The notes under the pieces: generated by a model | Told to the model about the DNA's origin: nothing | Databases searched by the model: none | What the model saw: the letters and a program-made list of their open reading frames with translations, nothing else | Made by a program: the position numbers and the translations under genes | In this document: positions 1 through 64,000 of the stretch, in pieces | How positions within the stretch are numbered: position 1 is the stretch's first letter | Layout: each line of letters opens with the position of its first letter | From: Minisyncoccota bacterium | Lineage (GTDB): Bacteria > Patescibacteriota > Minisyncoccia > UBA6257 > XYB1-36-10 | Direction of reading: 5' to 3' | Length of the DNA stretch: 64,000 nucleotides | NCBI GenBank assembly: GCA_041651415.1 | Contig: JBAZJH010000001.1 | Coordinates: 11,374-75,373, forward strand

Positions 1-136
1 GAGTAGCAGAAAAAAAACAAGAGTATTTCTAGATATAAGGTGGAGAATAAGCCCTTACGGCGAGATTCCGGAAAGGGTTTATATAAAAAAAGAAAAGGAG
101 ATAAATATCCCCCTGTTTAAGTTTTTACGAAAACTA

Positions 137-1456
137 TTGCCGGTATTTTTGATTTTGGTTTTTATGTTCAGTTCGGTTTACGCGCCAACCAGCCAGACAA
201 TTTTCGCGGCGGAAAATGAAGAAGAGAGGGCTAAACTGGAGGCGGAGCTTCAGGAGCTTGAAAAACAGATAGCGGAATACGAAGCGACAGTGGAAGGATA
301 CCGGAGACAAGGAACGACTTTGAAGGATGAGATAAAAAGAATAGAAGCAAATATTGCCAAGCTGAATTTACAGGTGAAACAGACAACTTTGTCTTTAGAC
401 AGATTAAATTCCGATATTAAAAAAACGGCCAATAAAATAACGGAAACGGAAAGTTCCATAGATTTAAATAAAAAGAATTTGGCGGAGATATTGCAGAATA
501 TTCACGAAGCGGAAGGGACGGGACTGGTGGAGATTTTGCTTCGCAACCAGGATATGTCCAACTTTTTTGACGACGTGAACAGCGTGATGCTGGTGCAGGA
601 AGGATTAAAAAATTCTCTGCAAAAAATAGTCGGTTTACGGAATGACTTGATAGACCAGAAAGAAACATTGGCGCTTGAGAAAAACGACGTGGAGGCGCTG
701 AGAAAATATCAAGATTCGCAAAGACAGGCGGTGGTAGCCACAAAAGCGGAAAAAAACGAACTTTTGACGGTGACTAAAGGAAAAGAGTCGGAATATCAGG
801 AGCTTTTGAAAAAAACCAAACAAACGGCGGCGGAAATCAGAAGCAGAATCTTCCATTTGCTGGGCGGAGGAGAATTAACTTTTGAGGAAGCGTATAAACT
901 GGCAAAATTCGCGGAGGATGCAACGGGGATAAAAGCGGCTTTTATTTTGTCGGTTTTAGACCAAGAATCGGCGCTCGGAAAAAACGTGGGGAATTGCACA
1001 TATCAAACGGCAATGCATCCGACGAGAGATTTGCCCGCATTTTTAGAAATAACAAAAGAACTTGGAATAGACCCGAATTCGGTTAAAGTTTCCTGTCCGA
1101 TAGTTTCCGACGGAGCTTACGGAGGAGCGATGGGTCCGGCGCAGTTTATTCCTTCCACTTGGAATTTATATAAAGAGGGAATCGCAAAAATAACGGGAAA
1201 TAATCCTCCATCGCCATGGAGAAACGAAGACGCGTTCCTTGCAACAGCTTTGTATTTGAAAGAGGCCTATTATTCTTCTTCATGCAAAAACTACGCAACA
1301 CAAATTCCAAGCCAAGCGGACACTTTGTTGACAAGGTGTGCGGCGGCCAAATATTACGCGGGGGCAAGGTGGTATACCTACCGCTGGGTTTACGGAGAGC
1401 CAGTAGTACAAAGAGCGATTAGGTTCCAAGCGGATATAGATGTGCTTAACAGTTAA
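137..1456 (+). CDS. Secreted coiled-coil protein with a C-terminal lytic-transglycosylase-like (SLT-like) domain
   Basis: N-terminal hydrophobic signal (MPVFLILVFMFSSVYA). A long heptad-like Glu/Lys-rich region (EAELQELEKQIAEYEA...) follows. The C-terminus carries QESALGKN...GGAMGPAQFIPSTW, which resembles the ES...GLMQ..P.T catalytic region of SLT domains. Confidence 0.5.
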   Translation: MPVFLILVFMFSSVYAPTSQTIFAAENEEERAKLEAELQELEKQIAEYEATVEGYRRQGTTLKDEIKRIEANIAKLNLQVKQTTLSLDRLNSDIKKTANKITETESSIDLNKKNLAEILQNIHEAEGTGLVEILLRNQDMSNFFDDVNSVMLVQEGLKNSLQKIVGLRNDLIDQKETLALEKNDVEALRKYQDSQRQAVVATKAEKNELLTVTKGKESEYQELLKKTKQTAAEIRSRIFHLLGGGELTFEEAYKLAKFAEDATGIKAAFILSVLDQESALGKNVGNCTYQTAMHPTRDLPAFLEITKELGIDPNSVKVSCPIVSDGAYGGAMGPAQFIPSTWNLYKEGIAKITGNNPPSPWRNEDAFLATALYLKEAYYSSSCKNYATQIPSQADTLLTRCAAAKYYAGARWYTYRWVYGEPVVQRAIRFQADIDVLNS

Positions 1457-1497
1457 AATCAGTAAATAGTAAATAGAAATTATTAAATAGTAATTAG

Positions 1498-1875
1498 ATG
1501 AGTGGCAATATAAATAATTTTTACGATTTAAAAGTTTGGAAAGATGCTCATAAAATTATTTTAGAAATTTACAAAGAAACAAAAGATTTTCCTGATAGTG
1601 AAAAGTTTGGGTTAATTAGTCAAATGAGACGTTCAGCTTCTTCGATAACAGCAAATATAGCGGAAGGGTTTGGTAGATATCATTTTAAAGACAAAATAAA
1701 GTTTTATCAGCAAGCGAGAGGTTCGGCTGTGGAATTACAAGACCAAATATTTCTGTCTAAGGATTTGAATTTTATAGCAGAAAATAAAGCTAAAGAGTTA
1801 TTTGGTGATGTTTTAGTAGTTTTGAAAGAGATAAACGGGATAATAAAAAAAACAAAAGAAAGAATAAGTTTATAG
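1498..1875 (+). CDS. Four-helix-bundle protein (the '23S rRNA intervening-sequence protein' family)
   Basis: 125 aa, KVWKDAHKIILEIY...SQMRRSASSITANIAEGFGRYHFKDKIKFYQQARGSAVELQDQ. The characteristic motifs of the four-helix-bundle/S23 family are present. It ends with TAG. Confidence 0.7.
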   Translation: MSGNINNFYDLKVWKDAHKIILEIYKETKDFPDSEKFGLISQMRRSASSITANIAEGFGRYHFKDKIKFYQQARGSAVELQDQIFLSKDLNFIAENKAKELFGDVLVVLKEINGIIKKTKERISL

Positions 1876-1907
1876 TTTGTAATCGGTGATAGGAATAAAA
1901 ATAGAAA

Positions 1908-2633
1908 CTATTTTTTGAAAGCATCCACTATTTTATCAAAGCCGTCGCCGCTTAAGATTTTTTCAATGTTGTGAAATTTTTTTCCGATACGGTGGTCGGT
2001 GATGCGATCTTCCGGAAAATTGTAAGTACGGATTTTTTCGGAGCGTTCCATGGAACCGATTTGTTCACGGCGAAGCTCGGAGATATTACCGACTTCCTGG
2101 CGAACTTTTTCCTCATAAAGTTTGGCGCGAAGAATTTCCAGAGCTTTTTCGCGGTTGGCGGATTGAGAGCGTTCGGCGCGGGAAGAAACAACAAGGCCGG
2201 TCGGCTTATGAAGAAGGCGAACAGCCGTTTCCACTTTATTGACGTTCTGCCCGCCCGGACCGCCGGCGCGAGAAAAAGTGACTTCCAAGTCACTTTCTTT
2301 GATATCTAAATCTTTTGCTTCCATAACCGGAAGAACGGCCACGGAGGCGGTGGAGGTGTGAACCCGGCCGGCTTTTTCGGTAGAAGGAACGCGCTGAACG
2401 CGGTGAACTCCGGATTCGTTTTTAAATTCATCATAAACGCCAAGGCCGTTTATTTCGGCGGAGATGGATTTGTATCCGCCGAGAGTGCCGGGGTTGGAAT
2501 CAAGAAAAATAAATTTCCATCCTTTTTTTTCGGAGTAGCGCTGATACATGCGAACGAGATCGCCGGCAAAAAGAGACGCTTCGTCTCCGCCAGCTCCTCC
2601 TCTTATTTCCAAGATTACTTTATTTGGGACCAT
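1908..2633 (-). CDS. prfA: Peptide chain release factor 1, N-terminally truncated form (domains 2-4 only)
   Basis: PST tripeptide anticodon motif ([14 protein letters not shown]). GGQ motif ([23 protein letters not shown]). Only 241 aa. An in-frame TAA lies two codons upstream of the first Met, so no N-terminal domain can be added. Confidence 0.7.
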
Positions 2634-2732
2634 TATCTGTTAAATTACCAATTAAAAGAGATTAATAAAATAGATTTCCGTCTGCCGTCTGACAGTGGCG
2701 GAGGCGGGCAGAGAATGACAAAAAAAACGGGG

Positions 2733-3005
2733 TTATTTTTTGGAAGCGGTTTTTTTGGTTTTCTTTTCCGCTTTTTTAGCGCGCTTATTTTTAACCTCGG
2801 AGGCGGCTTTCAGTTTTCTTGTTCTGAATTTTTCCACGCGGCCGGCGGTGTCAACAATCTTTTCTTTGCCGGTATAAAAAGGGTGGCAGTTGGAGCAAAT
2901 TTCGACGGTTATTTCCGGACGAGAAGCTCCCATAGAAAACTTGGCGCCGCAAGCGCATTTTACTTTAGCGTTTGGAAAGTAGTTAGGATGAATATTTTTT
3001 TTCAT
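2733..3005 (-). CDS. rpmE: 50S ribosomal protein L31
   Basis: [11 protein letters not shown]...CACGAKF...[10 protein letters not shown], the typical L31 zinc-ribbon pattern, with a basic C-terminal tail. Confidence 0.85.
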
Positions 3006-3242
3006 ATTATTTTTTTAATTTTTGAATATAAGTTTAGGTTAATGTTGCTCCGATATAATCGGAGTCCTCAATTTCTTGATCAAATCGTAGATTTGAAAGA
3101 AATTGGGAGATAAATATCTTTTTTCATATGCGGTTCAGTATAAGATAAAAAATGTTTTTTGGCAATAGGAGGAGAGAGGGTAATAATTAATTACTTATTT
3201 AAGTGATTTGTTTCCGGTGTTTTTTTAAGCCTGTTTTATATG

Positions 3243-3358
3243 AAGAATAACAGTTAAAAAAAACAGGGCTAATCACCATTCCGCCAAAGGCGGACAGGCA
3301 TTTTTTTAGCTGCTATTCTTCATAAATAATTTTTTGAGAGGTGAAAAGTTATGATAAA
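3243..3358 (+). repeat. Repeat family A, copy 1: terminator-like hairpin with conserved loop, plus downstream GAGG..GTGATAA box
   Basis: Stem gaagaataacag/ctgctattcttc. Loop aaaacagggctaatcaccattccgccaaaggcggacaggca. 3' box gagaggtgaaaagttatgataaag. Confidence 0.6.
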
Positions 3359-3547
3359 GTAACCCTTCGACTCGTCTCGCTCGCTCAGGAAATAAAATAA
3401 TAAGGCAATCTTTTAAATTATTGAACTTGCTTTAGGGGTAAATTTTCCTTTTTTAAAAAGGATTGCAAACCTCGATTAAGATAAAAAAATTGACGGATTG
3501 GTTTTTGTTTGATAAAAATAGAAAAGAACTTTTAGAGGAGGAAAAAA

Positions 3548-3856
3548 ATGAGAATTTGGGTAACAGAACATGCGATAGAGAGATACGAGAAATGGCATAA
3601 TTTTTCTTTTGGGTTTTTTCCGAAGAACCCTAAAAAGGAAATTTTTGACTTGTTTAATGTAGCAAAACCGGTGAGGACAAAAAAAGTTTTTCCGCCAACG
3701 AGAAAAATTCCGGAAGGAGAAGAATGTAATCCGGTGAAAGTTTATAAAAGCGGAGAGTGGACTTTTTTTGTCACTTGGTCGGAAAAGAAAAAAAGAATGG
3801 TGATAATGACTATCGTTAAAGGGAAGATTTTTGGAAGAAAAAAAAGAAAGAGGTGA
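3548..3856 (+). CDS. Small basic hypothetical protein (possibly DUF4258-like)
   Basis: Strong SD gaggagg 6 nt upstream. N-terminus MRIWVTEHAIERYEKW resembles the conserved start of DUF4258 proteins. Ends TGA. Weak call. Confidence 0.3.
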   Translation: MRIWVTEHAIERYEKWHNFSFGFFPKNPKKEIFDLFNVAKPVRTKKVFPPTRKIPEGEECNPVKVYKSGEWTFFVTWSEKKKRMVIMTIVKGKIFGRKKRKR

Positions 3857-3963
3857 AAACAGTTTTTAGTATTAGTTATCCGGTTTTAAAATGGAATTTA
3901 TTGCGGGGCAAAAGCTCCGCTTTTTTATATAAAAACTTAAATGTTTTATTAAACCCAGCGGGG

Positions 3964-3993
3964 TTGACATAGGCAGGAGCTTTCTTATATAAT
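3964..3993 (+). promoter_or_regulatory. Candidate sigma70-type rRNA promoter (TTGACA-N18-TATAAT)
   Basis: ttgacataggcaggagctttcttatataat lies about 160 nt upstream of the 16S 5' end. Confidence 0.5.
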
Positions 3994-5174
3994 TCCCTTT
4001 ACGAACTTTGATAACTTAATAATACCAAAGAACTCTTAAGAAGACAGAGAGTTCTTTTAATCAAACCATATATTTAAAGAGAGTTTTTTTGTTGTTCCAG
4101 GTAAATTTTATATTAGGAAATAAATTAGGAATTTTGTTCTTAATTTGTTTCTTATTCTGAGGATTTGATCCTGGTCCAGGATGAACGCTGGCGGCGTGGA
4201 TAAGGCATGCAAGTCGAACGATTCTTTTTACTGATTTAATAGCAATATTAAAAAAGTTTTTAGAATAGTGGCGAACGAGTTAGTAACACCTTGGTTACAT
4301 ACCTTGAAGACAGGAATAATTCCGAGAAATCGGAACTAATACCTGATAATCTCCTTTCGCAAGATTGGAGTAAAGGAGCAATCCGCTTCAAGATTGGCCT
4401 AGGCCCGATCAGCTTGTTGGTGAGGTAAAAGCTCACCAAGGCTATGACCGGTAGGGGGGGTGAGAGCCCGAACCCCAACGACGGCACTGAGACACGGGCC
4501 GTACTCCTACGGGAGGCAGCAGTCGAGAATATTCCACAATGGGCGAAAGCCTGATGGAGCGACGCCGCGTGCAGGAAGAAGGCCTTCGGGTTGTAAACTG
4601 CGGTAGCTAGGGAGAAACTTCGGTGATAGTACCTAGCGGAAAGAGGTTGGTAACTACGTGCCAGCACCCGCGGTAATACGTAGACCTCGAGCGTTATCCG
4701 GATTTATTGGGCGTAAAGTGTGGGTAGGGGGCTTGGTAAGTCAGAAGTAAAATCAGGGGGCTTAACCTTCTGGCCGCTTTTGATACTGCTAGGCTTTGAG
4801 GACGTTAGGGGCTTGCAGAACGCACGGTGTAGGGGTAACATCCGTTGATATCGTGCGGAATACCAAAGGCGAAGGCAGCAAGCTGGGGCGTTCCTGACCC
4901 TGAGCCACGAAAGCGTGGGGAGCAAAAAGGATTAGATACCCTTGTAGTCCACGCCCTAAACGATGCCTGCTAGCTGTTTCGAGTATCGACCCTCGGAGTG
5001 GCGAAGCTAACGCGTTAAGCAGGCCGCCTGGGAAGTACGAGCGCAAGCTTAAAACTCAAAGGAATAGACGGGGACTCGCACAAGCGGTGGAGCATGAGGT
5101 TTAATTCGATGGTAAGCGAGGCACCTCACCAGGGTTTGAAATTCTAATGGAAAGCCGATGGAAACATTGGCCCT

Positions 5175-5276
5175 CCAGCCCCAGTTTCACTAAGAAGGCT
5201 AAAAAATCTTTTAGCTTTTATAGAGTGAAAAAATGCGCTTAATTTTATTTAGCGTAAATAGCGAAACTGGGGCTGG
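5175..5276 (+). repeat. 16S intervening element 1 (V6 helix tip), ~100 nt with a 17-nt terminal inverted repeat
   Basis: ccagccccagtttcact ... agcgaaactggggctgg, inserted between the conserved blocks ggaaacattggccctc and actgttagaacgggtgctgcacgg. Confidence 0.65.
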
Positions 5277-5389
5277 ACTGTTAGAACGGGTGCTGCACGG
5301 TTGTCGTCAGCTCGTGCCTTGAGGTGTTCCCTTAAGTGGGGTAACGAGCGCAACCCCTGTCGTCTGTTATAAGTGTCAGACGAGACTGC

Positions 5390-5496
5390 CCAGCCCCAAT
5401 TTCACTAGAAAATATTAAAATTATTTTATTTTGATATTTTTTGAGAAGTTATCGCCAGAAATTTTCTTTGGCGTTGTTAGCGAAATTGGGGCTGGG
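5390..5496 (+). repeat. 16S intervening element 2 (hairpin corresponding to E. coli ~1160-1175)
   Basis: ccagccccaatttcact ... agcgaaattggggctgg, inserted between gactgcc and ggaggaaggtgggg. Confidence 0.65.
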
Positions 5497-5620
5497 AGGA
5501 AGGTGGGGATGACGTCAAATCAGCGTGGCCCTCTGATACCCTGGGCGACACTCATGCTACAATGGCCGTTATAAAGGGTTGCTAAGCCGCGAGGCGGAGC
5601 TAATCTCAAAAAAGCGGCCT

Positions 5621-5657
<37 letters not shown>

Positions 5658-5760
5658 CCGGAATCGCTAGTAATCGCGCATCAGCCATGGCGCGGTGAAT
5701 ACGTTCTCGAGTCCTGTACTCACTGCCCGTCACGTCAAGGGAGCCGGAAGCACCTGAAGA

Positions 5761-5860
5761 CCAGCCCCAATTTCACTATAAAAATATTAAATTTTCATTT
5801 AATTTTTTTAAAAAGTTAGCGTCGGAAATTTTTCGATGTTGTCAGCGAAATTGGGGCTGG
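5761..5860 (+). repeat. 16S intervening element 3 (helix 44 tip)
   Basis: ccagccccaatttcact ... agcgaaattggggctgg, inserted between cacctgaagac and ttaagggtgagttcggtgac. Confidence 0.65.
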
Positions 5861-6158
5861 TTAAGGGTGAGTTCGGTGACATGGACGAAGTCGTAACAAG
5901 GCACGTGTAGCGGAAGCTGTGCGTGGAACAATTAAATAAAATAAAACTGATTTGGCTTTTGCCAAAAAAGATTTATTTAGGTCTTTGACTGATTTTAAAA
6001 AAATCAGAACAGGTTTTGGCCGCGCTCCGATAAAATCGGAGTTCCGATATAAGTTATGTCGGGAGAGCCTTCAAGTCGCGGCTATGACTTGGAACAACAA
6101 AAAAGCTCTTTTATAGAAAAAAATTGAGTTTCGGTTTTTAAAAAGGTATTATTAAAAC

Positions 6159-6872
6159 ATGGAAGAAAATCAGATCGGACAAAACGAGCAAGGAGGGGGA
6201 ATGCCGGAGGCGTTTGTTTCAAATGAAGAAGCAAAACAGCAAGTTTCCGTTCCGGGTTCAATTCCTCAAGCTGTCAATACAGATTCTATTCCTGTAACGC
6301 CTGCGCCGGCACCGGCGCCTCTTGTTTTAGAGGAAAAAGAAGGGCAGCAAGTTCCAGCTCCGGAGATTCTGGAACCGGCTGTTTTAGAGATTCCGGCGGT
6401 TCTCGAACCGGTTGTTTCAGAAACAACGCCAGTGGTTCAGAGTCCGGCTCAAGCTGTTGAAACGGCAAAAGAAGCGGAAGGGGTTGAGAAAAAAGTTTTG
6501 CTGGTGGAAGACGACGCTTTCCTGAATTCTTTAATGAAAACAAAACTGGAGAGAGCGGGAATTTCCGTTAATTTAGTCACGGACGGAGAAGAAGCGCTCA
6601 AGGTTTTGGAAACTTTCAGGCCCAATTTGATTCTGCTTGATTTAATACTGCCGAAAAAATCAGGGTTTGAAGTTTTAGAATCAATTCAAACCAATCCCAA
6701 ACTGAATAAAATGCCGGTAATAATTCTTTCAAATTTAGGACAGGAATCGGATGTGTCAAAAGGGAGGCAGCTTGGAGCGGTGGAATATTTTGTGAAAGCG
6801 AAGACTTCAATAGATGAATTAGTTTCTAAAGTGGCGGAGTTTTTACAGGGAAAAAACGAGAGTTTAAGTTAA
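6159..6872 (+). CDS. Stand-alone response-regulator receiver (REC) protein with a Pro/Ala/Glu-rich N-terminal extension
   Basis: C-terminal CheY-like domain KKVLLVEDDAFLNSLMKTKLERAGISV...ILLDLILPKKSGFEVL...MPVIILSNLG...VEYFVKA. The N-terminal ~110 aa is low-complexity (PAPAPAPLVLEE...). Confidence 0.65.
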   Translation: MEENQIGQNEQGGGMPEAFVSNEEAKQQVSVPGSIPQAVNTDSIPVTPAPAPAPLVLEEKEGQQVPAPEILEPAVLEIPAVLEPVVSETTPVVQSPAQAVETAKEAEGVEKKVLLVEDDAFLNSLMKTKLERAGISVNLVTDGEEALKVLETFRPNLILLDLILPKKSGFEVLESIQTNPKLNKMPVIILSNLGQESDVSKGRQLGAVEYFVKAKTSIDELVSKVAEFLQGKNESLS

Positions 6873-6890
6873 AATTTTAAGTTTAAAAAC

Positions 6891-7193
6891 ATGGAAGAAA
6901 ATATTTTAAAACAAATAAAGGCGGGAGCTAAAATAAGAGTTTACGACGCAACAGGCCGTTTTGAAGGCATAGTTTTGGCCAGAAAACACGGCAAGGAAGA
7001 CGGGGGAACTTTTACGGTGCGGGCGGAAGTGGCAGGAGTGGGAATGGAAAAAATATATCCGATAAATTCTCCGGCGATAAAAAAGATTGAAATAATGTCC
7101 AGTCCGAAAAAAGTGAGCCGTTCCAAGATTTATTATATCCGCGGATTATCCAAGAAAAAGATTCATCAGAAACTGGGCGTGGCGGTGAAATAG
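6891..7193 (+). CDS. rplS: 50S ribosomal protein L19
   Basis: KIRVYDATGRFEGIVLARKHGKEDGGTFTVR...SPAIKKIEI...SKIYYIRGL matches the conserved L19 core (..KLYYLR..). Confidence 0.75.
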   Translation: MEENILKQIKAGAKIRVYDATGRFEGIVLARKHGKEDGGTFTVRAEVAGVGMEKIYPINSPAIKKIEIMSSPKKVSRSKIYYIRGLSKKKIHQKLGVAVK

Positions 7194-7211
7194 ATTTTGA
7201 CGCAAAAAAAT

Positions 7212-7247
7212 CCCCCCGTCCGCCAGCTGGCGGACGGGGGGATTTTA
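7212..7247 (+). terminator. Rho-independent terminator after rplS
   Basis: cccccgtccgccagctggcggacggggg followed by gatttt. Confidence 0.7.
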
Positions 7248-7662
7248 AGTATTTACTCGTTGAATTGTCGGAGGTTTTTTGGTATTGTTTTTTTAGAACA
7301 TATAAACATAAAAGTCTAGATAAAGCTCTGACGTGAAAAATCGGAGTATAAAGGAGAAGAACAATGGAGGAAAAAGAGAAAGTCCAAAATCAGAATGAGA
7401 GTGAAGAGATAAATAAGGAAATTCGTTATATGAGAATTCGATTTAATGCGGCTCGGCTGGCGAAAAGGATAAGAGAAGGACAGGCGAGAGCTATGAGAGA
7501 AATGGAGAGAAAAGGATATAGATACACAGGATGAAATTTCAAATTTTGCCGGAGAAATCCGGCTTTTTGTTAGTTTGGCGGGCGTTATTAATTTGGGCTA
7601 TAATATAATAGAAAGTTTGCAAAATCTTTAAAATTATTTAGAATAAGTTGTCGGAATAAAAG

Positions 7663-7749
7663 CGCGGGTGGCGAAACTGGCAGACGCACTACCTTGAGGT
7701 GGTAGCGCCCGCAAGGGCTTGGAGGTTCAAATCCTCTCCCGCGCACCAA
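7663..7749 (+). tRNA. tRNA-Leu (anticodon GAG), type II, CCA encoded
   Basis: Acceptor gcgcggg/cccgcgc, anticodon arm ctacc-ttGAGgt-ggtag, long variable arm, T-arm ggaggttcaaatcctct, 3' acca. Confidence 0.85.
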
Positions 7750-7750
7750 T

Positions 7751-7876
7751 GAAACTCTATGGCCTTACGACCGTAGAATCTTAAAGTTTCACCTCGTAGA
7801 AAGTCGGGGTTTATTAAATCTTAGCCGTAGAAACCTTGCGCTAACGCGCAATGTTTTTACGGAGATTTAATAAAAA
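7751..7876 (+). repeat. Repeat family B, copy 1 (structured ~125-nt element directly after tRNA-Leu)
   Basis: tgaaact..hairpin..aagtttca; cctcgtagaaagtcgggg; tttattaaatct .. agatttaataaa long-range complement. Near-identical core at 35130-35255. Confidence 0.6.
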
Positions 7877-7923
7877 ATAATAATTCACAGGGGAATTTTT
7901 TTGTCTGTGATATAATAAATTTA

Positions 7924-8949
7924 ATGAAACATATTTATTTTTTGGCATTTTTAGGCTTATTATCAATGTTTGGCGGGATAGCGGTTCATTATGGAGAAGA
8001 TTTAGGTTTGGCAAAAAAACAAGAAATTTCTTCCGGACTGCAGGCGAGCTTAGTTTCTATTTTTAAGGAAAATTTAGAAATAAAAGAGGAGGCGCCGGCA
8101 AGAATTTTATTTACCGGAGACATAATGCTTTCGCGGCTTGTGGAAAATCGAATTTATGTGTCAGGAGATTTTAAATATCCATTTTTGAAAATAGGCGAGT
8201 TTTTAAGCGGAGCGGATTTAACTGTTGGAAATTTGGAGGGGCCGATTTCTTCCAAGGGAGAAAATCAGGGAAGCAAGTATTCTTTTCGGGCTGACCCGAA
8301 AGTGGTGGAAGGGTTGAAATACGCAGGGTTTGATGTTTTATCTTTAGCCAACAATCATATTTTGGATTGGGGGAGAGAAGCGCTGGCAGATACGGTTTAT
8401 CTCTTGAATTTCAACGGAATAAGCACGACGGGGGCGGGAGAAAATGAAGAAGAAGCAAACCGAATAGTTATAAAAGAAGTAAAAGGGAACAAAATAGCAT
8501 TTTTATCTTTTACCGATTTATATCCGGAATCGTTTGAGGCAAAAGGAAAAAAAGGAGGAATCAGCAATTTTGACATAGAAAAGATAAAAAGCGAGATAAA
8601 AGATTTAAAAGAAACAAAAAAAGCGGATATTGCGGTGGTGTCTTTGCATTTTGGAGAGGAATACGAAACGAAAGTGTCGAAAGCAAAAAGGGAAATGGCA
8701 AGAGCGCTTATAGATAGCGGAGCGGATTTATTTATCGGACATCATCCGCATGTGGCGCAGGAGGTGGAGATTTATAACGGAAAGTTTATCGCTCACAGCT
8801 TGGGAAACTTTGTCTTTGACCAAGATTTTTCAGAAGAAACGATGAGAGGGCTCATTCTTGAAGTAGAAGTAAAAGGCGAAAAAATTATTTCAGTGAAAGA
8901 AGTTCCGATAAAAATAAACGAAGAGTTTCAGCCGGAGATAGTTATTTAG
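7924..8949 (+). CDS. CapA/PgsA-family metallophosphatase-like protein (poly-gamma-glutamate capsule synthesis family)
   Basis: ILFTGDIMLSR...GNLEGP...LANNHILDWG...SLHFGEEY...IGHHPHVAQ. N-terminal TM helix. Confidence 0.6.
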   Translation: MKHIYFLAFLGLLSMFGGIAVHYGEDLGLAKKQEISSGLQASLVSIFKENLEIKEEAPARILFTGDIMLSRLVENRIYVSGDFKYPFLKIGEFLSGADLTVGNLEGPISSKGENQGSKYSFRADPKVVEGLKYAGFDVLSLANNHILDWGREALADTVYLLNFNGISTTGAGENEEEANRIVIKEVKGNKIAFLSFTDLYPESFEAKGKKGGISNFDIEKIKSEIKDLKETKKADIAVVSLHFGEEYETKVSKAKREMARALIDSGADLFIGHHPHVAQEVEIYNGKFIAHSLGNFVFDQDFSEETMRGLILEVEVKGEKIISVKEVPIKINEEFQPEIVI

Positions 8950-9014
8950 TTTAAGAAAAAGCAAAATAGATTTCTCCGACCTTGCGTCGGAGGAATGACG
9001 CAGTAAGAGAAATC

Positions 9015-9041
9015 AAAAATCCGCCCGAGGGCGGATTTTTG
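9015..9041. terminator. Bidirectional hairpin terminator between convergent genes
   Basis: aaaaatccgcccgagggcggatttttg. Confidence 0.6.
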
Positions 9042-9042
9042 A

Positions 9043-9504
9043 TTATAAGACGACAACTTTAGTAAAATGCGCGCCGAAATCTTTAGCGGATTCTTTGTCA
9101 GAAAACCAGATGTCCAAACGGTCGTTAAAACGCTTGTTCATTCTGTCTTCCACAACGAAGACTTGTTCGCCGAAGAGTTCCGGAATTTTTACTTTAGAAC
9201 CGAGGGGAAGCCAGTTAGCCGCGACAACGCCGGGGCGAACATGATTTCCGGAAGCGGTAATAAAGGGAGTATCGTCTGTTTCTTCAGGAGAGCTGGAATA
9301 ACCAGTAACTTTTATGTAGACTTCTTCTTCATAAATTTTTCCGGAGTTCTTTATTTCCACAGGATTGTTGGAAATAAGTTCAGAAAGGTTTCCAGCGGTC
9401 TCATAATCCAATTGATTATTATTAGTTTTTAAAGGTTCGGAATTAGCGATTAATGTCGAATTAGCTGTGATAATGATACTTAGTAAGGCTAGGTAGCGTA
9501 TCAT
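9043..9504 (-). CDS. Secreted 3D-domain protein (MltA/RlpA-like fold)
   Basis: Signal peptide MIRYLALLSIIITANS. VTGYSSSPEETDDTPFITASGNHVRPGVVAAN...DRMNKRFNDRLDIWF matches the 3D-domain Asp-rich motifs. Confidence 0.6.
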   Translation of the reverse strand: MIRYLALLSIIITANSTLIANSEPLKTNNNQLDYETAGNLSELISNNPVEIKNSGKIYEEEVYIKVTGYSSSPEETDDTPFITASGNHVRPGVVAANWLPLGSKVKIPELFGEQVFVVEDRMNKRFNDRLDIWFSDKESAKDFGAHFTKVVVL

Positions 9505-9918
9505 AGGGAAGTTTCAAAACTCTTTATTAATTGACGACAATTAAGATGGTTTGAAACGTCGCCTGCCACTCTGGTTGAGGAGCTGACGGGGATGCTCGAA
9601 TTGGCTTATTTAAAGGACTTTTCCAATAAAAAACACCCTTTCGGGCATATATTCATTCTCACGAGAGAAGTATAGCATAGGCGAATTTATTTGTCAAGAC
9701 ACGAAAAGTGAGCTTGTCAAGTTGATAGATAAAGAAGAAAAGTGGTAAAATCTGCGAGCAGTTTGAAAAATCCCGAGCCAGAGAAATAAAAAAAGGAGAA
9801 AACTGATGAAAAATCAGCAGACCTTACACAGGCAGTCGGTAGTTTTTGGGTTAAAGGTTCTGGAGGCGCTTCCGGATTTGTAAAATGATTTTTAGAAAAA
9901 AAGATGTAAAATAAAGAA

Positions 9919-10422
9919 ATGGGAGATTATACGACTTTGGCTTTGGTTTTGGATAAAGAGATTGTTGGCGAAAGCGACAGCGAGGTGCATTTTTTTACGG
10001 AAAAACTGGGAAGAGTGACGGCAAGAGCGATAGGGGCGAGAAAAATTTTATCCAAGCTAGCGGCTCATCTTGAACCGAATTCCGTTTCTTTTATCAGATT
10101 AGTGGAGAAAAAAGGATTTTTAGTGACGGACGCCATAAAAGAAAAGAATCTAAATTTTTCTTTTAAAGAACTCTTAGTTTTAAAAAACGGAACAGCGGAG
10201 TTTGAGAAAGACCAATTTTTGTGGGAAAAAATAAATGAAGGGAAATTTAGCGTAAATGAGATGTTAAAACATTTCGGTTTTAATCCGAAGTTTTCCGCTT
10301 GTTCTTTTTGCGGAGAAGAAAAACCGGATTTTTTTTATTTAAAAATACACGAGTATGTCTGCGGAAGATGCGTTTTTAATTTGGGAATTTTAGGAGAAGA
10401 GATGGTAAATATAGAAAATTAA
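9919..10422 (+). CDS. recO: Short RecO-like DNA repair protein
   Basis: N-terminal OB-fold-like GESDSEVHFFTEKLGRVTARAIGARK and a C-terminal CxxC...CxxC zinc motif (CSFCGEE...CGRC). 167 aa is short for RecO. Confidence 0.45.
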   Translation: MGDYTTLALVLDKEIVGESDSEVHFFTEKLGRVTARAIGARKILSKLAAHLEPNSVSFIRLVEKKGFLVTDAIKEKNLNFSFKELLVLKNGTAEFEKDQFLWEKINEGKFSVNEMLKHFGFNPKFSACSFCGEEKPDFFYLKIHEYVCGRCVFNLGILGEEMVNIEN

Positions 10423-10784
10423 GAATTTCCAATTAGCTTGTCAAACCTGCTTTATGACACTATGGCCGGAGCAAGAAGAAAAAAATCCAATTTTCCGCTT
10501 TTGTAAAAATAACATAATATTGTAATTCCATGCCTTGCGGCAGGCAGGCTTCGACAAGCTCAGGAATTAAATATTGTAGCCCTTCGACTGCGCTTCGTTC
10601 CGCTTCTCGACGCTATGGTCGGGGCAAGTAGGGAATAAAATGAATTTGGATTCTCGATCGAGTCGGGAATAACAGCGGATTGGACTTTAGTTTTGCCGAG
10701 GCGAGGCAAATAGGAACGATGGAATATAATAAGTTAAAGTTGCTTTAAAAAAGCAGGAAAATGAGGTAGAATAAGAATATAAAT

Positions 10785-12674
10785 ATGAGTTTGGAAAGCT
10801 TGGAGAAAAAACTTTATAAAAGAGAAAACGGAACAACAAAGAAAGAAAAAGGAGATTTTAAGAGAGGAAAAACGGAAAAAAGGGAATTGGGATGGAAAAA
10901 TAATCTTCCGGAAAATAGCGCTAAAGGCGGAAACTTTTTTTTAAATTGGAAAAGGAATCTGTTTTTGGCAGTTTTTTCTTTTTTTCTGATATCGTTGGCA
11001 ATCGGGGGATATTATCTCTTTCAAGCTTTTTATAGCGAAGGGATAGAGGTTCTTTTGGAAACGCCGGAAGGAGAGATTTATTTTGGCGTTCCTTTTAAAG
11101 TGGAAGCGGCGATTCACAATTCTTCGGGGAAGACTTTAGAAAATGTTTCTGTGGCGCTTTCTTTGCCGGAAGGATTTTCTTTCACGAGAGAAGAAAAAGG
11201 ACAAAAAGTGATAACGAAGACACTGGGGACGGTGGGAAATGAAAGTTTAAACAAGGAAGAATTTGAAATAGTGGCGACGGCGTCAACGGAAGGGACAAAG
11301 AGAGTAGAAGCGACTGTGTCTTATGGAATGGGCGGAGGCTCCGATTCTCGCTATGAAGAAAAAGGATATAAAGACATAAATATTGAAAATCCTTTAGTTT
11401 TTGCCGATATTAAGATTCCGGAGAAAGTTTACAGCGGAGAAAATTTTGAAATGGAAATTTCTTATCGCAATTTAATGCCAAAGCCGGCGGAAGGAGTTTC
11501 AATAGAAATTGAATATCCGAAAGAATTCAGATTCATTTCCAGCAAAGATAAAAAATCAAGCGACGGAGCGGGAAGACTATTTGAGTTTGATTCCATTCCT
11601 CAAGAAGAAGAAGGGAAAATAATCATTACGGGCAGCGTTTCCGGTCCCGATGGGTCTTTTTTCGAAGTGAAAGCGGCAGTGAAAAGAGAAATTTACGGGG
11701 AAGATTACGAGGTTTTAAAAATTTCCAAAGGATTTTCGATAAATTCATCGCCGCTTTCGCTTTTAATTTATGCCAATGACAGCGAAGATTATATTGTCAA
11801 ACCGGGAGATGTTCTAAAATATGCTTTAACTTATAAAAACGATACGGGAACAGATTTGAGAGATGTGATTATTACGGCGGAAATTTCAGGAGCGATGTTT
11901 GACGTTCCAACTTTAAATAGCGTCGGATTTTTTAATTCCATAAACAACACAATAACCTGGAATGCTTCCAATAAAAGCGAGCTTAGTTTGGTTCCGGCAG
12001 GAGGAACGGGAGAAGCGGATTTTTCCATAAGAGTCAAAGATTTTTATCCGATATACAGGTTAAGCGACAAAAATTTTGTTTTAAAGGTAAAGGGGAAAAT
12101 TGAATCGCCAACAGTGCCGGAAGGAGTGGGGGCCGACAAAACGACAGCGATGGCGGAAAACCAGGTGAAAGTGAGAGGGAAAATCGGCGTGGAATCGAAA
12201 GTTTTATTAAGGGATTCGATGAGCGGAGTGGTAAACGAGGGGGCTTGGCCGCCGAAAGTGGACGAAGGAACGGAATTTACAGTGCATTGGATTTTGACCA
12301 ATTACGCGACTGACGTGAAAGATGTTTCAATTAAATCGTTTTTAAATCCGGGAGTGAAATGGAAAGGCAACATAAAAGGAAACGCGACAACATTGCCGGA
12401 ATATAATGAAAGGACGCAGGAAATTGTTTGGAATGTGGGAGATGTGGCGGCGACAAAAGGCGTGATAGGAAGCCCGATTGAGGCGGTTTTCCAAATTGAA
12501 GCGACGCCGTCTATTTTATCTCTTCAAAATTATGTGCCGCTAGTTGGAAAAACAGAAGCGGAAGCGGAAGACGGTTTTACGGGGATTTCCTTGACGGCGG
12601 AAGACGAAGGGGCTACAACAAGATTGGCGGATGACCCGATGATAAAAGAAGGGGAAGGGAGAGTGATAAAATAA
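10785..12674 (+). CDS. Large membrane-anchored beta-rich surface protein, hypothetical
   Basis: N-terminal TM anchor (LFLAVFSFFLISLAIGGYYLF) followed by ~550 aa of repeated beta-strand-like modules. No catalytic motif recognised. Confidence 0.4.
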   Translation: MSLESLEKKLYKRENGTTKKEKGDFKRGKTEKRELGWKNNLPENSAKGGNFFLNWKRNLFLAVFSFFLISLAIGGYYLFQAFYSEGIEVLLETPEGEIYFGVPFKVEAAIHNSSGKTLENVSVALSLPEGFSFTREEKGQKVITKTLGTVGNESLNKEEFEIVATASTEGTKRVEATVSYGMGGGSDSRYEEKGYKDINIENPLVFADIKIPEKVYSGENFEMEISYRNLMPKPAEGVSIEIEYPKEFRFISSKDKKSSDGAGRLFEFDSIPQEEEGKIIITGSVSGPDGSFFEVKAAVKREIYGEDYEVLKISKGFSINSSPLSLLIYANDSEDYIVKPGDVLKYALTYKNDTGTDLRDVIITAEISGAMFDVPTLNSVGFFNSINNTITWNASNKSELSLVPAGGTGEADFSIRVKDFYPIYRLSDKNFVLKVKGKIESPTVPEGVGADKTTAMAENQVKVRGKIGVESKVLLRDSMSGVVNEGAWPPKVDEGTEFTVHWILTNYATDVKDVSIKSFLNPGVKWKGNIKGNATTLPEYNERTQEIVWNVGDVAATKGVIGSPIEAVFQIEATPSILSLQNYVPLVGKTEAEAEDGFTGISLTAEDEGATTRLADDPMIKEGEGRVIK

Positions 12675-12699
12675 AGAGTTAAAAGTTTATAAAGTAAAA

Positions 12700-14052
12700 A
12701 TGATAAAAGAAAAAAAACAGGAAAGCGAAAATAAGATGGAGAAGATAACGGCTTTGGCAAAAAAGCGGGGATTTGTTTTTGCGGGGTCGGAAATCTACGG
12801 AGGAATGGCAAATTCCTGGGATTACGGACCGCTGGGGGTAGAGCTTAAAAACAATATCAAAGCGAGATGGTGGAATAAGTTCGTGAGAAGAAGGGCGGAT
12901 ATGGTTGGCATTGAGACGGCGCTAATTATGAACACGAAAGTTTGGGAGGCGTCGGGGCATTTGAGAGAATTTTCAGACCCGCTCGTTGATTGCAAGGATT
13001 GCAAGGAAAGATTCAGAGCGGATGAAATGGAAGGAAAATGTCCGGCTTGCGGAAGCAAAAATCATACGGAAGCGAGAAATTTCAATTTAATGTTTAAGAC
13101 ATTTATCGGGCCGGTTGATGATGGAACTAACACGGCGTATTTCAGGCCGGAGACGGCGCAGGGAATGTTTGTTAATTTTAAAAATATATCCGAAACCACA
13201 AGAAAAAAAATTCCTTTCGGGATAGCGCAAATCGGCAAGGCATTCAGAAACGAGATAACGCCGGGCAATTTTATTTTTCGGACGCGCGAATTCGAGCAAA
13301 TGGAAATTGAATATTTTATAGACAAACCGAAAACAAAAGCAAATTGGGAAAAGTTTTTTGAAATGTGGAGAAAGGAGATGATTGATTGGATGGAAGAACT
13401 CGGCGTAAACACAAAAGAAGAAATTACGGAGTTTGAAGTGCCGAAAGAGGAGAGAGCGCATTATTCGGAAAGAACGATTGATTTTATGTATAAATTTCCG
13501 TTTGGCGAAAAAGAGCTTTATGGGCTGGCTTATCGGACGGATTTTGATTTAAGAAATCATTCCGAGGCGAGCGGAGAAGATTTATCTTATCGAGACGAGA
13601 AAGAAAACAAGTTTATTCCGCATGTGATTGAACCGACTTTTGGGGTGGAACGTTCGGTGCTCGCGGCATTGTGTTCGGCTTATACGGAAGAATTGGCGAA
13701 GACGGCGGATGAAGGAGTGGAAACAAGAGTGGTGCTGAAATTTCCGAAGTGGCTTGCGCCGATTAAAGCGGCGGTTTTGCCTTTATCAAAAAAAGAAGAA
13801 TTGGCAGAGCCGGCGAGAAAAGTTTATGAAGGATTACTGGAAGTGGGGATTGCGGCGGAATATGACGAGACGCAGAGTATCGGCAAACGTTATCGTCGGC
13901 AAGATGAAATCGGAACGCCATATTGCATTACTTTTGATTTTGAAAGCTTAAAAGACAAGGCGGTGACGGCGCGGGACAGAGACACAATGAAGCAGGAGAG
14001 GGTAGAGATAAAAAAGTTGGTGGAATATTTGAAAGATAAGTTGGAGGAGTAA
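12700..14052 (+). CDS. glyQS: Glycyl-tRNA synthetase, alpha2 (archaeal/eukaryote-like) type
   Basis: FVFAGSEIYGG..WDYGPLG, FRPETAQGMFVNF, GIAQIGKAFRNEITP, FEQMEIEYF, and a zinc-knuckle CKDCKERF...CPACG. Confidence 0.85.
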   Translation: MIKEKKQESENKMEKITALAKKRGFVFAGSEIYGGMANSWDYGPLGVELKNNIKARWWNKFVRRRADMVGIETALIMNTKVWEASGHLREFSDPLVDCKDCKERFRADEMEGKCPACGSKNHTEARNFNLMFKTFIGPVDDGTNTAYFRPETAQGMFVNFKNISETTRKKIPFGIAQIGKAFRNEITPGNFIFRTREFEQMEIEYFIDKPKTKANWEKFFEMWRKEMIDWMEELGVNTKEEITEFEVPKEERAHYSERTIDFMYKFPFGEKELYGLAYRTDFDLRNHSEASGEDLSYRDEKENKFIPHVIEPTFGVERSVLAALCSAYTEELAKTADEGVETRVVLKFPKWLAPIKAAVLPLSKKEELAEPARKVYEGLLEVGIAAEYDETQSIGKRYRRQDEIGTPYCITFDFESLKDKAVTARDRDTMKQERVEIKKLVEYLKDKLEE

Positions 14053-14080
14053 GTAGTCATAAATGTATTTTAGAATAAGC

Positions 14081-14266
14081 CAAAAACAATCCTTCAAAAC
14101 AGGGCTAATCACCAATCGTTTTTCAGGAATGTTTTTGGTGAAAAAAGAGCATAAACAATCTCTCAAAATGGGGCTAATCGCCAGCCCGCCAAAGGCGGAT
14201 AAATTTTCTTCGAGAATGTTTATGCTCTTTAATATTTAAAAAGGGAGAGGAAGGGTGATAATAATG
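14081..14266 (+). repeat. Repeat family A, copies 2a+2b (two tandem hairpins with the GGGCTAATC loop, then the GAGG..GTGATAA box)
   Basis: ccaaaaacaat..acagggctaatcaccaatcg..tgtttttgg; gagcataaacaat..atggggctaatcgccagcccgccaaaggcgg..aatgtttatgctc; gggagaggaagggtgataataatg. Confidence 0.6.
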
Positions 14267-14421
14267 TATTTTACTTCGTAAAAGTTTTTTTAAAAAAAGA
14301 GAAAGAGGCGTAACAGAGATAATATTAAGAAGGGTTTTGGGGTTGCGAGAAAAATAGTTTTATAGTATGGTTTGAAACAGATTCAGATTTGAAAATTGAA
14401 TAAAGAAAAAGGAGAGAAGAG

Positions 14422-15060
14422 ATGTTTAAAACTCTTAGCGTGCCAGAAGAGGAGCTGATTTCTTCCGCAATTGGGTATTTTAGCCTTGAAGTTATGGATT
14501 CAGGACATCTTTATAAATTTTTTTTCCCGAGACATATTGAACTTGTAGGGAAAATGGCGGAAAAAATTCTTTATGAGGGGAAAGAATATGGTTATTTTAA
14601 AAATGTTAATGAATTTTATTTAAGATTAGCAGTTGCTTTACATGATATTGGGCATGTAAAGAATGACAGAGGGTATGAAGATCATGCTGTTGCGTCCGAA
14701 TATGCAGCGAGGAAGTTTTTAGAGAGAAAATGGGATGTTGATATTGATAGTGGAGATATTAATAAAGTGTGTCAGGCGATTCGTTCTCATCGGAACAGCG
14801 ATGTTAAACCGCAAACGGATGAAGCGAGGATACTTGTGGCGGCAGATTCGGCAAGTCATCTAGTGGATGTTTGCTATGTGGATATGCTTCAAAGGTTTAG
14901 CTTAAGAGAAATAAAGGAAAAATTGGAAAGAGATTTGCTGGATTTGGAAGTTGTCCGAAGGGAGATAACAGGAACTTCTTTTTGGCGGCAATTAATAGGA
15001 CTTGGAGAAAGTTGGGGCAAGATACTAGACAACTGGCCGGAATTTCTTCTGGAAGGATGA
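14422..15060 (+). CDS. HD-domain phosphohydrolase
   Basis: LAVALHDIGHV...DH motif. SD aaaggagag upstream. Confidence 0.6.
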   Translation: MFKTLSVPEEELISSAIGYFSLEVMDSGHLYKFFFPRHIELVGKMAEKILYEGKEYGYFKNVNEFYLRLAVALHDIGHVKNDRGYEDHAVASEYAARKFLERKWDVDIDSGDINKVCQAIRSHRNSDVKPQTDEARILVAADSASHLVDVCYVDMLQRFSLREIKEKLERDLLDLEVVRREITGTSFWRQLIGLGESWGKILDNWPEFLLEG

Positions 15061-15267
15061 TTTTTAAAAGAATTTTAAAGCTCGCTTTTATGGCGAGCTT
15101 TGTTTTTTTAAAAAATAAAAGTTATAATTTGAGAAATTAAAAAAGCAAAGGAAACTCCGACGCGTCGAAAACGGTCGGAGTGAAGTTAGAAATTTTATTA
15201 GAGTGATCCCGACGTAAAGTCGGGATGCTCAAATTTTTAGATAAATTAAAATTTATAAAAATTTGGC

Positions 15268-16539
15268 ATGTATAAAAGAATTGTTTTAGATAACGGGCTT
15301 AGGATAATTTTAGCGCCGAAGGCGGAAAGCCAAGCGGTGACGGTTCTCGTATTAGTGGAAGCGGGAAGCAAATATGAAACAAAAGAAATAAACGGACTGT
15401 CGCATTTTTTGGAACATATGTGTTTTAAAGGAACAGAGAAGCGGCCGAAAGCAATTGATATATCCCAAGAGCTTGACGCGATTGGGGCGGAATATAACGC
15501 TTTTACCGGACAGGAATATACCGGATATTACGCCAAGGTGGAAAAAAAGCACGTGGAGAAAATCTTGGAAGTGGTGTCGGATATCTATTTAAATTCCACT
15601 TTTCCGGAAAAAGAAATAGAAAAGGAAAGAGGAGTGATAATTGAGGAAATAAACATGTATGAAGATTTACCAATGAGAAGAGTGGGGGAACTTTTTACAA
15701 CTTTGCTTTATGGCGACCAGCCGGCCGGCTGGGACATTGCCGGAAGAAAAGAAGTGATAAAAGTTTTAAAGCGGGATGATTTTATCAATTATCGGGAAAA
15801 ACATTACGTGGCAAAAGGGACAGCAGTCATAATTGCCGGCAACTTCAACGAGGAGGAAATCGTTTCAAGAGTAAAAGAAAAGTTTTCTTCCGTATCTTTA
15901 GATAAAAAAGGAGGAAAAGAAAAAACAACAGAGGAACAAAAGGAACCAAAGGCAATGGTTTATAATAAGAAATCAGACCAGACTCATTTGATAGTCGGGG
16001 TGAGAGCTTTTTCTATTTTTGACGAGAGACGAAAGGCGCTCTCGGTAATTTCAGAAGTTCTGGGAGGAGGGATGAGTTCGCGGCTTTTTCAAAAAGTGAG
16101 AGATGAGCTGGGAGCGGCTTATTATGTGAGAGCGGAAGCGGATTTGTTCACCGACCACGGATATTTTGGAGTGGCGGCGGGAATTGACAATAAAAGAATA
16201 AAGGAAGTAACGGAGGCGATTTTGGGAGAATTTAGAAAACTAAAAGAAGAGGAAGTGCCGGAAACGGAATTGAATAAAGTAAGAGACAGAATTTCCGGAA
16301 AGCAGGCGATTTCTCTTGAAACTTCAGATGATTTGGCGGAATTTTTCGGAATTCAGGAAGTTTTACAAAAGGAAATAGAAACACCGGAGGAGATGGTGGA
16401 GGAAATAAGAAAAGTGGGGCAAAAAGAAATAAAGGAATTAGCCAATGAAATTTTTAAAGAGGAAAATTTGAACATGGCGCTGATCGGGCCATTTGAAAAA
16501 GATTTTGAAGAAGAAATAAAAGGAGTGTTAAAATTATAA
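15268..16539 (+). CDS. M16-family (pitrilysin/insulinase-like) zinc peptidase
   Basis: Inverted zinc motif HFLEHMCFKGT plus downstream E residues. ~420 aa, two-lobed architecture. Confidence 0.7.
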   Translation: MYKRIVLDNGLRIILAPKAESQAVTVLVLVEAGSKYETKEINGLSHFLEHMCFKGTEKRPKAIDISQELDAIGAEYNAFTGQEYTGYYAKVEKKHVEKILEVVSDIYLNSTFPEKEIEKERGVIIEEINMYEDLPMRRVGELFTTLLYGDQPAGWDIAGRKEVIKVLKRDDFINYREKHYVAKGTAVIIAGNFNEEEIVSRVKEKFSSVSLDKKGGKEKTTEEQKEPKAMVYNKKSDQTHLIVGVRAFSIFDERRKALSVISEVLGGGMSSRLFQKVRDELGAAYYVRAEADLFTDHGYFGVAAGIDNKRIKEVTEAILGEFRKLKEEEVPETELNKVRDRISGKQAISLETSDDLAEFFGIQEVLQKEIETPEEMVEEIRKVGQKEIKELANEIFKEENLNMALIGPFEKDFEEEIKGVLKL

Positions 16540-16703
16540 AAGAAGAGAAAAAGCAGACCGCTCGCTGGCGCTCTTAAAAGTTGTTGCTGACTGCCAGTAA
16601 AAATTTTTTAGAAAAAGAAAAATAGATTATAATTTAGAGAAGAACGAGAGAAGGCGGAAAGGAATAAAGTTAAAGGAAAAGTTGTATAAAATAAAAAGGA
16701 ATA

Positions 16704-17738
16704 ATGGAAAGAATATTACATGAAATAAGCTGGGGAAGCTTGTGGAAGGTTCTGGTGATTTTAGCCGTGGGAGCGGCCATTTTTGCGGTTAGAGACGTTT
16801 TGGTGAATATTTTTCTAGCGCTGGTTATTTCAACCGGTTTAAATCCTTTTGTGGATTTTTTTGAAGGCAAGGGAGTGCCGAGAATTTTAGGAGCGCTTTT
16901 CGTTTATATAATAATTTTTGTTTTTGTGGGACTGGTAATTTATGCGGTCTTGCCAATCGCTTATCTTGAGCTTGGCGGTTTAACGACGAATGTGATGGAT
17001 TTAACCGGAAATGTTTTTAATAATGTGGCTACTTCGGGAGATATTGTTTCAAATCTAAGCGATAAATTTGCGGAGATAGGAAAAAATTTTTTGCCGAGCG
17101 AGTTTTCGCTTTTGGGAGTTTTGTCGAGTTTATTCGGAGGAATTTCTTTTGTGGTGACGGCAATTATTATTTCTTTTTATCTTTCAGTAAGCCGAGACGG
17201 AGCGGAGTGGTTTTTACGGGCAATTATGCCGGAAAAATATGAGGATAGAATGGTTAATATTTTTCGCCGAGCAAAAAAAAGAATCGGGTTTTGGCTCCAA
17301 ACACAGGTGCTTTTAAGCATAGTGGTGGGAGTCCTGTGCTTTTTAGGATTATGGTTTATCGGAGTGAGACATGCTTTTATCTTGGGATTGACGGCGGGAG
17401 TTTTTGAAATCGTGCCGTTTGTCGGTCCGGTTTTTGCCGGCGGTATGGCAGTTTTGGTGGCGCTTTCCGATTCCTACATTTTAGCGGTTTATGCTTTGAT
17501 TGTTTTTCTGGTTATTCAGCAAGTAGAAAGTAATGTCTTGATTCCTTTATTTATGAAGAGAAGCGTGGGAATACATCCGGTCGTGGTGCTCGCGGCATTT
17601 ATGATCGGTTTAAAGCTTTTGGGATTTATAGGAATAATACTCGCGGTGCCGACGGCGGTTATTTTGCAGGAAGCGCTTGACGATTGGATTTCCGTTAAAG
17701 ACCACAGGAAAGCAATGAGGAGTGATTTGTTTTCTTAA
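16704..17738 (+). CDS. AI-2E family transporter (PerM/UPF0118 permease)
   Basis: Multiple TM segments. C-terminal signature ...VFLVIQQVESNVLIPLFMKRSVGIHPVVVL...ILAVPTAVIL. Confidence 0.7.
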   Translation: MERILHEISWGSLWKVLVILAVGAAIFAVRDVLVNIFLALVISTGLNPFVDFFEGKGVPRILGALFVYIIIFVFVGLVIYAVLPIAYLELGGLTTNVMDLTGNVFNNVATSGDIVSNLSDKFAEIGKNFLPSEFSLLGVLSSLFGGISFVVTAIIISFYLSVSRDGAEWFLRAIMPEKYEDRMVNIFRRAKKRIGFWLQTQVLLSIVVGVLCFLGLWFIGVRHAFILGLTAGVFEIVPFVGPVFAGGMAVLVALSDSYILAVYALIVFLVIQQVESNVLIPLFMKRSVGIHPVVVLAAFMIGLKLLGFIGIILAVPTAVILQEALDDWISVKDHRKAMRSDLFS

Positions 17739-17791
17739 ATTATTTTTTTACTTTTGATTTTTGAGAGTGTTTTTTAGTAAGAAAGCAAAAC

Positions 17792-17905
17792 AAAAATAGC
17801 TTTGAAAAACAGGGCTAATCGCCATCATTTTTCAAAGCTATTTTTGTTTCAGTTTAAACTTTTTAATTTAATAATTTAAGAAAAGGTGAGGAGAGGTGAT
17901 TGATG
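17792..17905 (+). repeat. Repeat family A, copy 3 (perfect 18-bp stem, conserved loop, U-tract, GAGG..GTGAT box) upstream of metG
   Basis: caaaaatagctttgaaaa / ttttcaaagctatttttg. Loop acagggctaatcgccatca. Then aaaaggtgaggagaggtgattgatg. Confidence 0.6.
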
Positions 17906-17995
17906 TAGCTCCGACTTTATGTCGGAGCTTTTAAAATTAGGGCTTTTCAATTTAAATTTGGCAAAAGGAAGTTTTTTGAGTATGATGGATTTATT

Positions 17996-19435
17996 ATGGA
18001 AGAAAAGAAAAGGGTTTTTATATCAACAGCGATTCCTTATGTAAATGCCAAGCCGCATATCGGTTTTGCTTTGGAACTTGTTCAAGCCGATACTTATGCG
18101 AGATTTAAGAGGAGCGAAGGGGCGGATGTTTTCTTTTTAACGGGAACGGATGAAAACAGCTTAAAAAATGTGCAGGCGGCGGAGGAAGCGGGAAAAGAAA
18201 CTTCTGTTTTTGTGGAAAAAAATGCCAAGTTTTTTGAAAAATTGGTGCAAGATTTGAGTATATCCAATGACGATTTTATAAGAACTTCGGTGGAGGAAAG
18301 GCATAAAAGGGGAGCGGAGAAATTATGGAAAGCGTGCCAGCATGATATTTATAAAAAAAAATATAAAGGTTTTTATTGCGTGGGATGCGAGGAATTTAAA
18401 ACAGAAAAAGATTTGAACGAGAAGGGCAGGTGCCCGGAACATCCAAATAAAGACATAGAAATAGTGGAGGAAGAGAATTATTTTTTTAAACTTTCCAATT
18501 ATCAGGAAAAATTAAAGGAAGCAATAGAGACAGGGAAAATTCAGATAATTCCGGAAAAAAGAAAAAACGAAATGCTTTCTTTTATTAAAACAGGATTGGA
18601 AGATTTCAGCATTTCAAGAAGCAAAGAAAGGGCTAAGGGATGGGGGATTTCTGTTCCGAAAGATGAAAACCAAGTGATGTATGTTTGGTTTGATGCTTTA
18701 ACTAATTACATAACGGCTTTAGATTATGCCAATAAAGGGGAAAAATTCAAAGAGTATTGGGAAGGGGCGGAAGAAATAATTCATATAATCGGAAAAGGAA
18801 TAAACAGATTCCATACGATTTATTGGCCGGCAGTGCTATTATCGGCAGGGGAAAGAATGCCAAATAAAGTTTTTGCGCATGGGTATGTGACGGCAGGAGG
18901 GCAAAAGATGTCAAAGTCGCTCGGAAATGTTATTGACCCGTTTTCTTTAATAGAAAAATATGGAGCGGAGGCGGTTCGTTATTATCTGCTTAGAGAAATA
19001 CCGGCTTATGAAGACGGCGATTTTTCCATTGAAAAATTTGAAGCGAGATATAACGGAGATTTGGCAAACGGATTGGGAAATTTTGCTTCCCGAGTGTTGA
19101 AACTTTATTCCGAATACGGAGGAGAAGAAACAGAAGCGCTGGTTGATTTAGAAAAAGTTGAAGAGATAAAAGAAAAAATAGGAGAATTCAAGTTTAACGA
19201 GGCGATAGCTCTAATTTTTGAAATGATAACGGTGGGTGATAAATATTTTAATGAAAAGAAGCCGTGGGAAACTAAAGACGAGTCAATAATAGGAGATACC
19301 GTTGGTTTACTTAAAAAAGTGGCGGAACTTTTAATCCCATTTTTGCCGGGGACGGCAGAAAAGATTTTGGGGAAGATAAAGAATAAAGAAGCAATAAAAG
19401 AACCGTTGTTTCCGAGATTGGAAAAATTTAAATAG
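17996..19435 (+). CDS. metG: Methionyl-tRNA synthetase, short form without the C-terminal tRNA-binding domain
   Basis: Class I HIGH-like PYVNAKPHIGFA, KMSKS (GGQKMSKSLGNVIDP), zinc knuckle CVGCEEF...CPEHP. 479 aa. Confidence 0.75.
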   Translation: MEEKKRVFISTAIPYVNAKPHIGFALELVQADTYARFKRSEGADVFFLTGTDENSLKNVQAAEEAGKETSVFVEKNAKFFEKLVQDLSISNDDFIRTSVEERHKRGAEKLWKACQHDIYKKKYKGFYCVGCEEFKTEKDLNEKGRCPEHPNKDIEIVEEENYFFKLSNYQEKLKEAIETGKIQIIPEKRKNEMLSFIKTGLEDFSISRSKERAKGWGISVPKDENQVMYVWFDALTNYITALDYANKGEKFKEYWEGAEEIIHIIGKGINRFHTIYWPAVLLSAGERMPNKVFAHGYVTAGGQKMSKSLGNVIDPFSLIEKYGAEAVRYYLLREIPAYEDGDFSIEKFEARYNGDLANGLGNFASRVLKLYSEYGGEETEALVDLEKVEEIKEKIGEFKFNEAIALIFEMITVGDKYFNEKKPWETKDESIIGDTVGLLKKVAELLIPFLPGTAEKILGKIKNKEAIKEPLFPRLEKFK

Positions 19436-19463
19436 ATTCCCGCCTTCGCGGGAATGACAAGAA

Positions 19464-20276
19464 ATGAAGAACTTTAAATTGATTGATTGCCATGCGCATG
19501 TAAATTCGGAATTTTCTAAGGAAAATTATCCTGAAGTTTTGAGGCGGGCGCTTGAGACGGGAATAGCGGTAGTAAATGTGGGAACCAATAAAAAAGATTC
19601 GGAAGAAAATGTAAAAATAGCGGAAAGCTTTAAGGAGGGAGTTTTTGCGACTGTCGGAATGCATCCGACCGAAGAAGAAAAAATAAACTATGATTTTTTT
19701 AGAAAACTAGCGGAGAATAAAAAAGTGGTGGCGGTCGGAGAATGCGGACTTGATTATTTCAGAGTCAAGGACGATGAATTCAAAATTAGAGAAATTGAAA
19801 GACAAAAAGATTTATTTAAAGAACAAATAAAATTAGCAAAAGAAGTTGGAAAGCCGCTAATGCTTCATTTGCGGACGGCGGAAGCATATCGCGATGCTCT
19901 GGAAATCCTTCGACAAGCTCAGGATTTAAAGATGCCGAAGATAATCTTTCATTTTTATTCGGGCGGAGAGGAGTTTTTAGAAAGAGCTTTGAAGTTAGAC
20001 GCTTATTTTACTTTCGGGGGAACTTTAACTTTTAAAATGAAAGGGGGAGAAAAAAATGAATATGAAGAAGTTATAAAAAAAGTTCCCAAAGACAGAATTC
20101 TACTCGAAACAGACGCGCCATTTGTGGCGCCGGAGCCGAATCGAGGAAAAAGAAACGAGCCGATAATGATTGTGGAGACGGCAAAGAAGGCGGCGGAAAT
20201 TTTAGAAATGGAATTGGAAGAGTTTTTAGAGATAGAAAAGAAAAATGCGGAAAATGTTTTTGGGGTAAAATTATAA
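19464..20276 (+). CDS. tatD: TatD-family metal-dependent hydrolase/DNase
   Basis: LIDCHAHVN...GMHP...GECGLDY...LHLR...ETDAPF, the TatD signature histidines and acidic residues. Confidence 0.8.
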   Translation: MKNFKLIDCHAHVNSEFSKENYPEVLRRALETGIAVVNVGTNKKDSEENVKIAESFKEGVFATVGMHPTEEEKINYDFFRKLAENKKVVAVGECGLDYFRVKDDEFKIREIERQKDLFKEQIKLAKEVGKPLMLHLRTAEAYRDALEILRQAQDLKMPKIIFHFYSGGEEFLERALKLDAYFTFGGTLTFKMKGGEKNEYEEVIKKVPKDRILLETDAPFVAPEPNRGKRNEPIMIVETAKKAAEILEMELEEFLEIEKKNAENVFGVKL

Positions 20277-20298
20277 TTAGTTAAGATTGCTTTAAAAG

Positions 20299-20434
20299 AA
20301 TAGTAGCTAAAAAAACAGGGCTAATCGCCATTCCGCCAAAGGCGGACAGGCATTTTTTTAGCTACTATTCTTTTTTTCAGAATTGTCGGAAGTTCTTATA
20401 ATTTTTCAGTGAGGAGATAGAGTGATAATAAGGT
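20299..20434 (+). repeat. Repeat family A, copy 4
   Basis: gaatagtagctaaaaaaa / tttttttagctactattc (18 bp). Loop cagggctaatcgccattccgccaaaggcggacaggca. U-tract. gtgaggagatagagtgataataagg. Confidence 0.6.
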
Positions 20435-20556
20435 AATTGCCTAGTCGGCAATTTTTATTAGAAAATAGTTTTTGGATAAATTTATAAAAAGAAAAAAATA
20501 GTAAAACTGACAGAACATAGTTTTAGGAGAGGGGGTAAAGGCGAGAATGTCACAAA

Positions 20557-20696
20557 GAGCTACCGGCAAATCTTCGAAAAAAGGGCTAATCGCCAACCTA
20601 CCTATCGGCAGGCAGGAATTTTCTCAGAATTGCCGGTAGCTCTTGTTTTTTGTTCTGAATCTTAACTTTTTAGAGGGGGTGAAGGTGATAATGAGG
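20557..20696 (+). repeat. Repeat family A, copy 5
   Basis: gagctaccggcaa..aagggctaatcgccaacctacctatcggcaggcagg..ttgccggtagctc, then ttgttttttg, then gagggggtgaaggtgataatgagg. Confidence 0.6.
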
Positions 20697-20827
20697 TAGT
20701 TTTCTGCGAAAACTTATGTTTTTGAAGAGAAAACATGGTTAAAATAGGAGGTGTTTTTTGAATGTTTTTTAATGGTTAAAAAATAAGTATTTTAAAAAAA
20801 CCGCTTATTTAAGCGGTTTTTTGGCTG

Positions 20828-20856
20828 TTGACATTTTTGTAGAATGGGATTATAAT
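20828..20856 (+). promoter_or_regulatory. Consensus sigma70 promoter (TTGACA-N17-TATAAT) in the gene-free region
   Basis: ttgacatttttgtagaatgggattataat, immediately after a hairpin terminator (ccgcttatttaagcgg tttttt, 20801-20822). Confidence 0.55.
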
Positions 20857-21361
20857 TTACGGCGTAGAACATTGAAAGAAGTAAAAACGAATACCCTCTG
20901 GCTTTCAGCTAGAGGCAAAAAGTGAAAGGAGGATGGTTATGATTCGATGTGGTCCCCGGCGGAAGGAGACTTCCGCAAAGAAGAAAATTTGAATCTCGAT
21001 CGTCGCCGCCTAAGTGAGGTGCGAAGCCTCACTGGCAAAGAAAGGAGGGATTGTCATGAACAGGAAAATGACAAAATTTATCCCGCTTGAGGGATTCGGC
21101 TAGTTGCTGAGTCCTTCAAAAAATCATTTCGCCAGACTATTCTGGCGGTTATCCTGCTTCATCCGAAGCGCGCGCCTAGTTCGCCGAGATCTTTGGGTCT
21201 TGGGCTAGGTAGAATATGCGGCGGGCGACATCGGGTTGCCTGCCGACCGATCTTTTTTGAAGTTTTTTATCTCTTACCCCTTCCTCAAAAATCGTGGGAG
21301 ATATCTTCTTCTCCCAAACCGTCGGGGAGGAAAAGAGTTTACTCTTTTCCTCCCCAAATCG

Positions 21362-21394
21362 AAATCCCAACTAAAAAATGGGATTTTTTTATTT
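21362..21394 (+). terminator. Rho-independent terminator
   Basis: aaatcccaactaaaaaatgggattttttt, preceded by a 14-bp GC hairpin ggggaggaaaagag..ctcttttcctcccc (21324-21355). Confidence 0.6.
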
Positions 21395-21423
21395 TGATAA
21401 AAATATGAGAAAGAAAATGTTTT

Positions 21424-21457
21424 TGTCGATTATTGTCTGATCGGACAATAATCGACA
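21424..21457. promoter_or_regulatory. 34-bp palindrome P, copy 1 (candidate operator)
   Basis: tgtcgattattgtctgatcggacaataatcgaca. A second copy at 48913-48946 has C at the one central difference. Confidence 0.5.
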
Positions 21458-21670
21458 AAAAGGAAAATGGGAAAAAAGAAAAAAATTATAATAAAGTTAA
21501 TTATTAGATTTAATAAATCCCGCCATAGGCGGGGTGAAACTTTAAAATTATATGGCTATAAGGCCGTGGAGTTTCATTTTAAACAGAATTTAGAGAAATA
21601 TAAAAAAATGTGGCTCTTCGACAAGTTCAGAGACTAATTTTTTAAAATAAGACAAAGTGGAAAAATGGAG

Positions 21671-21699
21671 TTGACAGTTAAAAAGGAGAGGAGTATAAA
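21671..21699 (+). promoter_or_regulatory. Second sigma70-like promoter (TTGACA-N17-TATAAA) in the gene-free region
   Basis: ttgacagttaaaaaggagaggagtataaa. A hairpin plus U-tract terminator lies at ~22125-22170 (cccccgagcgcttttagcgtttgggggttttt). Confidence 0.4.
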
Positions 21700-22231
21700 G
21701 AAAAAACAGCACCTTGAATATCTTAATCTGACGCTGGTTTTTCTTTTTCTCTTCTAATCGCGATAGAAGCTGAAAAAGGAGAGCCGATTCTAAAAAAGGG
21801 AGGACACTGCGTATGATTGTTTGTATTCGTAGTATTCGTAGTTCGGTGTTTTCGTCGACGCGGTAAACCGACCATAATTGACCTTCTTTCTTTCGGTCTG
21901 CGAGATAGCTCGCAGAAGGAGAAAAATTATAATTATGCGGACAAGAAGCGGATGGCCTTAGCTTTTATAGTTGAAATAAAAAGAGGCCGTGGCTACAGGC
22001 CAGAGTAAAAAAACGAAGCCGAAGTGTCAGATGGAAAAGGAAAATTCCGTACGAGGAAGAAAAAGATAAAAAGAGGCAATGCAAAGCCTAAAAATTCAAA
22101 TAACTTTTTCTTCCCGAAAATAAAAACCATCACCCCCGAGCGCTTTTAGCGTTTGGGGGTTTTTAATTTTGAAATTTAAGGATTTTATTCTATATTGAAA
22201 AGAAGAGGATATAAATAATTAGTGAGTAAGA

Positions 22232-22334
22232 GAATTTCCGGTAAATCTTCGAAAAAAGGGCTAATCGCCAAAATTTTCTCAGAATTACCGGAAATTCTTC
22301 TAACTTTTTAAAAGTGAGGGAGAGTGATAAGATT
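22232..22334 (+). repeat. Repeat family A, copy 6, ending 9 nt before the leuS start codon
   Basis: gaatttccggtaa..aaaaaagggctaatcgccaaaattttctcagaa..ttaccggaaattc, then ttctaactttttaaa, then agtgagggagagtgataagattg. Confidence 0.6.
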
Positions 22335-22342
22335 GTAAAAAA

Positions 22343-25192
22343 ATGGAAAAATACGAGCATAAAAGAATAGAAGAAAAATGGCAGAAATATTGGGAGGAAC
22401 ATCCGGAGCTGTCGCGGGCGGAGGATTTTTCCGATAAGTCCGCCTCATCTAATGGGCGAGATAAACCGAAACAATATAACTTAGTGGAATTTCCATATCC
22501 AAGTGGAGCAGGGCTGCATGTGGGGCATGTCAGGAGTTATACGGCGCTTGATGTTATGAGCCGAAAAATGAGAATGGAAGGGAAAAATGTTTTATATCCG
22601 ATCGGCTGGGACGCCTTCGGACTGCCGACAGAAAATTATGCCATAAAAAATAAAATACATCCGAGAAAAGCGACGGAGCAGAATATCGCTGTTTTTAGAA
22701 GACAACTGAAGGCGCTCGGTATTTCTTTTGATTGGGGGAGAGAAATAGACACAACAGACCCGAATTATTATAAATGGACGCAGTGGATATTTTTAAAGCT
22801 GTTTGAAAAAGGGCTGGCGTATAAAAAGAAGATGGCGATAAATTGGTGTCCGTCTTGCAAGATTGGGCTCGCAAACGAAGAAGTGATAGACGGGAAGTGC
22901 GAGCGGTGCGGAACCTCGACAGAGAAAAAAGAAAAAGAGCAGTGGATGCTCGCGATAACAAAATATGCGGACAGATTGATAAGCGATTTAGAGATAGTGG
23001 ATTATTCGGAGAAAATTAAGACGCAACAAATAAATTGGATCGGGAGGAGCGAGGGAGCTTTAATAAAATTTAAGATTGTGGAAGGTGATTCAACGACCGA
23101 CTCAGAAAATAAAATAAAGGTGTTTACGACGAGGCCGGATACTTTGTTCGGATGCACTTATCTTGTTTTGTCGCCGGAACACGAATCAGTATTTGAGTTG
23201 AAGGAAAAAATTGAAAATTGGGAAGAGGTGGAAAAATATATTGAGGCGGCAAAAAATAAATCCGATTTAGAAAGGGGGGATTTGAATAAAGAAAAAACAG
23301 GAGTGGAATTAAAGGGAATAAAAGCGATAAATCCGGCAAATGAGAAAGAAGTGCCGATATTTGTGGCGGATTATGTTTTATCCGGATATGGAACGGGAGC
23401 GATTATGGCGGTGCCGGCGCATGACGAGAGAGATTATGAATTTGCGAAGAAATACAAGTTGCCGATTTGCCAGGTTATAAAGAAACTAAACACTGATATT
23501 AGAAGCTTTTTAATGGGAGCAGATGATATTAAAAATGAGGAATTAGAATCGCTAGGCATTACTTTTGAAGTTGATAAGGACAGTGATCGCAAGCTTATTA
23601 TTCCGGAGCCAAGCATAAAAGAATACGAAAAGTTGATAGGAGAAAAGATGGAAAATAATTTTTGGAATGAATATGTTGGCAGTGAAGCGGTATTTATTTT
23701 TAAACATGAAGATGGAAAAATTGAGCGAATTGTTCTTAATAATGAAACAGAAAATCGTATACATGAATTAACAGAGCGATTTGCCAAGACTAAGTTTGTT
23801 GATCCTTGGACTATGCTTATTGATAATGCTTGGTATAGAGAAGTTATGGTTCATTCGGATTACGGAATTTTAATGAATTCGGGAGAGTTTGATGGAATGA
23901 ATAGCGAGGAGGCGAAGTGGAAAATAACAGAAAAAGCGGGAGGAGAAAGAACGACGCAATATAAATTAAGAGATTGGGTTTTTTCAAGACAGCATTATTG
24001 GGGAGAGCCGATTCCGCTTGTGTTCTGCGAACACTGCGCGGAACAAGTTAAAAGTGAAAAGTTAAAAGTTGAAAGTAAGGGAGAGATAATGAATCCGGGG
24101 TGGATGGCGGTCGAGGAAAAAGAGTTGCCGGTGGAACTGCCGGAAGTGGAAAGCTATGAGCCGACAGACACAGGGGAATCTCCGCTTGCTTTAATGGAAG
24201 ATTGGGTGAAAACAACCTGTCCGAAATGCGGGGGAGAGGCAAAAAGAGAAACAGACACGATGCCGAATTGGGCGGGGTCAAGCTGGTATTATCTTGCGTA
24301 TGCGACGCGAGGAATTTCTAATGACGAATTTTTGATTCCTAAAAATAAGGAAGTTTTAAAATATTGGATGCCGGTTGATTTGTATAACGGAGGAATGGAA
24401 CATACGACGCTTCATCTTTTGTATTCCAGATTTTGGAATAAGTTTTTGTTTGATATCGGAGTCGTTCCTTTTTCCGAACCGTATAAAAAAAGGCGTTCGC
24501 ACGGAATAGTTTTAGCGGAAGACGGAAGGAAAATGAGCAAGTCGTTTGGCAATGTGATAAATCCGGACGAAATTGCGGAAAGGTTCGGGGCGGATTCTTT
24601 GCGTCTTTATGAAATGTTTATGGGCCCGTTTTCGGAAATGATTCCATGGAATACGGACGGACTGGTGGGGGTGAAAAAGTTTTTAGAAAGAGTTTTTGCG
24701 CTTTTAGAAAAGGTGGAGGAGGGAGTATTTAAGAATTTAGAAAAAATAACTCACCAAACAGTTAAAAAAGTAAGCGAAGATATAGAAATGATGAAATTCA
24801 ATACGGCGGTGGCGCAGATGATGATTTGGGCGAATGAGGCGACAAAAGCAAAGGAGATAGGAAAGGATAATTTGGAAATGTTTTTGAAGGTTTTGGCGCC
24901 GTTTGCGCCGCATATAGCGGAAGAAATTTGGGAGCGATTGGGAAATAAAGAAAGCATATTTAAAGAAAAATGGCCGGCGTATGACGAAGAAAAGACGAAG
25001 GATGAAAAAATAACTTTAGTGATTCAAGTGAACGGAAAAGTGAGAGATAAAATGGAAGCGGTGGCGGAGATAAATAAGGAAGAAGCAAAAGAAGCGGCTT
25101 TAGCTTCGGAAAAGATAAAAAAGATATTAGAAGGAAAGGAAATAAAGAAAATTATCTTTATAGAAGGAAAACTGATTAATATCGTTGTATAA
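22343..25192 (+). CDS. leuS: Leucyl-tRNA synthetase
   Basis: HIGH region PYPSGAGLHVGHVRSY, KMSKS (GRKMSKSFGNVINP), CP1 editing-domain motifs, zinc motifs CPSCKIG..CERCG. 949 aa. Confidence 0.9.
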   Translation: MEKYEHKRIEEKWQKYWEEHPELSRAEDFSDKSASSNGRDKPKQYNLVEFPYPSGAGLHVGHVRSYTALDVMSRKMRMEGKNVLYPIGWDAFGLPTENYAIKNKIHPRKATEQNIAVFRRQLKALGISFDWGREIDTTDPNYYKWTQWIFLKLFEKGLAYKKKMAINWCPSCKIGLANEEVIDGKCERCGTSTEKKEKEQWMLAITKYADRLISDLEIVDYSEKIKTQQINWIGRSEGALIKFKIVEGDSTTDSENKIKVFTTRPDTLFGCTYLVLSPEHESVFELKEKIENWEEVEKYIEAAKNKSDLERGDLNKEKTGVELKGIKAINPANEKEVPIFVADYVLSGYGTGAIMAVPAHDERDYEFAKKYKLPICQVIKKLNTDIRSFLMGADDIKNEELESLGITFEVDKDSDRKLIIPEPSIKEYEKLIGEKMENNFWNEYVGSEAVFIFKHEDGKIERIVLNNETENRIHELTERFAKTKFVDPWTMLIDNAWYREVMVHSDYGILMNSGEFDGMNSEEAKWKITEKAGGERTTQYKLRDWVFSRQHYWGEPIPLVFCEHCAEQVKSEKLKVESKGEIMNPGWMAVEEKELPVELPEVESYEPTDTGESPLALMEDWVKTTCPKCGGEAKRETDTMPNWAGSSWYYLAYATRGISNDEFLIPKNKEVLKYWMPVDLYNGGMEHTTLHLLYSRFWNKFLFDIGVVPFSEPYKKRRSHGIVLAEDGRKMSKSFGNVINPDEIAERFGADSLRLYEMFMGPFSEMIPWNTDGLVGVKKFLERVFALLEKVEEGVFKNLEKITHQTVKKVSEDIEMMKFNTAVAQMMIWANEATKAKEIGKDNLEMFLKVLAPFAPHIAEEIWERLGNKESIFKEKWPAYDEEKTKDEKITLVIQVNGKVRDKMEAVAEINKEEAKEAALASEKIKKILEGKEIKKIIFIEGKLINIVV

Positions 25193-25205
25193 TTAAAATA
25201 ATATT

Positions 25206-26141
25206 ATGGAAAGTTTAAGAGCGGTGAAGATAGCTCTTGCGATACTTGCGATTGTAACGATCGGGGCTTTTATTTATGGCTTCAGAAGCCAGATTGCCGG
25301 ATATTTAAAGATGGAAACATTCGGCAATTTATTTTTCTTTTCTTTGGAAGATTTGAAGGTGAATAATTCAGTTCAGCCGAGCGAAGAACCGGTTTCTGCC
25401 AGTCCGACGGAAACAACAGAAGAAAATAAGACGGAGAAAAAAGTTTATACAAATTTGCCGGAAGGATTTACCAGCGAGGATGTTTCAGAATATTATGAGA
25501 GAGCAAGCATTTCAGCTTCGCCTATTTCAGAAACCAGCGACCCGCTTAAAAATCCGAGCACGATAAGGGTGAGTGTGAATCCGCAAAACGGGGAAAAGAT
25601 AAATGTGACAGGATGGAAAATACAAGGAAATAAAGGCGCTCTTTTCATACCGAGGGGAACGGATTATTTTGTGCCGACTTCCGGGGGAACGGAAAGCGAT
25701 ATTATTATTTCCAAAGCTACCACTATAAGCATTTATTCTTCGCTTAGCCCGATTAAAGTAAATTTCAGAACGAACAGATGTATTGGATATGTAAGCGATA
25801 TGTATAGTTTTAAGCCAAGTTTAGGGGGAAGCTGTTATTCAATTCCAAGCAAAGATTTCAATTATCTTTCAGGCGTGTGTCAGGATTTTGTTAATTTGGC
25901 TAATGGAAGATGCAGAAATCCATATAGCGACAAACCGGAGGCAAATTATTTAAGCGATGATTGCAAGGCAGTTTTAAACAGAATGAATTATACTTCTTGC
26001 TATAACGAACATCGGGAAGACAGTGATTTTCTTTTGAGCGAATTTAAAATATGGACAGGAATGAATATTTTGGATTCAAGACACGACCGATTGCTTCTTT
26101 ACGATAAAAACAATAAATTAGTGGACGAATATTTGTATTAA
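25206..26141 (+). CDS. Hypothetical exported protein with a Cys-rich C-terminal domain
   Basis: N-terminal TM/signal (AVKIALAILAIVTIGAFIYG). Eight Cys in the C-terminal 120 aa. Confidence 0.4.
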   Translation: MESLRAVKIALAILAIVTIGAFIYGFRSQIAGYLKMETFGNLFFFSLEDLKVNNSVQPSEEPVSASPTETTEENKTEKKVYTNLPEGFTSEDVSEYYERASISASPISETSDPLKNPSTIRVSVNPQNGEKINVTGWKIQGNKGALFIPRGTDYFVPTSGGTESDIIISKATTISIYSSLSPIKVNFRTNRCIGYVSDMYSFKPSLGGSCYSIPSKDFNYLSGVCQDFVNLANGRCRNPYSDKPEANYLSDDCKAVLNRMNYTSCYNEHREDSDFLLSEFKIWTGMNILDSRHDRLLLYDKNNKLVDEYLY

Positions 26142-26177
26142 AAAACCTCCGCCAGAAAGCGGAGGTTTTTTAAGCGA

Positions 26178-27251
26178 TCACATTTTCCTTTCTTGGAGGA
26201 TAAGAGGAACTTCAAATTCTTTTCTTTCTCTTAAAACTTTAAGAAAGATTTTTTCGCCGACAGCGGAACTTTCCAGAAAATCCTGGATATTTTTATTTTT
26301 GGTGATTTTTTCTCCATTGTATTCGAGAATAATATCTTTTTCGCGGAGGCGGGCTTTTTCGGCGGGGCTGCCAGGAATTATGCCCGGGGTGCGCGCATCT
26401 TCTTCAATAATTAAAGAACCGTAATCGACGGGAAGGCATAGCTTGTCTTTTACTTTTTCATCGATAGACATATAGCGGATACCAAGGAGCGGGCGCCTGA
26501 TTTCGCCGAATTTTTTGAGGTCGGCGAGGTCTCTTTTGATAGTGTTAATAGGAATGGCAAAGCCGATATTTTCAGCGCCGGAAACGACAGCAGTATTAAT
26601 GCCGACAGCGTTGCCTTCCAAATCAATAAGCGGTCCGCCGGAGTTTCCCGGATTAATGGCGGCGTCGGTTTGAATAAGTCCGCGCATTTCCTGAAGAGGG
26701 GATTCGGGATTGATTTGAGCTTTTATAGAACGAGAAAGTCCGGAGATAATGCCGGAAGAAACAGTATTGCGAAAAAGTCCAAGAGAATTGCCGATAGCGA
26801 GAATCGGTTCACCAAGTTCGATTTTGGAGGAGTCGCCGAGTTTAAGCGAGGGAAGACGACGAATAATACCTTTAGTTTCCGGAGTGATTTTGAGACGGAG
26901 AACAGCGACATCGCTTGAAGGGTCGCAGGCGATGACTTCGGAACCGAATTTTTGGTCTCCGCTTGTGATAATCGTGTATTCGGATTTCGGGTCAGAAATG
27001 ACATGGCGATTAGTAATAACGATTCCGCCTTCATTAACGACAAAGCCGGAACCGCCGCCCACTTCTACCATACCGTGGGAATCAGCTAAGCTTCTTAAAA
27101 TTTCTCTTTGTTTTTTTATTTTAGAAGAGAGAAAGGGAAAATATTCTTGCGGGATTTCTTTTTCTATTTCCGAAAGGTGCTTGGAGGCAATAATGGAAAC
27201 AACCGCCGGCATAGTTTTTTTAATTATTTCCGGAATTGATTTTGAGGGCAT
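26178..27251 (-). CDS. htrA: HtrA/DegP-family serine protease with PDZ domain
   Basis: GSGFVVNEGGIVITNRHVI (His), DVAVLRL (Asp), GNSGGPLIDLEGNAVGINTA (Ser). The C-terminal PDZ-like region ends ...YNGEKI. Confidence 0.8.
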   Translation of the reverse strand: MPSKSIPEIIKKTMPAVVSIIASKHLSEIEKEIPQEYFPFLSSKIKKQREILRSLADSHGMVEVGGGSGFVVNEGGIVITNRHVISDPKSEYTIITSGDQKFGSEVIACDPSSDVAVLRLKITPETKGIIRRLPSLKLGDSSKIELGEPILAIGNSLGLFRNTVSSGIISGLSRSIKAQINPESPLQEMRGLIQTDAAINPGNSGGPLIDLEGNAVGINTAVVSGAENIGFAIPINTIKRDLADLKKFGEIRRPLLGIRYMSIDEKVKDKLCLPVDYGSLIIEEDARTPGIIPGSPAEKARLREKDIILEYNGEKITKNKNIQDFLESSAVGEKIFLKVLRERKEFEVPLILQERKM

Positions 27252-27254
27252 AAT

Positions 27255-27911
27255 TTATTTAATTGTGTCTATTTTGGTAATGGTTTTTGTTTTTAAATTT
27301 TCTTCCAGCCTTTTCACGCTTTCGGCAAAAATTTTCTTTTCTTTAAAGAGAAAAAGAAGAACACAGGAGCCGATGATGCCTAAAATGGAAATAAGAAGAA
27401 AGAGAACATTAAAACCGTAGACCTTAGCAATAAAAGCGCCAAAGGCGGCGCTGCCAGCTGTGGCGATACCGACTGAAACATCTTCAACAGACCATTCGTA
27501 GCCGATAAGGCGGCGGTCAATGTGGTTGGTAAAAAGAATTCGCCAAGCGGGAATAGCCATAGAATGAGCAAAACCGCTTAGAATTTGAAGAGCATAGACA
27601 TGCCAAGGGAGAGTGGCAAAAATAAAAAGGGCGGGAATGACAGACATAAAAACAGAACCAACAAACATAAAGTAAAATTCATCTTCTTCGCCGCGCATTT
27701 TATCCATCATGCGGCTTAAAGGGACAACCGAGAGAATTCTTGAAAGCCAATAAAAGGTGGTGGCGAGTCCGATGACTTCCAAATCGCTACCTGAAATATT
27801 ATCGAGAATAAAAACGGCAAAAATCGGAGCAGAAAGACCAAGGGCAAAAAAAATGAAGAAGTCGGAAGTAATCAGAATCTTGATGATGAAATTTATTTTA
27901 TCCTTAAACAT
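27255..27911 (-). CDS. Six-TM MFS-like half-transporter membrane protein (start reassigned to the internal Met)
   Basis: The hydrophobic profile starts at MFKDKINFIIKILI. The 59 codons upstream in the ORF track are low-complexity and overlap promoter-like DNA. Confidence 0.4.
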   Translation of the reverse strand: MFKDKINFIIKILITSDFFIFFALGLSAPIFAVFILDNISGSDLEVIGLATTFYWLSRILSVVPLSRMMDKMRGEEDEFYFMFVGSVFMSVIPALFIFATLPWHVYALQILSGFAHSMAIPAWRILFTNHIDRRLIGYEWSVEDVSVGIATAGSAAFGAFIAKVYGFNVLFLLISILGIIGSCVLLFLFKEKKIFAESVKRLEENLKTKTITKIDTIK

Positions 27912-28042
27912 TTCAAAAATTACCTTAAAGTAATAATAACATTTTATTTTCTCTCGGGCTAATTTTTTAAGATCAATTTTCTTATGTATAAAGATATTAT
28001 AGCAATTTAGGATGGGTTTGAGAAAAAAAGTTAAATAATAAA

Positions 28043-28104
28043 GCTCTGATGTAGAGTCGGAGCAATGATTTTTCGACATGCTTCGCATGGGAAAAATCTA
28101 TTGC
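28043..28104 (+). repeat. Repeat family C, copy 1 (hairpin ctc[c/t]ga[c/t]-N5-gtcggag followed by caatgatttttcgayatgctt[c/t]gcatgggaaaaatctattgc)
   Basis: Second copy at 29000-29061, 59/62 nt identical. Confidence 0.6.
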
Positions 28105-28121
28105 GGAGGCGGGAGGATTCG
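28092..28121 (-). other. Duplicated tRNA-Ser 3'-end fragment with flank (30-bp direct repeat of 28215-28244)
   Basis: aaaaatctattgcggaggcgggaggattcg occurs twice. The upstream copy holds only the last 17 nt of the tRNA, then diverges (gtcacgg...). Confidence 0.6.
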
Positions 28122-28226
28122 GTCACGGATATTTTTCTGCTGAAAAATTCCGCGACCCCGTCTCGGCGCCGTCGCGCCTGCGACTTTCTCATCTTCCTGC
28201 CTCAAAATTAATGAAAAAATCTATTG

Positions 28227-28313
28227 CGGAGGCGGGAGGATTCGAACCTCCGAAACCCTTGCGGATTTACTGCATTTCGAGTGCAGCCCATTCGACCACT
28301 CTGGCACGCCTCC
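28227..28313 (-). tRNA. tRNA-Ser (anticodon CGA), type II
   Basis: Reverse complement reads ggaggcg..anticodon arm ctgca-ctCGAaa-tgcag..long variable arm..T-arm ggaggttcgaatcctcc..cgcctcc g. No encoded CCA. Confidence 0.8.
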
Positions 28314-28374
28314 TTTAATTAATAATCTATAATAGAAAAAAATAATAAACAAGCAAAAAGGCCGATAAATCGGC

Positions 28375-28827
28375 CTAAGGCAAGAGAACGTTTTTTATAA
28401 TTTCTACCGCTTCTTTGATGTCCTCAGCTATAAAACCTGAAAGTTCATTAATGAAAGGGTGCTCATAAATTCCATCTTTTTTCATTAAAGTAATAATAGG
28501 TTTTCTAAAAGCATCGGCCCAGCCATATTCTACCATTGTTCCGATTGATACTTCTTTTGATAGAAGAAGATTGGCTAAAAAAAGATCGCATCTTGAAACG
28601 TCAAAACGATCTCTTGTAACGATGCCTTTTTTAGAACATAAAGGGTTTTCTTCTTTCTATACGAAAATTCTTTCTTCATTTTTCAGATGGTCTTTTCCTC
28701 TCATCGGAGAAAGTATTTCTATGTTAGGAGGAAGCATTTCCTTTAAATTATTTCTCCAATCAACAGTCTCGTTGTATGACAACCCTGTGATTGGTCCGGC
28801 GCAATAGACAAAAAACGATTGGTTCAT
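28375..28827 (-). pseudogene. Nucleoside 2-deoxyribosyltransferase-like gene interrupted by a single in-frame TAG at codon 57
   Basis: Minus-strand translation: MNQSFFVYCAGPITGLSYNE...EERIFV, then TAG, then KEENPLCS...DLFLANLLLSKEVSIGTMVEYGWADAFRKPIITLMKK...LLP, then TAG. The YCAGPI and D..GT..E.G.A family motifs are present. It was missed by the ORF track because of the stop. A hairpin terminator sits at 28359-28378. Confidence 0.5.
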
Positions 28828-28914
28828 ATCAATTCCCTTTCTTTTCTTTTTCTTTATATGTAAAGCTTGCTGGCTTTTTTATAGCTTATATTTAAAATAA
28901 ATGCAAAGTAATAG

Positions 28915-28986
28915 TACCCCTGGAAGGAATTGAACCCTCATCTACCCCTTAGGACGGGGCTGTTCTATCCATTGAACTACAGGGGC
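28915..28986 (-). tRNA. tRNA-Arg (anticodon CCT, tentative)
   Basis: Reverse complement gcccctgtagttcaatggatagaac a gcccc-gtCCTaa-ggggt ..gagggttcaattccttc caggggt a. Position 32 is G, which is unusual, so the anticodon call is tentative. Confidence 0.6.
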
Positions 28987-29109
28987 AAGTAAAATTGCAG
29001 CTCCGACGTATAGTCGGAGCAATGATTTTTCGATATGCTTTGCATGGGAAAAATCTATTGCTGTTTTAAGCAGTTTATTATATTATGGATTAAGTTTCAA
29101 TAATAAATT

Positions 29110-29183
29110 GGGCCTGTAGCTCAGCTGGCTAGAGCGCTTGTATGGCATACAAGAGGTCAGGGGTTCAACTCCCCTCAGGTCCA
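29110..29183 (+). tRNA. tRNA-Ala (anticodon GGC)
   Basis: gggcctgtagctcagctggctagagc g cttgt-atGGCat-acaag ..aggggttcaactcccct caggtcc a. The G3:U70 Ala identity pair is present. Confidence 0.8.
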
Positions 29184-29209
29184 CTTATGAAAATCAATAA
29201 AATTTATTT

Positions 29210-29521
29210 ATGAAAAAACCAGAATATATTTTAAAAAGTTTTTTGAACGCTTTTGGAGTGCTTGTTTATGTTTCTCTTGTGTCTTGGACGCTTTTTAACG
29301 GAGAAAGCTTTTTTGGAAATGAAAAAAGTTTTCTCATCCCTATTTTTATGCTGCTTCTTTTTGTGGTATCGGCATCTATCACGGGATTACTGGTTTTAGG
29401 CAAACCGATTCATCTTTATTTGAGCGGACTTAAAAAAGAAGCATTTTGTTTTCTTTTTGCCACTTTGGCGTGGCTTGTTCTTTTCGTTATTATTCTTGTA
29501 ACTCTATTAGTAATATTATGA
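29210..29521 (+). CDS. Small three-TM membrane protein, hypothetical
   Basis: 103 aa, hydrophobic. Its stop overlaps the downstream start (ATGA). Confidence 0.4.
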   Translation: MKKPEYILKSFLNAFGVLVYVSLVSWTLFNGESFFGNEKSFLIPIFMLLLFVVSASITGLLVLGKPIHLYLSGLKKEAFCFLFATLAWLVLFVIILVTLLVIL

Positions 29522-29883
29522 TTTCTTTTGAAGAATTTAAAAAAGTAGAATTAAAAATCGGGAAGATTTTGACGGCGGAAAAAGTGGAGGGTTCGGAAAA
29601 ACTTTTGAAACTTTCCGTTGATTTTGGTCTCGCCTTCACTGAGACTTCGGCGAGGCAAGGAGGAGATATCCGGCAAGTAGTTTCGGGCATTGCCAAAAGT
29701 TATGAACCGGAAAAACTTGTCGGCAAGGAGTTTCTTTTTACGACTAATTTGGAGCCGAGAAACATTATGGGACTTGAAAGCCAGGCAATGATTCTTGCGA
29801 CAATAAAGAAAGGAAGAAATAAAGAAGAAGTTGTTTTGATGAAGCCGGTCAAGAAAGTGAAACCGGGAAGTTCTCTTTCTTAA
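29518..29883 (+). CDS. Stand-alone tRNA-binding (Myf/CsaA/EMAP-like) domain protein, equivalent to the MetRS C-terminal domain
   Basis: MISFEEFKKVELKIGKILTAEKVEGSEKLLKLSVDFG...RQVVSGIAKSYEPEKLVGKEFLFTTNLEPRNIMGLESQAMILA. The start is reassigned to the Met overlapping the upstream stop. Confidence 0.7.
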   Translation: MISFEEFKKVELKIGKILTAEKVEGSEKLLKLSVDFGLAFTETSARQGGDIRQVVSGIAKSYEPEKLVGKEFLFTTNLEPRNIMGLESQAMILATIKKGRNKEEVVLMKPVKKVKPGSSLS

Positions 29884-29983
29884 ACCTATTCTCAAATTCC
29901 TGCCTACCGGCAGGCAGGCTTGAGAATTTGAGAATAGATTGGTTGAAGAAGGGGTTTTTTTGTGGTTTAATACCCTTGTTTTC

Positions 29984-30070
29984 GGAGGCGTGCGCGAGCG
30001 GTTGAAACGGACGGTCTTGAAAACCGTTATGTCGGAAACGGCATCGGAGGTTCGAATCCTCCCGCCTCCG
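29984..30070 (+). tRNA. tRNA-Ser (anticodon TGA), type II
   Basis: ggaggcg..acggt-ctTGAaa-accgt..long variable arm..ggaggttcgaatcctcc cgcctcc g. The 3' half is identical to tRNA-Ser(CGA). Confidence 0.8.
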
Positions 30071-30122
30071 CAGTTAGTCTTGGTATCGGTATATGTCGAG
30101 ACTCATTTAGACTTGTAACACC

Positions 30123-30890
30123 ATGAAAAGAGGTCAGTGCAAACTTTGTCTTCAAATAAAAGATTTGTGTAAGGAATCTCATATTATTCCCAGTTTTTTA
30201 TACAAATTGCTAGCCGGAAAAAATAGCCTCTTGGTGTTTCTTGATAAAATCGCTGCGCGTTTTCGCTACAACGGCGAATATGAGAGAAATATTTTGTGTG
30301 AAAACTGTGACAATCAGATAATTGGCAAGCTAGATGACTATGCAGCAAAGTTTATTCACAACGAGTTTCCTCAGAAATTAAATTCTCGGATAGAAGTCAT
30401 TAACGGACATGAGTATCTAGTGATTGAAAATGATCCGAATTACGATTACAAAAAATACAAACTTTTCTTGCTCTCCCTGCTTTGGCGGTCGAGCATTGCT
30501 TCTAGACCGTTTTTCCAGCAGCTAAAGCTTTCTTCAAGCGTAGAGGATGATTTGAGACAAATGATTTTATCGAGCAATCCAGGGGAACCCGAAAGATATG
30601 CATCATTCGTTTTCTTGCCTCCTCTTGTTTCGGCTCCTGGAGGAGGCAGAGGATTCAACACTTTCTACATGCCAACCATGTCTCCAATAATGGCAAAAAA
30701 CAACGACTGGGAGATATGCAAATTCATCGTTGAGGGGATGATGTTCTTCTTTCTGATTTCTGCGCCGCCAGGAACCAAAGTTGAGCCGTCTACACGAAAA
30801 GATAAACTCCTTCTTAAAATCTCGACACCTGAAGAACAGAGCGAGGTTCATAAGCTAATCTTTGAGATGGTGCGAAATCACAAAAGATAG
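30123..30890 (+). CDS. HNH-endonuclease-like protein
   Basis: N-terminal CKLC...KESHIIPSFL...NILCENCDN matches the HNH signature (Cys pair, E-x-H-[HI]-I-P, second Cys pair plus Asn). It starts 53 nt after tRNA-Ser, and its codon usage differs from the flanking core genes. Confidence 0.45.
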   Translation: MKRGQCKLCLQIKDLCKESHIIPSFLYKLLAGKNSLLVFLDKIAARFRYNGEYERNILCENCDNQIIGKLDDYAAKFIHNEFPQKLNSRIEVINGHEYLVIENDPNYDYKKYKLFLLSLLWRSSIASRPFFQQLKLSSSVEDDLRQMILSSNPGEPERYASFVFLPPLVSAPGGGRGFNTFYMPTMSPIMAKNNDWEICKFIVEGMMFFFLISAPPGTKVEPSTRKDKLLLKISTPEEQSEVHKLIFEMVRNHKR

Positions 30891-31031
30891 ATTGTCGTGC
30901 CGAGGCCTCAATTGGCTCGAAGGAAATCGTCCAAAATATCCTTATGGGACTTGGACTATAAAGTTCAAAACTCAAGTAGCCCGCAGGATTGAGTATGGTG
31001 TTTTGTGATCGATGCTCTTAAATAATCGTAT

Positions 31032-31670
31032 ATGTCGGAAATTACTTATAAAGAAAAATTTGAGCAGCTGCAGGATTTGCTACTTGGGGCATTCAACACT
31101 TTTTATGTGTGGAAAGCGCTTCAAACTGAGGAGAATAATGACGTTTATAAAGAAGACGGGAATTTTTGGTCGGTGGTGATTCCTGCTTTGCAGCATGAGT
31201 GGTTTATTAGCTTGGCTCGACTTTTTGAAGACTCGCGCTTTAGCGATAAAGGTAAGGTTATTTCGGTACATGCACTAATCAAAGAGCATCCAAACTCAAC
31301 AAAAGTAAAGGATGCGAAAGAATTTATTCAGAAAAACGATCGGGTATTTAAAAACATAACGAGAATTCGAGACCTTCGGCATGCACATAACAATGCGCGA
31401 TTTTTGGTCAGTCCGAAAGGATTTGAGAAAAAGTTTGAACTCAAATATGGCGAGTTAGAAGAAATTTTTGAATTTGCTGATAAGTTACTTGAAATTCTGC
31501 ATCCCGAAGATAATTATGGCTATATTCTCGACCACATGAAAGATGAGGCTCGAATTCATACTGAAGATATTATTCGAGGCTTACGTTATTTCTTTAACGA
31601 AAGGAATAAGTATAGAAAGAGGTGGGTTAATGGTGAAGTTGATGGCCCTGACTTTCCACTAAAGACTTAA
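31032..31670 (+). CDS. Hypothetical protein, possibly HEPN/Abi-like
   Basis: All-helical, with a candidate R-x4-6-H motif (RIRDLRHAHNNARF). Co-directional with the HNH gene. Weak assignment. Confidence 0.3.
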   Translation: MSEITYKEKFEQLQDLLLGAFNTFYVWKALQTEENNDVYKEDGNFWSVVIPALQHEWFISLARLFEDSRFSDKGKVISVHALIKEHPNSTKVKDAKEFIQKNDRVFKNITRIRDLRHAHNNARFLVSPKGFEKKFELKYGELEEIFEFADKLLEILHPEDNYGYILDHMKDEARIHTEDIIRGLRYFFNERNKYRKRWVNGEVDGPDFPLKT

Positions 31671-31812
31671 CTGACCGGTCTGTTTTATTTTGCCCAGTCG
31701 CCAAGTTGCTATAGAAAAACCTTTTACTGCTTGGAAAGTGTTAATTTCTAAACCGATTTATACTGCCAAGTTTTATATTCAGTGAAATTGAAAATTATCC
31801 TATAAAAATTGA

Positions 31813-32856
31813 TTAGCGGAGGGATTTGGAAATTAGTTTTTCAACTTTCTTTTGTTCTTTTTTTAGGCGGTTTTCAAATTCTTTAAAAACATAGACGTTT
31901 TTGGGATTCAAGGCGTAGGGCAGGAAGTGGAGAAGAAGATGAGCTAAGAAAGCGATAAAAGCAATGACTGCCGCAACGGGCAGTTCTTTATAAATGCCGG
32001 TTGAAAAAACAGTAAAGAGAAAGAAAATATGAATGGCGGAAAGGATGGAAAAAGACAGAAGGTCAAACCGCCAGAGATATTTTTTCTTGTATTTAACAAT
32101 CGCAAAAAGAACGATGTTAATAAGTTCCACTATGATTACAACAAGAGCAATAAGTTTCCATTGCTGGACTTCGGGATTATAAATCACATTGAGATTGGGA
32201 TAGTAGTTAAATCCGATAAATTGATACCAGTTATTTATGCCGTAAGGAATAACGGAAAAAAGTCCGAACAGAGCGAGTCCGATTATTAAGCTTATGTAAG
32301 ACAAAATGGGGCTTATAAGCATCAATAATTCCGTCAGAAGCCGTTTAGGGTTAAGCGTGCGGATAAAGCGAATCAGAAAAGAGAAGGACAGGACAACAAA
32401 AATCCAGCCGGCCAGATTTTCATAAGGAACTCCAAACCATTCTTCGTTAAGCGGGATAACCCAATGCCAAAAACCCAGACGAATAGCAACAATGTCCATA
32501 GAGAGGTCAAGAACCAAAGCGGTTAAGGCATCCAAAAACGGGCGAAAAAACCAAGGAATATTGTATTGGTCGGACAGGAGCATAGCGCAATAAATAATAA
32601 CCGCCCAGCCGCAACCGATAGCGAGAGGAACGCCGAACATTTGAACAAGAAAGTCGGAGCTGTAGCCGTAGTTGTGCGCCAAAATGGTGTTGCCGACTTC
32701 CAAAATCATGCCGAAAGCGGCGCAACTTAAGATTTCATAAATCCGCAAAATATTTTTTTGATAATATTCACGAATAAGAATGATTACAAAAGGCACAAAA
32801 ACCAAAAATTCAAAAAAAAGATAAAGATTTATATTTAAATAAGGAAGAGATGACAT
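31813..32856 (-). CDS. Polytopic membrane protein (resembles the carotenoid-biosynthesis-associated PF04240-like family)
   Basis: ~9 TM helices. The conserved aromatic-rich segment GFWHWVIPLNEEWFGVPYENLAGW is present. Family-level guess only. Confidence 0.35.
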   Translation of the reverse strand: MSSLPYLNINLYLFFEFLVFVPFVIILIREYYQKNILRIYEILSCAAFGMILEVGNTILAHNYGYSSDFLVQMFGVPLAIGCGWAVIIYCAMLLSDQYNIPWFFRPFLDALTALVLDLSMDIVAIRLGFWHWVIPLNEEWFGVPYENLAGWIFVVLSFSFLIRFIRTLNPKRLLTELLMLISPILSYISLIIGLALFGLFSVIPYGINNWYQFIGFNYYPNLNVIYNPEVQQWKLIALVVIIVELINIVLFAIVKYKKKYLWRFDLLSFSILSAIHIFFLFTVFSTGIYKELPVAAVIAFIAFLAHLLLHFLPYALNPKNVYVFKEFENRLKKEQKKVEKLISKSLR

Positions 32857-32958
32857 AAAGATTATTTCTTAATATTTTATTTACGTATTTTTTAATTTTA
32901 TAACAGATTCTTAATTTGGTATAATTTAATCATTAAAATTAATTTTTTGTTTTAGACC

Positions 32959-33204
32959 ATGAAGCTTAATCAAAAGGGGTTGGCGATGACTTTGGGAGTA
33001 ATGTGGGGAGTTTGTTTTTTCGCCATGACTTTAATTTCGGCGAATAACGGATATGCGGGAGAATTTTTAAAAATTTTTGTCGGGGTTTATCCGGGTTATG
33101 AAATAAGCGTGGCGGGAAGCGTTACCGGACTGGTTTATGGGTTTATTGACGGATTTGTCAGCGGATACATTCTTGTTTGGCTTTATAATAAATTTTCCAA
33201 ATAA
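32959..33204 (+). CDS. Small two-TM membrane protein
   Basis: 81 aa, Gly/aromatic-rich TM helices. Confidence 0.35.
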   Translation: MKLNQKGLAMTLGVMWGVCFFAMTLISANNGYAGEFLKIFVGVYPGYEISVAGSVTGLVYGFIDGFVSGYILVWLYNKFSK

Positions 33205-33206
33205 AA

Positions 33207-33473
33207 ATGGCGGAAATAAGAAAAAAAATCTGGCCAGAATATTTTGAAGCAGTGGAGTCCGGGAAAAAGAAGTTTGAATTGCGTTTAAATGATTTTGAAA
33301 TAAAGGAAGGAGACACGCTTATACTAGAAGAGTGGAATCCCGAAACGAAAGAATACACAGGCAGAAAAACGGAAAAGAAAGTAGTAAGGGTTGATAAGTT
33401 TATGATAGACAAATTATTTTGGCCGGAAGAGGAAATAAAAGAAAAAGGAATTCAGATAATGTCTTTAGAATGA
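33207..33473 (+). CDS. ASCH/DUF3850-like small PUA-fold protein
   Basis: IWPEYFEAVESGKKKFELRLNDFEIKEGDTLILEEW...YTGRK matches the DUF3850/ASCH N-terminal pattern. Confidence 0.45.
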   Translation: MAEIRKKIWPEYFEAVESGKKKFELRLNDFEIKEGDTLILEEWNPETKEYTGRKTEKKVVRVDKFMIDKLFWPEEEIKEKGIQIMSLE

Positions 33474-33769
33474 AAAATATAACAAAAACGACTTTATTTA
33501 CGGCAGGACTGTCTTTTGTGACGGTAGCTTTGGCGATTTTTATGCAACTTAGAGCGGAGGAAAGTTTGTCTTTAAAATGCAGTTATCTTGACCCGATTGG
33601 CATAGATATTTTGGCGTTTTTGGCCGCTCTATTTTTAGCAACAGAGGGAATAATCAGAATTTACGAACATAAAAATTATTCTTTACTAAAACAGGCGACG
33701 AGAGCTATTCGAGTGGCGTTCGGATGCGCGATTATGATGCTCCATATCTTGCAGTTTTGGTATAAGTAA
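33470..33769 (+). CDS. Small membrane protein (start reassigned to the Met overlapping the upstream stop)
   Basis: MKNITKTTLFTAGLSFVTVALAIF... with three predicted TM helices. Confidence 0.35.
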   Translation: MKNITKTTLFTAGLSFVTVALAIFMQLRAEESLSLKCSYLDPIGIDILAFLAALFLATEGIIRIYEHKNYSLLKQATRAIRVAFGCAIMMLHILQFWYK

Positions 33770-33965
33770 TAAATAAAAGATAAAGGTGGATTCCCGCCTT
33801 CGCGAGAATGACAGGTTGAAGCTTCTTAATATTAATTGGCTCATAAATTAAAAAAAGATAGATTTCTATTTTTGTGAGAATGACGGAAAGTTTTTCACAT
33901 GGGACAATGTGGTATAATTAAATTAAAGTCGCAGCGTTTCTTTATAAATTAATTTTTAATTATTT

Positions 33966-34076
33966 ATGTGCCAAGAATGCGGATGCGAGCCGTGCGGAAA
34001 ATGTGGAGCGAAAATTGAAGACGGAAAATGTTCGGGATGCGGAAAACCGGCTGAGGAGTGCGAGTGTGAAGGCTAG
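33966..34076 (+). CDS. Cys-rich 36-aa peptide (11 Cys), possibly metallothionein-like
   Basis: MCQECGCEPCGKCGAKIEDGKCSGCGKPAEECECEG. An extended -10 (tgg tataat) lies ~30 nt upstream. Not in the ORF track because of its length. Confidence 0.3.
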   Translation: MCQECGCEPCGKCGAKIEDGKCSGCGKPAEECECEG

Positions 34077-34118
34077 TTTTTAAATTAAAAACAGAAAGGT
34101 CGCAAATATTATATTTTT

Positions 34119-34316
34119 ATGGGAAAATTAAATGTTTTAGATTGGGTGGCTTTAATTCTGACAATTATAGGCGGATTAAACTGGGGTTTAGCTCCGATGG
34201 GAATAAATTTAGTGACGATGATTCTTAGCGAAGGAATGTGGGCTAATATTGTTTATTACTTAGTCGGACTTTCCGCTATTTATCTTTTGATTATTTCGCC
34301 GAAACTAAGAAAGTAA
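34119..34316 (+). CDS. DUF378-like small membrane protein
   Basis: LDWVALILTIIGGLNWGLAPMGINLV...YYLVGLSAIYLL matches the DUF378 pattern. Confidence 0.5.
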   Translation: MGKLNVLDWVALILTIIGGLNWGLAPMGINLVTMILSEGMWANIVYYLVGLSAIYLLIISPKLRK

Positions 34317-34391
34317 TTTTAAAAGATAATTCTAAAAAAGCGGCTTCAATATTTTATCGGAGCCGTTTTTTTGTGTTAAAATTATCGAAAG

Positions 34392-35132
34392 ATGTGGAGC
34401 AAACTTAGTCGAGACACAAGAAGGGTGATTTTGGCGATTTTAGCCGCGGGAGCGATTATTTTTGCTGTCCAGATTTTTGAAATTATTTGGTATTACGGAG
34501 TGCAGGGAGTAAAACTGAAAGCGGAGACGCAAGCGTTTTCCTTGGAGAGAGAAGTATCACTTGGAAAAATTTTAATAATAGGAGACAGTACGGGGGCGGG
34601 AACAGGAGCAAACAGTTCAAAAGAAACAATTGCCGGATTTTTGGCGGAAGAAGGATTTTTTGTAAAAAATAAAGCGGAATGGGGGGCGATGACGGAAGAA
34701 ATTGTCGGACAGCTTAAAGGAGAAGAAAAAAAAAATTATGATTTAGTCCTTATTTTTACCGGAGGTAATGACATTCTATGGTTCTATGATTTAGATAAGA
34801 CGGTTTTAAATTTGGAAAAAACTTTGGAAAAAGCGAAGGAAGTTGGGAGGAGAGTGGCAATAGTGCCGCCCGGGAATGTGGGACTGGCGCCTATGTTTAA
34901 AGAACCGGTTGGGCTTCTTTACACGAGAAGAACAAAGTTTGTTAGATCGGAATTTATGAAAGTAGCGAAAGAAAAAGGAGCTATTTATGTGGATTTATTT
35001 ACGGATAATTTAGAAGAACTTTTTTCCGGAGAGCCGCTTAAATATTTTGCTTCGGATTTGCTTCATCCAAGTTCGGAAGGATATAAAGTGTGGTATGAAA
35101 AATTAAAGGAAGCGCTGAATGGAGAAAAATGA
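34392..35132 (+). CDS. SGNH/GDSL-family hydrolase
   Basis: ILIIGDSTGAG (block I Ser), IFTGGNDI (block III), and a C-terminal DLLHPS (Asp/His). N-terminal TM anchor. Confidence 0.65.
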   Translation: MWSKLSRDTRRVILAILAAGAIIFAVQIFEIIWYYGVQGVKLKAETQAFSLEREVSLGKILIIGDSTGAGTGANSSKETIAGFLAEEGFFVKNKAEWGAMTEEIVGQLKGEEKKNYDLVLIFTGGNDILWFYDLDKTVLNLEKTLEKAKEVGRRVAIVPPGNVGLAPMFKEPVGLLYTRRTKFVRSEFMKVAKEKGAIYVDLFTDNLEELFSGEPLKYFASDLLHPSSEGYKVWYEKLKEALNGEK

Positions 35133-35255
35133 AACTTCACGGCCGTAAGGCCGTGGAATCTTAAAGTTTCACCTCGTAGAAAGTCGGGTTTTATTAAATC
35201 TTTACCGCTTCAACTCCCTAGCTAACGCGCGGGGTTTTCGCGAAGATTTAATAAA
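35130..35255 (+). repeat. Repeat family B, copy 2, beginning at the SGNH stop codon and lying upstream of the grpE promoter
   Basis: tgaaacttcacggccgtaaggccgtggaatcttaaagtttcacctcgtagaaagtcgggttttattaaatctt...ctaacgcgcggggttttcgcgaagatttaataaa. The inner stem shows compensatory changes relative to copy 1 (cacggcc/ggccgtg versus tatggcc/gaccgta). Confidence 0.6.
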
Positions 35256-35292
35256 TCAGATTTTATAAAAGAATGATTTTTCTTCAAGAAAC

Positions 35293-35320
35293 TTGACGAG
35301 TGGGGTTTTTGGATTAGAAT
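35293..35320 (+). promoter_or_regulatory. Candidate grpE-dnaK promoter (TTGACG-N16-TAGAAT); no CIRCE element found
   Basis: ttgacgagtggggtttttggattagaat lies 10 nt before the grpE ATG region. Confidence 0.4.
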
Positions 35321-35330
35321 GTAAGGTGCT

Positions 35331-35855
35331 ATGGAAGAAGAAAAAAAGGAAAAAAACGAGGATGTCCTTCGACAAGCTCAGGAAATAAAATCAGACGGTT
35401 CTTTGAACGGCCAATTGGCGGATTCAGATTCGGATGATTTGAAAGCGTGTTTGAAAGATAAAGAGGAATATCTGAATGGTTGGAAAAGGGCAAAGGCGGA
35501 TTTAGAGAATTATAAAAAGGAAGAGGCGGCGAGAGCGGAAATGTTGGCAAAGTTTGCAAATGTGGCTTTATTGAGAGATTTACTTTCTGTGATGGATAGT
35601 TTTGATTTGGCAATAAGCGCGGAGAAAGAAAACAAAGGGCTTATTTTAATAAGAACGCAATTAGAGAGTTTTCTTTTAAAAAACGGAATGGAGCCGATAA
35701 AAGCAATGGGAGAAAAGTTTGATCCGGAAATTCACGAGGCGGTTCAAGAAGAAGAAGGAAAGGGAGAAAGCGGAATAGTGACGGCCGAAATAGAAAGGGG
35801 ATGGAAGTTGTATGAAAAAGTGATAAGGCCGGCAAAAGTGAAAGTTTCAAAATAA
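35331..35855 (+). CDS. grpE: Nucleotide exchange factor GrpE
   Basis: NGWKRAKADLENYKK...LLRDLLSVMDSFDLA...GMEPI...FDPEIHEAV. Confidence 0.85.
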   Translation: MEEEKKEKNEDVLRQAQEIKSDGSLNGQLADSDSDDLKACLKDKEEYLNGWKRAKADLENYKKEEAARAEMLAKFANVALLRDLLSVMDSFDLAISAEKENKGLILIRTQLESFLLKNGMEPIKAMGEKFDPEIHEAVQEEEGKGESGIVTAEIERGWKLYEKVIRPAKVKVSK

Positions 35856-35909
35856 TTAGAAAATTAGTAAACAGTAATAAAAAACAAGTTGGAGTAAAAT
35901 ATAAAAACT

Positions 35910-37778
35910 ATGGGAAAAATTTTAGGAATAGATTTAGGAACAAGCAATTCGGCGGCGGCGGTTGTCTCCGGCGGGAATCCGGAAATAATTGAGAATGCCG
36001 AAGGAAACAGAACGACGCCGTCAGTAGTGGCGATAAATAAAACAGGAGAAAGGTTAGTGGGGCTTCTTGCCAAAAGACAAGCTATAACCAACCCGCAAAA
36101 CACGATTTTTTCCGTGAAGCGTTTGATTGGCAGAACTTTTTCCGACCTGGAAGTGCAAAAGGACAGAAAACTTTTGCCTTTTGAAATGAGAGAAGCGGAA
36201 AACGGAGGATTGGAAGTGAAAATGGGCGGAGCGGGAAAAGAAGGATGGTATAAGCCGGAAGAAATTTCTTCGATGATTTTGGCTAAAATAAAAGCGGATG
36301 CGGAAGCGCGACTGGGAGAAAAAGTGGAAGAAGCGGTGATAACCGTGCCGGCTTATTTTGACGATAGCCAAAGGCAAGCGACAAAAAATGCGGGAGAGAT
36401 AGCGGGACTGAAAGTAAAAAGAATAATCAACGAACCGACAGCGGCGGCTCTTGCTTACGGTTTAAATAAAAATAAAAACGAACAGATTGTGGTTTATGAT
36501 TTTGGAGGAGGAACTTTTGACGTGTCGGTTCTTGAAGTGGGAGAAGGGACGGTGGAAGTGCGAGCGACAGGAGGAGACACGCATCTTGGAGGAGACGATG
36601 TGGACCAGAGAATCATTGAATTTTTGGTCGGCGAATATAAAAAACAAGAAGGGATAGATATAACGAAAGACCCGCTGGCTTTGCAGAGATTGAAAGAAGC
36701 GGCGGAGAGAGCAAAGCATGAACTTTCTTCGGCTCTTGAGACGGAAATAAATCTTCCTTACATAAGTTCGGACGTTTCCGGTCCAAAGCATTTTTTAATG
36801 AAGCTTTCGAGAGCGAAATTGGAAGGGTTGGTGGAAGATTTAGTGGAAAAATCAATAACAATAATGAAAGAGGTGATTACCGCTCCGTCGCCGAAAGGAG
36901 CGGGAATGAAAATTGCCGACATTGATGAGATTGTTTTAGTCGGCGGACAAACAAGAATGCCGGCGATTGTGGAAGCGGTGAAGAAAATTTTTGGAAAAGA
37001 ACCGCATAAAAATATAAACCCGGACGAAGTGGTGGCTTTAGGCGCGGCAGTAGAAGCGGGAATTTTGCAGGGAGATGTGAAAGACATATTACTACTTGAC
37101 GTGACGCCGCTTTCTTTATCTATAGAAACTTTAGGAGGAGTGGCAACGCCGATGATTCCGAAAAACACAACGGTGCCGACCGAGAAAAAACAGATTTTTT
37201 CAACAGCGGCAGACAATCAGACTTCAGTGGAAGTGCATGTTTTGCAAGGAGAGAGGCCGATGGCGCAGGACAACAAGACTTTAGCCAGATTTATTTTAGA
37301 CGGAATTCCGCCATCACCGAGAGGCGTGCCGCAAGTCGAAGTTTCTTTTGACGTTGACGCTAACGGAATTTTAAACGTGACGGCTCTTGATAAAGCATCA
37401 GGAAAAAAACAGACGGTCAAAATAGAAGCATCAACAACTTTATCAAGTGAAGAAGTGGAAAAATTAAAACAAGAAGCGACGGCGCATGCCGAAGAAGATA
37501 TAAAAAAGAAAAAATTGATTGAAGTCAGAAATCAAGCGGAAAGTTTGATTTATGTGGCGGAAAAATCTTTAAAGGAATCGGGAAAAGACGCGCCGGCAGA
37601 AATAAAAAGCGCAATAGAAAAAAAGATAGAAGAATTGAAGACGATAAAAGACGGAGAAGACGCGGAAGCGATAAGCAAAAAAGTTTCAGAGTTGTCCACA
37701 GAACTACAAAAAATAGGCGAGTCGCTGTATAATAAAAAAGATGATAACAGGAGCGACGGAGAAGCAGTTTCAAAGTAA
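35910..37778 (+). CDS. dnaK: Chaperone DnaK (Hsp70)
   Basis: [36 protein letters not shown], the [14 protein letters not shown] substrate-binding region, and a C-terminal lid. Confidence 0.95.
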
Positions 37779-38754
37779 TATAGAGAGAATAGTAAAAGAA
37801 AAAGAAAGAGAAAGCCGAGAGTGGAAAAAAATAACTCTCGGAATTTTGGCTTCTTTTTTAGCTTTGGGTTTTTCCTATTTTTTTTACGGATTTTTATCAA
37901 AAGCGGAAGGGGACTTTTTATTAGCTCTGCTGTTTTTTTCTTTGTTTTCCGTCACCTTTCTTCTTTCCGCAGTTTTAATAGAAGACCAGAAAACGCTTTA
38001 CGCTTTTGTCTTTATAGAATCAGTGATGGCTTCAGTTTTTTTTATTGCGGAGGCTGATTTTATGTGGAGTTCGGCGGCTTTTTGCATTTTGTTTATTTTC
38101 CTCTCTTGGGCGATTTTTTCCGGGAAAAGAGAAGAAGAAGCATATTTGCGAATAAAATTTTTTAGAACAGGAAGAGCGGTGATGTTGAAGTTCGTGACAG
38201 GGATGTCTTTTTTTGCGGCGATTGCCTATGTGGCTGTGGTTCTTTCCGGAAGCGTAAATTTGATTTCTAAAGAAACGCTTTATTCTTTAATGACTCCAAG
38301 CGTTTCTTTTATAAATAAATTTTATCCGGGATTTTCGTTGGACCAAACTTTAAGGGAAAATATAGAAATTATGGTGAGTAAAGAGGTGGAAAAAAGTTCA
38401 AGCGCGGCTATTGTTTCGGAGGAAGAAAAAAGAGCAATAATAACCAGCGGAGTGATAAAAACAGAAAATACTTTTTCTGACTTTTTAGGGATGTCGCTAA
38501 ATTCAAGAGATAAAACTTCCGATGTTTTACATTTAATAGTTTCTTTAAAGTTTTCCGAACTTTTCAATCAATATGGATACGGAGTCTATGTAGTTTTGGC
38601 TTTAATTGTTTTTCTTGTTATTCGAGGAATTGGTCCCTTGTTCTATTGGCCGGTTCTTGTATCTTCTTTTGTTATCTACGAATTTCTTAGAGCTTTGGGA
38701 TTTTTTGCGATTTTACTTGAAGAAAGAAGCAAAGAAGTAATTTATATGAAGTAG
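37741..38754 (+). CDS. Polytopic membrane protein, hypothetical (true start probably internal)
   Basis: Seven or more hydrophobic helices. The ORF overlaps the dnaK 3' end by 38 nt. Confidence 0.35.
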
Positions 38755-38784
38755 CTGTGGTATAATTTCAGAAAGGCAAGTGTC

Positions 38785-39228
38785 TTGGTTTTTAAAATTT
38801 CAATGAGTTTTTTTAAAATATTTTTTTCTAAAAGAGGGGCGGCGATGTTACCGGTTGTGATGGCGCTTGGAGGTGTAGTGATTGAATCAGTGGCAGTGAT
38901 GTCTTTTATGTCTTATACCTTAGGACAGGCGGGATTGGGGGAAAGATTATCTTCGGAAGCGTTTGCGGCGGCAAGAAGCGGAGCAATAGACGCGGTTCGA
39001 AGAGTTATAAGAGATAAAGATTTCTACAGCAGCGGAGGATATAATTTAACAGTGGGAGAAAAGACAGCTACAGTCACTGTAGTAAAAGATTATCCGGAAG
39101 TGGGTAAAACAAGGATAATTTCTACCGGCACAGCGCTTTTCCGACAAAGAAAAGTAATTGTTGATCTAAAAATAGATTCAACTACCGGACAAGTGGATGT
39201 AGTTTCTTTTGATGAGGGTAATTTATGA
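38785..39228 (+). CDS. Hypothetical small protein with an N-terminal TM (TadE/pilin-like?)
   Basis: KRGAAMLPVVMALGGVVIESVAV resembles TadE-like N-termini. Stop overlaps the next gene (ATGA). Weak. Confidence 0.3.
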   Translation: MVFKISMSFFKIFFSKRGAAMLPVVMALGGVVIESVAVMSFMSYTLGQAGLGERLSSEAFAAARSGAIDAVRRVIRDKDFYSSGGYNLTVGEKTATVTVVKDYPEVGKTRIISTGTALFRQRKVIVDLKIDSTTGQVDVVSFDEGNL

Positions 39229-40757
39229 ACTATCAAAACGGAAGTTATTTAACCAGATTTCTTTCAATGTTAAGCCAGACGCCGCCAGTCGGCGGTCTTG
39301 AGATTTCCGAAAGTTTTTTAAGATTCTCTCTTTTTAGCGGAAAGAATTTATCGACAGCTTCTTTAAAATTGCCGCCCGGTATAGTAGGAAGAGGACGAGT
39401 GGAAAATGTCCAACAATTTAAGGAAGCGCTGAAGGTTTTAAAGAATAAATTAAGCGGGATTTATAGCGAAAAAGAGAAAGTGAACGTGATTGTTTCTTTG
39501 CCGTTTTCCAAAACTTATCTTCAAGTTTTTAAAATACCGGTAGTATCTGAAAAAGGACTTTCCGAGGCAATAAGACTGAATATGCAGATGATTTCGCCGA
39601 TTCCGATAGAAACGGCTTACTGCGATTCGGAGAAAATAGGACAAGAAGAAGCGACGGGACAAACGGAATTTTTAGGCGCTTTTGCGCCAATTCAAGAAAG
39701 CGACGCTTTTTCTTCTGTTTTAAAAGAAGCGGGATTTAATCCGATAGCGATTGAGTTCCCTATTTTATCTTTGGCGAGATTTTTCAGCGAAGAAGGCCAT
39801 GGTTTTGATATTTTTAAGCCTTATCTTTTTCTTCAAGTTTCTTCGGAAGGAGTAGATTTTATTATTTTAAGAAACGGCAAGCTTTATTTTGATTATTTTG
39901 TTTCTTGGAAATCGATACAAGGAACGGCAAAGGAAATAACGCAGGAAGCGTTTAATTCTTCGATAGCAAAAGCTTTTCAGCAGGTTTTGAATTTTTATTC
40001 AGGCAGATGGGGAAATGATTTAAAAATGGCGGTAGTTTTAGCGCAAGGAGGGACGTTTGAAGCGATAAAAAATTTAGGAGAGAGGTTTGGGCTAGAAGTT
40101 ACCCCTTTTTCTTTAATTGATTTTCCAAATATAGATCAAAACTGGCTAGTGACTTTATCACTTGCTATGAGGGGAAGAATGCCGAGAGGAAAAGATAAAT
40201 TTATCACGCTTTCCAGAGTGGATACGGAGGATGAATATAGAAATGAGCAAATAGCGACTTTTTCCAAATTTTGGAGAAATATATCGCTTTTAGTGCTGGG
40301 TTTCTTTTTGGCTATTTTATTTTTTTCCAGCTATTTTTTAAAAAATGCCTTGGAAAAAGTGGAAAACGATAATTTCGGGTCGGGAATTTCCAGTCAATCG
40401 CAGGTAATGGCGGATTTAGCTTCTTTGAAAGAAGGAGCGCAAGCGTTCAATAGATTGGTGAGCGCGGTCAAAGAGTCGGAAAAGGAAAGAATTATTTGGT
40501 CGGACTTTTTTGAAAAAATTTATGTTTTAGCGGGAAACGACATAAGCCTATCAAGAATTTTTTACCAATCAAGCAATGTGCCGATTGTTTTAAGCGGAAA
40601 AGCCGGTAGTGTGGAAAAAATTCTGTCTTTCAGAGACAGAATAATGGAAGAAAAAGAATTCAGCGAAGTTAATTTGCCTCTTTCCAATGTTTCTCAAGCC
40701 GGTCCGGAAGTGCTGTTTAATTTGAGTTTTTCTTTTAAAAGGGCGGAAACCAAGTAA
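39225..40757 (+). CDS. PilM-like (actin-fold) type IV pilus assembly protein fused to a PilN-like TM/coiled-coil C-terminus
   Basis: The N-terminus GGLEISESFLRFSLFSG..LKLPPGIV..GRVENVQQFKEAL matches the PilM pattern. A TM helix at ~residue 355 is followed by a periplasmic region. Confidence 0.4.
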   Translation: MNYQNGSYLTRFLSMLSQTPPVGGLEISESFLRFSLFSGKNLSTASLKLPPGIVGRGRVENVQQFKEALKVLKNKLSGIYSEKEKVNVIVSLPFSKTYLQVFKIPVVSEKGLSEAIRLNMQMISPIPIETAYCDSEKIGQEEATGQTEFLGAFAPIQESDAFSSVLKEAGFNPIAIEFPILSLARFFSEEGHGFDIFKPYLFLQVSSEGVDFIILRNGKLYFDYFVSWKSIQGTAKEITQEAFNSSIAKAFQQVLNFYSGRWGNDLKMAVVLAQGGTFEAIKNLGERFGLEVTPFSLIDFPNIDQNWLVTLSLAMRGRMPRGKDKFITLSRVDTEDEYRNEQIATFSKFWRNISLLVLGFFLAILFFSSYFLKNALEKVENDNFGSGISSQSQVMADLASLKEGAQAFNRLVSAVKESEKERIIWSDFFEKIYVLAGNDISLSRIFYQSSNVPIVLSGKAGSVEKILSFRDRIMEEKEFSEVNLPLSNVSQAGPEVLFNLSFSFKRAETK

Positions 40758-41239
40758 AGTTTTTCAAAATCGCTTTCTGAAATCTTTTTTAAAACGAAGT
40801 CTTCGGCTTTTTTTCTGATGGCGGAATTTTTTCTGATGCCTATACGAGCGCGCCAAAAATTCTTGGTTTTGAGAGATTTTATAACCGATTCCACGCCTTT
40901 GTGGCCAGCAGAATTTTTTCCAAAACTAATTTTTATTTTTCCAAGTTCCAAATCGGAATCGTCGTGAAGAAGAAGGAGATTTTCCGGTTTGAGCTTAAAA
41001 AATTTAACAGCTTTCAGGACAGCTTGGCCGGACTCGTTCATATAAACAGAAGATTTGGCAAAAACAAAACCGCTTTCTTTTAAAAAAGAAAAGTCGCCGG
41101 AGGATTTGAATTTATCGTTTTCTTTTTCTTTAAGAAGAGAATCAAGAATAATAAATCCGGAATTATGAAAAGTTTTTAAGAATTCTTCTTTGGGATTGCC
41201 GAGGGCAAAAATCAATTTTATTTTGTTTAATTCGTCCAT
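40694..41239 (-). CDS. pth: Peptidyl-tRNA hydrolase
   Basis: IFALGNPKEEFLKTFHNSGF...HDDSDLELGKIK..GKNSAGHKGVESV contains the conserved Pth His/Asp motifs. Confidence 0.8.
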   Translation of the reverse strand: MDELNKIKLIFALGNPKEEFLKTFHNSGFIILDSLLKEKENDKFKSSGDFSFLKESGFVFAKSSVYMNESGQAVLKAVKFFKLKPENLLLLHDDSDLELGKIKISFGKNSAGHKGVESVIKSLKTKNFWRARIGIRKNSAIRKKAEDFVLKKISESDFEKLYLVSALLKEKLKLNSTSGPA

Positions 41240-41320
41240 AAAAAGATTATAGTTTCAAAGAGTTTTTTTGGCAATTTTTGACGAGATTTTATTTTTGGCG
41301 TATTGTAAAAAGCAGAAAAT

Positions 41321-42277
41321 TTGAAAAGGAAAAGGAGAAGGAAAATGCAGAGAATTAAAAGAGTAAAGAATGAAGACGCGCCCAGATGGCACAGTTTGGG
41401 TATTTCGGAAGACAAAAAATCTTTTGTCATAAAAATAGAAAGGAATCTATTTTATGAGTGGATAGTAAAGCGGATGAATAATGATTCGCCTTTGTTAAAG
41501 TCTTTAGAAGGAACTTTTTCAGAGTTTCCTTTATTTTTTGAGAATCTTTTTGTTCTGCCGACAGAAGAAGAATGGGGAATTTGGGGAGTTTTTAAAAAAA
41601 TAGAGGAGGATGATGTTTGGGTTACTTTCAATTGCGAGCTGCCGAGAGTTTTGTCTTTTTTAGACAAGGAGGAACAAAAAAAGGCGCTTAAAATAATTTC
41701 CCTAATGGCTGAGGAAGTAGATTTTTTGAGTTATGAGACCGGGCTTGAAAGGAGAAACCATAAATTAGCTTTGGCTATCCGAGCGTCTCTTTTTGTCTTG
41801 TTCTTTTTTTTGGAATCGGCAGAGGAGGATTGTTTTCCAAGTTTTGAAAGAGTCGGCGGAAAAAAACAAATTCTTTTAATAAAGGATTTTCATTTTGAAC
41901 AAGAGATGCATGGCGGGTCTTTTTCGGCCGAACTTTCTCCTTCAGCCGTTTCTTTTATAAGAAGGAAAGTTAAAGAAAGCGGTTATGAACGAATATATCT
42001 TCCTTTTTTGAAAAAAGCTATGCTTTTTTGCCATAGGCATATATGGGAGGAAGAAGAGGGATGTTTAAAACTTAGAATAGAAGCTGAAGGAAGAGAAGAT
42101 GGAAGACTTTTTCTGTCTGTTCCGGGGGATGCTTGTGAACTTAATGCGGAAAATTATGAAACAATTGAAGGATATGGTTATGAAATGTTTCCTCACAATG
42201 TTGATGACTCCGTGCAACAGCTCACTCTTCTTTGTGGACTGGCAGCATTATCTGATTGGATAGAAAACGAAACTTAG
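41321..42277 (+). CDS. Hypothetical protein
   Basis: 318 aa with a basic N-terminus. No recognised motifs. Confidence 0.35.
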   Translation: MKRKRRRKMQRIKRVKNEDAPRWHSLGISEDKKSFVIKIERNLFYEWIVKRMNNDSPLLKSLEGTFSEFPLFFENLFVLPTEEEWGIWGVFKKIEEDDVWVTFNCELPRVLSFLDKEEQKKALKIISLMAEEVDFLSYETGLERRNHKLALAIRASLFVLFFFLESAEEDCFPSFERVGGKKQILLIKDFHFEQEMHGGSFSAELSPSAVSFIRRKVKESGYERIYLPFLKKAMLFCHRHIWEEEEGCLKLRIEAEGREDGRLFLSVPGDACELNAENYETIEGYGYEMFPHNVDDSVQQLTLLCGLAALSDWIENET

Positions 42278-42365
42278 CGCCCTTAAAAGGCGCTTTTCTT
42301 TTAAAACCGATTAAAATTTTCTAAAAGTTTTGACAGGATTTTGGTTTTTTGCTATAATTTGACAA

Positions 42366-42914
42366 ATGCGTTATTTTTTATCATCGCTAATAGAAACTTT
42401 GGAAGTCGCTTTAATTGCGGTGGTTTCAGTTTTAGTCATCAGGACTTATTTAGTTCAGCCGTTTCTTGTGAGCGGAGATTCGATGGAACCGAATTTTTCA
42501 AGCGGCAATTATTTATTAGTGGATGAACTTTCCTATCAATTCAGAAAACCGGAAAGAGGAGAAGTGATTGTTTTTAAATTTCCGGGCAATCCTTCCGTTT
42601 ATTACATAAAAAGGATAATCGGTTTGCCGGGAGAAAAAATAACGGTGAAAAACGGAGAAGTGGAAGTTTTTAGCGCCGGAAGTTCCGAAGGGAAAAAATT
42701 AGAAGAAAAATATATTCCGGTTAATTTCAGGACATCGGGAGAAGCGGATGTTGTTTTAAAAGACGGAGAATATTTTGTGATGGGCGACAACAGAATGTTC
42801 AGTTTTGATTCAAGAAGCTGGGGGCCGTTACCGAAAGAAAATATTATGGGAATCGCAAGATTTAATCTTTGGCCGCTTAGCGAAGCGAGAGCGGTTTCTA
42901 TTCCTTTGTATTAA
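42366..42914 (+). CDS. lepB: Signal peptidase I
   Basis: VSGDSMEPNF (Ser), YIKRIIGLPGE (Lys box), YFVMGDNRMFSFDSRSWGPLP (box E). Confidence 0.85.
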   Translation: MRYFLSSLIETLEVALIAVVSVLVIRTYLVQPFLVSGDSMEPNFSSGNYLLVDELSYQFRKPERGEVIVFKFPGNPSVYYIKRIIGLPGEKITVKNGEVEVFSAGSSEGKKLEEKYIPVNFRTSGEADVVLKDGEYFVMGDNRMFSFDSRSWGPLPKENIMGIARFNLWPLSEARAVSIPLY

Positions 42915-42946
42915 TAAAAGGAGTAAAATTTCTTTAATAAAGAAAT

Positions 42947-44332
42947 ATGAATAAAAAAACAGCGCCCCAAAAGAAAGAAAAAGATAAAATGATTTTAAAA
43001 AAAGAAATTCGGGACGATAAAGAAGGAGAGACGGAAAAGAAAGGAAAGAAAGCTAGGCAAACTTTTCAATCGGTGAAAGGCATTTACGAGATTTTGCCGG
43101 AAGAGTGGGTTTGGCGAGAAAAATTCGAAGCGATGGTTAAAGGAGTGGCTCATTTTTATGACTTTAAGAGAATTGAAACCGGAATCATTGAAAATGCGGA
43201 CCTTTTTACGAGGTCGGTGGGAGAAGGAACCGATATTGTAAAAAAAGAAATGTTTTTTCTAAAGTCTGGAGGAAGTCATGGCGACAAATGGGTGCTTCGG
43301 CCGGAAGGAACAGCGTCGGTGGCGAGAGCTTATCTGCAGTATGGATTTTCTTCCTTGCCGCAGCCGGTAAAACTTTTTTATTTAGGGCCGATGTTCAGAC
43401 ATGAGAATCCGCAGGCAGGGAGATATCGGCAGCTGACGACCGCCGGGTTTGAAATAATAGGCGGAGAAAATGACGCCGTTTATGACGCGGAAGTGCTGCA
43501 AATAGCTTTCAGAATAATGAGAGAAGCAGGATTAAAAGACGCGGTGGCGGAAATAAATTCAATCGGTTGCCGAGTGTGCCGGCCTAACTTAAAGAAAAAA
43601 CTTGTTAATTATTACAGTTCGAAAACGAGAAAAATCTGCAGAGATTGCCAAGAAAGATTAAAACAAAATCCATTCCGGCTTTTAGACTGCAAAAATGAAA
43701 TGTGCCAGGAAATAAAAAAAGACGCGCCGGTCTTTTTGGACGGGCTTTGTTCAGTTTGCAAACATCATTTTAAAAATTTTTTGGAATATTTGGATGAGTT
43801 AAAAATTCCTTATGAAGTAAATAATAATTTAGTAAGAGGACTTGATTATTACAGCCGGACGGTTTTTGAAATTTTTGTGCCTTCTTCGGAACAGGCAAAG
43901 CTAGCCGTGGCGGGAGGAGGAAGATATGATTATTTAATTGAAACTATCGGCGGAAGACCGACAGCCGGAGTCGGTTTTGGAATTGGAATTGAGAGACTGG
44001 TAAGCATAATCAGAGAAAAAGCGTTAAAGCCGCCAGCTAAGCCTAAAAACAGGATTTTCTTTATTCATGTCGGAGACGTGGCGAAAAAAAGAAGTTTGAC
44101 GGTTATTGAAGAGCTTCGCGAAAATGGCATAGCGGTGAGAGAGTCTTTGGGAAAAGATTCATTGCAAAAACAGATGAAATTGGCGGATGTTGAAGGAGTG
44201 GAGTGGGTTTTGATGTTCGGCCAGAAAGAGGTTTATGAAGAGAGCGTGATAATAAAAAATATGAAAACGGGAATTCAAGAAACAATTCTTTTAAGAAAAG
44301 TAACTGATGAATTAAAAAGAAGGATGAAGTGA
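42947..44332 (+). CDS. hisS: Histidyl-tRNA synthetase with a Lys-rich N-terminal extension
   Basis: Class II motif 2 (YLGPMFRHENPQAGRYRQ), motif 3 region (GGGRYDYL), HisA-like CRVC/CRDC zinc insertions, and a C-terminal anticodon-binding domain. Confidence 0.85.
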   Translation: MNKKTAPQKKEKDKMILKKEIRDDKEGETEKKGKKARQTFQSVKGIYEILPEEWVWREKFEAMVKGVAHFYDFKRIETGIIENADLFTRSVGEGTDIVKKEMFFLKSGGSHGDKWVLRPEGTASVARAYLQYGFSSLPQPVKLFYLGPMFRHENPQAGRYRQLTTAGFEIIGGENDAVYDAEVLQIAFRIMREAGLKDAVAEINSIGCRVCRPNLKKKLVNYYSSKTRKICRDCQERLKQNPFRLLDCKNEMCQEIKKDAPVFLDGLCSVCKHHFKNFLEYLDELKIPYEVNNNLVRGLDYYSRTVFEIFVPSSEQAKLAVAGGGRYDYLIETIGGRPTAGVGFGIGIERLVSIIREKALKPPAKPKNRIFFIHVGDVAKKRSLTVIEELRENGIAVRESLGKDSLQKQMKLADVEGVEWVLMFGQKEVYEESVIIKNMKTGIQETILLRKVTDELKRRMK

Positions 44333-44333
44333 T

Positions 44334-44633
44334 ATGGAAAAAATACCGGTTAACAGAGAACAAAACAGAGAAGAGGTCGGCAGCGAATTCAATAAAATGG
44401 ATTATTCAGATTTTGTTCGTTTTTTGCGCGATAAAATTAAAGAAAATGAAAATGCGCGATTTTCTATAGAAGTCGATTGGGCGGGAGTAGAAAAAGCTCG
44501 AGCGCTAAAAGCGCTTTTAGACCAGTATTCTTCCAGATTGCATATTGATTCGGCGACAATAAGAGCCACTCCCGAACAATATAAAGAGGATGTGAATGTT
44601 TTCGAATCTGGCGTAAAGTGGGAAAAAATTTAA
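44334..44633 (+). CDS. Hypothetical protein
   Basis: 99 aa. Its start overlaps the hisS stop (TGATATG). Confidence 0.3.
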   Translation: MEKIPVNREQNREEVGSEFNKMDYSDFVRFLRDKIKENENARFSIEVDWAGVEKARALKALLDQYSSRLHIDSATIRATPEQYKEDVNVFESGVKWEKI

Positions 44634-44648
44634 TAAATTTTACATTAT

Positions 44649-45071
44649 TTGATTATGGAAAATTGCTTGTTTTGCAAAATAGTTCAGGGAGAAATAAAGG
44701 GAGATATTATTTATGAAGATGAAAAAGCTATGGCGCTTCTCGATATAAATCCGCGAGCGCCAGGGCACGCTTTTGTTATTCCGAAAAAACATTTTGAAAA
44801 TTTACTGGAAGTTCCAGACGGGGAGCTTGGCGGGATTTTTTTAGCGGTTAAAAATACGGCGGAAAAATTGAAAGAAAAAATGAAGGCGGACGCGCTTTCT
44901 ATCGGCATAAATAACGGACGGGTTTCCGGACAGGAAATTGACCATCTGCATATCCATATAATGCCGAGATTTAAAGGAGACGGGGGAAATTCCTGCCAGT
45001 CGATAGTGGCTAATATTCCGAGCGCGGAAGAAAGAGAAAAAATAAGAGGGATATTAAAAATGATTAATTAA
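44649..45071 (+). CDS. HIT-family (histidine triad) hydrolase
   Basis: CLFCKI..GE...PRAPGHAFVIPKKH...DHLHIHIMPR. Confidence 0.8.
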   Translation: MIMENCLFCKIVQGEIKGDIIYEDEKAMALLDINPRAPGHAFVIPKKHFENLLEVPDGELGGIFLAVKNTAEKLKEKMKADALSIGINNGRVSGQEIDHLHIHIMPRFKGDGGNSCQSIVANIPSAEEREKIRGILKMIN

Positions 45072-45165
45072 GGAATTTCTAATAAATGAGGAAATTCAGA
45101 GAAAAATTGTTTTAAAAAAAACGGGGTTGACGGGAGCTGTTTTTTTGTCTAAACTTAGAAACACT

Positions 45166-45375
45166 ATGGAAATCAGAAAAAAAGAAGGAGAGGCGGCAAC
45201 CTCTTTAATGTTCAGATTCAATAAAAGAATCCGCCAGAGCGGAGTTTTAAGGGAAGTGAGAAAAAGAAGATTTAAGGACAGGGACCAGAATAAAACAAAA
45301 AGAAGAGCTTCGGCTATTTATAGAAGCGTAAAAAAAGACGAAGTTTTGAGGCTTAAGAAACTTGGTAAAATATAA
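45166..45375 (+). CDS. rpsU: 30S ribosomal protein S21 (start reassigned to the internal Met)
   Basis: MEIRKKEGE..LMFRFNKRIRQSGVLREVRKRRF..KTKRRASAIYR resembles the S21 basic pattern. Confidence 0.55.
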   Translation: MEIRKKEGEAATSLMFRFNKRIRQSGVLREVRKRRFKDRDQNKTKRRASAIYRSVKKDEVLRLKKLGKI

Positions 45376-45441
45376 GGCGCAAAGCGTTTTTTTGAAAATT
45401 TCAGTTTAGCTTTAGCAAATTAAAGAAAGTTTGCATTTTAA

Positions 45442-45891
45442 ATGACAATAAAAGAAAAAATCCAAGAGGACTTTAAAAAGTTTTTTAAGGAAAGAAAAGA
45501 AGAAATTTTCGGCACTTTAAGAATGGTTTCGGCGGCAATTGCAAATGCGGAAATAGAAAAAAGAGGGAAGGGAGAAAAGGGGGAGATGACAGACGAGGAA
45601 GTTTTGGCGGTTTTGAGAAAAGAATTAAAAAAGAGAAAAGAAGCGGCCGAGCTTTATAAAAACGGTGGGAGAGAAGAATTGGCGCAGAAAGAAGAAGGGG
45701 AAGCAAAAGTGATAGAAGAATACTTGCCAAAAAATTTATCCAAAGAAGAAATCGAAAAAATAGCGGAAGAGGAAATTGCGAAAGGCGGAAAAAATATGGG
45801 AGAGATAATGAAAAGGATAATCGAAAAGGCAGAAGGAAGAGCGGAGGGAAAAATGGTGGCGGAAATTGTTAAAAGAAAAATGGGATTATAA
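45442..45891 (+). CDS. GatB/YqeY-domain protein
   Basis: MTIKEKIQEDFKKFFKERKEE...AIANAEIEK...EVLAVLRKELKKRKEAAELY...MGEIMKRI. Confidence 0.75.
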   Translation: MTIKEKIQEDFKKFFKERKEEIFGTLRMVSAAIANAEIEKRGKGEKGEMTDEEVLAVLRKELKKRKEAAELYKNGGREELAQKEEGEAKVIEEYLPKNLSKEEIEKIAEEEIAKGGKNMGEIMKRIIEKAEGRAEGKMVAEIVKRKMGL

Positions 45892-46297
45892 AAAAGTGAT
45901 AAAGTTTTTTTATTCTTTAAAAAGATTTGAGCTTTTAAAAAAAGAAGCGGAGAAAGCGGCAAAAGCCGTTTTGAAAGGAATAAGAAAGAAAGGAACAGTG
46001 GAAATATATTTTGTGAAAGACGAGGAGATGGCGGAAATCAATAAAGCTTCAAGAGGGAAAAGGGGACCGACCAATATTTTATCGTTTGAAGCAAAGGGGA
46101 AGTTTCCCAGACCGGATTTAAAAGAGCCCTTTTTGGGGGAAATTTATGTTGCGCCGGACTATTCAAAAAGGAAAGAAGATGAGTTAAAATTACTTATTAT
46201 ACACGGGGTTTTGCACCTATTGGGTTTTGACCATAAAACAGAAAAAGAGGCTTCTTTAATGGAAAAAAAGGAAGACCTTTTTTTAAGTAAAATTTAA
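45866..46297 (+). CDS. ybeY: rRNA maturation endoribonuclease YbeY
   Basis: ILSFE...IYVAPD...IHGVLHLLGFDH zinc-binding motif. Confidence 0.8.
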   Translation: MLKEKWDYKKVIKFFYSLKRFELLKKEAEKAAKAVLKGIRKKGTVEIYFVKDEEMAEINKASRGKRGPTNILSFEAKGKFPRPDLKEPFLGEIYVAPDYSKRKEDELKLLIIHGVLHLLGFDHKTEKEASLMEKKEDLFLSKI

Positions 46298-46387
46298 GCG
46301 TCTTTTTCTTTTTTAAGGCAAGAACAAAAGGACTTTTAAAGTCTTTGTTTTTTTTGTATAGTAGAAGGGAATTAAAATATTGGAAAT

Positions 46388-47608
46388 ATGGCAAGATTAA
46401 TAACAGGATTAGATATTGGAACGGCTTCCATAAAAGTGGCAGTAGCGGAAGTCGGAAAAGAAGAAAAGCCGAAGCTTATTTTTTTGTCCAAGCAAATTTC
46501 CGCCGGAATGAGAAAAGGAACGGTGGTTCAATTTGATGAGGTGGAAAAATGCGTTTCAGCGGCTCTTTTGAAAGTGAAAGGAGCGGCAAAGGGAGCTTTA
46601 AAAAATATATTTTTGAATGTCGGCGGAACGAAATCAAGAACTCAAGTTTCGAGAGGAGCGGTGGTGGTTTCAAGAGCGGATAGCGAAATTTATCAGGACG
46701 ATATCGAGAGAGCGATAAAAACATCAAAAGATTCGATTGTTTCTCATAACCGAACAATAATTCATACGATAACCAGGAATTTTATTGTGGACGGAATGCC
46801 GAATATTGAAGACCCGATTGGTCTTTCCGGTAATCGTTTGGAAGTGGAGAGCTATATTATAGATTCTTTAGCTCAAGATTTGAGAAGTTTGGGAAAGGTG
46901 ACGGATAAAGCGGGAGGCGTGGTGGGGGGGCTTGTTTATAATCCAGTGGCAACCAGCCGCTCGGTTTTGAATAAAAATCAAAAAGATTTGGGAGTAGTGA
47001 TGATTGATATAGGATTCGGAACAACGGGAGTGGCGGTTTTTGAGGAAGGGAAAATGCTGCATTCGGCGGTTTTGCCGGTCGGTTCGGCCAATATTACAAA
47101 TGACTTAGCTATCGGATTGAAAGTTCCGATAGAAGCGGCGGAAGCGATGAAGATTTCTTCCGGCTACGCGATTTCCAAAGATATTTCGATAAAAGAAAAA
47201 TTGGATTTAAAAAAGTTTGACGCGGGAAGTTCGGGAACGGTAACAAAAAAGTTTTTTTCGGAAATCATAGAAGTGAGATTGGCGGAAATTTTTGAACTGG
47301 TCAATAACGAACTTAAGGCGATAGGCAAAGAAAAAAATTTGCCGGCGGGAGTGATATTATCCGGCGGCGGTTCGAAAATGCCGGGGATTGTGGAATTGGC
47401 TAAACGCGAATTGCGTTTGCCGGTTCAACTTGGAACACTGACGCCGGAAGCGGTTTCTTTTGCTAATAAAGAAATAGAAGAGAAAGTGGAAGACCCGGAA
47501 TACATAACGAGTTTAGGGCTTGTGCTTCAAGGTTATGATGATATGATGGAGCAAAAGCCGAGAGTGGGAAACGCTTTTTCAAGAATTTTAAATTATTTCC
47601 TTCCGTAA
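46388..47608 (+). CDS. ftsA: Cell division protein FtsA
   Basis: ITGLDIGTASIKVAV, actin-fold motifs, VMIDIGFGTTGVAVFEEG, ILSGGGSKMPGI. Confidence 0.85.
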   Translation: MARLITGLDIGTASIKVAVAEVGKEEKPKLIFLSKQISAGMRKGTVVQFDEVEKCVSAALLKVKGAAKGALKNIFLNVGGTKSRTQVSRGAVVVSRADSEIYQDDIERAIKTSKDSIVSHNRTIIHTITRNFIVDGMPNIEDPIGLSGNRLEVESYIIDSLAQDLRSLGKVTDKAGGVVGGLVYNPVATSRSVLNKNQKDLGVVMIDIGFGTTGVAVFEEGKMLHSAVLPVGSANITNDLAIGLKVPIEAAEAMKISSGYAISKDISIKEKLDLKKFDAGSSGTVTKKFFSEIIEVRLAEIFELVNNELKAIGKEKNLPAGVILSGGGSKMPGIVELAKRELRLPVQLGTLTPEAVSFANKEIEEKVEDPEYITSLGLVLQGYDDMMEQKPRVGNAFSRILNYFLP

Positions 47609-47621
47609 AAAAACCGCAAAA

Positions 47622-48854
47622 ATGAACAAAGAAAATAAATTTAACCAAACAAGCGGCAAGAAGCAGGCGTGGCAGTATGGGGTAAAAGTGAAAGTGGTGG
47701 GAGTGGGCGGAGGAGGCGGAAACGCGATTTCCCGAATGAGTAAAGATTTTATAAGAGGAGTGGAGTTTATCGCTATAAACACTGATATGCAGGATCTGGA
47801 ATTCTGCGAAGCGAGAAAAAAAATCCACATCGGAAGAAATTTAACAGCGGGACTTGGAGCGGGAATGAATCCGGAGATTGGAGCAAAATCAGCCGAGGAA
47901 AACAAAAACGATGTGATTGAAGCTTTGGAAGGAGCCGATTTGGTTTTTTTGACGGCTGGGTTTGGAGGAGGAACGGGAACGGGGGCACTACCGGTAGTAG
48001 CGGAAATCGCCAAAGAATTGGGAATCTTAACGATTGCGGTTGTAACTAAACCGTTTTCTTTTGAAGGAGCGCAAAGAAGTAAAATTGCTCAGGAAGGCAT
48101 AGCTAGATTGAAAGATAAAGTTGATGCTTTAATTGTGGTGCCGAACGACAGAATTTTTTCAATAATAAACAAAGACACGCCGATAATTAAGGCGTTTATA
48201 GAAATAGACGAAGTTTTAAAAAATGCGGTGCAAGGTATTGTGGAATTGATTGTGTCACCGGGAATAATAAACGTGGATTTTGCCGATGTGCGAACGATTA
48301 TGTCAGGAGCCGGTTCGGCAATTGTCGGAGTGGGGGTGGCTTCCGGACAGGAGCGGGCGACAGACGCGGCAAGACAGGCTATTAATTCGCCGCTTCTCGA
48401 AGTGGCGGTGGATGGAGCAAGAGGAGTTTTATTCGGAGTATCCGGAGGACGAGACATAAAAATGACGGAGATAAATGAGGCGGCAAAAGTGATAACGGAA
48501 TCGGTTGATCCAACAGCTAAAATAATTTTCGGGGCTTATAATGATAAAAAATTGAAACAGGGGCAGATGAAAATAACTTTAATTGCGACTGGATTTTCCG
48601 GAACGCGGCCGCCGGTTTCTTCACTATTTAATCGGGGAGAAAGCGTCGGAGCGCAAAATACGGCGGAAACAATCGGAGCTTCCAGTATTTTCAGAAAAGT
48701 GACAGATAATAGCATGCCAATCTCTTCTTCGCAGAAAGAAAATCTTTTTATAGGAGGGATTTCCAGAATAAACGGACGGGAAGAAAAAGAAAAGAAAGAA
48801 GAAACGGGAAGCATGTGGGATATCCCGACGTTTTTAAGAAGAAAGAAAAAATAA
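47622..48854 (+). CDS. ftsZ: Cell division protein FtsZ
   Basis: VKVVGVGGGGGNAISRM. GFGGGTGTG tubulin signature. T7 loop NVDFADV. Confidence 0.95.
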   Translation: MNKENKFNQTSGKKQAWQYGVKVKVVGVGGGGGNAISRMSKDFIRGVEFIAINTDMQDLEFCEARKKIHIGRNLTAGLGAGMNPEIGAKSAEENKNDVIEALEGADLVFLTAGFGGGTGTGALPVVAEIAKELGILTIAVVTKPFSFEGAQRSKIAQEGIARLKDKVDALIVVPNDRIFSIINKDTPIIKAFIEIDEVLKNAVQGIVELIVSPGIINVDFADVRTIMSGAGSAIVGVGVASGQERATDAARQAINSPLLEVAVDGARGVLFGVSGGRDIKMTEINEAAKVITESVDPTAKIIFGAYNDKKLKQGQMKITLIATGFSGTRPPVSSLFNRGESVGAQNTAETIGASSIFRKVTDNSMPISSSQKENLFIGGISRINGREEKEKKEETGSMWDIPTFLRRKKK

Positions 48855-48912
48855 ATATAAATAAATTTTACGAATGAAAGGTCTTGAAATTTCGTTATAT
48901 GAATAGTGAGTT

Positions 48913-48946
48913 TGTCGATTATTGTCCGATCGGACAATAATCGACA
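48913..48946. promoter_or_regulatory. 34-bp palindrome P, copy 2 (perfect)
   Basis: tgtcgattattgtccgatcggacaataatcgaca. Confidence 0.5.
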
Positions 48947-49107
48947 GGTTTTGTATATTTTCTAAAAAACTTTTAAGATTGTTCTAAAATTAACTTATTG
49001 AATTTTTACCTTTTTAACCTTTAAACTAATGCGCGAGGTTTTCGCGGAGATTTTAAAAAAAGATGCCCTTCAACGAAAACATTGAAGGGCATTTGATTAT
49101 CGGCAGA

Positions 49108-52100
49108 TTATTCTTCGTAAAAAGGATAACCGGACGAGTTAATAATATTCATTTCCGTTCCTTCTATTTTAGAAAGTTTTTCCAAACTTTCGAAGGAAGG
49201 AAGGAAGTAATTAACTTCCGGAATAATTTCTTCTTCGGTTGGAGAAACTTCTTTTATTAAAGAATTTCTCGAAGAAGATTTCGCCGCCGGAAGCTTGGCG
49301 AACATGTCAAGGAGCGCGGCGCGATGCCCGCTCCAAACATCCATATTGATTTCATCGAATGATAATAATCCGACGTAATCAATAAGAAGCATGGGAGAAG
49401 CGCCGTTTTTACCTTGGACGAAAAAATGAATTCCGTCGGTCACGAATTGTTCTTTTCCGATATCTTCGGGAGGGATAATCTTGTAAATCTCCCTAAGGTC
49501 GAAAGTCACAAAGTGACCGATAAGTCCGCCAACTGAATCTATGGCAGGCATTGGCAAAGAAGCTGGCGCCAGCCACTGCATTACGCCTCTTTTATCGCGA
49601 TACCCCGCGATAGGAAGAACTGCAGTGTTTACCCCTTCCGAATTTTCCGTATACATACCGATAACTATAAAAGGTTTAACTTCGGTATGTACAAAGAAAT
49701 AGTACTGGAAGAGGGCCGGGTAATTTTCCGGAGACCCGTCGGCAGACAGAACTACATATCCGTCCGGGTCAGCTGCCTCGCTTTTGTACCACCAGTTGAC
49801 TTGCGAGTTTTCCGCAAGCCAAACTGGGTAATTACTCCAGCCGCCAGCTCGGAACCATTTCGTCATTGCTTCCGTGGGGAAGTAGTTCCACCACGGCGCT
49901 CGGTCATTCCATGGAATCATGGTCGGACTGGGCGTTGGCGGAATTGGCGTTGCGGTTCTGGTCGGAGTTGGCGTTGCTGTCGGAACCATTGGTGTTGATG
50001 TTGCTATGAGTGGTACAGGCGTTTTCGTCGGCTTCGGCGTTGCGGTCGATGGCAATGATGTTGCTGTTCTTGTTGCGGTTGGCGTCGCTGTCGGCGGCAC
50101 TTTTGTCGCCGTTGGCGGCATCGGAGTTTTTGTCGGCGGTGCGAGTGTATTCGTTGCTGTTGGCAGCGCTGGTGTCGAACCCGTAGAAACTCTGTCTAAA
50201 ATTCTCCACGTAGCTCTACTACCGGTTTTTATTTCCGCCAAGCGGAAATAATAATACTTTCCTGCCTGCGGACCGGAAATATAATTAGGATTAGTCAGAA
50301 GTCCATTTGGTCTCCAGACAAACCCGTTTACATCTCCGCTGCCGGTTCTTCCTAGATAGAAATAATTCTTCCCATCTTCGGAAATGTAGATGTGATGGTC
50401 AGTCTTTCCCGGAGTTAATGTCCAGGCAAGACCAATTTCACTCCCGCCTTTCATGAGAACTGTTTCACCTTCTTTTAGAAGGTAAACAGACGAGCTATTC
50501 TTCGAAGGATAATCTCCTTTTTTCAAAATCGCGAATACCCTAAAGCTGTATTCGTGGCCGTATTCCAGATTTTGCTGGAATAAGCCGGTTGCGCTTGTTT
50601 TTCCCATGTATCCTTTCGAGATTTTATCTTGAAAAAGATACACATGAAATTCAGAGACCATCGGATTTAAATAATCCGAAACAGAAAGTCCCAGAATTCC
50701 GGATTCTCCGCTATCGACATCGATGGCGGAAGAAAGAGAATTTCCTCCAATCTCGTCTAAAACACTCACTATTCCGCTCCAAGGTTTTGGAGTGGGAATA
50801 GCTGTTGGAATTCTTGTCGCAGTTGGCGGCACTTTCGTTGCTGTCTTCGTCGCTGTTGGCGGCACCGGCGTTTTAGTTGCAGTCGGTGTCGCTGTTGGCG
50901 GAACACTTGTCTCTGTTGGCGGCACCGGCGTGTTAGTCGGTACTACCGTCGGCGGAACATTTGTTTCCGTCGGCGTCAGAGTTGAAGCTGGTAAGGGCGT
51001 TAGATAAACGTAAACCACAACCGGTGTTTGTGTTGGCGGCACCGGCGTTTTAGTTTCAGTCGGTGTCGCTGTTGGCGGCAAAATTGGAGTTTTTGTCGGC
51101 GGCACCGCATCGAGAACCGTAATAACAATATTACGATCTTCTGATTTAGCCCCATGTTCATCCGTCGCAATAATTTTCAGAACATATTTCCCACTTTGTT
51201 CAAAAGTAGGCGTCCAAGAAAATCTTCCGGCAGGAGTCTCAAAAGATGATCCTGTCGGATATTGGACAGCAGATAAAAAAAACCAATCGCTGTCTTCGTC
51301 TGTGACTTGCACGACAAACGACAGTAATTCTCCCTCGTTTATCGTCATGTCGTTTATGTGAACGACAGGCGAGTGGTTTCCAGGAACTGGCTGCGCCGGT
51401 ACCGAAGTCGCGGTCGGCGTAAAAGTATTCGTCGGCTGCGGTTGTACAGGCGCTGGCGTATTTGTCGGAGCTAACGGTACTGATGTATTAGTCGGCACCG
51501 GTACTGAAGTTGCAGTCGGCAGAATCTTCGGAAATACATACAAATTTACGTCTTTGTATGTAGTTAAATTTCCGTCGGTTGCCGACAGTTGTAAAATAAA
51601 GTTTCCGCTTCCAATTTTGGAAGTATCCACCGTAATTACAACTTTCCAGGCACCGAACACCATAACGTCTACCGGAACGCCAGCAAAGTTTAAGTTCACC
51701 GAATCTCCTGGATTTTTATCTTCTAAAAGAATGGTAAGAACAAGTACTTCTCCTTCCTCTAAATCGTAATTCACTATTCCTCCTTCAATAGTTATTGAAG
51801 GAGCAATATTTGCTGGAAGGGGAGTGTTTGTTGATGTCGGCATAACCGGCACTGGTGTATTAGTTGGGACTAATGGCACTGGTGTGTTCGTCGGAATGCC
51901 AACTGGCGTGTTTGTCGGAACGCCAACTGGCGTGTTTGTTGCAGTTGGTGTTGGCGGCAAAATTGGTGTCGCTGTTGGTGGGATTGGTGTTGCAGTTGGA
52001 GTTGAAGGAGAATTAAATTCTCCGGCATCTCTTGACACTCCATCAACTTTTAGGTTGCGGATATACAGGTTTCCAGTTCCAGATTTTAAGAAACTGAATT

Positions 52101-52611
52101 CCTGAATGTACCAAAATGGGCTTTGATAATTGATGGAAGTTGTATATCCTCCATATATTCCAATAGATCCCCAATTAAAACTTGTGCTACTTTGAATGCT
52201 TAAAAAGGAAGCTCCGCTTCCTAAAAAAGGCATATTACTGTAAACACAGTGGAAAAATCCAAGAGACGGGCTTTCCCAAAAATTACTAGCTTGGTTATAG
52301 CTAACAATCACATGGTTCAACCCTGGCTGGTCGGATTTTCTTAGTACAAGAGTCGTGACTAAAGTAGCATCTCCGATTATCTCAAGCGAAATGCTTGAGT
52401 CCTTTAGCGTAGTGCCTGAACTTACGGTTAAAGCACTTGTTTCTGACGACATAAACGACATAAAAACGAAAACGACGGCGAGAAATACGTGGAACTTTTT
52501 CATGACATTTCTCCTTATAGGAATATTTTTTGTTTTAAATGTTGCTAGGCATATTATATACAATAATATAAGCATTGTCAATAAAACAGACAAAAATGTA
52601 AGTTTTGTCAA
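49108..52611 (-). CDS. Giant (1167 aa) secreted surface protein with Pro/Thr-rich linkers and a cadherin/Ig-like domain
   Basis: Signal peptide. Four PT-rich linkers (e.g. PTATPIPPTATPILPPTPTATNTPVGVPTNTP). The segment ...INDMTINEGELLSFVVQVTDEDSDWFF...SWTPTFEQSGKYVLKIIATDEHGAKSEDRNIVITV resembles dystroglycan-type cadherin/Ig-like domains. The C-terminal ~300 aa is of unknown fold. A hairpin terminator sits at 49062-49096. Confidence 0.6.
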   Translation of the reverse strand: MTKLTFLSVLLTMLILLYIICLATFKTKNIPIRRNVMKKFHVFLAVVFVFMSFMSSETSALTVSSGTTLKDSSISLEIIGDATLVTTLVLRKSDQPGLNHVIVSYNQASNFWESPSLGFFHCVYSNMPFLGSGASFLSIQSSTSFNWGSIGIYGGYTTSINYQSPFWYIQEFSFLKSGTGNLYIRNLKVDGVSRDAGEFNSPSTPTATPIPPTATPILPPTPTATNTPVGVPTNTPVGIPTNTPVPLVPTNTPVPVMPTSTNTPLPANIAPSITIEGGIVNYDLEEGEVLVLTILLEDKNPGDSVNLNFAGVPVDVMVFGAWKVVITVDTSKIGSGNFILQLSATDGNLTTYKDVNLYVFPKILPTATSVPVPTNTSVPLAPTNTPAPVQPQPTNTFTPTATSVPAQPVPGNHSPVVHINDMTINEGELLSFVVQVTDEDSDWFFLSAVQYPTGSSFETPAGRFSWTPTFEQSGKYVLKIIATDEHGAKSEDRNIVITVLDAVPPTKTPILPPTATPTETKTPVPPTQTPVVVYVYLTPLPASTLTPTETNVPPTVVPTNTPVPPTETSVPPTATPTATKTPVPPTATKTATKVPPTATRIPTAIPTPKPWSGIVSVLDEIGGNSLSSAIDVDSGESGILGLSVSDYLNPMVSEFHVYLFQDKISKGYMGKTSATGLFQQNLEYGHEYSFRVFAILKKGDYPSKNSSSVYLLKEGETVLMKGGSEIGLAWTLTPGKTDHHIYISEDGKNYFYLGRTGSGDVNGFVWRPNGLLTNPNYISGPQAGKYYYFRLAEIKTGSRATWRILDRVSTGSTPALPTATNTLAPPTKTPMPPTATKVPPTATPTATRTATSLPSTATPKPTKTPVPLIATSTPMVPTATPTPTRTATPIPPTPSPTMIPWNDRAPWWNYFPTEAMTKWFRAGGWSNYPVWLAENSQVNWWYKSEAADPDGYVVLSADGSPENYPALFQYYFFVHTEVKPFIVIGMYTENSEGVNTAVLPIAGYRDKRGVMQWLAPASLPMPAIDSVGGLIGHFVTFDLREIYKIIPPEDIGKEQFVTDGIHFFVQGKNGASPMLLIDYVGLLSFDEINMDVWSGHRAALLDMFAKLPAAKSSSRNSLIKEVSPTEEEIIPEVNYFLPSFESLEKLSKIEGTEMNIINSSGYPFYEE

Positions 52612-52721
52612 TAAAATTAGGGAAGGAAGAACTTGCTATTGACATTTTTTTATTATTTGATTATAATATGGTAAATTATTAAAAGGAGTCAAAAAAAGCT
52701 CCAAGCGAAAAAAATAAAATT

Positions 52722-54497
52722 ATGATTAATAAAGCGTCAAAATTAGTTTTAACAACCCTAGCTTTAGGAGTTTTTTTGGGTGTTTTACCGGTTCAAGCGG
52801 CAGTGGTTATTATTCCTGCTACCGGAGGGCAAAATTTGTCGGAAGGTTCCGGGTTTGTTAACTTAACCAATATTATAATTAGACAATCAGCAGGAGGGGA
52901 GATAGGAATAGGAAATCATATTTTTTCTTTACCGACTGGATGGGAATTTGATACTAGTAACACAATCTTTATTAATACTACTAGTGGAGAAGCGGTAGTT
53001 TCTCCAATTTCCTTAAAACCTGGGGTTTCTTCTTTTTCCTTTTCATTGGAATCACCAATAGTAAATGCTGGAGAAGAATTATCTGTTTTATCCATGAGAG
53101 TGCGTCCGACAGGAACAGCGGGAGGAAACATAACACATTCCGGAGCGGCGATTGCCGGCGTTACAAATGGAGTCACTTCTTTTGGAACATTGTCAGTTGC
53201 AGGCGGAAGCACGCCGACAACTCCTTCTACCGGCGGTTATGATTCTTTTTATTCAGGTGGAGCTTTGCGACCGACCGCTCCTTCCGATATTTCTATAAAA
53301 ATAAATTCGGGAGCAACTTCAACGGATAAAAGGAGCGTAGTTTTGAATTTAGGAGCTTCAAATGCCGGAGACATGATCATTGCAAACGATATTTCAAATT
53401 TTGATTATTATGCTCTTGAGCCGTTTTGCGAAACAAAGAATTGGACTTTGTCCAGCGGAAATGGAACTAAAACCGTTTATATTAAATTCAGAAGCGCAAC
53501 CGGAGTTTATTCCGACACTATTTCAGCGAGCATAAACTTGCAAGAAACAGAACAGGTAAAGGAAGAAGTGAAAACAGCCACGGTTTCTACTCCGGCGGTT
53601 ACCTATAAAGCTACCGATTTGAATAAAGACGGAGTGGTTGACCAAAAAGATTTAAATTTACTTTTTGCCAACTGGTTTAACGCTAATAAAATCTCTGATG
53701 TAAACGGAGACGGCAAAGTTGATATCTCTGATTTTAATGCCGTTTTAGCCGATTGGACCAATACTTCAGTTCCAGCTAAAGCGACAGAAACAAAAGATGC
53801 AATGTTTTCTTTCTCTCCTTCTTTAGTGCAAGTTAAAGACGGGGAAAGAGTTTCCGTTTTAGTAAAAGTGAGACCGATTTCCAACGCTATTTATACGGCT
53901 CGCTTGGTTCTTAACTATCCTTCCGATTTATTGAATTATGAATCAACTGTTTACTCAAATGGATGGATTCCTCTTATTCTTGGAGAAAAGAGCAGTCTCG
54001 TGGACAGCGCGAGCGGTTTAGTGGTTAAAACAGCCGGATATCCGGGAGGAGTGCCGATGGAAGGAACTGATTTTGCCATTATAAATTTTGTGGCTAAGAA
54101 ATCAGGTTCCGGAACGATATCTTCGAATTCCGGTTCAGTGGCAATGGATAAAAAAGGATTTGATAAATACAGCGGAAACTTGAGCCAGACAAATCTTTTG
54201 GTCCATGGAAATCCGGTAAGCGCGCAAGTTATCGCTTCCACCAAAGATGTTACACAGACGGAAACAACGCAAGTTGTTGAAAATCAAAATAATGAAACAA
54301 AAAAGGATACCAGAAAATCACTTTTGGCCGGAATCTTAGGATTTCTGACGTCAGTGCCGGGATATCACTTGCTTTTCTTTGTTTTGATTCTAATCTGCTA
54401 TTTCCTTTATAAAAAGTATTTTTCTTCTCTGAATGAAGAGGAAGCAGAAAGCCAATTTGCAGCCATAATAGAAAGAGAAAGAGAAGACGATAAATAA
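52722..54497 (+). CDS. Cell-surface protein with a dockerin-type Ca-binding repeat pair, a cohesin-like beta domain and a C-terminal TM anchor
   Basis: Signal peptide. DLNKDGVVDQKDLNLL...DVNGDGKVDISDFNAVL is a dockerin type I duplicated EF-hand-like loop. A beta-rich ~150-aa region follows. The C-terminus carries LLAGILGFLTSVPGYHLLFFVLILICYFLYKKY. Confidence 0.55.
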   Translation: MINKASKLVLTTLALGVFLGVLPVQAAVVIIPATGGQNLSEGSGFVNLTNIIIRQSAGGEIGIGNHIFSLPTGWEFDTSNTIFINTTSGEAVVSPISLKPGVSSFSFSLESPIVNAGEELSVLSMRVRPTGTAGGNITHSGAAIAGVTNGVTSFGTLSVAGGSTPTTPSTGGYDSFYSGGALRPTAPSDISIKINSGATSTDKRSVVLNLGASNAGDMIIANDISNFDYYALEPFCETKNWTLSSGNGTKTVYIKFRSATGVYSDTISASINLQETEQVKEEVKTATVSTPAVTYKATDLNKDGVVDQKDLNLLFANWFNANKISDVNGDGKVDISDFNAVLADWTNTSVPAKATETKDAMFSFSPSLVQVKDGERVSVLVKVRPISNAIYTARLVLNYPSDLLNYESTVYSNGWIPLILGEKSSLVDSASGLVVKTAGYPGGVPMEGTDFAIINFVAKKSGSGTISSNSGSVAMDKKGFDKYSGNLSQTNLLVHGNPVSAQVIASTKDVTQTETTQVVENQNNETKKDTRKSLLAGILGFLTSVPGYHLLFFVLILICYFLYKKYFSSLNEEEAESQFAAIIEREREDDK

Positions 54498-54521
54498 GGA
54501 AGAGAAGAGTGCTCTCCTTAT

Positions 54522-54607
54522 GGTGAAACAAAACTCCCCCGATTATCTGCCTCCGCTATCCGCCAACTGGCGGAGGCGGATGGCGGACGGGGGTGTTTTG
54601 TTTTTAT
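54522..54607. terminator. Bidirectional GC-rich hairpin terminator between convergent genes
   Basis: aaaactcccccg..ccgccaactggcgg..cggacgggggtgttttgttttt, similar in design to the rplS terminator. Confidence 0.6.
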
Positions 54608-54610
54608 CCG

Positions 54611-55642
54611 TTATTGATTATTGAAAAAATTCGGTTTATGAATATAACTTTCGATTTTATTGATGATTTTATCCATAAAATAAACCGCTTTTTCCGGATA
54701 ATCTCCCATGGCACTTTCGTCGGAAAGCATTACAGCATCGGCTCGATCAAATACGGCTGAAGCGACATCGTTGACTTCTGCTCTGGTCGGATTCGGATGA
54801 TTAATCATGGAAGTCATCATTTGCGTGGCAACAATAACCGGCTTCTTGTGCCAATGAGCTTGGCGAATAAGATATTTTTGGATTATCGGAACATCTTCCA
54901 TTGGTATTTCTATTCCCAAATCTCCACGAGCCACCATTATTCCGTCGCTTTCTTTAATGATATTATCGATATTGTCCAAAGCTATCGCTCTTTCTATTTT
55001 GGCAATTATTTTTGTCTTTTTTTCGCTGATTATCTTTCTTAATTTTTTAATGTCTTCCGCTCCTTGCACAAAAGAAAGAGCAATGTAGTTGATGTTGTGT
55101 TTTAAAGCAAATTTAGCGTCTCTAATATCTTTAGTCGTTAGTCCTCCCTTCGAAAGACTGGTCTTTGGAATATTTATTCCTTTATGGGAAAAAACAATGC
55201 CGCCAATAATGGCTTTGGCGAAAATCGATTGTCCTTTTATTTTTATAACCTCAAGTTTTATTTCTCCGCCGGTAATAAAAAGGGGATCGCCTTCTTTTAT
55301 GTCTATATGAAGATAGGGATTATCTATGTCAATAATTGATTTTTTGGGATCGGTTTTTTTTCTAAAAGCAAACTCGTAAACCTTTCCTTCTTTTATTTCC
55401 ATCCCGTCTTTTGGAACAATTCCGAGACGTATTCTTGGCCCCTGTAAATCCTGCATTACTTTTACTTTTTTATTTAAATCTTTTGCTGCTTGGCGGACAA
55501 TTTTCAATCCTTCTAAAAATTCTTTTTCGGTTGCGTGGGAAAAATTGAATCGAAAAATTTCCGCGCCGTTTTTTATGAAAGAATGAATGGTTTTATAATT
55601 ACGGGATTTTGGCCCGATTGAAGCGATAATTTTTGTTTTCAT
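54611..55642 (-). CDS. pyk: Pyruvate kinase, short form lacking the C-terminal regulatory domain
   Basis: MKTKIIASIGPKS...FRFNFSH...QDLQGPRIR...MVARGDLGIEIP...ATQMM. Confidence 0.8.
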   Translation of the reverse strand: MKTKIIASIGPKSRNYKTIHSFIKNGAEIFRFNFSHATEKEFLEGLKIVRQAAKDLNKKVKVMQDLQGPRIRLGIVPKDGMEIKEGKVYEFAFRKKTDPKKSIIDIDNPYLHIDIKEGDPLFITGGEIKLEVIKIKGQSIFAKAIIGGIVFSHKGINIPKTSLSKGGLTTKDIRDAKFALKHNINYIALSFVQGAEDIKKLRKIISEKKTKIIAKIERAIALDNIDNIIKESDGIMVARGDLGIEIPMEDVPIIQKYLIRQAHWHKKPVIVATQMMTSMINHPNPTRAEVNDVASAVFDRADAVMLSDESAMGDYPEKAVYFMDKIINKIESYIHKPNFFNNQ

Positions 55643-55761
55643 GGATTTATATCCTAACTAAAAAACATTATTAAGTCAAACATCCCGTTCTTTAAAGATA
55701 AAATGTTTGATTTTTATTTACTTTTTTTATATGATTTCAAAGTTGTTTGAAAATTTAATAT

Positions 55762-55836
<75 letters not shown>

Positions 55837-55983
55837 CGTAGTGAGAGGTTCAAGTGACCGAAAGGAGTTTTAGTATTCAAAGAGGTTTTGAAGGGATATA
55901 AGATAGGGGAGTATGTGGGGGTTTAAAATAAAAAAGCCCGAGAGGATTAGTCTCGGGCAGAGTTTTTGATTTACCAAATCAAT

Positions 55984-57102
55984 TTACCAGCTAATGCCTG
56001 CTTTTTGCAGAGCTTCAGCCATTTCATTATTACTGTTTGAATCAGAAGATAATTCATATGATCGATTTCCTTCTTTATCTTCTGACTCGTTTACTTTTGG
56101 GGGCGGCGCCATTTCAGGACGGTAGGCGATTGTTTGCCCGCCGTAATCCCGTTCATTTACGAATTGCTGGGCGATGTTTTCAGCCCAGCTGTTCGGAACG
56201 ATAACGAGCTTATAGCTGTCGCTCCCGCTTCCGCCGCCACGGCAGGTGGAACCAAGTTTTTCAACTTGGCCGGCATTGTCCCAGTCAATATAGAAGCTGG
56301 GCCAACGCTTGGCACCGCAACCGGGTGAATATTCATGAACGAGAACGACGCATCGTTCTCTGTTCACTTCTTCACCTTCTTTGATCGGTGCAATAACGAG
56401 TTCGTTGTGCATGTCTCGGCCAAAGCGGGCTGTTTCCAACGTGGTGTTGGACTCTGTGGCAAAACCATGTGCCATCTGCCCGCAACCATTTTGAGAACAA
56501 TTTCCGTCAGCGTCCAAGGTTATACCACTACTGGTATCATTCCCTGAAAGCTGAAAGAGGCGAAAGTTTCCGGGAAGCCAGGTGATGTTTTCCTCGGAGT
56601 GTGTGGGATCATTACGACGATCCCAGTCTTGCTTTTCCCAAGTTTGGGATTCTACTTCCACACCGTTCCAGGTATGGACTTCAACCTGATTGGTACGACG
56701 TCCGTAGGAATGGAAAGCCATGGATTGGCCTATGTCTAGCAGAGCAGCAACCGCAATGCCAGAGTTACAGGCGTTGCTGGCGCTGCATTCGGCTAATAAT
56801 TTTCCGGTGGTAGCTTCTTTGAGAATATCTACGCCTCCACGGAAACCACCGCTGGAGCTGACGAATAGAAGGCAACGATTGGTAGTATCTTCACCACCAA
56901 CCACCATGATTGTGCCCTTTTCCGCTTCTTTAAGAAGGCGGAAACTGTTTTCCGGTAAAAACCCGTTCTCTTGCGGAGTAACACCTTTCACTGGCAGGCA
57001 CGCTTCGTCTGTTTGGTTCCGGCCATATTGCATACTACATCGGTAGGCTGGAAAACCGTCGGTTGAAAATTGCCATTGAGAAGTTAAAGAAATATGTTTC
57101 AT
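55984..57102 (-). CDS. Hypothetical protein, paralogous domain shared with the upstream gene (start reassigned to MKHISL.., preceded by a ggaggg SD)
   Basis: Shares the block ...NRCLLFVSSSGGFRGG...EVHTWNGVEV with the upstream protein (...NRALILWSVSSGYRGS...ILTYDGENVTV). GC content is visibly higher than the rest of the window. Confidence 0.4.
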   Translation of the reverse strand: MKHISLTSQWQFSTDGFPAYRCSMQYGRNQTDEACLPVKGVTPQENGFLPENSFRLLKEAEKGTIMVVGGEDTTNRCLLFVSSSGGFRGGVDILKEATTGKLLAECSASNACNSGIAVAALLDIGQSMAFHSYGRRTNQVEVHTWNGVEVESQTWEKQDWDRRNDPTHSEENITWLPGNFRLFQLSGNDTSSGITLDADGNCSQNGCGQMAHGFATESNTTLETARFGRDMHNELVIAPIKEGEEVNRERCVVLVHEYSPGCGAKRWPSFYIDWDNAGQVEKLGSTCRGGGSGSDSYKLVIVPNSWAENIAQQFVNERDYGGQTIAYRPEMAPPPKVNESEDKEGNRSYELSSDSNSNNEMAEALQKAGISW

Positions 57103-57112
57103 GGCATCCCTC

Positions 57113-57820
57113 CTATAGGTATTCGCCAACGACTTCTTCCGAAGTTGCGGCGAAAATTTCATTACCACCGAACACGACTGTAACATTTTCACCGTCGTAG
57201 GTAAGAATGCCACGAGTTCCTTGTACTCGCCGACCGGAACGGCTGGCTATTAATTGCTGGCCTGGTTCCAAAATGGCAAGCATTTCAGCAGTTGAGCCAA
57301 GGTTGCCGCGTCCGGAGTGCCATGATTCATCGGTAGCGATGACTTTGACGCCTTCGTTTGCCGAAATACTGGCACTGCCTCGATAACCGGAAGACACACT
57401 CCATAAAATCAATGCGCGATTATCGTCCTCTTTTGGTGCGACAATCAAGTGCATGCCTTTTTCGGTTTTGATGATTCCGACATTCTTAATAACGGCGCTA
57501 CTTAAGATTTCGCCACTTTCCGGATGATAACGATAATAAAGGCCATCATCTAATTTCCATTCTCCATATTCTTTTCCGCAAGATTCACAAACATGATTTG
57601 CAGAACAAGTATCGGGAAGGGCAGAATGATCGCTTTTTCCTTGATGAGGGCAAGGTAAAAATTTTTTCTCAATTACCTTGTTCGCATCATGTTTTCCGAT
57701 TGGGATCCACGTGGCTCTTTTGTGACCGCCTTGCCCCATAATAATTCGGGGGTAGGGGGAGTCCATACTCACAGAGATTCCTTGATTACTTCCGTTGAAT
57801 ACTTTCATTGTTTCCTCCAC
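57113..57820 (-). CDS. Hypothetical protein, paralog of the downstream gene
   Basis: 235 aa, containing a CxxC..C-rich segment (HVCESCGKEY). Same high-GC composition. Its stop lies 10 nt before the next start. Confidence 0.4.
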   Translation of the reverse strand: MEETMKVFNGSNQGISVSMDSPYPRIIMGQGGHKRATWIPIGKHDANKVIEKKFLPCPHQGKSDHSALPDTCSANHVCESCGKEYGEWKLDDGLYYRYHPESGEILSSAVIKNVGIIKTEKGMHLIVAPKEDDNRALILWSVSSGYRGSASISANEGVKVIATDESWHSGRGNLGSTAEMLAILEPGQQLIASRSGRRVQGTRGILTYDGENVTVVFGGNEIFAATSEEVVGEYL

Positions 57821-58285
57821 TTTTTCGTGCCCGTGAGGTTTGGATTTGGCATATAGCCACCTCGGGGGCGGGAAATTTCAGTAAATATATTTTAGGGTAC
57901 TGTCTTAATTATAGCATAATTAATATAAATAGTCAAGTTTTTCTGATGTGCTAGGGAGTGTAGTATTTGTGGCATTTTGACTCTAAAATAGGGTTATTAA
58001 AAGTGACCGAGGGGCGTCGAGAAAGGTTTCTAAAATCTCTTAAAAAACCTTTAATGGTCTAGACTAGAAAGGTTCTTGAGCGTGGTGGGGAGCCAAGTTT
58101 ACAAAAGCTGACAGATAGTAATTTAAAGCAAGACAATTTTAAGAGGAGAAAAAAGCCAAGTTATAAAACATTAGGATTAAAATGGTTGATAAGAGTTTAC
58201 GGAATCAAAGACAAAAATCGCCAATCTGGCGATTTCTTGGTATAATAAAAGAGTATAAATAATTTAAATATAATGATTATTATTT

Positions 58286-58765
58286 ATGAAAACTAACAAT
58301 ACTTTAAAACTCATCATTGCTATCATTGTTTCCGAGCTTGCCGGCATTATTGGTTCGGTCTTCACCACTCCTTCCATTGCCGGCTGGTATGCCGGTATCG
58401 TCAAACCGGCTCTTAATCCGCCGTCATGGGTCTTCGGTCCGGTTTGGACGACGCTGTTTGCCTTTATGGGCATCGCGGCGTTTTTAGTTTGGAAGAAGGG
58501 ATTGAATCGTAAAGACGTGAAAATCGCACTCGGCATATTTCTTGGCCAGCTGGTCTTGAATACTTTTTGGTCAATAATCTTTTTCGGTTTGCATTCTCCG
58601 GGCGGCGCATTTATTGAAATCATATTCCTCTGGCTGGCTATTTTTGCCACGATCATCGCCTTTGTAAAAATTTCCAAACCAGCCGCTTGGTTGTTGATAC
58701 CATATATTCTTTGGGTTAGCTTCGCCAGTTATCTGAATTTTATGATCTGGATATCAAATTTATGA
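58286..58765 (+). CDS. tspO: TspO/MBR-family (tryptophan-rich sensory) membrane protein
   Basis: PSWVFGPVWTTLFAFMGIAA...NTFWSIIFFGLHSPGGAFIEI...LIPYILWVSFASYLN, five TM helices and Trp-rich motifs. Confidence 0.75.
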   Translation: MKTNNTLKLIIAIIVSELAGIIGSVFTTPSIAGWYAGIVKPALNPPSWVFGPVWTTLFAFMGIAAFLVWKKGLNRKDVKIALGIFLGQLVLNTFWSIIFFGLHSPGGAFIEIIFLWLAIFATIIAFVKISKPAAWLLIPYILWVSFASYLNFMIWISNL

Positions 58766-59280
58766 GTAAGAGGGTTATCAAGGTCAATGACCGGATGCAA
58801 AAAAAATACCGATACGAACTCACCGAGCCGGTCGGTAAAAATTTCCATCCTGATTTTAAACCCGAACTAACACCAAAACAAATGCTTGCGCTCGGTGTTT
58901 TCGGTGGCGTATATATGCGTGATTGCATGAAGGAATTTCCAAAGGACTGGTTCGTCAAAGCCAAATTTCAAAAGAAGGGGGTCTATGCGCATGATCCCGG
59001 CATTAACTTTTTTAAGGTAAACGCCAGTCAGCCGCTTTCCGTCTGGCGCAAGAAAGGCTGGATTTACAGGGATGACCCGCGCGGATGGTTTCAATGGTAT
59101 TGCCGCTACTATATGGGGAGGCGGTTATCCGGCGAAGACGAACGGCAAATCAAACGTTGGAAAGCCATACGGCGACACATATCGCAGATAAAAAAGAATT
59201 GCCAACTGAGAAACTTAACCTGTCGTCCGACGCAAAGGCAGGCTGTTCTGCACTGGGCATACGACAGTCGGAAAATGTGA
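58762..59280 (+). CDS. Hypothetical protein (Trp/Tyr/Arg-rich)
   Basis: 172 aa. Start overlaps the tspO stop. High GC like its neighbours. Confidence 0.4.
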   Translation: MSKRVIKVNDRMQKKYRYELTEPVGKNFHPDFKPELTPKQMLALGVFGGVYMRDCMKEFPKDWFVKAKFQKKGVYAHDPGINFFKVNASQPLSVWRKKGWIYRDDPRGWFQWYCRYYMGRRLSGEDERQIKRWKAIRRHISQIKKNCQLRNLTCRPTQRQAVLHWAYDSRKM

Positions 59281-59496
59281 AGAATGTAAGTTATTAGACT
59301 GAGCGAGATTTTTACTCAGTCCAATCGAACGGCTATTCGTGACGGAGCATTTTGACGGCCGCGTCCATTTCGTAGGAGTGCCAGCCGTTTATGATTACGG
59401 TTCGAAGTTTACGCACGGCTCTGAGCGAGACAAAACAAAAACCACTCAAATCAAATGAGCGGTTTTTGTTTTGTCTGGTAAAAATTATTCGGGGAT

Positions 59497-60648
59497 TTAT
59501 CTTTCAGACCAGAGTTTCTTTTGAATAAGGTCGGCAATAGTTCCTAATGAAAGCAGGAATATCAGGAAGCCGATTATCCAGCCGATAAAGGGAATAATGA
59601 CTATTACGGCAAGGAGAATGGAGCCGATAATGATGTTTTTCCAAGTGACAACAGCTGTGCTTGATTTATAAACTAACTGACTAATCCAAGCTCCAAAGAT
59701 GATATTAGTGTAAATGCAGGAAATAAAGAGAAGGAGAACGTAAGAGAGAAGAGCTAAAAGTCCGAGCGGGATGCCGAGAACGGTTATAAATAACAGAATA
59801 AAGGCGGCAGGGATGACTATGAGAGCAACAAATCCTTTACCGATTAAACGGAGCGGGTTTTGAGTGGCGTTTTTGGATACAGAATTAGAAAATTCTTTAA
59901 ATAATAAGAATAAAATAAGAGCAGATATTATGAAAGCGAGAAGCTTATAAATAGTGAAAATGCCAATAAAGGCAAAGAAAAAGCTTTTAGCTTTTTGAGC
60001 ATCCACTTTAGGGAGAGCGATTTCGGTGAAAGTGGTTTTGCCGGAGATAACGGCGCCTTCTTCAATTTTTAAAGATTCAGCGGAAGAGGCGCTATATTCC
60101 AGATTGCCATCAATGACGGCGTTCTCGCCGATGGTTATTTTTTCGTCTGCTTTAACGACGACATTGCCTTTGATGTGTCCGTTGATATTGATGACTCCGC
60201 CGGCAATTTTAGCATTGCCGCCAATATTGCCATTAACAGCGACAAGTCCGCCGGCAGAAACGAGGTCTCCTGCAACCGAAGTTCCGGAAGAGACATTGAC
60301 TGAACCGCCGATAACAATAAGTTCGCCACCGACATTGTTAGAGATTAAAACATTACCGCCAACGATGCGGGTGTCGTCGCCGGAGCTTCCGAGAACAGAG
60401 ATTGAACCGCCAAGGGCGTTGATGTCGTCAGAGATATTTTCAGAGATAATGACATTGCCTCCGGCGGTGAAAAGGTCGCCAGAGATGACGCTATCGATTG
60501 AGACATTGCCTCCAGCGGCGTAAAGATTATCCGCGATGGGGTTTTTAACAGAAACTTCTTCGCCGGCTTTTAAAGTGGCGCCAAAGGCGAGAGTTGGCGC
60601 AAGTATAGCGACGGATGTTAATAACGCAAAGAACTTGTTTATCTTCAT
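59497..60648 (-). CDS. Bactofilin-like (polymer-forming cytoskeletal repeat) protein with a C-terminal polytopic membrane domain
   Basis: Signal peptide. About 10 repeats of ..GGNV.I..S..SGDL.. (AAGGNVSIDSVISGDLFTAGGNVIISENISDDINALGGSISV...), typical of the bactofilin beta-helix. Four TM helices at the C-terminus. Confidence 0.55.
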   Translation of the reverse strand: MKINKFFALLTSVAILAPTLAFGATLKAGEEVSVKNPIADNLYAAGGNVSIDSVISGDLFTAGGNVIISENISDDINALGGSISVLGSSGDDTRIVGGNVLISNNVGGELIVIGGSVNVSSGTSVAGDLVSAGGLVAVNGNIGGNAKIAGGVININGHIKGNVVVKADEKITIGENAVIDGNLEYSASSAESLKIEEGAVISGKTTFTEIALPKVDAQKAKSFFFAFIGIFTIYKLLAFIISALILFLLFKEFSNSVSKNATQNPLRLIGKGFVALIVIPAAFILLFITVLGIPLGLLALLSYVLLLFISCIYTNIIFGAWISQLVYKSSTAVVTWKNIIIGSILLAVIVIIPFIGWIIGFLIFLLSLGTIADLIQKKLWSER

Positions 60649-60910
60649 GATTTATGAATATTTAATTTTAAAATAAAGCTTTCTTATAATGTTTAATAAT
60701 AATCTTTTTGTTGTTTCTTATCAATTATATTGTATTTTGCGGCAGAATTTTTAATTGCTTAATTTCGGTTTTTTTGATATAACGATGGTATATAAATGCG
60801 TCAAAAAATGGTTAGCGGGCTAGTGGCGGAATTTCTCTCTTTCAACTCCTTCCTTCTGTCACGCTCTCACTTGAGCTTCAATTTTTTGGAATTATTCCGT
60901 AATAGGATAT

Positions 60911-61150
60911 ATGATACAAACAAGTATGAGTAAGTTAGTTTACTCAAAAGACTACAAAGCCATCATAGAATGCCTAAAAACGGCATGTATTGAGGCCGAT
61001 TTATCCCAACAGGTAAGAGTGGCCGATAAATTTGGTAAGCCACAGTTCTATATCTCAAAAATAGAATTCGGAGAAAGACGGCTTGATGTGGCTGAAATGA
61101 AAAAGTTTCCGGCTATTTATAAAAAGCCAGTTGATTTTTTTCTAAAATAA
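60911..61150 (+). CDS. Small HTH-XRE-family protein, a candidate R-M controller (C) protein
   Basis: 79 aa. ...DLSQQVRVADKFGKPQFYISKIEFGERRLDVAEMKKFPAIY matches the XRE helix-turn-helix (..ISRIERGER.PSLETLLKLAKAL). Its stop TAA at 61148-61150 is followed by the next ATG at 61152. Confidence 0.5.
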   Translation: MIQTSMSKLVYSKDYKAIIECLKTACIEADLSQQVRVADKFGKPQFYISKIEFGERRLDVAEMKKFPAIYKKPVDFFLK

Positions 61151-61151
61151 T

Positions 61152-62126
61152 ATGCCAAGGCATTCTTCTACAGAAATTAATTATCAGAATTTAATTACCC
61201 AATATCCTTGGGTAGTTGAACGAGAGCAAAACTGCATTATAAGTCCAGACAGCGACGGACTTCTCTGTGGCCTACTAATGTCTCATTATCTTGGATGGCA
61301 AATAAGAGGATTTTATGATGGAAAGGTTTTTGCGGTTGAAGACGGAATAAATCCGAAAGATTGCATTTTTTTAGATATGGAAATTTTCCGCTCCGATATA
61401 CGAAGTGTCGGCCAACATATGGTTATGTATGATAAGGATGATCTGCCTCCAAATTGGAGCAATTTTCAGAAATGTATTGCGGCAAACAATTTAAGAAATT
61501 ATGATTTCAAAAATGATTTTAAGTTAAAGTACCCACTAGGAACAGTTCATATGTTGTTGTCAATTTTGGGGCAAAACCAAACCATGGCGATTCCCAAAAG
61601 CGCAGTAGCGCCACTTCTTTACACTGACGGAACATTTAAAAATCAGTTTAATTATCCTGAAAATTGCTTGAGTTGGTTAGATTTTTTGGGCGCAAATGAT
61701 GTAAATAATCCTCTACAAAAAATATTTTTAGATAGACATTATTCGACGTATGAGTTGATGAATGAACTAAAAGATTTGTTTGCAGAAATCAATACAATAG
61801 GTGGCGGAAAGCGTGGCGGTGACAAAATTAAAATATCTGACTCAAGGGGTAATATTGTAAACATTGACTCGCGAACGCGCTTGTTAAAACCAGCAACCAA
61901 AGCACAGGCAGAGGAATTTTTAAGAATGCTTGCAAATAAAACGGGATGGGATTTTATGCCCACCCATTGGTCATGGGGTCCTTATCAAACGATTCGGTTT
62001 AGAAAGGGTAGTGTAAAACCGGGTAAGGCGCGGTATAACGCACTTCTTGCTCAAAATCCGATATCGCTCGCGATTATCAGCCGTAACAGTATTGAATATA
62101 CTATAGACGGCAACAGAGTTTTCTAA
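61152..62126 (+). CDS. Hypothetical protein, a candidate restriction endonuclease partner translationally coupled to the C-protein gene
   Basis: 324 aa with no recognisable family, as is typical of type II REases. Possible PD..(D/E)xK-like residues (ISPDSDG...FLDMEIFR). Convergent with the methyltransferase gene, with a 4-nt overlap of stops. Confidence 0.3.
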   Translation: MPRHSSTEINYQNLITQYPWVVEREQNCIISPDSDGLLCGLLMSHYLGWQIRGFYDGKVFAVEDGINPKDCIFLDMEIFRSDIRSVGQHMVMYDKDDLPPNWSNFQKCIAANNLRNYDFKNDFKLKYPLGTVHMLLSILGQNQTMAIPKSAVAPLLYTDGTFKNQFNYPENCLSWLDFLGANDVNNPLQKIFLDRHYSTYELMNELKDLFAEINTIGGGKRGGDKIKISDSRGNIVNIDSRTRLLKPATKAQAEEFLRMLANKTGWDFMPTHWSWGPYQTIRFRKGSVKPGKARYNALLAQNPISLAIISRNSIEYTIDGNRVF

Positions 62127-63577
62127 AGTAACTTGTTTTGTGCTACTTGCACGCACTCTTCTTTCATGCGTTTTTCTGCGATTGCGCAGTATTCGGGGGC
62201 AAGATCAATGCCGATGTATTTATAACCCAGGTTTTTTGCAGCAACGGTTGTAGTTCCACTTCCGACAAAGGGGTCAAGAACAACTCCATCTTTTGGCGCA
62301 AAGCAGCTTATAAAATCATACGGAAGCTGATTCGGAAAAGTGGCGGGGTGTTGATGCTTAAGACGGCTTCCGTCGCCGGCCGTAAGATATTCCCAAATTG
62401 TACCGCGACACTTCATCGGATTGATTTTGATTGAACGAGTTGCAATTCGAATACCATTCGTAAGACGAGTGCCGCCACCAGTCATCGTTTTTCCGCCATG
62501 TTTAGATGGAATTTTTAAATGTTCTTTATTGAAATGCTGAGGTCTCTCGCCCTTTAAAAAAATAGGAATATATTCGTGATCTACACGAAAACGTTTATTC
62601 CACCAAGCTCCCTCTGCTCCATATTTTCGGTAAATTACTGTCTCAAAGAGTTTGAAGCCGAAGCTATCGCACCAGTCAATAATAGTTTTGAAAGAAGTTA
62701 AGGATTTGCCGAAGTTTTTTGTCTGATCTTGAATAACCATAACGGCCACTCCGCCATCCTTGAGGATGCGATGTATCTCTTTTCCTGCAGAATGTAAATC
62801 AAGAGAAAATCCTTTGTAGTCGCGGACAGCGTCGTATGGCGGAGAAGTAACTACAATATCAATCGAATTCGATGGAAATTTTTTCATTACTTCTATTGCA
62901 TCTCCACGAATAATTTTATTAACTGGCAATTCCTTATATTTTTCTTGCTTCTTAAATTTCGGAAGTTGGATTCCCGCAGCGCCTTCTTCGCGAATAACAT
63001 CCAGTACAATCCCTTGTACTGATACATCTTGTCTATTTCTAAAGATAAGTGGCTCCATAGTTTTATTGGCGGGTTGTAACCGAATATGTCCCCTCTCTTT
63101 ATAAAATTTCTTTAGTGTGGCTTCGTGATTATCTATGAGCGCAACTACTTTTTGTCCATTTTCCGCCGTTTCCTGTTGTTTGACTAGAACAATGTCTCCG
63201 TCGTTGATATTTTCATCAATCATACTTTCACCGACAACGCGGAGAGCGTAAACTTTCGCAGATGGGGGAATTTTGGATTTTGGAACAGCGATTGTTTCTT
63301 TGTTTTGAATCGCTTCTATCGGTTGCCCGGCGGCAATAGTACCAAGCAGAGGAATTTTTATCATTGTTTCTCTGCTGGTTGCTTCAATGGCGCGAGGGTG
63401 GTTTTCTTTTTTGGAAAGTAGCCCTAAATTTTGAAGTTTGGAGACATGGAAATGAGCAGTTGAAACAGATGCGAGTTTAAATTTCTTTCGAATCTCATCA
63501 AGAGAGGGAGCATATCCCTTTCGTTTCTGATAATTAGTTATAAAATCTAGGACTTGCTTTTGCTTTTTTGTCACCAT
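62123..63577 (-). CDS. Full-length LexA repressor fused in one ORF to a beta-class N4-cytosine/N6-adenine DNA methyltransferase
   Basis: Residues 1-~200 align to LexA throughout: wHTH KKQKQVLDFITNYQKRKGYAPSLDEIRKKF...HFHVSKLQNLGLL, cleavage site IPLLGTIAAGQP (Ala-Gly), Ser motif LRVVGESMIDENINDGDIVLV, Lys motif VVALIDNHEATLKKF. The remainder carries MTase motif IV IVVTSPPYD and motif I LDPFVGSGTT in beta-class order, with an ~20-aa linker and no stop or frameshift. Confidence 0.7.
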   Translation of the reverse strand: MVTKKQKQVLDFITNYQKRKGYAPSLDEIRKKFKLASVSTAHFHVSKLQNLGLLSKKENHPRAIEATSRETMIKIPLLGTIAAGQPIEAIQNKETIAVPKSKIPPSAKVYALRVVGESMIDENINDGDIVLVKQQETAENGQKVVALIDNHEATLKKFYKERGHIRLQPANKTMEPLIFRNRQDVSVQGIVLDVIREEGAAGIQLPKFKKQEKYKELPVNKIIRGDAIEVMKKFPSNSIDIVVTSPPYDAVRDYKGFSLDLHSAGKEIHRILKDGGVAVMVIQDQTKNFGKSLTSFKTIIDWCDSFGFKLFETVIYRKYGAEGAWWNKRFRVDHEYIPIFLKGERPQHFNKEHLKIPSKHGGKTMTGGGTRLTNGIRIATRSIKINPMKCRGTIWEYLTAGDGSRLKHQHPATFPNQLPYDFISCFAPKDGVVLDPFVGSGTTTVAAKNLGYKYIGIDLAPEYCAIAEKRMKEECVQVAQNKLL

Positions 63578-64000
63578 ATTGATATTATAGAAAATAAATA
63601 GAAAGTATAAAAGTACTAGTTATCCCCATGAAAGAAAAACTAGAAATATTTCAAATACTTCGAGAATTAAAAGGATTGGAATGGCCATCGAGGTGGGGCG
63701 GCATTCTCTATGCTTTAGTTATTTTTCTGCTTTCTTATGCGGTTATAATTGTTTTTGCTAATACTGGCGTTGTTTTCAGTCATTATTGGATAATTAGTAT
63801 CTTTCTTGGCTTACAATTTATCCATGCGATTGCTTGGTTTATAAAGCGAAATTTTTTTTATGATTCAAGTACATTAACTGTCGCTTTTGCAGTTACTACA
63901 GAAGAAACTTCACAAAAGTACTATAAAGAAATCAAAAAAAAATTTAGAGAACAAGTTGTTAGTTATAAATTGCAGGATGATATAAAGATTAAAGAACTTC

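Follow-up and report, generated by a model that had tools for sequence, protein, structure and literature searches.

Among the small palindromic repeats of bacteria, REPINs typically number in the tens to hundreds in a genome. In Streptococcus, the modular BOX and SPRITE repeats have an orientation that reflects coding bias and are concentrated at the 3' ends of coding sequences, and SPRITE resembles a Rho-independent terminator (PMC3049150). Here we describe an element from Paceibacterota whose class is best read as the BOX/BIME/REPIN/MITE kind. It is likely to represent a family of interspersed repeats that are small, palindromic, modular and without coding capacity, that is, non-autonomous mobile or at least duplicative DNA. 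Two full copies (A and B) and two partial copies (C and D), each built from some or all of three modules (M1, M2 and M3), are spaced 13-27 kb apart among housekeeping genes in the window, by which we mean the whole 64-kb stretch of DNA analysed:

7662-7748, forward strand: tRNA-Leu(GAG), directly upstream of copy A
7750-7874, forward strand: full copy A, 125 nt (M1 7750-7791, M2 7792-7809, M3 7810-7874)
21506-21576, reverse strand: partial copy C, comprising M1, M2 and the left M3 arm (TTTATTAAATCT) without the M3 core (nhmmer 1.5e-21)
34392-35132, forward strand: GDSL-lipase ORF, with its stop codon inside copy B
35130-35255, forward strand: full copy B, 126 nt (M1 35130-35171, M2 35172-35189, M3 35190-35255)
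35293-35320, forward strand: grpE-dnaK promoter-like site (TTGACG-16-TAGAAT), outside the element
48995-49059, forward strand: partial copy D, a solo decayed M3 with a degenerate left arm, 3' of ftsZ (nhmmer 2.8e-15)

Both full copies reported in a first-pass annotation of this DNA were recovered by sequence check and BLAST, with A refined to the limits above and B as listed. Its two partial copies were also recovered, C exactly as given and D extending beyond the 49013-49057 first proposed; the D region, originally described as partial, is now read as an M3 that is complete yet decayed. Within the 64-kb window, BLAST links A to B (E=2e-27, 80% over 128 nt), A to C (E=7e-12) and B to D (E=7e-9), and besides these matches returned nothing below E ~0.003. 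No further copies were detected by nhmmer across ~428 kb of sequence. The density of 4 copies in ~74 kb (of a 298-kb contig) extrapolates to only tens of copies per Mb, and 7 copies are found in total when other contigs are included. Copies in the same genome are 73-87% identical, as diverged from one another as from copies in other genomes, and so do not reflect a recent burst. The 125-nt element contains stop codons in every frame.

Homologous full copies are present on three other Paceibacterota contigs from hosts of 37-49% GC, namely L007 (Ca. Paceibacterota DeMMO3_58, 49% GC) and L015 and L017 (both JGI Ga0265297 contigs). The shared architecture is three palindromic hairpin modules, with a near-perfect archetype in L017. 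M1 consists of TGAAACT, a GC hairpin and AAGTTTCA; M2 is a short GC hairpin with a T-rich run after it; and M3 is a 65-nt hairpin in which 12-bp inverted arms (TTTATTAAATCT/AGATTTAATAAA) enclose a GC-rich core hairpin. The design initially described, tgaaact-inner hairpin-aagtttca with a long-range complement, is correct. Even in the 49% GC host, the AT-rich arms do not vary (TGAAACT/AAGTTTCA and TTTATTAAATC/GATTTAATAAA), and the inner GC hairpins drift; the L017 copy starts GGAAACT, and the left M3 arm of D is degenerate. Modules occur as M1-M2-M3 (A, B, L007, L015 and L017), M1-M2 alone (C) and M3 alone (D), and a solo M1-like hairpin is found in L045. M3 subtypes are reassorted between copies, and M3 can face either way relative to M1-M2; that of L015 is reversed, yet 94% identical to the M3 of A. 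Loops are likewise found in both orientations: the M1 loop reads TTAC or GTAA depending on the copy, and the loop at the centre of M3 reads TAAC in some copies and GTTA in others.

No recognisable copy was found at the three orthologous sites checked, either in the closest relative (GrpE 83% and FtsZ 95% identical) or in outgroups. Copy A is absent from the orthologous site between tRNA-Leu and capA in L042 and L043, and copy B from the orthologous site between the lipase gene and grpE in L033 and L034-39, where the spacer measures 198 nt here versus 77 nt in L033. No recognisable M3 corresponds to copy D at the orthologous ftsZ 3' site in L044, L045 or L047, and the closest relative has zero copies anywhere in ~41 kb. 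Because these orthologous sites are empty in the closest relative and outgroups, the sequences compared are best read as showing lineage-specific insertion of the intact copies. As in MITEs, the element is small, non-coding and multi-copy, with presence/absence polymorphism between related genomes. A structured DNA element, one of the possibilities raised by the first-pass annotation, fits a multi-copy palindromic insertion missing from relatives' orthologous sites. No phage or plasmid sequence matched the element.

Transposase, integrase, Y1/HUH and TnpB genes were not detected among the 30 window ORFs scanned against Pfam, in related loci (precomputed Pfam labels) or in the 10 kb past the right end of the window, and mobilisation is therefore something that we infer. 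The composite has no terminal inverted repeats, its left end TGAAACT being unrelated to the reverse complement of its right end (TTTATTAAATCT); inverted arms occur only within sub-modules, in M1 (7 bp) and M3 (12 bp). Comparison of filled with empty sites of A, B and D reveals AT-rich microhomology at the junctions, for example TAAAA at the empty site of B versus TGAAA and TAAAT at its two junctions. Being constant and base-paired inside M1, the left 5-mer belongs to the element, so no clean target-site duplication is callable. Directly left of TGAAACT (in L017, GGAAACT) stand CCAA, AAAA, AAAA, TAAA, AAAA and TAAG, tetranucleotides that are A-rich, are not fixed and resemble the right end (TAAA).

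Such ends bear on the alternative that the element derives, without cargo, from a single-strand (HUH/Y1) transposon, in the manner of a PATE or REPIN moved by an IS200/IS605 TnpA or a RAYT, with hairpins recognised in single-stranded DNA and insertion beside a short A-rich target without duplication. REPINs, which are long hairpins made from inverted REPs and moved by a single-copy RAYT (PMC3116915, PMC3337134), offer a precedent. The two ends of the composite carry different hairpins without terminal inverted repeats, no unambiguous target duplication emerged from three filled/empty comparisons, the left flanks (AAAA, TAAA, CCAA, TAAG) are similar to the right end, element orientation is biased with gene direction, and the L017 copy is a perfect palindrome, all in favour of this derivation. 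However, no gene for a Y1 transposase, RAYT or TnpB was found in the 74 kb or the related loci. M3 shows no sign of a conserved GTAG-type REP head, what is conserved in it being its AT-rich outer arm, and the copies amount to a handful, where REPINs typically number in the hundreds. The AT-rich microhomology also blurs the junctions, so that the absence of a duplication is not firm. We consider this derivation rather unlikely as a whole; IS200/IS605-like ends, by analogy, are possible.

Under the favoured reading of a modular, non-autonomous DNA repeat, the invariant AT-rich arms would be recognised by an enzyme that acts in trans and is encoded elsewhere, and the inner hairpins would need only to remain palindromic. 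Hairpins would arise at the DNA level, while the element is replicated or is transposed as a single strand, and loops and cores could be flipped by arm-to-arm recombination or template switching. After insertion and transcription, the GC hairpins and T-rich runs may form terminator or insulator structures able to work both ways in the interval from the upstream gene to the next promoter.

The genomic placement of the copies bears on this proposed role. Each of the five full copies points the same way as the gene upstream of it. Four begin 0-12 nt past that gene, and the L017 copy lies ~20 nt beyond an upstream terminator-like hairpin. One copy had been noted to begin at a stop codon and another right after a tRNA CCA end, and both placements are confirmed: the TGA at 35130-35132 (aTGAaact) is the stop of the lipase ORF, which stops (TAA) at the same codon position in the relative, and tRNA-Leu, whose CCA is encoded here and not in the relatives' genes, ends at 7748, with copy A starting at 7750. 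The grpE-dnaK promoter-like site is conserved in an element-free relative. A terminator consensus scan flags different modules in different copies (the M3 core of A on the forward strand, the M1 core of B on the reverse strand and M2 of C in the element sense orientation), and M2 followed by TTTATT provides the best terminator fit in L007, L015, L017 and C. At gene 3' ends, the element probably acts as putative terminator-like hairpins. A more specific proposal draws on the TGA stop codon supplied by the element itself in two genomes (B and L007) and on the start of A one base after a tRNA with encoded CCA: the family may be moved by an enzyme that homes in on the precise 3' limit of a transcription unit, installing ready-made bidirectional terminators whose hairpins flip by rolling-hairpin or template-switch events. 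Such a self-spreading 'terminator cassette' peculiar to CPR is a speculative prospect to which we attach little probability; if true, it could help explain transcription organisation in tiny CPR genomes.

The same placement would be expected if the element were a selected cis-acting RNA or small RNA, transcribed with the upstream gene as a 3'-UTR stabiliser, terminator or processing signal and kept for its RNA fold. Predicted folding is strong and well beyond shuffles (z = -7.7 for A and -4.9 for B), full copies sit co-oriented and close behind an upstream gene or tRNA in 5/5 cases, modest covariation in the M3 inner stem exceeds shuffles (4 pairs with double changes, reached by 9/500 shuffles), and U-G pairing in M2 of A and B works on the sense strand only. 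Overall, however, neither wobbles nor folding energy show strand asymmetry: the antisense strand folds as well as or better than the sense strand in 4/6 copies, and G:T versus A:C mispairs number 15:9, or 12:12 once the orientation of the L015 M3 is restored. Compensatory changes in the inner hairpin, which had been taken as evidence for folding, include one true double change between A and B (C-G to U-A), but the remainder are one wobble and one mismatch, and M1/M2 covariation over six copies (2 pairs) lies within shuffles, being reached by 146/500. Some copies carry loops, and one the entire M3 core, in inverted orientation, and partial modules occur. Covariance models of Rfam 15 gave no window match at gathering score, and hits at E<=10 around A and B are at chance level only (<=18.8 bits versus gathering scores >=39). 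The nearest relatives lack the element at orthologous sites, so the flanking genes can dispense with it. We therefore depart from the earlier suggestion of a small ncRNA and regard selection for an RNA fold as improbable.

The proposal that the element is an att remnant of an integrative element aimed at tRNA or gene 3' ends, which the abutment of copy A on the tRNA-Leu 3' end had invited, is extremely improbable, as the tRNA 3' end is not duplicated and shares no sequence with the element, the other six copies lie away from tRNAs, no integrase or cargo was seen nearby and the 125-nt unit recurs at unrelated sites. In integron attC sites, RYYYAAC ... GTTRRRY cores (R''/R') flank an imperfect palindrome at cassette 3' ends; this identity was rejected, as direct reading of A and B reveals no R''/R' cores and copies 13-27 kb apart form no cassette array.

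CPR/Patescibacteria genomes are small and usually described as streamlined. The window contains several structured intergenic repeat families that are missing from the syntenic DNA of the close relative, and one such family is inserted three times within the 16S rRNA gene. Their absence from that syntenic DNA suggests that repeat invasion actively changes the genome in at least some CPR lineages. The element family described here breaks short-read assemblies (Logan contigs from the same sample break within B on both sides) and is a strain-level marker. If it terminates transcription, operon boundaries beside tRNA-Leu, grpE-dnaK and ftsZ would be affected.

Compared with known systems, the element resembles BOX and SPRITE in having discrete modules that may be absent or recombined, strong pairing, an intergenic location, an orientation that mirrors coding bias and enrichment downstream of coding sequences; separable modules in different combinations are the BOX-type hallmark. 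It differs in its CPR/Paceibacterota host, a different phylum, and, judged by host and base composition, sequence similarity or homology to pneumococcal boxA/B/C is unlikely: by analogy it would work like BOX rather than be a member. Here every module is its own palindrome, whereas in BOX boxA pairs with boxC, and M3 occurs in both orientations, with no tandem amplification of an inner module seen. Like the REP/BIME and REPIN-RAYT systems of Proteobacteria (PMC3116915, PMC3337134), it comprises non-coding extragenic palindromes in mosaics, often at gene 3' ends; its inverted halves make a long hairpin (M3 resembles a REPIN), presumed to be mobilised in trans by a single distant gene. In contrast, no RAYT was found among the window ORFs scanned or in related loci, copies are far sparser (4 in 74 kb), and the AT-rich outer arms are conserved here rather than the GC-rich stem and GTAG head of REPs. 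Classical MITEs (Correia/NEMIS, RUP, Nezha; PMC3184786) are similarly small and highly paired, with AT-rich ends and lineage-specific intergenic insertions. M1 and M3 singly have inverted terminal arms as MITEs do, but the 125-nt composite has neither terminal inverted repeats nor a clear target-site duplication. We know of no parent IS with ends matching the element. The IS200/IS605-derived PATEs share distinct hairpins near both ends, no evident target duplication and a strand or orientation bias; with no TnpA/TnpB found nearby (in the 74 kb) and a left-flank tetranucleotide that is not fixed, this is a resemblance only. The element is thus no new class of biology; it is new, but its kind is familiar, namely bacterial 'junk-plus-terminator' DNA.

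The ~125-nt element is a real, structured and modular interspersed repeat family of Paceibacterota, and its behaviour is that of inserted DNA, not of an RNA gene. Sequences of the family were present at all coordinates listed by the first-pass annotation, and the solo third module near ftsZ (copy D), for which the limits were then drawn too short, actually spans 48995-49059. Each full copy is built of three hairpin modules, M1, M2 and M3.

Copies of the element in the window
7750-7874, plus strand: full copy A, M1-M2-M3
35130-35255, plus strand: full copy B, M1-M2-M3
21506-21576, reverse orientation: partial copy C, M1-M2 plus only the left arm of M3
48995-49059: copy D, a complete but decayed M3

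M1 consists of TGAAACT, a tetraloop-capped GC hairpin of 7-8 bp, a spacer of 8 nt and then AAGTTTCA; in M2, TTTATT comes after a short GC hairpin; and M3 has 12-bp perfect inverted arms (TTTATTAAATCT/AGATTTAATAAA) flanking a GC-rich core hairpin. By prediction, the copies fold with far greater stability than shuffled sequences (z = -7.7 for A and -4.9 for B). BLAST within the window paired A with B (E=2e-27), A with C (E=7e-12) and B with D (E=7e-9) and gave no further significant matches, and no additional copies were detected by profile searches over 428 kb of window and related sequence or in the 10 kb past the right end of the window. Logan contigs from the source sample terminate within copy B from either side, as is usual for assemblers at repeats and palindromes.

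The window (39.7% GC) is part of a 298-kb contig in a MAG that carries the label Candidatus Paceibacterota, and the nearest named relatives of its host are Liptonbacteria. A pattern scan of species-representative genomes returned 13 chance matches and one true homologue, L007 (Ca. Paceibacterota DeMMO3_58; locus 49% GC), and a further pair, L015 and L017, came from JGI Ga0265297 in one metagenome scan. All three are complete M1-M2-M3 units, and their hosts share no orthologues with the window in the sequence compared. The arms TGAAACT/AAGTTTCA and TTTATTAAATC/GATTTAATAAA do not vary in any copy, and the inner hairpins do; since the AT-rich arms are invariant even in the 49% GC host, they are probably read by a protein. 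The L017 copy is a near-perfect triple palindrome (49 pairs, no wobbles, -88 kcal/mol) and looks like the archetype, of which the remaining copies appear to be decayed versions.

Homologue searches with GrpE, CapA and FtsZ brought up contigs syntenic with the window, from the closest relative (Logan SRR33086896; 83% identity to the window in GrpE, 81% in CapA and 95% in FtsZ) and from outgroups. At site B, the lipase-grpE spacer measures 198 nt in the window versus 77 nt in the closest relative, with flanks that align on both sides and an ORF stop TAA at the codon position of the window's element-borne TGA. At site A, two relatives have no element; their capA promoter region directly follows tRNA-Leu, and their tRNA-Leu genes are without CCA. 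The ~41 kb of the closest relative that match the A-, B- and D-bearing parts of the window in synteny hold no copy of the family, and the window's other repeat families are likewise missing there. From the element-free sites of these relatives, parsimony points to A and B as insertions within the window's lineage; the structured-DNA and repeat part of the earlier proposal thus stands, with its copies verified and the orthologous sites A and B empty. No recognisable M3 was found at site D in the closest relative or in Liptonbacteria, and this ftsZ site may be an older one, repeatedly hit or differently decayed.

Placement is precise. All full copies (5/5) share the orientation of the upstream gene, and 4/5 start 0-12 nt past its end. 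As first reported, one copy lies at a stop codon and another after a tRNA: the TGA at 35130-35132 ends the GDSL-lipase ORF (34392-35132), the element's own TGA serving as ORF stop codon in B and L007 alike, and copy A adjoins tRNA-Leu(GAG), starting 1 nt beyond the tRNA end at 7748. The L015 copy has its first base 12 nt past a stop codon. The exception, L017, is separated by 177 nt from the ORF upstream of it and starts ~20 nt past a terminator-like hairpin. Within the elements, terminator-like hairpins were called by a consensus scan in differing modules and on both strands; the M2 hairpin with the TTTATT behind it fits best. The element is not part of the grpE promoter: the promoter-like site at 35293-35320 falls beyond its limits and is also kept in the relative that has no element. 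The most economical reading is that insertions are tolerated at 3' ends, where they would possibly be useful as terminators or insulators, a role also suggested for the SPRITE and BOX repeats of pneumococcus (PMC3049150).

Several tests point to a DNA palindrome over an RNA structure. In 4/6 copies, folding of the antisense strand is at least as favourable as that of the sense strand, and stem mispairs (15 G:T versus 9 A:C) become 12:12 once the M3 of L015 is restored to its real orientation, with no sign of wobble tolerance on one strand only in these counts. The M1 tetraloop reads GTAA in B and TTAC in A and L015, and the M3 central loop reads GTTA in L017 and TAAC in A and B. The whole M3 core of L015 is the reverse complement of that of A (94% identity), and its M1-M2 is nearer to B. 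Compensatory changes in the inner hairpin had been taken as a mark of a folded RNA or structured site; the claim is borne out only in part, as A and B differ there by one true double change (C-G to U-A), one wobble and one mismatch. Across six copies, M1 and M2 show double changes in two pairs, a level reached by 146/500 shuffles and so not above them. M3 has four pairs with double changes (9/500 shuffles) and a covariation score matched in 3/500, which in six related sequences is only suggestive, and symmetry of the palindrome could also persist through arm-templated repair, an alternative source of paired changes. No relevant Rfam match was obtained at gathering score or at E<=10, and with the fold, mispair and inversion tests indicating DNA, the suggested likeness to small ncRNAs is not borne out.

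The means by which such an insertion moves was sought in its ends and neighbours. The composite element has no terminal inverted repeats, and three filled/empty comparisons gave no clean target duplication; what the target and the element ends share is AT-rich microhomology. Movement as single-stranded DNA by an HUH-type enzyme, of the REPIN/RAYT or IS200/IS605 PATE kind (PMC3116915, PMC3337134), would fit hairpins specific to each end, the lack of a clean target duplication, the A-rich sequence to the left and the biased orientation. A search for nearby TnpA(Y1), TnpB or integrase genes had been advised; Pfam scans of 30 window ORFs revealed no transposase or integrase and no Y1/HUH or TnpB gene, nor did the 10 kb past the right end or the related loci, the latter through precomputed Pfam labels. 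We regard the HUH-type sub-hypothesis, which is drawn from sequence features, as unlikely.

Other readings were rejected. An inversion between two palindromes (21424-21459 and 48911-48946) that split one element into C and D is dismissed because two relatives (L044 and L045) have their genes in collinear order across D, and D is a full-length M3, not half of one. The resemblance to att remnants seen by the first-pass annotation fails, as the tRNA is not duplicated, no integrase was found in the ORFs and loci scanned and most copies lie away from tRNAs. Likeness of the arms to parS or attC was discarded on direct reading only (half-sites in the wrong order, core motifs absent), a DNA-uptake sequence because TTTATTAAATC occurs only within elements, and a viral, phage or plasmid origin because AT-rich chance matches were all that two IMG/VR pattern scans returned; blastn against phage and plasmid collections gave no match.

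Further repeats accompany the element. The 16S rRNA gene (4153-5938) exceeds the length of the Rfam model by ~250 nt and carries three homologous hairpin inserts (5175-5277, 5391-5496 and 5761-5862), each bounded by CCAGCCCCA(G/A)TTTCAC ... AGCGAAA(C/T)TGGGGCTGG, and thus one palindromic unit inserted three times in a single rRNA gene. A separate family, presumably the first one described in the first reading, has the motif GGGCTAATC(A/G)CC within longer hairpins (3266, 14102, 14171, 17812, 20318, 20583 and 22258); it is absent from the 41 kb of syntenic DNA of the closest relative, and in L015 the element has a copy of this motif family ~10 nt away. The near-perfect 36-nt palindrome TGTCGATTATTGTC(C/T)GATCGGACAATAATCGACA occurs at 21424-21459 and 48911-48946, ~47 nt to the left of partial copy C in one case and of partial copy D in the other, and not at the ftsZ site of L044. 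In the more distant relative L045 (FtsZ 83% identical), a solo M1-like hairpin, AAACTCCATAGCTTTACGGCCGTGGAGTT (11232-11260), sits right behind the ftsZ stop and is succeeded by AGTTTAATAA, similar to the M3 right arm. The short motif CCTTCGACAAGCTCAGGA occurs at 10550, 19909, 21617 and 35368, the last in the grpE N-terminal coding region, where it encodes LRQAQE; the GrpE N-terminus may contain a repeat insertion, as the alignment with GrpE of the closest relative covers only 82% of the protein. The 2 kb between tatD and leuS (20277-22342) have no convincing ORF and no significant Rfam family and are dense with hairpins, promoter-like sites and repeat copies. Within a large minus-strand ORF (49108-52611; one Big_9 domain match), 49928-52002 is rich in degenerate periodic repeats of 21-39 nt and of the GTCGCTGTTGGCGGCACCGGC type, which are coding and unrelated to the element. 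ORF 1498-1875 matches PF05635 (23S rRNA intervening-sequence protein, E=1e-34), a family that includes Avd accessory proteins of diversity-generating retroelements; no adjoining reverse transcriptase was seen. Between rplS and tRNA-Leu, the relative L043 has a free-standing ORF with a faint LAGLIDADG match (485-1138), at the position of which the window has a 56-aa ORF.

The family is of value as a repeat in a streamlined CPR genome beside several other repeat families, for its precise positioning at gene ends and for the flip/flop behaviour of its hairpins. It works like repeats of the BOX, BIME and REPIN types but is assignable to none of these families: it lacks terminal inverted repeats, filled and empty sites give no clean target duplication, and the sequence scanned yielded no RAYT or IS partner.

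Follow-up and report, generated by a model that had tools for sequence, protein, structure and literature searches.

[quoted passage not shown] The "unnamed" candidates of these surveys (Stav 2019, PMC6429828; Brewer 2021, PMC8632094; Narunsky 2024, PMC11109978) are the closest match to the unit described here, referred to as U1, which likewise lies in a long IGR of high GC content, contains no ORF, has a promoter and terminator of its own and has a strong predicted structure. As a single representative, U1 would itself be classed as "unnamed" in such a survey. The large RNAs ROOL, GOLLD, OLE and raiA are transcribed as stand-alone units, had no known protein partner when discovered and are conserved across many species. 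U1 is also a candidate stand-alone unit of several hundred nt with many hairpins, but Rfam links it to none of these families, it is found in one genome, and it has mostly simple, perfect hairpins in place of their ornate multi-junction folds. The genomes of CPR/Patescibacteria are tiny and dense, and to our knowledge their ncRNAs have hardly been explored. For so small a genome, it is unusual to invest in a 2-kb non-coding island whose promoter is of rRNA quality and whose 400-nt core resembles rRNA and folds strongly.

The island lies in a 64,000-nt window (the whole stretch of DNA that was analyzed), which matches a separate ENA assembly contig at 100%. It is bounded by tatD (19464–20276, + strand; TatD_DNase, PF01026) and leuS (22343–25192, + strand), both assigned by Pfam searches of L001, an identical contig, and the latter also by LeuS protein comparison. 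The gap between them (20277–22342, 2066 nt) is the longest IGR of the window, followed by IGRs of 1535 and 1039 nt. The original prediction described this gap as gene-free, with no ORF above 71 aa, and this was confirmed, as the longest ORF with an ATG, GTG or TTG start is 71 aa. A codon-usage scan scored at the level of the 16S control throughout the gap; the best score in any of the six frames was ≤0.10, compared to an average of 0.27 for genes and at most 0.07 for the 16S rRNA. Pfam searches of the gap ORFs and tblastn searches of six-frame gap fragments against the relatives' loci gave no match. When 10 ORFs of the gap were looked up as exact clusters among 15 billion proteins, they proved to be singletons containing only the query, and an exhaustive phmmer search with a 47-aa ORF against 1.84 billion representatives also found only itself.

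A non-coding gap is supported by these searches, and the split protein gene that might have been hidden here was not found by tblastn, Pfam or codon usage. Since tatD adjoins leuS in relatives, no gene appears to be missing from the gap. We consider it extremely unlikely that the island is the remnant of one or more decayed protein genes: a stop-free frame of 124 codons does run on the − strand (21593–21964), and the 3′ half of the second unit in the gap, U2, is purine-rich like the coding strands of this genome, but both the low codon scores in all six frames and the empty tblastn and Pfam searches speak against a pseudogene. Signals for transcription are dense. Shuffled sequences contain 2.5 ± 1.5 terminator-like and 5.2 ± 2.4 promoter-like sites, whereas the gap holds 12 and 11, respectively, a density that exceeds chance. 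Tandem repeats and CRISPR-like arrays were also sought in the gap, and none were found.

U1 (20863–21394, + strand) is a candidate structured ncRNA of ∼530 nt. Its promoter, TTGACA-N17-TATAAT (20828–20856, + strand), matches the consensus at 12/12 positions and stands right behind a 7-bp hairpin between an A-run and a T-run (20794–20822, with a self-complementary BLAST match at 20795–20822) that resembles a bidirectional terminator, just as had been predicted. The exact promoter pattern occurs four times in the window, where 0.03 occurrences are expected, and the five perfect TTGACA/TATAAT promoters in the 64 kb belong to U1, the 16S rRNA and three protein genes. A unit of ∼500 nt closing at a double hairpin with a U-tract (21324–21394) had also been proposed, and these elements could be identified as a perfect 15/15 palindrome, GGGGAGGAAAAGAGT/ACTCTTTTCCTCCCC (21324–21355; hairpin of 14–15 bp), and a terminal hairpin followed by U7 (21361–21394, + strand), an intrinsic terminator. 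To this we can add an internal terminator-like site, an 11-bp hairpin with U-runs (21219–21269, + strand), which is a possible 3′ end of the GC-rich core of U1 (20863–21262, ∼400 nt).

The GC content of the U1 core is 0.50, compared to 0.49 for the 16S rRNA and 0.28–0.40 for other IGRs. Folding of the whole unit gave an MFE z-score of −8.46 on the + strand vs. −4.7 on the − strand, none of 100 shuffles reached the stability of the + strand, and the core alone showed the same asymmetry (−6.03 vs. −1.58). The segment 21201–21400 (+) ranks first among the 640 200-nt window/strand segments, above those holding the 16S rRNA and tRNAs. The predicted fold contains 12–13 local hairpins, including GNRA (GAGA) and GCGAA loops, and is closed by pairing between the 5′ and 3′ parts; MFE and centroid structures are nearly identical. 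G·U pairs make up 18 of the 161 pairs, which would become A·C mismatches on the opposite strand. No coding potential was seen in the codon-usage scan. In the working terms of the GC-IGR surveys, we have a long non-coding IGR with a GC content well above that of other IGRs, in which a promoter and a terminator delimit the unit and the stability of the fold goes beyond composition and is strand-specific. U1 therefore looks like a good ncRNA candidate, probably transcribed independently and highly structured on the + strand.

SRP RNA, 6S RNA, tmRNA and RNase P RNA had been suggested as identities for U1 and U2, and all searches for them were negative. The Rfam 15 scan of the whole window at gathering thresholds gave no family match in the gap, and at E ≤ 10 the gap, U1 alone and U2 alone gave only hairpin-level noise. 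ARAGORN found six tRNAs and no tmRNA in the whole window; the RF00023 clan had no match at E ≤ 10, and U1 has no GGUUCGA-type T-loop. The only RNase P match (RF00010) was an 8-bit hairpin, and the CR-I motif of the P4 helix, GAGGAAAGUCC, is absent from the gap when up to 3 mismatches are allowed. Neither in the gap nor in U1 or U2 did the covariance models for SRP RNA and 6S RNA find a match at E ≤ 10.

A highly diverged housekeeping RNA of one of these four kinds would suit the size of the ∼400-nt core, the strong promoter, the terminator and the rRNA-like GC content, and in core size, promoter and terminator U1 is indeed similar to tmRNA (ssrA). By eye, the 5′ part of U1, GGAGGAUGGUUAUGAUUCGAUGUGG, also resembles the 5′ sequence of E. 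coli tmRNA, GGGGCUGAUUCUGGAUUCGACGGG, in a segment similar to its D-loop-like GAUUCGA region; we take this as a lead only. Nevertheless, U1 lacks a tRNA-like domain with its T-arm, G3·U70 and 3′ CCA context, and has no tag ORF. Together with the negative ARAGORN, Rfam and P4 results on the isolated units, and with relatives that have no RNA gene at the tatD-leuS position, this makes a diverged housekeeping RNA highly improbable.

Two micro-ORFs with "perfect" Shine-Dalgarno (SD) sequences had been pointed out within U1. Both ORFs exist on the + strand, the first (MIRCGPRRKETSAKKKI) at 20939–20992 rather than 20927–20980 and the second (MNRKMTKFIPLEGFG) at 21056–21103, and both were judged to be no genes. 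Although the SD motifs can be read in the sequence, the 16S rRNA has no anti-SD: its 3′ tail here reads GGAACAAUUAAAUA, aligned to the consensus GGAUCACCUCCUUU, and contains no CCUCC. The anti-SD has been lost in about half of Parcubacteria (PMC9297842). None of the ∼50 real gene starts in the window (0/∼50) has an SD, and many genes look leaderless. GGAGG shows no enrichment in the gap, with 5 occurrences where the 114 on the + strand of the whole window would predict ∼3.7; it is common on the purine-rich + strand, where ∼20% of its copies are accompanied by an ATG within 3–12 nt, and the SD-like motifs in the gap resemble the recurrent non-coding purine box of this genome. Because the 16S rRNA carries no anti-SD and the genes carry no SD, the "SD" micro-ORFs are not credible. 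For the roughly half of Parcubacteria without an anti-SD, a "perfect Shine-Dalgarno plus ATG" is no evidence of a gene.

The view that small proteins or leader peptides are translated from the micro-ORFs behind SD motifs (17, 15, and 17 aa) or from the ORFs of 41–71 aa can point to AAAGGAGG 6–7 nt 5′ of an ATG twice in U1, to GGGAGG 9 nt 5′ of an ATG in U2, and to two peptides of 17 aa that both begin with MI-C. Given the 16S tail, the SD-free gene starts, the frequency of GGAGG, and the lack of coding potential, Pfam family or homolog for these ORFs, we find this very unlikely. The related suggestion of a leader-peptide regulatory unit is not supported either, since in addition to the missing anti-SD the micro-ORF peptides contain no Leu codons, the units end in strong terminators, and no gene follows the micro-ORFs within their transcript.

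U2 (21706–22170, + strand; ∼465 nt, GC 0.41) is a weaker ncRNA candidate than U1. Its MFE z-score is −5.85 on the + strand vs. −2.33 on the − strand, and the codon-usage scan showed no coding potential. The promoter proposed for it, TTGACA-N17-TATAAA (21671–21699, + strand), is present with 11/12 matches but lacks the T at the last −10 position that is usually invariant. TATAAA is also found 7–8 nt 5′ of the ATG in apparently leaderless genes at 12700 and 55642. The hairpin terminator placed near 22125–22170 was recovered at 22132–22170 (+ strand), as a 13-bp stem with 8 GC pairs (22132–22160) followed by the T-run TTTTTAATTTT. Homology between U1 and U2 was considered and rejected, as their alignment is not convincing beyond a common ATGATT. 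Both units are single-copy in 80 kb of the genome.

The units share the gap with modules of a repeat, repeat A. Three copies and not two, as had been counted, are found on the + strand: A1 (20294–20374), A2 (20555–20646) and A3 (22230–22300). In each module a long hairpin, whose stem varies and whose apex is always GGGCUAAUCRCC, is followed by a purine box that was placed by an alignment of nine such boxes. Compensatory changes between copies affect 16 of 26 stem pairs, whereas the apical loop never changes. A1 begins 18 nt past the tatD stop codon, is 92–97% identical to a copy at 3243–3320, and has a 22-bp perfect stem, an apical GGGCTAATCGCC and an inner CCGCC/GGCGG hairpin. It is followed by a promoter-like TTTTCA-N17-TATAAT (20374–20402, + strand; 10/12), which is weak and may be incidental, by its purine box (CAGTGAGGAGATAGAGTGATAATAAGGTA; 20407–20435, + strand), and by a small terminator-like hairpin that closes the module (20435–20460, + strand; 7 bp at 20435–20453, then TTTATTAGAA). 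A2 has an additional inner hairpin and a left arm 97% identical to A3; its purine box (20672–20699, + strand) runs into a small hairpin, GTTTTC-TGC-GAAAAC, and a T-rich run (20699–20724, + strand), read from the sequence. Two of the three modules in the gap (A1 and A2) are thus closed by a small terminator. A3 and leuS are preceded by a promoter-like TTGAAA-N16-TATATT (22169–22196, + strand; 10/12), and the purine box of A3 (22310–22337, + strand) stops 5 nt before the leuS ATG.

With the A3 hairpin and purine box inside the final 115 nt before the leuS ATG, with all units co-oriented with leuS, and with successive terminators each followed by a promoter-like site, U1, U2 and A3 might form a cis-regulatory leader, in which multiple attenuators or upstream promoters tune read-through into leuS. 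The position directly 5′ of an aminoacyl-tRNA synthetase gene and the order of long hairpin and terminator in A1 and A2 are also reminiscent of T-box and similar leaders. However, there is no RF00230 match and the sequence features of a T-box are absent, despite the leuS context, and the repeat-A modules, which have no other Rfam match, adjoin unrelated genes as well (L25/SLT, an HD-domain gene and an AI-2E transporter). No other known leader was recognized and the micro-ORFs offer no Leu codons; strong terminators with 13- and 14-bp stems separate the units with no evident alternative antiterminator, and relatives express leuS with gaps of 0–100 nt. A leader function for the array is improbable on this evidence.

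These relatives were compared at the level of the locus. In 15 related CPR genomes tatD lies directly 5′ of leuS with a median gap of ∼30 nt. Across genome and metagenome contigs, 160 LeuS-anchored loci were collected, all with LeuS ≤57% identical, and full-length LeuS and its N-terminal 150 aa were searched against 5.8 billion proteins. The best non-self matches were 57–73% identical (full length/N-terminal 150 aa), and the nearest LeuS is about 57–60% identical; the contig with the best N-terminal match (L172) has no gap. Parts of the gap gave no match by blastn and nhmmer to 1.75 Mb of the relatives' leuS loci or by blastn to phages and plasmids. Pattern scans of viral contigs gave only four chance matches to the core of repeat A, all of which lie within coding sequence and form no hairpin, and a further ∼16 kb of the same genome contained no U1 or U2 paralog, so that none of these five sources holds a homolog of either unit. 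A strain variant at ∼97% ANI was recognized as L169. Other relatives do have long gaps between tatD and leuS or upstream of leuS (L005, L079, L140, L115, and others), some of which were hairpin-rich when folded and scanned with Rfam, and none is related in sequence to the gap described here.

Short homologous intervals in relatives had been named as a refutation, and by this measure the locus is not a conserved ncRNA locus, since the syntenic tatD-leuS intervals are short in what are very distant relatives (LeuS ≤57–60% identical). The comparison shows the island to be lineage-specific; at this distance it does not mean that the island is non-functional. We ascribe the lack of a U1 homolog to the fact that the nearest LeuS is just ∼57% identical, and from the adjoining tatD and leuS genes in related genomes it follows that any role of U1 would be neither ancestral nor widely required.

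Two further repeats lie between U1 and U2. A 21/21-nt palindrome without spacer (21420–21461) is terminator-like on both strands and has a second copy at 48911–48946. An inverted copy of the D7 repeat (21506–21590, − strand), recognized by repeat comparison, forms a double hairpin followed by AUUUAUUAAA, and the + strand copies of D7 lie directly 3′ of tRNA-Leu (7748) and of the gene at 34392–35132. The gap thus contains three different intragenomic repeat families, which as multi-copy intergenic hairpins clustered in IGRs are similar to REP/BIME and MITE families. Repeat A differs from these in its variable stems and invariant loop, the opposite of the conserved terminal repeats recognized by transposases, and U1 and U2 are single-copy. 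A MITE- or REP-type mobile repeat was rejected on these grounds and because no transposase was found in the Pfam context of the window. As for an integrated mobile element, no integrase or recombinase was found in the gap, which has no ORF above 71 aa, and no similarity to phage, plasmid or viral-contig DNA was seen. A2 and A3 flank U1 and U2 as direct repeats whose best stretches are 86–97% identical, as att-like flanking repeats would.

Such an arrangement could have arisen by non-functional accretion, in which foreign fragments and palindromic DNA of a selfish or recombinogenic nature collected between duplicated repeat-A modules; promoters and terminators would then be by-products, and no transcript would have a function. 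The lineage-specific occurrence and the absence of homologs, the three repeat families with their perfect palindromes, and the direct repeats around U1 and U2 all fit this explanation. A GC-rich island with SD-like motifs in a genome that does not use SD could mark foreign origin, other CPR genomes have unrelated hairpin-rich gaps 5′ of leuS (L140, L115), and GC-IGR surveys leave many such IGRs as "unnamed" or "mobile/repeat". Against accretion stand the single-copy state of U1 and U2 in 80 kb, the strong strand asymmetry of U1 folding in the direction of a perfect promoter, a GC content equal to that of rRNA and not arbitrary, and the price that a small, dense CPR genome would pay for maintaining 1 kb of mere junk behind a consensus promoter. 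We rate accretion as unlikely, though far from negligible; if it is correct, the island documents how intergenic hairpin modules build up and are duplicated in a reduced genome.

Our preferred reading, to which we give a probability of roughly one half, is that the gap is a lineage-specific non-coding insertion between tatD and leuS of a Paceibacterota (CPR) genome, made of the genome's own punctuation repeats and two promoter-to-terminator units, of which U1 encodes a real structured RNA. The punctuation would consist of the three repeat-A modules, the inverted D7 terminator repeat and the perfect palindrome. RNA polymerase would initiate at ∼20863, at a promoter that matches the sigma-70 consensus perfectly and shares its class with that of the 16S rRNA, and produce a transcript of 400–530 nt with an rRNA-like GC content of 50%. 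This RNA is expected to fold into about ten local hairpins enclosed by pairing of its 5′ end with the U-rich 3′ region, and transcription would end at the intrinsic terminators at 21219–21269 and/or 21361–21394, with the palindrome at 21420–21461 as a back-stop. The product would not be translated, and U2 (21706–22170) would be a second transcript of the same general kind, but less structured.

On this model, U1 most likely gives rise to a genuine structured RNA, which is made in large amounts, is stable and functions as RNA; we infer that it is transcribed, stable and trans-acting, and a role as protein-binding scaffold or sponge is our guess. The reading is weakened by the missing U1 and U2 homologs in relatives' leuS loci, phages, plasmids and viral contigs, and by the short gaps in relatives. 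The several perfect stems and two perfect palindromes without spacer would fit young or DNA-level elements equally well, and the position of U1 and U2 between direct repeat-A modules is what one would expect if foreign or selfish DNA had been inserted or had recombined here. Should U1 be expressed, it would add an RNA class from a lineage without cultured or closely sequenced relatives.

A tentative and bolder proposal, which we hold to be possible but doubtful, is that U1 founds a new class of large structured ncRNA (∼400–530 nt) that is highly expressed in a Paceibacterota lineage which is unsampled and has no anti-SD, and that the repeat-A/purine-box modules are a new multi-copy cis-acting RNA element. 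The modules may act as attenuators, with AUCRCC of the invariant loop pairing with the GGUGAU core of the purine box beside a terminator. A covariance model of repeat A (R1) run against 1.85 Mb had matches only in its own genome; a 32-bit match inside the leuS coding sequence of L007 was dismissed. The extra ∼16 kb of the genome contains one further repeat-A copy, and the copy at metS ends in a terminator upstream of the promoter of metS itself.

The interval 20277–22342 (the gap) is bordered by tatD (19464–20276), itself preceded by metS (17996–19435), and by leuS (22343–25192), whose ATG lies at 22343. It is indeed gene-free, with 71 aa as its longest ORF, and no other intergenic region of the window is as long. 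The same sequence is found, 100% identical, in an independent ENA contig (L001). The features listed in the original prediction are all present, apart from two corrections: the gap holds three copies of repeat A, a genome-specific hairpin repeat, and not two, and micro-ORF 1 lies at 20939–20992 and not at 20927–20980. Second in length among the stretches that lack a large gene is 32857–34391 (1535 nt, GC 0.34), where the sole ORF noted has 116 aa (33419–33769) and a 10/12 promoter-like site occurs at 32897–32925.

Coding potential was assessed from codon usage, by log-odds scoring with the window's own genes as the training set and the best of six frames taken. Across the gap the score is ≤0.10, against a mean of 0.27 for genes and a maximum of 0.07 for the 16S control. 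Six-frame fragments of the gap gave no tblastn match in 1.75 Mb of relatives' loci and no Pfam family. The two gap ORFs called by other pipelines are singleton clusters among ≈15 billion proteins, and for the 47-aa one of them a search of 1.84 billion representatives gave no relative. The gap is non-coding, and a pseudogene remnant is hardly credible.

Micro-ORFs led by perfect Shine-Dalgarno (SD) sequences had also been proposed. Infernal's alignment of the 16S 3' tail GGAACAAUUAAAUA (window 5880–5938) to the consensus GGAUCACCUCCUUU has a high posterior probability, and CCUCC is absent from this tail and downstream of it, so there is no anti-SD sequence. None of the ≈50 real gene starts in the window has an SD. 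Many window genes have TATAAT 7–10 nt upstream of the ATG, a signature of leaderless mRNAs, and thus look leaderless. The anti-SD motif has been lost in about half of the Parcubacteria (Tsurumaki et al., 2022; PMC9297842), and the absent anti-SD, the SD-less starts and the leaderless look all fit this subgroup. The + strand is purine-rich and GGAGG is frequent on it (114 copies in the window; 5 in the gap against ≈3.7 expected), and about one fifth of the copies have an ATG within 3–12 nt. The "SD-ATGATT" stretches also bear a loose likeness to the purine box, a recurrent non-coding stretch of this genome. For these reasons the micro-ORFs were rejected as genes; in this organism a "perfect SD" is no argument for a gene, and their translation is very improbable. 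The 16S gene itself (4153–5938) measures 1786 nt against 1533 nt for the model, and therefore contains ≈250 nt of insertions; within it, especially at 5175–5860, an inverted-repeat pair, CCAGCCCCAATTTCAC... / ...GCGAAATTGGGGCTGG, is present in three copies.

The promoter at 20828–20856 is a perfect TTGACA-N17-TATAAT, as originally described. This exact form occurs four times in the window (0.03 expected), and five perfect promoters are found when the N18 form is included. The remaining four precede the 16S rRNA gene (3964–3993) and three protein genes, so this genome makes use of the perfect consensus promoter. Terminator-like sites in 20000–22600 are more numerous than expected (12 against 2.5 ± 1.5). 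The gap opens with module A1, in which a repeat-A hairpin (20294–20374) begins 18 nt past the tatD stop codon and is followed by a purine box (20407–20435) and a small hairpin with a T-run (20435–20460). Module A2 has the same parts (hairpin, 20555–20646; purine box, 20672–20699; small hairpin with a T-rich run, 20699–20724). A bidirectional terminator-like hairpin (20794–20822) stands before the perfect promoter, which is followed by U1, a candidate RNA unit on the + strand (20863–21394) with an internal terminator-like site (21219–21269). Next come a spacer-less 21/21 palindrome (21420–21461) and an inverted copy of the double-hairpin repeat D7 (21506–21590). The second candidate unit, U2 (21706–22170, + strand), follows a TTGACA-N17- promoter with TATAAA as its -10 element and ends in a 13-bp terminator. 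A 10/12 promoter-like site (22169–22196) precedes module A3, whose hairpin (22230–22300) and purine box (22310–22337) lead into the leuS ATG. The palindrome has a second copy at 48911–48946; both read TTTTTGTCGATTATTGTC.GA/TC.GACAATAATCGACAAAAA and each lies between transcription units.

Repeat A has eight copies in ≈29 kb, all on the + strand: A1–A3, four elsewhere in the window (3242–3322, 14078–14139, 14144–14231, and 17787–17850) and one in additional sequence of the same genome (L167:5878–5970). The apex AAAAnRGGGCTAATCRCCA (RNA: AAAAnRGGGCUAAUCRCCA) is invariant, and the stems vary among copies yet remain complementary (double changes in 16 of 26 pairs). A covariance model recovered the untrained eighth copy (L167:5878) at 43 bits, and its search of other CPR and viral loci (1.85 Mb) yielded no credible match. 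The purine box (consensus AAAAGGGAGGGAGAGTGATAATAATGTA) is found 40–60 nt 3' of repeat A or other long hairpins, also outside the gap (3328–3372, 12640–12684, 14234–14278, 17876–17920; L167:5972–6016 and 6386–6430). Directly 3' of it there is a small hairpin and T-run or, at leuS, the start codon. GGUGAU, the core of the box, and the repeat-A loop AUCRCC are complementary over 6 bp, and this points to a putative loop-to-box pseudoknot beside a terminator. Most repeat-A copies begin 12–40 nt past a stop codon. The terminator-like sites and the position of A3 could be read as a multi-attenuator leader for leuS, which we regard as improbable. The D7/D11 repeat, a double-hairpin element of ≈130 nt with the 3' end AUUUAUUAAAU and no Rfam match, is found also at 7748–7874, 35128–35255 and, in part, 49025–49059. 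Its + strand copies lie immediately 3' of tRNA-Leu and of gene 34392–35132, and it is probably a terminator module.

The GC content of the U1 core (the 400 nt left once the palindrome-rich 3' end is removed) is 50%, indistinguishable from 16S rRNA (49%), with 28–40% in other IGRs and 37–40% in the flanking genes. The predicted fold of whole U1 reaches -215 kcal/mol (z = -8.5; 0 of 100 dinucleotide shuffles as stable), and its reverse complement has z = -4.7. For the core, z is -6.0 on the + strand vs. -1.6 on the - strand (-163 vs. -115 kcal/mol), and the MFE structure hardly differs from the centroid. Of 640 segments of 200 nt scanned over both strands, 21201–21400(+) has the highest stability for its composition (z ≈ -10); the four top-ranked segments all lie in the gap, and those bearing 16S or tRNA rank below. 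The predicted fold has 12–13 local hairpins, one with a GAGA (GNRA) tetraloop and one with a GCGAA loop; the 5' end pairs with the U-rich 3' region and so encloses them. Its 18 G.U pairs out of 161 explain the strand asymmetry, and in this model they argue for structure at the RNA rather than the DNA level. The same tendency is seen, less marked, in U2 (z -5.85 vs. -2.33, GC 41%). On these predictions U1 is the substantive ncRNA candidate of the gap.

The stable RNAs named in the original prediction did not materialize. Rfam 15 gave no gathering-level match in the gap and, at E ≤ 10 for the gap, U1 and U2, only hairpin/terminator-type noise; ARAGORN found no tmRNA, the P4 motif of RNase P RNA is absent, and the gap has no tandem array. 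By eye, the U1 5' sequence GGAGGAUGGUUAUGAUUCGAUGUGG resembles the 5' sequence of E. coli tmRNA, and U1 has no T-arm, CCA context or G3.U70 in support. A diverged housekeeping RNA is thus given a very small probability indeed.

The source genome belongs to the CPR/Patescibacteria. The closest other LeuS proteins are ≈50–60% identical (GTDB species representatives, JGI metagenomes and a 5.8-billion-protein collection), and the N-terminal 150 aa have a best non-self identity of ≤73%. In 121 loci of other CPR genomes that were anchored on LeuS, the stretch before leuS that is free of ORFs has a median of 90 nt and a maximum of 717 nt. Where tatD is the immediate upstream gene (15 loci), the gaps are -8 to 579 nt (median ≈30). 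The 2-kb island is hence specific to this lineage, an insertion rather than a conserved RNA locus; these relatives are too distant to test U1 itself. Short intervals in relatives were among the outcomes that the original prediction named as refuting it, and they count against a conserved housekeeping RNA here. Searches with parts of the gap by blastn and nhmmer gave nothing in the LeuS-anchored CPR loci, and no match was found in phages, plasmids and viral contigs or in 16 kb of additional sequence of the same genome. Hairpin-rich but unrelated gaps precede leuS in some relatives, none with a known RNA; those at L140:2665–3320 and L115:5508–6000, directly upstream of leuS, are extremely hairpin-rich or duplicated (z ≈ -10 on both strands).

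These gaps and the insertion bear on the main rival, in which the island consists of accreted or foreign DNA without function and its signals are by-products. A2 and A3, close paralogues (86–97% identity over the best stretches, from 5' stem through purine box), flank U1 and U2 as direct repeats, an arrangement in keeping with insertion or recombination at a duplicated module. Given the perfect promoter and the strand-specific folding of U1, we consider this rival unlikely. The reading we prefer, with a probability of about 0.5, is that the gap is made up of intergenic punctuation modules specific to this genome and of at least one genuine structured RNA, strongly expressed, stable and trans-acting: U1, whose transcription, stability and function we infer; U2 may be a second. 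Set against the operational standards of GC-IGR ncRNA discovery (PMC6429828; PMC8632094; PMC11109978), U1 is a textbook match on intrinsic criteria and would be filed as "unnamed" because it has no homologues. It is thus a candidate orphan bacterial ncRNA among genome-specific repeats. A 1.6-kb contig (L169, JGI 3300037067) is 96.9% identical to window 641–2275, so a close strain variant (≈97% ANI) exists in the source community, and such a variant could supply substitution data for U1.

Other features of the window include gene 1498–1875, which matches PF05635 (23S rRNA intervening-sequence protein/DGR Avd-like four-helix bundle) with no adjoining reverse transcriptase seen. A 63-nt direct repeat (28042–28104 and 28999–29061, 92% identical) lies beside tRNA-Ser and tRNA-Arg genes. 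The ORF at 49108–52611 (- strand, 1167 aa) is rich in GTTGGCGGC-type internal repeats (families D1–D5). A perfect consensus promoter (52581–52553) falls inside its annotated 5' end, and the true start is therefore probably further downstream.

Follow-up and report, generated by a model that had tools for sequence, protein, structure and literature searches.

The window (the whole 64-kb stretch of DNA analyzed here, from a Minisyncoccota bacterium) contains a compact module whose features are listed in Table 1. Three open reading frames were located exactly. Two of them, encoding proteins of 79 and 324 amino acids, are read from the plus strand, and the stop codon of the first lies 1 nt before the start of the second. 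The third, of 484 amino acids, is read from the opposite strand and converges on the 324-aa gene with an overlap of 4 nt.

The extent of the module was determined by comparison with other loci. In blastn alignments with the closest loci the match begins at 60884 and stops at approximately 63628. In tblastx alignments with 82 other loci, homology was found only within ~60800-63630, with none in the flanks. The module is a discrete, non-syntenic element that occurs in unrelated genomic contexts. On balance, we lean toward reading the region as a self-contained Type II restriction-modification (R-M) cassette, built on a chassis that is common in Patescibacteria.

The preliminary description had argued for acquisition from a codon usage unlike that of the core genes. 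This argument was rejected, since the GC content of the module is 0.387 versus 0.397 for the window, and its GC3 is 0.33-0.34 versus 0.381 ± 0.046 for the other long ORFs of the window. A search with Rfam at E ≤ 1 returned no structured RNA in or around the module. The 4-mer palindromes GATC, GGCC, CGCG, and TCGA are avoided in the window; none of these could be assigned to the LexA-M module, and palindrome avoidance was discarded as a guide to its target site.

Table 1. Features of the module, in window coordinates.
Feature	Position	Strand	Basis or remark
Whole module: C (XRE) and R genes converging on LexA-M, with promoter	60884..63628	.	~2.75 kb; blastn and tblastx
C-box-like region and putative C-R operon promoter (TTGGAATTATTCCGTAATAGGATATATG)	60884..60925	+	Partly diverged from family consensus ATCCCATTTTGGGATTATACCACAATAGGATATAT
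C (controller, XRE-HTH) gene, 79 aa	60911..61150	+	HTH_3, sister-locus homologues; true start probably ATG 60926
Candidate restriction endonuclease gene, 324 aa	61152..62126	+	Family-less; DHH-like N-terminal predicted fold
LexA-S24-MTase fusion gene, 484 aa	62123..63577	-	ORF, Pfam, NCBIfam, orthologues, motifs
LexA winged-HTH DNA-binding domain, aa 1-65	63383..63577	-	Pfam LexA_DNA_bind aa 3-63
Predicted scissile Ala83-Gly84 codons	63326..63331	-	IAAGQP aa 81-86
S24 peptidase/dimerisation domain, aa 76-191	63005..63352	-	Pfam Peptidase_S24
Ser118; Lys156	63224-63226; 63110-63112	-	Within S24 domain; G-x-S-M and TLK motifs
Beta-class DNA methyltransferase domain, aa ~219-484	62126..62923	-	Pfam N6_N4_Mtase, PADLOC MTase_II
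SPPY; FxGxG	62834-62845; 62249-62275	-	Within MTase domain; motif positions
Sigma-70-like promoter of fusion gene	63584..63611	-	-35 TTTATA 63606-63611; -10 TATAAT 63584-63589
Putative LexA operator, direct repeat TTTCTAT-TTAT-TTTCTAT, 11-bp period	63587..63604	-	In promoter spacer, overlapping -10 box
DnaA-box-like 9-mer (TGGGGATAA in window)	63620..63628	-	Family consensus TGTGGATAA, reverse complement of TTATCCACA

The LexA-methyltransferase fusion and its relatives

The 484-aa ORF is one polypeptide, in which a complete LexA with all of the cleavage residues is followed by a beta-class DNA methyltransferase (MTase), as the preliminary description had proposed. Pfam identified LexA_DNA_bind (PF01726) at aa 3-63 (E 2e-13, 50 bits), Peptidase_S24 (PF00717) at aa 76-191 (E 7e-31, 107 bits), and N6_N4_Mtase at aa 239-469 (E 2e-38). 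The protein scores 185 bits against the NCBIfam lexA equivalog TIGR00498, for which the cut-off is 111, and its MTase part matches PADLOC MTase_II with an E value of 2e-42. The LexA part carries the motifs IAAGQP (aa 81-86), GESM (aa 116-119), and TLKKF (aa 154-158), which place A83-G84, S118, and K156 in the canonical spacing previously claimed for them. The MTase part carries TSPPY (aa 244-248) and DPFVGSGTT (aa 435-443). Its motifs follow the order IV...I with SPPY rather than DPPY, and the closest solved structures are TTHA0409-like 2zie, M.PvuII N4C, and N4CMT, which include N4C enzymes. The MTase of the sister locus L078 has DPPF.

Conservation was evaluated with 66 complete ORFs from GTDB species genomes that span 50-95% identity. 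All 66 retain the Ala-Gly pair (as AAG or SAG), the G-x-S-M serine, and the TLK lysine, and SPPY is present in 65. The preliminary description had called for a check that an assembly error or frameshift did not join two genes. The probability of such an artefact is negligible. Hundreds of assemblies, made independently in different projects, show the identical single-ORF architecture; its occurrence in more than 120 independent clusters (full-length, 72-100% identity) and in the 66 GTDB ORFs excludes the artefact.

Relatives of the fusion are encoded by 250 species genomes. The family is very populous in Patescibacteria, where NCBI automatically names it "transcriptional repressor LexA". No description of a LexA-MTase fusion was found in the full-text literature or in R-M reviews; a 2017 paper on the SOS response of Patescibacteria (doi 10.1111/1462-2920.13826) may mention it. 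The fusion had been presented as something outside any described family. It is populous and automatically annotated but undescribed, so that this claim stands in part: no published account was found, but the fusion is not a rarity.

The MTase partner of this LexA lineage varies. In 20 of 20 sampled cases the LexA is joined to a beta (N6_N4), alpha (D12), gamma-N6, or C5 MTase, and three of the 20 display the same convergent layout. The LexA halves are 85-95% identical, also across nominally distant candidate phyla, while the MTase halves are just 29-40% identical. Between two conserved flanks, namely the LexA half and the C gene, lies an M/R pair that can be swapped. The association of LexA with all MTase classes and these conserved flanks, together with the direct-repeat operator and DnaA-like box described below, lie beyond the preliminary description.

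Promoter and putative operator of the fusion gene

The promoter of the fusion gene is the best promoter-like match of the region (10/12) and is conserved across loci. The upstream regions of the module had been pointed to earlier as places for an SOS-box or C-box palindrome. A C-box-like dyad, although diverged, does precede the C gene, and at the fusion promoter there is a direct repeat. The window holds no perfect copy of the repeat other than that in Table 1. Virtually all fusion genes have a repeat of this form at their promoters, with words that co-vary by lineage (TTTCTAT, TTTCGGG, GCTCGGG, and GTTCGGT).

Further operators were sought in the 64-kb window, in loci totaling 875 kb, and in 81 metagenome matches; a wider LexA regulon may exist outside these sequences. 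In the 875 kb of loci, approximately 65 of the 71 matches are at fusion-type promoters. Among the metagenome matches, the 10 that also carry the DnaA-like box (eight by automatic flag and two added by eye) are all followed by a LexA-like gene or a contig end, never by a different gene. This box is exact in 47 of the 66 fusion promoters and has at most one mismatch in 62, compared with a background of 0.01 per 120 nt, and it is seen in either orientation. The idea that the TGTGGATAA box is a half-site for the C protein was rejected because the box varies independently of the C-box and also occurs at loci where the C gene is missing.

These data bear on whether the fusion is the genuine global SOS repressor of the cell, acting on recA and repair genes elsewhere and carrying a captured methylase. 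The link to R-M would then be secondary, for example an antidote welded to an important regulator so that the R-M system is hard to lose. We consider this fairly unlikely. The operator is almost confined to the promoter of the fusion itself in the window and the 875 kb of loci, and the metagenome matches are found only before LexA genes. A word that changes with lineage is easier to accommodate with a tiny regulon, the module is found in unrelated contexts, and the identity of the LexA halves across candidate phyla fits horizontal spread better than vertical inheritance. In favor of a global role are the score above the LexA equivalog cut-off, the lack of a second LexA/S24 gene in the 64-kb window, and work cited in PMC7739468 and PMC8565304, which reports an SOS network for Patescibacteria whose LexA motif is a direct repeat. 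No recA- or uvrA-type gene was recognisable by motif in the window.

Naturally occurring variants join the winged HTH (wHTH) directly to an MTase without the S24 domain, and they retain the same operator and DnaA-like box. The wHTH and operator thus constitute the autoregulatory core, to which S24 is an added module. LexA is well established to dimerise through its C-terminal domain. The S24 domain could therefore serve the wHTH for dimerisation only, with neither cleavage nor coupling to SOS, and the fusion would be a dimeric, autoregulated methylase. Autoregulation without S24 in the variants agrees with this proposal. However, pure dimerisation would not constrain the Ala-Gly pair, the nucleophilic Ser, and the general-base Lys, which are kept in 66 of 66 fusions and in the unfused LexA P0156, and we judge this explanation quite improbable.

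The controller gene and the candidate endonuclease

The 79-aa protein had been described as controller-like. Its position supports this: homologues of the C gene are found directly upstream of five different R genes. In 30 loci the XRE gene is preceded by a conserved dyad and by recurring GGAT(T)ATA words, with lineage-specific co-variation, and promoter-like hexamers are present at 60886..60915. The copy in the window, however, looks degenerate from its sequence. It matches HTH_3 weakly (E 1e-5, 25.9 bits versus 59 bits for the protein of sister locus L048) and, of the 27 columns with ≥90% conservation, departs from four (R26C, a 1-aa insertion, L41F, and S46F). These changes are non-conservative, and the insertion falls in the HTH. 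The expression of the R gene in the genome of the window is therefore uncertain.

The 324-aa protein has no match to any Pfam, NCBIfam, or PADLOC model or to any restriction endonuclease (REase) family. The gene follows the MTase type, also where that MTase is unfused. In sister modules the same slot is occupied by PADLOC REase_II or His-Me/Hpy99I-like enzymes, each after the same C gene. The slot is the R position of the module, since recognised Type II REases occupy it in the sister modules, and the anticipated two-gene unit of a C gene and a candidate R gene is thereby supported. The predicted fold of the protein resembles the phosphoesterases RecJ, NrnA, and GdpP, and a DHH-like fold is, to our knowledge, without precedent among REases.

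We think it very doubtful that this protein is something other than an REase, namely a DHH-type phosphoesterase with another role that neighbors a solitary (epigenetic or cell-cycle) methylase. Such a role would suit the predicted fold and the missing family matches, and the DnaA-box-like site at the promoter recalls cell-cycle control. It does not suit the strict co-occurrence and convergent overlap of the gene with one MTase type, fused or unfused, or its place in the slot of recognised REases after the same C gene. The gene has also been lost in L003 and L033, as is typical of R genes.

Proposed regulation and comparison with known systems

The most likely explanation, to which we give slightly better than even credence as a whole, is that the fusion represses its own gene and that RecA*-stimulated self-cleavage relieves this repression and raises the supply of methylase. 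The fusion would dimerise via S24, and the wHTH would bind the 11-bp-period direct repeat over its own -10 box. Binding there would let the methylase limit its own synthesis, in the manner of M.SsoII and M.Ecl18kI, whose N-terminal regions are regulatory. RecA-ssDNA filaments arise in DNA damage, repair, and recombination, and possibly on invading ssDNA. Once these have formed, the Ser118/Lys156 dyad of S24 would cut Ala83-Gly84 and free the wHTH from the S24-MTase body. The preliminary description had cleavage removing the regulatory half of the methylase; the predicted cut detaches only the ~83-aa wHTH, and the S24 domain stays on the MTase. The promoter would then be derepressed, and the methylase supply would rise as repair and recombination synthesis creates unmodified sites. 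This would be the Type II equivalent of damage-induced restriction alleviation, hard-wired into the module. The R gene may in addition be dampened as convergent transcription through the overlapping 3' ends grows stronger. When the module enters a naive cell, the unrepressed promoter would provide an early burst of methylase for establishment, with the C protein delaying R. The highly conserved LexA coding half and C gene could act as homologous flanks through which M/R specificity cassettes are exchanged.

The loci with a DpnI-like methyl-dependent REase suggest a different outcome. There the LexA is unfused, and the closest unfused LexA of the lineage has the same promoter cassette directly upstream of a DpnI-family methyl-dependent REase, without an MTase. 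Derepression at such a locus would raise restriction rather than protection. RecA*-triggered cleavage might then be an alarm that raises the whole defence module during phage infection or DNA injury and gives more restriction, like the damage-responsive regulators of other defence systems. The position of some modules among defence-type genes (L003 and L220) agrees with this. In the fused modules, however, the LexA-controlled promoter drives M instead of R, the R gene is served by a separate promoter that is C-controlled and has no LexA operator, and extra M alone would lower the restriction of incoming DNA. We therefore regard an alarm of this kind as unlikely and favor relief of methylase autorepression.

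MTases of the M.SsoII/M.Ecl18kI type have an N-terminal regulatory DNA-binding region (PMC3978073, PMC2760811). They share with the fusion an N-terminal DNA-binding domain on a Type II MTase and an operator at the MTase's own promoter, where repression by the fusion is predicted from sequence; the wHTH-only-MTase variants are their direct analogues. In contrast, the regulator of the fusion is a complete LexA (wHTH and a predicted self-cleaving S24 dimerisation domain), its operator is a direct repeat, and its partner can be any MTase class. The R gene of the LexA-M module is convergent and has its own C protein, whereas it is divergent and co-regulated in the M.SsoII/M.Ecl18kI systems.

In the C-protein-controlled Type II systems PvuII and Esp1396I (PMC2175313, PMC3758141), as in the module, a small XRE-HTH gene lies directly upstream of R and is translationally coupled to it, with a C-box-like dyad or repeat upstream. 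The module differs in that five or more unrelated R genes are served by a single C protein (70-84% identical), in that the MTase bears a second, independent regulator (LexA), and in that the C gene in the window looks decayed.

Direct-repeat LexA motifs are known, Patescibacteria included (PMC7739468, PMC8565304), and that of the fusion resembles the GTTC-N7-GTTC of Alphaproteobacteria LexA. The fusion has the full domain set, Ala-Gly site, Ser/Lys dyad, and equivalog score of a canonical LexA, with an operator over its own promoter that predicts autoregulation. Unlike canonical LexA, it carries a C-terminal DNA methyltransferase of ~280 aa or longer and is part of a mobile-looking R-M cassette, and the sequence searched revealed no regulon past its own promoter.

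Damage-induced restriction alleviation in the Type I system EcoKI proceeds by ClpXP proteolysis of HsdR, a mechanism not repressed by lexA (PMC3874165). The proposed outcome is alike, with the R/M balance shifted after damage so that unmodified chromosomal sites from repair or recombination are shielded; for the fusion, the route would be derepression of M through self-cleavage of the LexA fused to it. S24-family repressors, such as phage lambda CI and SetR of an ICE, also control mobile elements. Like these, the fusion is predicted to be a RecA*-sensitive, self-cleaving repressor on a horizontally mobile unit whose own genes it would control. CI and SetR, however, are separate proteins for lysis or transfer genes, whereas the LexA here forms one polypeptide with an enzyme and would control a defence cassette.

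The same LexA-methylase design, with every MTase class, recurs across hundreds of uncultured Patescibacteria. This suggests a direct influence of DNA damage on how these cells protect themselves from their own restriction enzyme. If this is true, it would be the first SOS sensor that is physically part of an R-M enzyme. It would also offer a simple, testable molecular explanation of how self-protection from restriction is reset by DNA damage, by repair, or by invading ssDNA, a problem for which an answer is so far available in Type I systems alone, where ClpXP is involved. The real nature of "LexA" annotations in hundreds of CPR genomes would likewise be revealed. More tentatively, Patescibacteria may possess a general, modular, SOS-wired R-M chassis, in which LexA is joined to any MTase (beta, alpha, gamma, or C5) or stands alone before methyl-dependent REases. 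The R/M balance would be under direct control by RecA*, and possibly DnaA, and recombination through the LexA and C flanks would allow specificity to be swapped rapidly. In addition, the first REase on a DHH-like phosphoesterase fold would be that of the type A cassette. Such a chassis would be a natural plug-and-play architecture for exchanging R-M specificity. The 11-bp-period direct-repeat operator, the DnaA-like box, and a nuclease fold that is probably new are experimentally approachable. For the genetic tractability of Patescibacteria, knowledge of R-M modules and their regulation would be practically useful.

The full-length fusion is absent from 50,697 phage and 72,556 plasmid records, and one full-length copy was found among nine IMG/VR matches, in a putative viral record. 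The neighborhood of locus L003 contains RT-like and HTH genes and Dcm-Vsr genes, and that of L220 contains AbiEii and HicA.

Anatomy and distribution of the fusion protein

The three open reading frames of the preliminary description were found as claimed. Their positions, with those of the other features of the module, are collected in the table. A profile check of the domain order placed LexA_DNA_bind, Peptidase_S24, and N6_N4_Mtase in one frame of the 484-aa product. On the NCBIfam LexA equivalog model (cut-off 111), this protein reaches 185 bits. The beta-class enzymes nearest to its methyltransferase (MTase) half include M.PvuII and other N4-cytosine MTases, and the same half is matched by the PADLOC Type II MTase models. 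All 66 complete fusion ORFs retain, without exception, the Ala-Gly site, the Ser of G-x-S-M, and the Lys of TLK, three features that had been claimed from the sequence of the window, and 65 of them have SPPY. The fusion in the window deviates at 3 of 226 conserved columns and the 324-aa protein at 1 of 121, each time conservatively; both are intact.

Features of the module and its neighbor, with positions in the window or in the product
Feature	Position	Strand	Remark
383-aa neighbor	59497-60648	minus	
C gene	60911-61150	plus	79-aa XRE-HTH protein
R candidate	61152-62126	plus	324-aa protein
LexA-MTase fusion	62123-63577	minus	484-aa protein
LexA_DNA_bind	aa 3-63 of 484-aa product	minus	Pfam
Peptidase_S24	aa 76-191 of 484-aa product	minus	Pfam
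N6_N4_Mtase	aa 239-469 of 484-aa product	minus	Pfam
Promoter hexamers	63584-63589 and 63606-63611	minus	best promoter-like match in region
Putative operator	63587-63604	minus	
DnaA-like box	63620-63628	minus	

An identical protein has already been recorded on a 298-kb 'Candidatus Paceibacterota' contig. The best 120 matches are all at least 72% identical, share the three-domain architecture of ~480 aa, and span many candidate phyla of Parcubacteria/Paceibacteria. When one genome per GTDB species was scanned, 250 genomes proved to have a relative. An assembly artefact is ruled out by the architecture common to the best 120 matches and by the 66 complete fusion ORFs. Phage records (50,697) and plasmid records (72,556) contained no full-length fusion. 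A predicted viral contig from IMG/VR (L085, 700-3130) encodes a full-length LexA-MTase of 43% identity. A 305-aa ORF converges on this gene and overlaps it, and just 3' of the -10 box there is a repeat with an 11-bp period, AATCGAAA-ATG-AATCGAAA.

An exchangeable cassette and its R slot

The four parts of the module were used as tblastn queries against 83 loci. The LexA half is 80-95% identical across these loci, though it is joined to at least three types of MTase with about 66-95%, 36-40%, and 29% identity to that of the window (type A). The window is homologous to all other loci over 60,884-63,628 only, and the flanks share nothing. In loci of types B and C, the DNA homology is confined to the promoter, LexA, the linker, and the start of the MTase to about SPPY (62,804/62,856-63,628), and the C gene on the other side of the module has protein-level homology there. 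The proteins are nearly identical up to '...VLDVIREE' (about aa 197), which is followed by a ~20-aa linker and then by divergent MTases. The M/R pair is thus exchangeable between two conserved flanks, LexA and C.

The LexA module was searched for exhaustively among 1.84 billion cluster representatives, and many proteins of 430-890 aa were found to bear it N-terminally. All 20 of the large proteins examined end in a DNA MTase, of the N6_N4 (beta), D12 (alpha), N6_Mtase/Eco57I/TaqI_C (gamma), or C5 class, and the named members come from Patescibacteria, Nealsonbacteria, and one Omnitrophota bin. In one example for each of the other MTase classes, a convergent gene begins 2-10 nt past the stop of the fusion or overlaps it; in the D12 example a 73-aa HTH_3 gene stands ahead of this gene. 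The closest unfused LexA (P0156, 65% identical) retains the catalytic residues and is followed, after 15 nt, by a DpnI-family methyl-dependent restriction endonuclease (REase); such a restriction system offers no MTase for fusion. The LexA lineage is therefore tied to restriction modules as such. At L213 1020-2551, and also in L214, this closest unfused LexA and the DpnI-family REase form an operon with a box and direct-repeat promoter as at the fusions.

The 324-aa protein belongs to no family in Pfam, NCBIfam, or PADLOC. Across the 83 loci, its gene abuts and converges on nearly every type A MTase, including unfused ones (L061-63, L074, L077, L082, and L083) and those fused to a short wHTH only, and by tblastn it is absent from all non-A types. 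The slot genes of the other types encode ~152 aa (Cys-rich), ~194 aa, ~203 aa, or ~230 aa. Three of them match PADLOC Type II REase models (E values of 1e-20, 3e-46, and 9e-55), with His-Me/EndoVII and Hpy99I-like SH3 plus beta4alpha2 architectures. Each differing R gene is directly preceded, with a 4-nt overlap, by the gene for the same XRE protein of 73-79 aa (45-84% identity). Since sister modules carry recognized REases behind a shared upstream C gene, the slot of the 324-aa protein is the R slot, which upholds the original reading of the module as R-M-like. The 324-aa protein may represent a new restriction-endonuclease fold. In its confident predicted structure, the N-terminal ~180 residues resemble DHH-superfamily phosphoesterases/nucleases (RecJ, Cdc45, and NrnA), with conserved acidic and His residues yet without a DHH Pfam match.

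The codon usage once taken as a sign of acquisition was not borne out, as the composition of the module is not marked as foreign. Across the whole window, the 4-bp palindromes GATC (54 observed vs 164 expected), GGCC, CGCG, and TCGA are strongly under-represented; this scarcity fits heavy restriction exposure and is not assignable to this module. Elsewhere, fusion genes lie amid other defence-type genes (L003 7700-11750 and L220 500-8250), namely an RT-like protein with an HTH partner, a Dcm-Vsr pair, AbiEii, HicA, NYN, and SNase nucleases, which suggests defence-island contexts for some of them. The 383-aa protein adjoining the module is unrelated to it; its beta-solenoid repeats are weakly bactofilin/FapA-like, and it has a membrane region at the C-terminus.

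Promoter elements and a proposed mechanism

Three elements were found upstream of essentially every fusion gene: a DnaA-box-like 9-mer, a -35-like TTTACA, and a direct repeat. The repeat, TTTCTAT-N4-TTTCTAT, has an 11-bp period and overlaps the spacer and the TATAAT box. Its word varies by lineage (TTTCGGG, GCTCGGG, GTTCGGT, and TTTCGAT) with the phasing kept, as would be expected of a co-evolving repressor/operator pair. The putative operator of the window is the sole perfect copy in 64 kb. In 875 kb of loci a generic version has 71 matches, of which about 65 are at fusion promoters. Direct-repeat LexA motifs have been documented (PMC8565304), and a passage of PMC7739468 (reference 52) cites Patescibacteria among the lineages that have them.

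Read as its reverse complement, the box, TGTGGATAA(C), gives the DnaA-box consensus TTATCCACA. An exact copy stands in 47 of 66 promoters, the background rate being 0.01 per 120 nt, and in ~62 of 66 related promoters the box occurs at a matching position 1-15 nt upstream of the putative operator, in either orientation. The operator plus -10 box had 81 metagenome matches, 10 of them also with the DnaA-like box (8 flagged automatically and two added by eye); what follows is in all 10 cases a LexA-like gene or a contig end, and never another gene. The DnaA-like box suggests replication-linked control of the methylase gene.

At five loci (L069, L073, L075, L050, and L051), a LexA-like wHTH of ~65 aa precedes the MTase without S24, and the operator and box are kept; L073 and L050 each carry two such genes in tandem. 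Since the wHTH-only variants keep both elements, the predicted core of autoregulation is the wHTH/operator pair, which resembles M.SsoII and M.Ecl18kI in this respect (PMC3978073, PMC2760811). S24 is an additional module, the catalytic residues of which are nevertheless strictly conserved.

From these features we infer the following mechanism. The fusion would dimerize via S24, bind the direct repeat, and repress its own promoter. Stimulated by RecA*, the protein would cleave itself at Ala83-Gly84; the S24-MTase body would thereby lose the wHTH alone, rather than all of LexA, and the promoter would be derepressed. The supply of methylase would then rise while repair and recombination make unmodified sites, a Type II analogue of damage-induced restriction alleviation (PMC3874165). 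No convincing terminator was found between the convergent fusion and R genes, and overlapping convergent transcription could also reduce R. The DnaA-like box suggests a further link to replication, the other source of under-methylated DNA. The LexA-DpnI operon, which does not fit a pure 'more M' logic, leaves room for the rival reading that RecA* is instead an alarm that raises the defence module. The LexA of the fusion lineage may also govern a chromosomal SOS regulon.

R-M systems, C proteins, MTase-borne regulators, and LexA are already known. The preliminary description could place the fusion in no described family, and no description of a LexA-MTase fusion was found in full-text literature searches or in two broad R-M reviews. 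The family is populous, and NCBI automatically names the 120 best matches 'transcriptional repressor LexA'. As far as established, the new elements are a complete, predicted self-cleaving LexA as the N-terminal module of an MTase, the generality of this fusion across MTase classes, the conserved-flank cassette architecture, and the dedicated direct-repeat putative operator with its DnaA-like box.

The C gene and its upstream region

The 79-aa protein has a weak HTH_3 match. Across the loci, a conserved C-box-like dyad/repeat lies upstream of the XRE gene: ATCCCA-TTT-TGGGAT is followed by GGATTATA...GGATATAT, and the words co-vary among lineages. An XRE gene overlapping R, with an upstream dyad/repeat, is the anatomy of C-protein-controlled R-M systems (PMC2175313). 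Of 27 conserved columns, 4 are altered in the copy of the window (R26C, L41F, S46F, and a 1-aa HTH insertion); these changes, together with R21C, S9L, and S53F, are non-conservative and fall at positions invariant in all 31 relatives. By a reading of the codons, not a computation, the substitutions would be C-to-T-type changes. The protein scores 26 bits on HTH_3 vs 59 for a sister copy, and the C-box of the window has diverged. Many type A modules have no C gene altogether, so C seems to be dispensable or being lost here.

Upstream of the C-box in sister loci (e.g. L038, L041, L018, and L015) there is a conserved GC-rich element, e.g. CCTCCTTCCGCCACGCCCTCGCTTGGGCTTC ... GGCGGCGGC, in AT-rich surroundings and in two arrangements, with no match in Rfam. 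Its counterpart region in the window is ~60790-60880, and by eye the GC-rich stretch upstream of the C-box also looks diverged there (C gene upstream region ~60790-60910).
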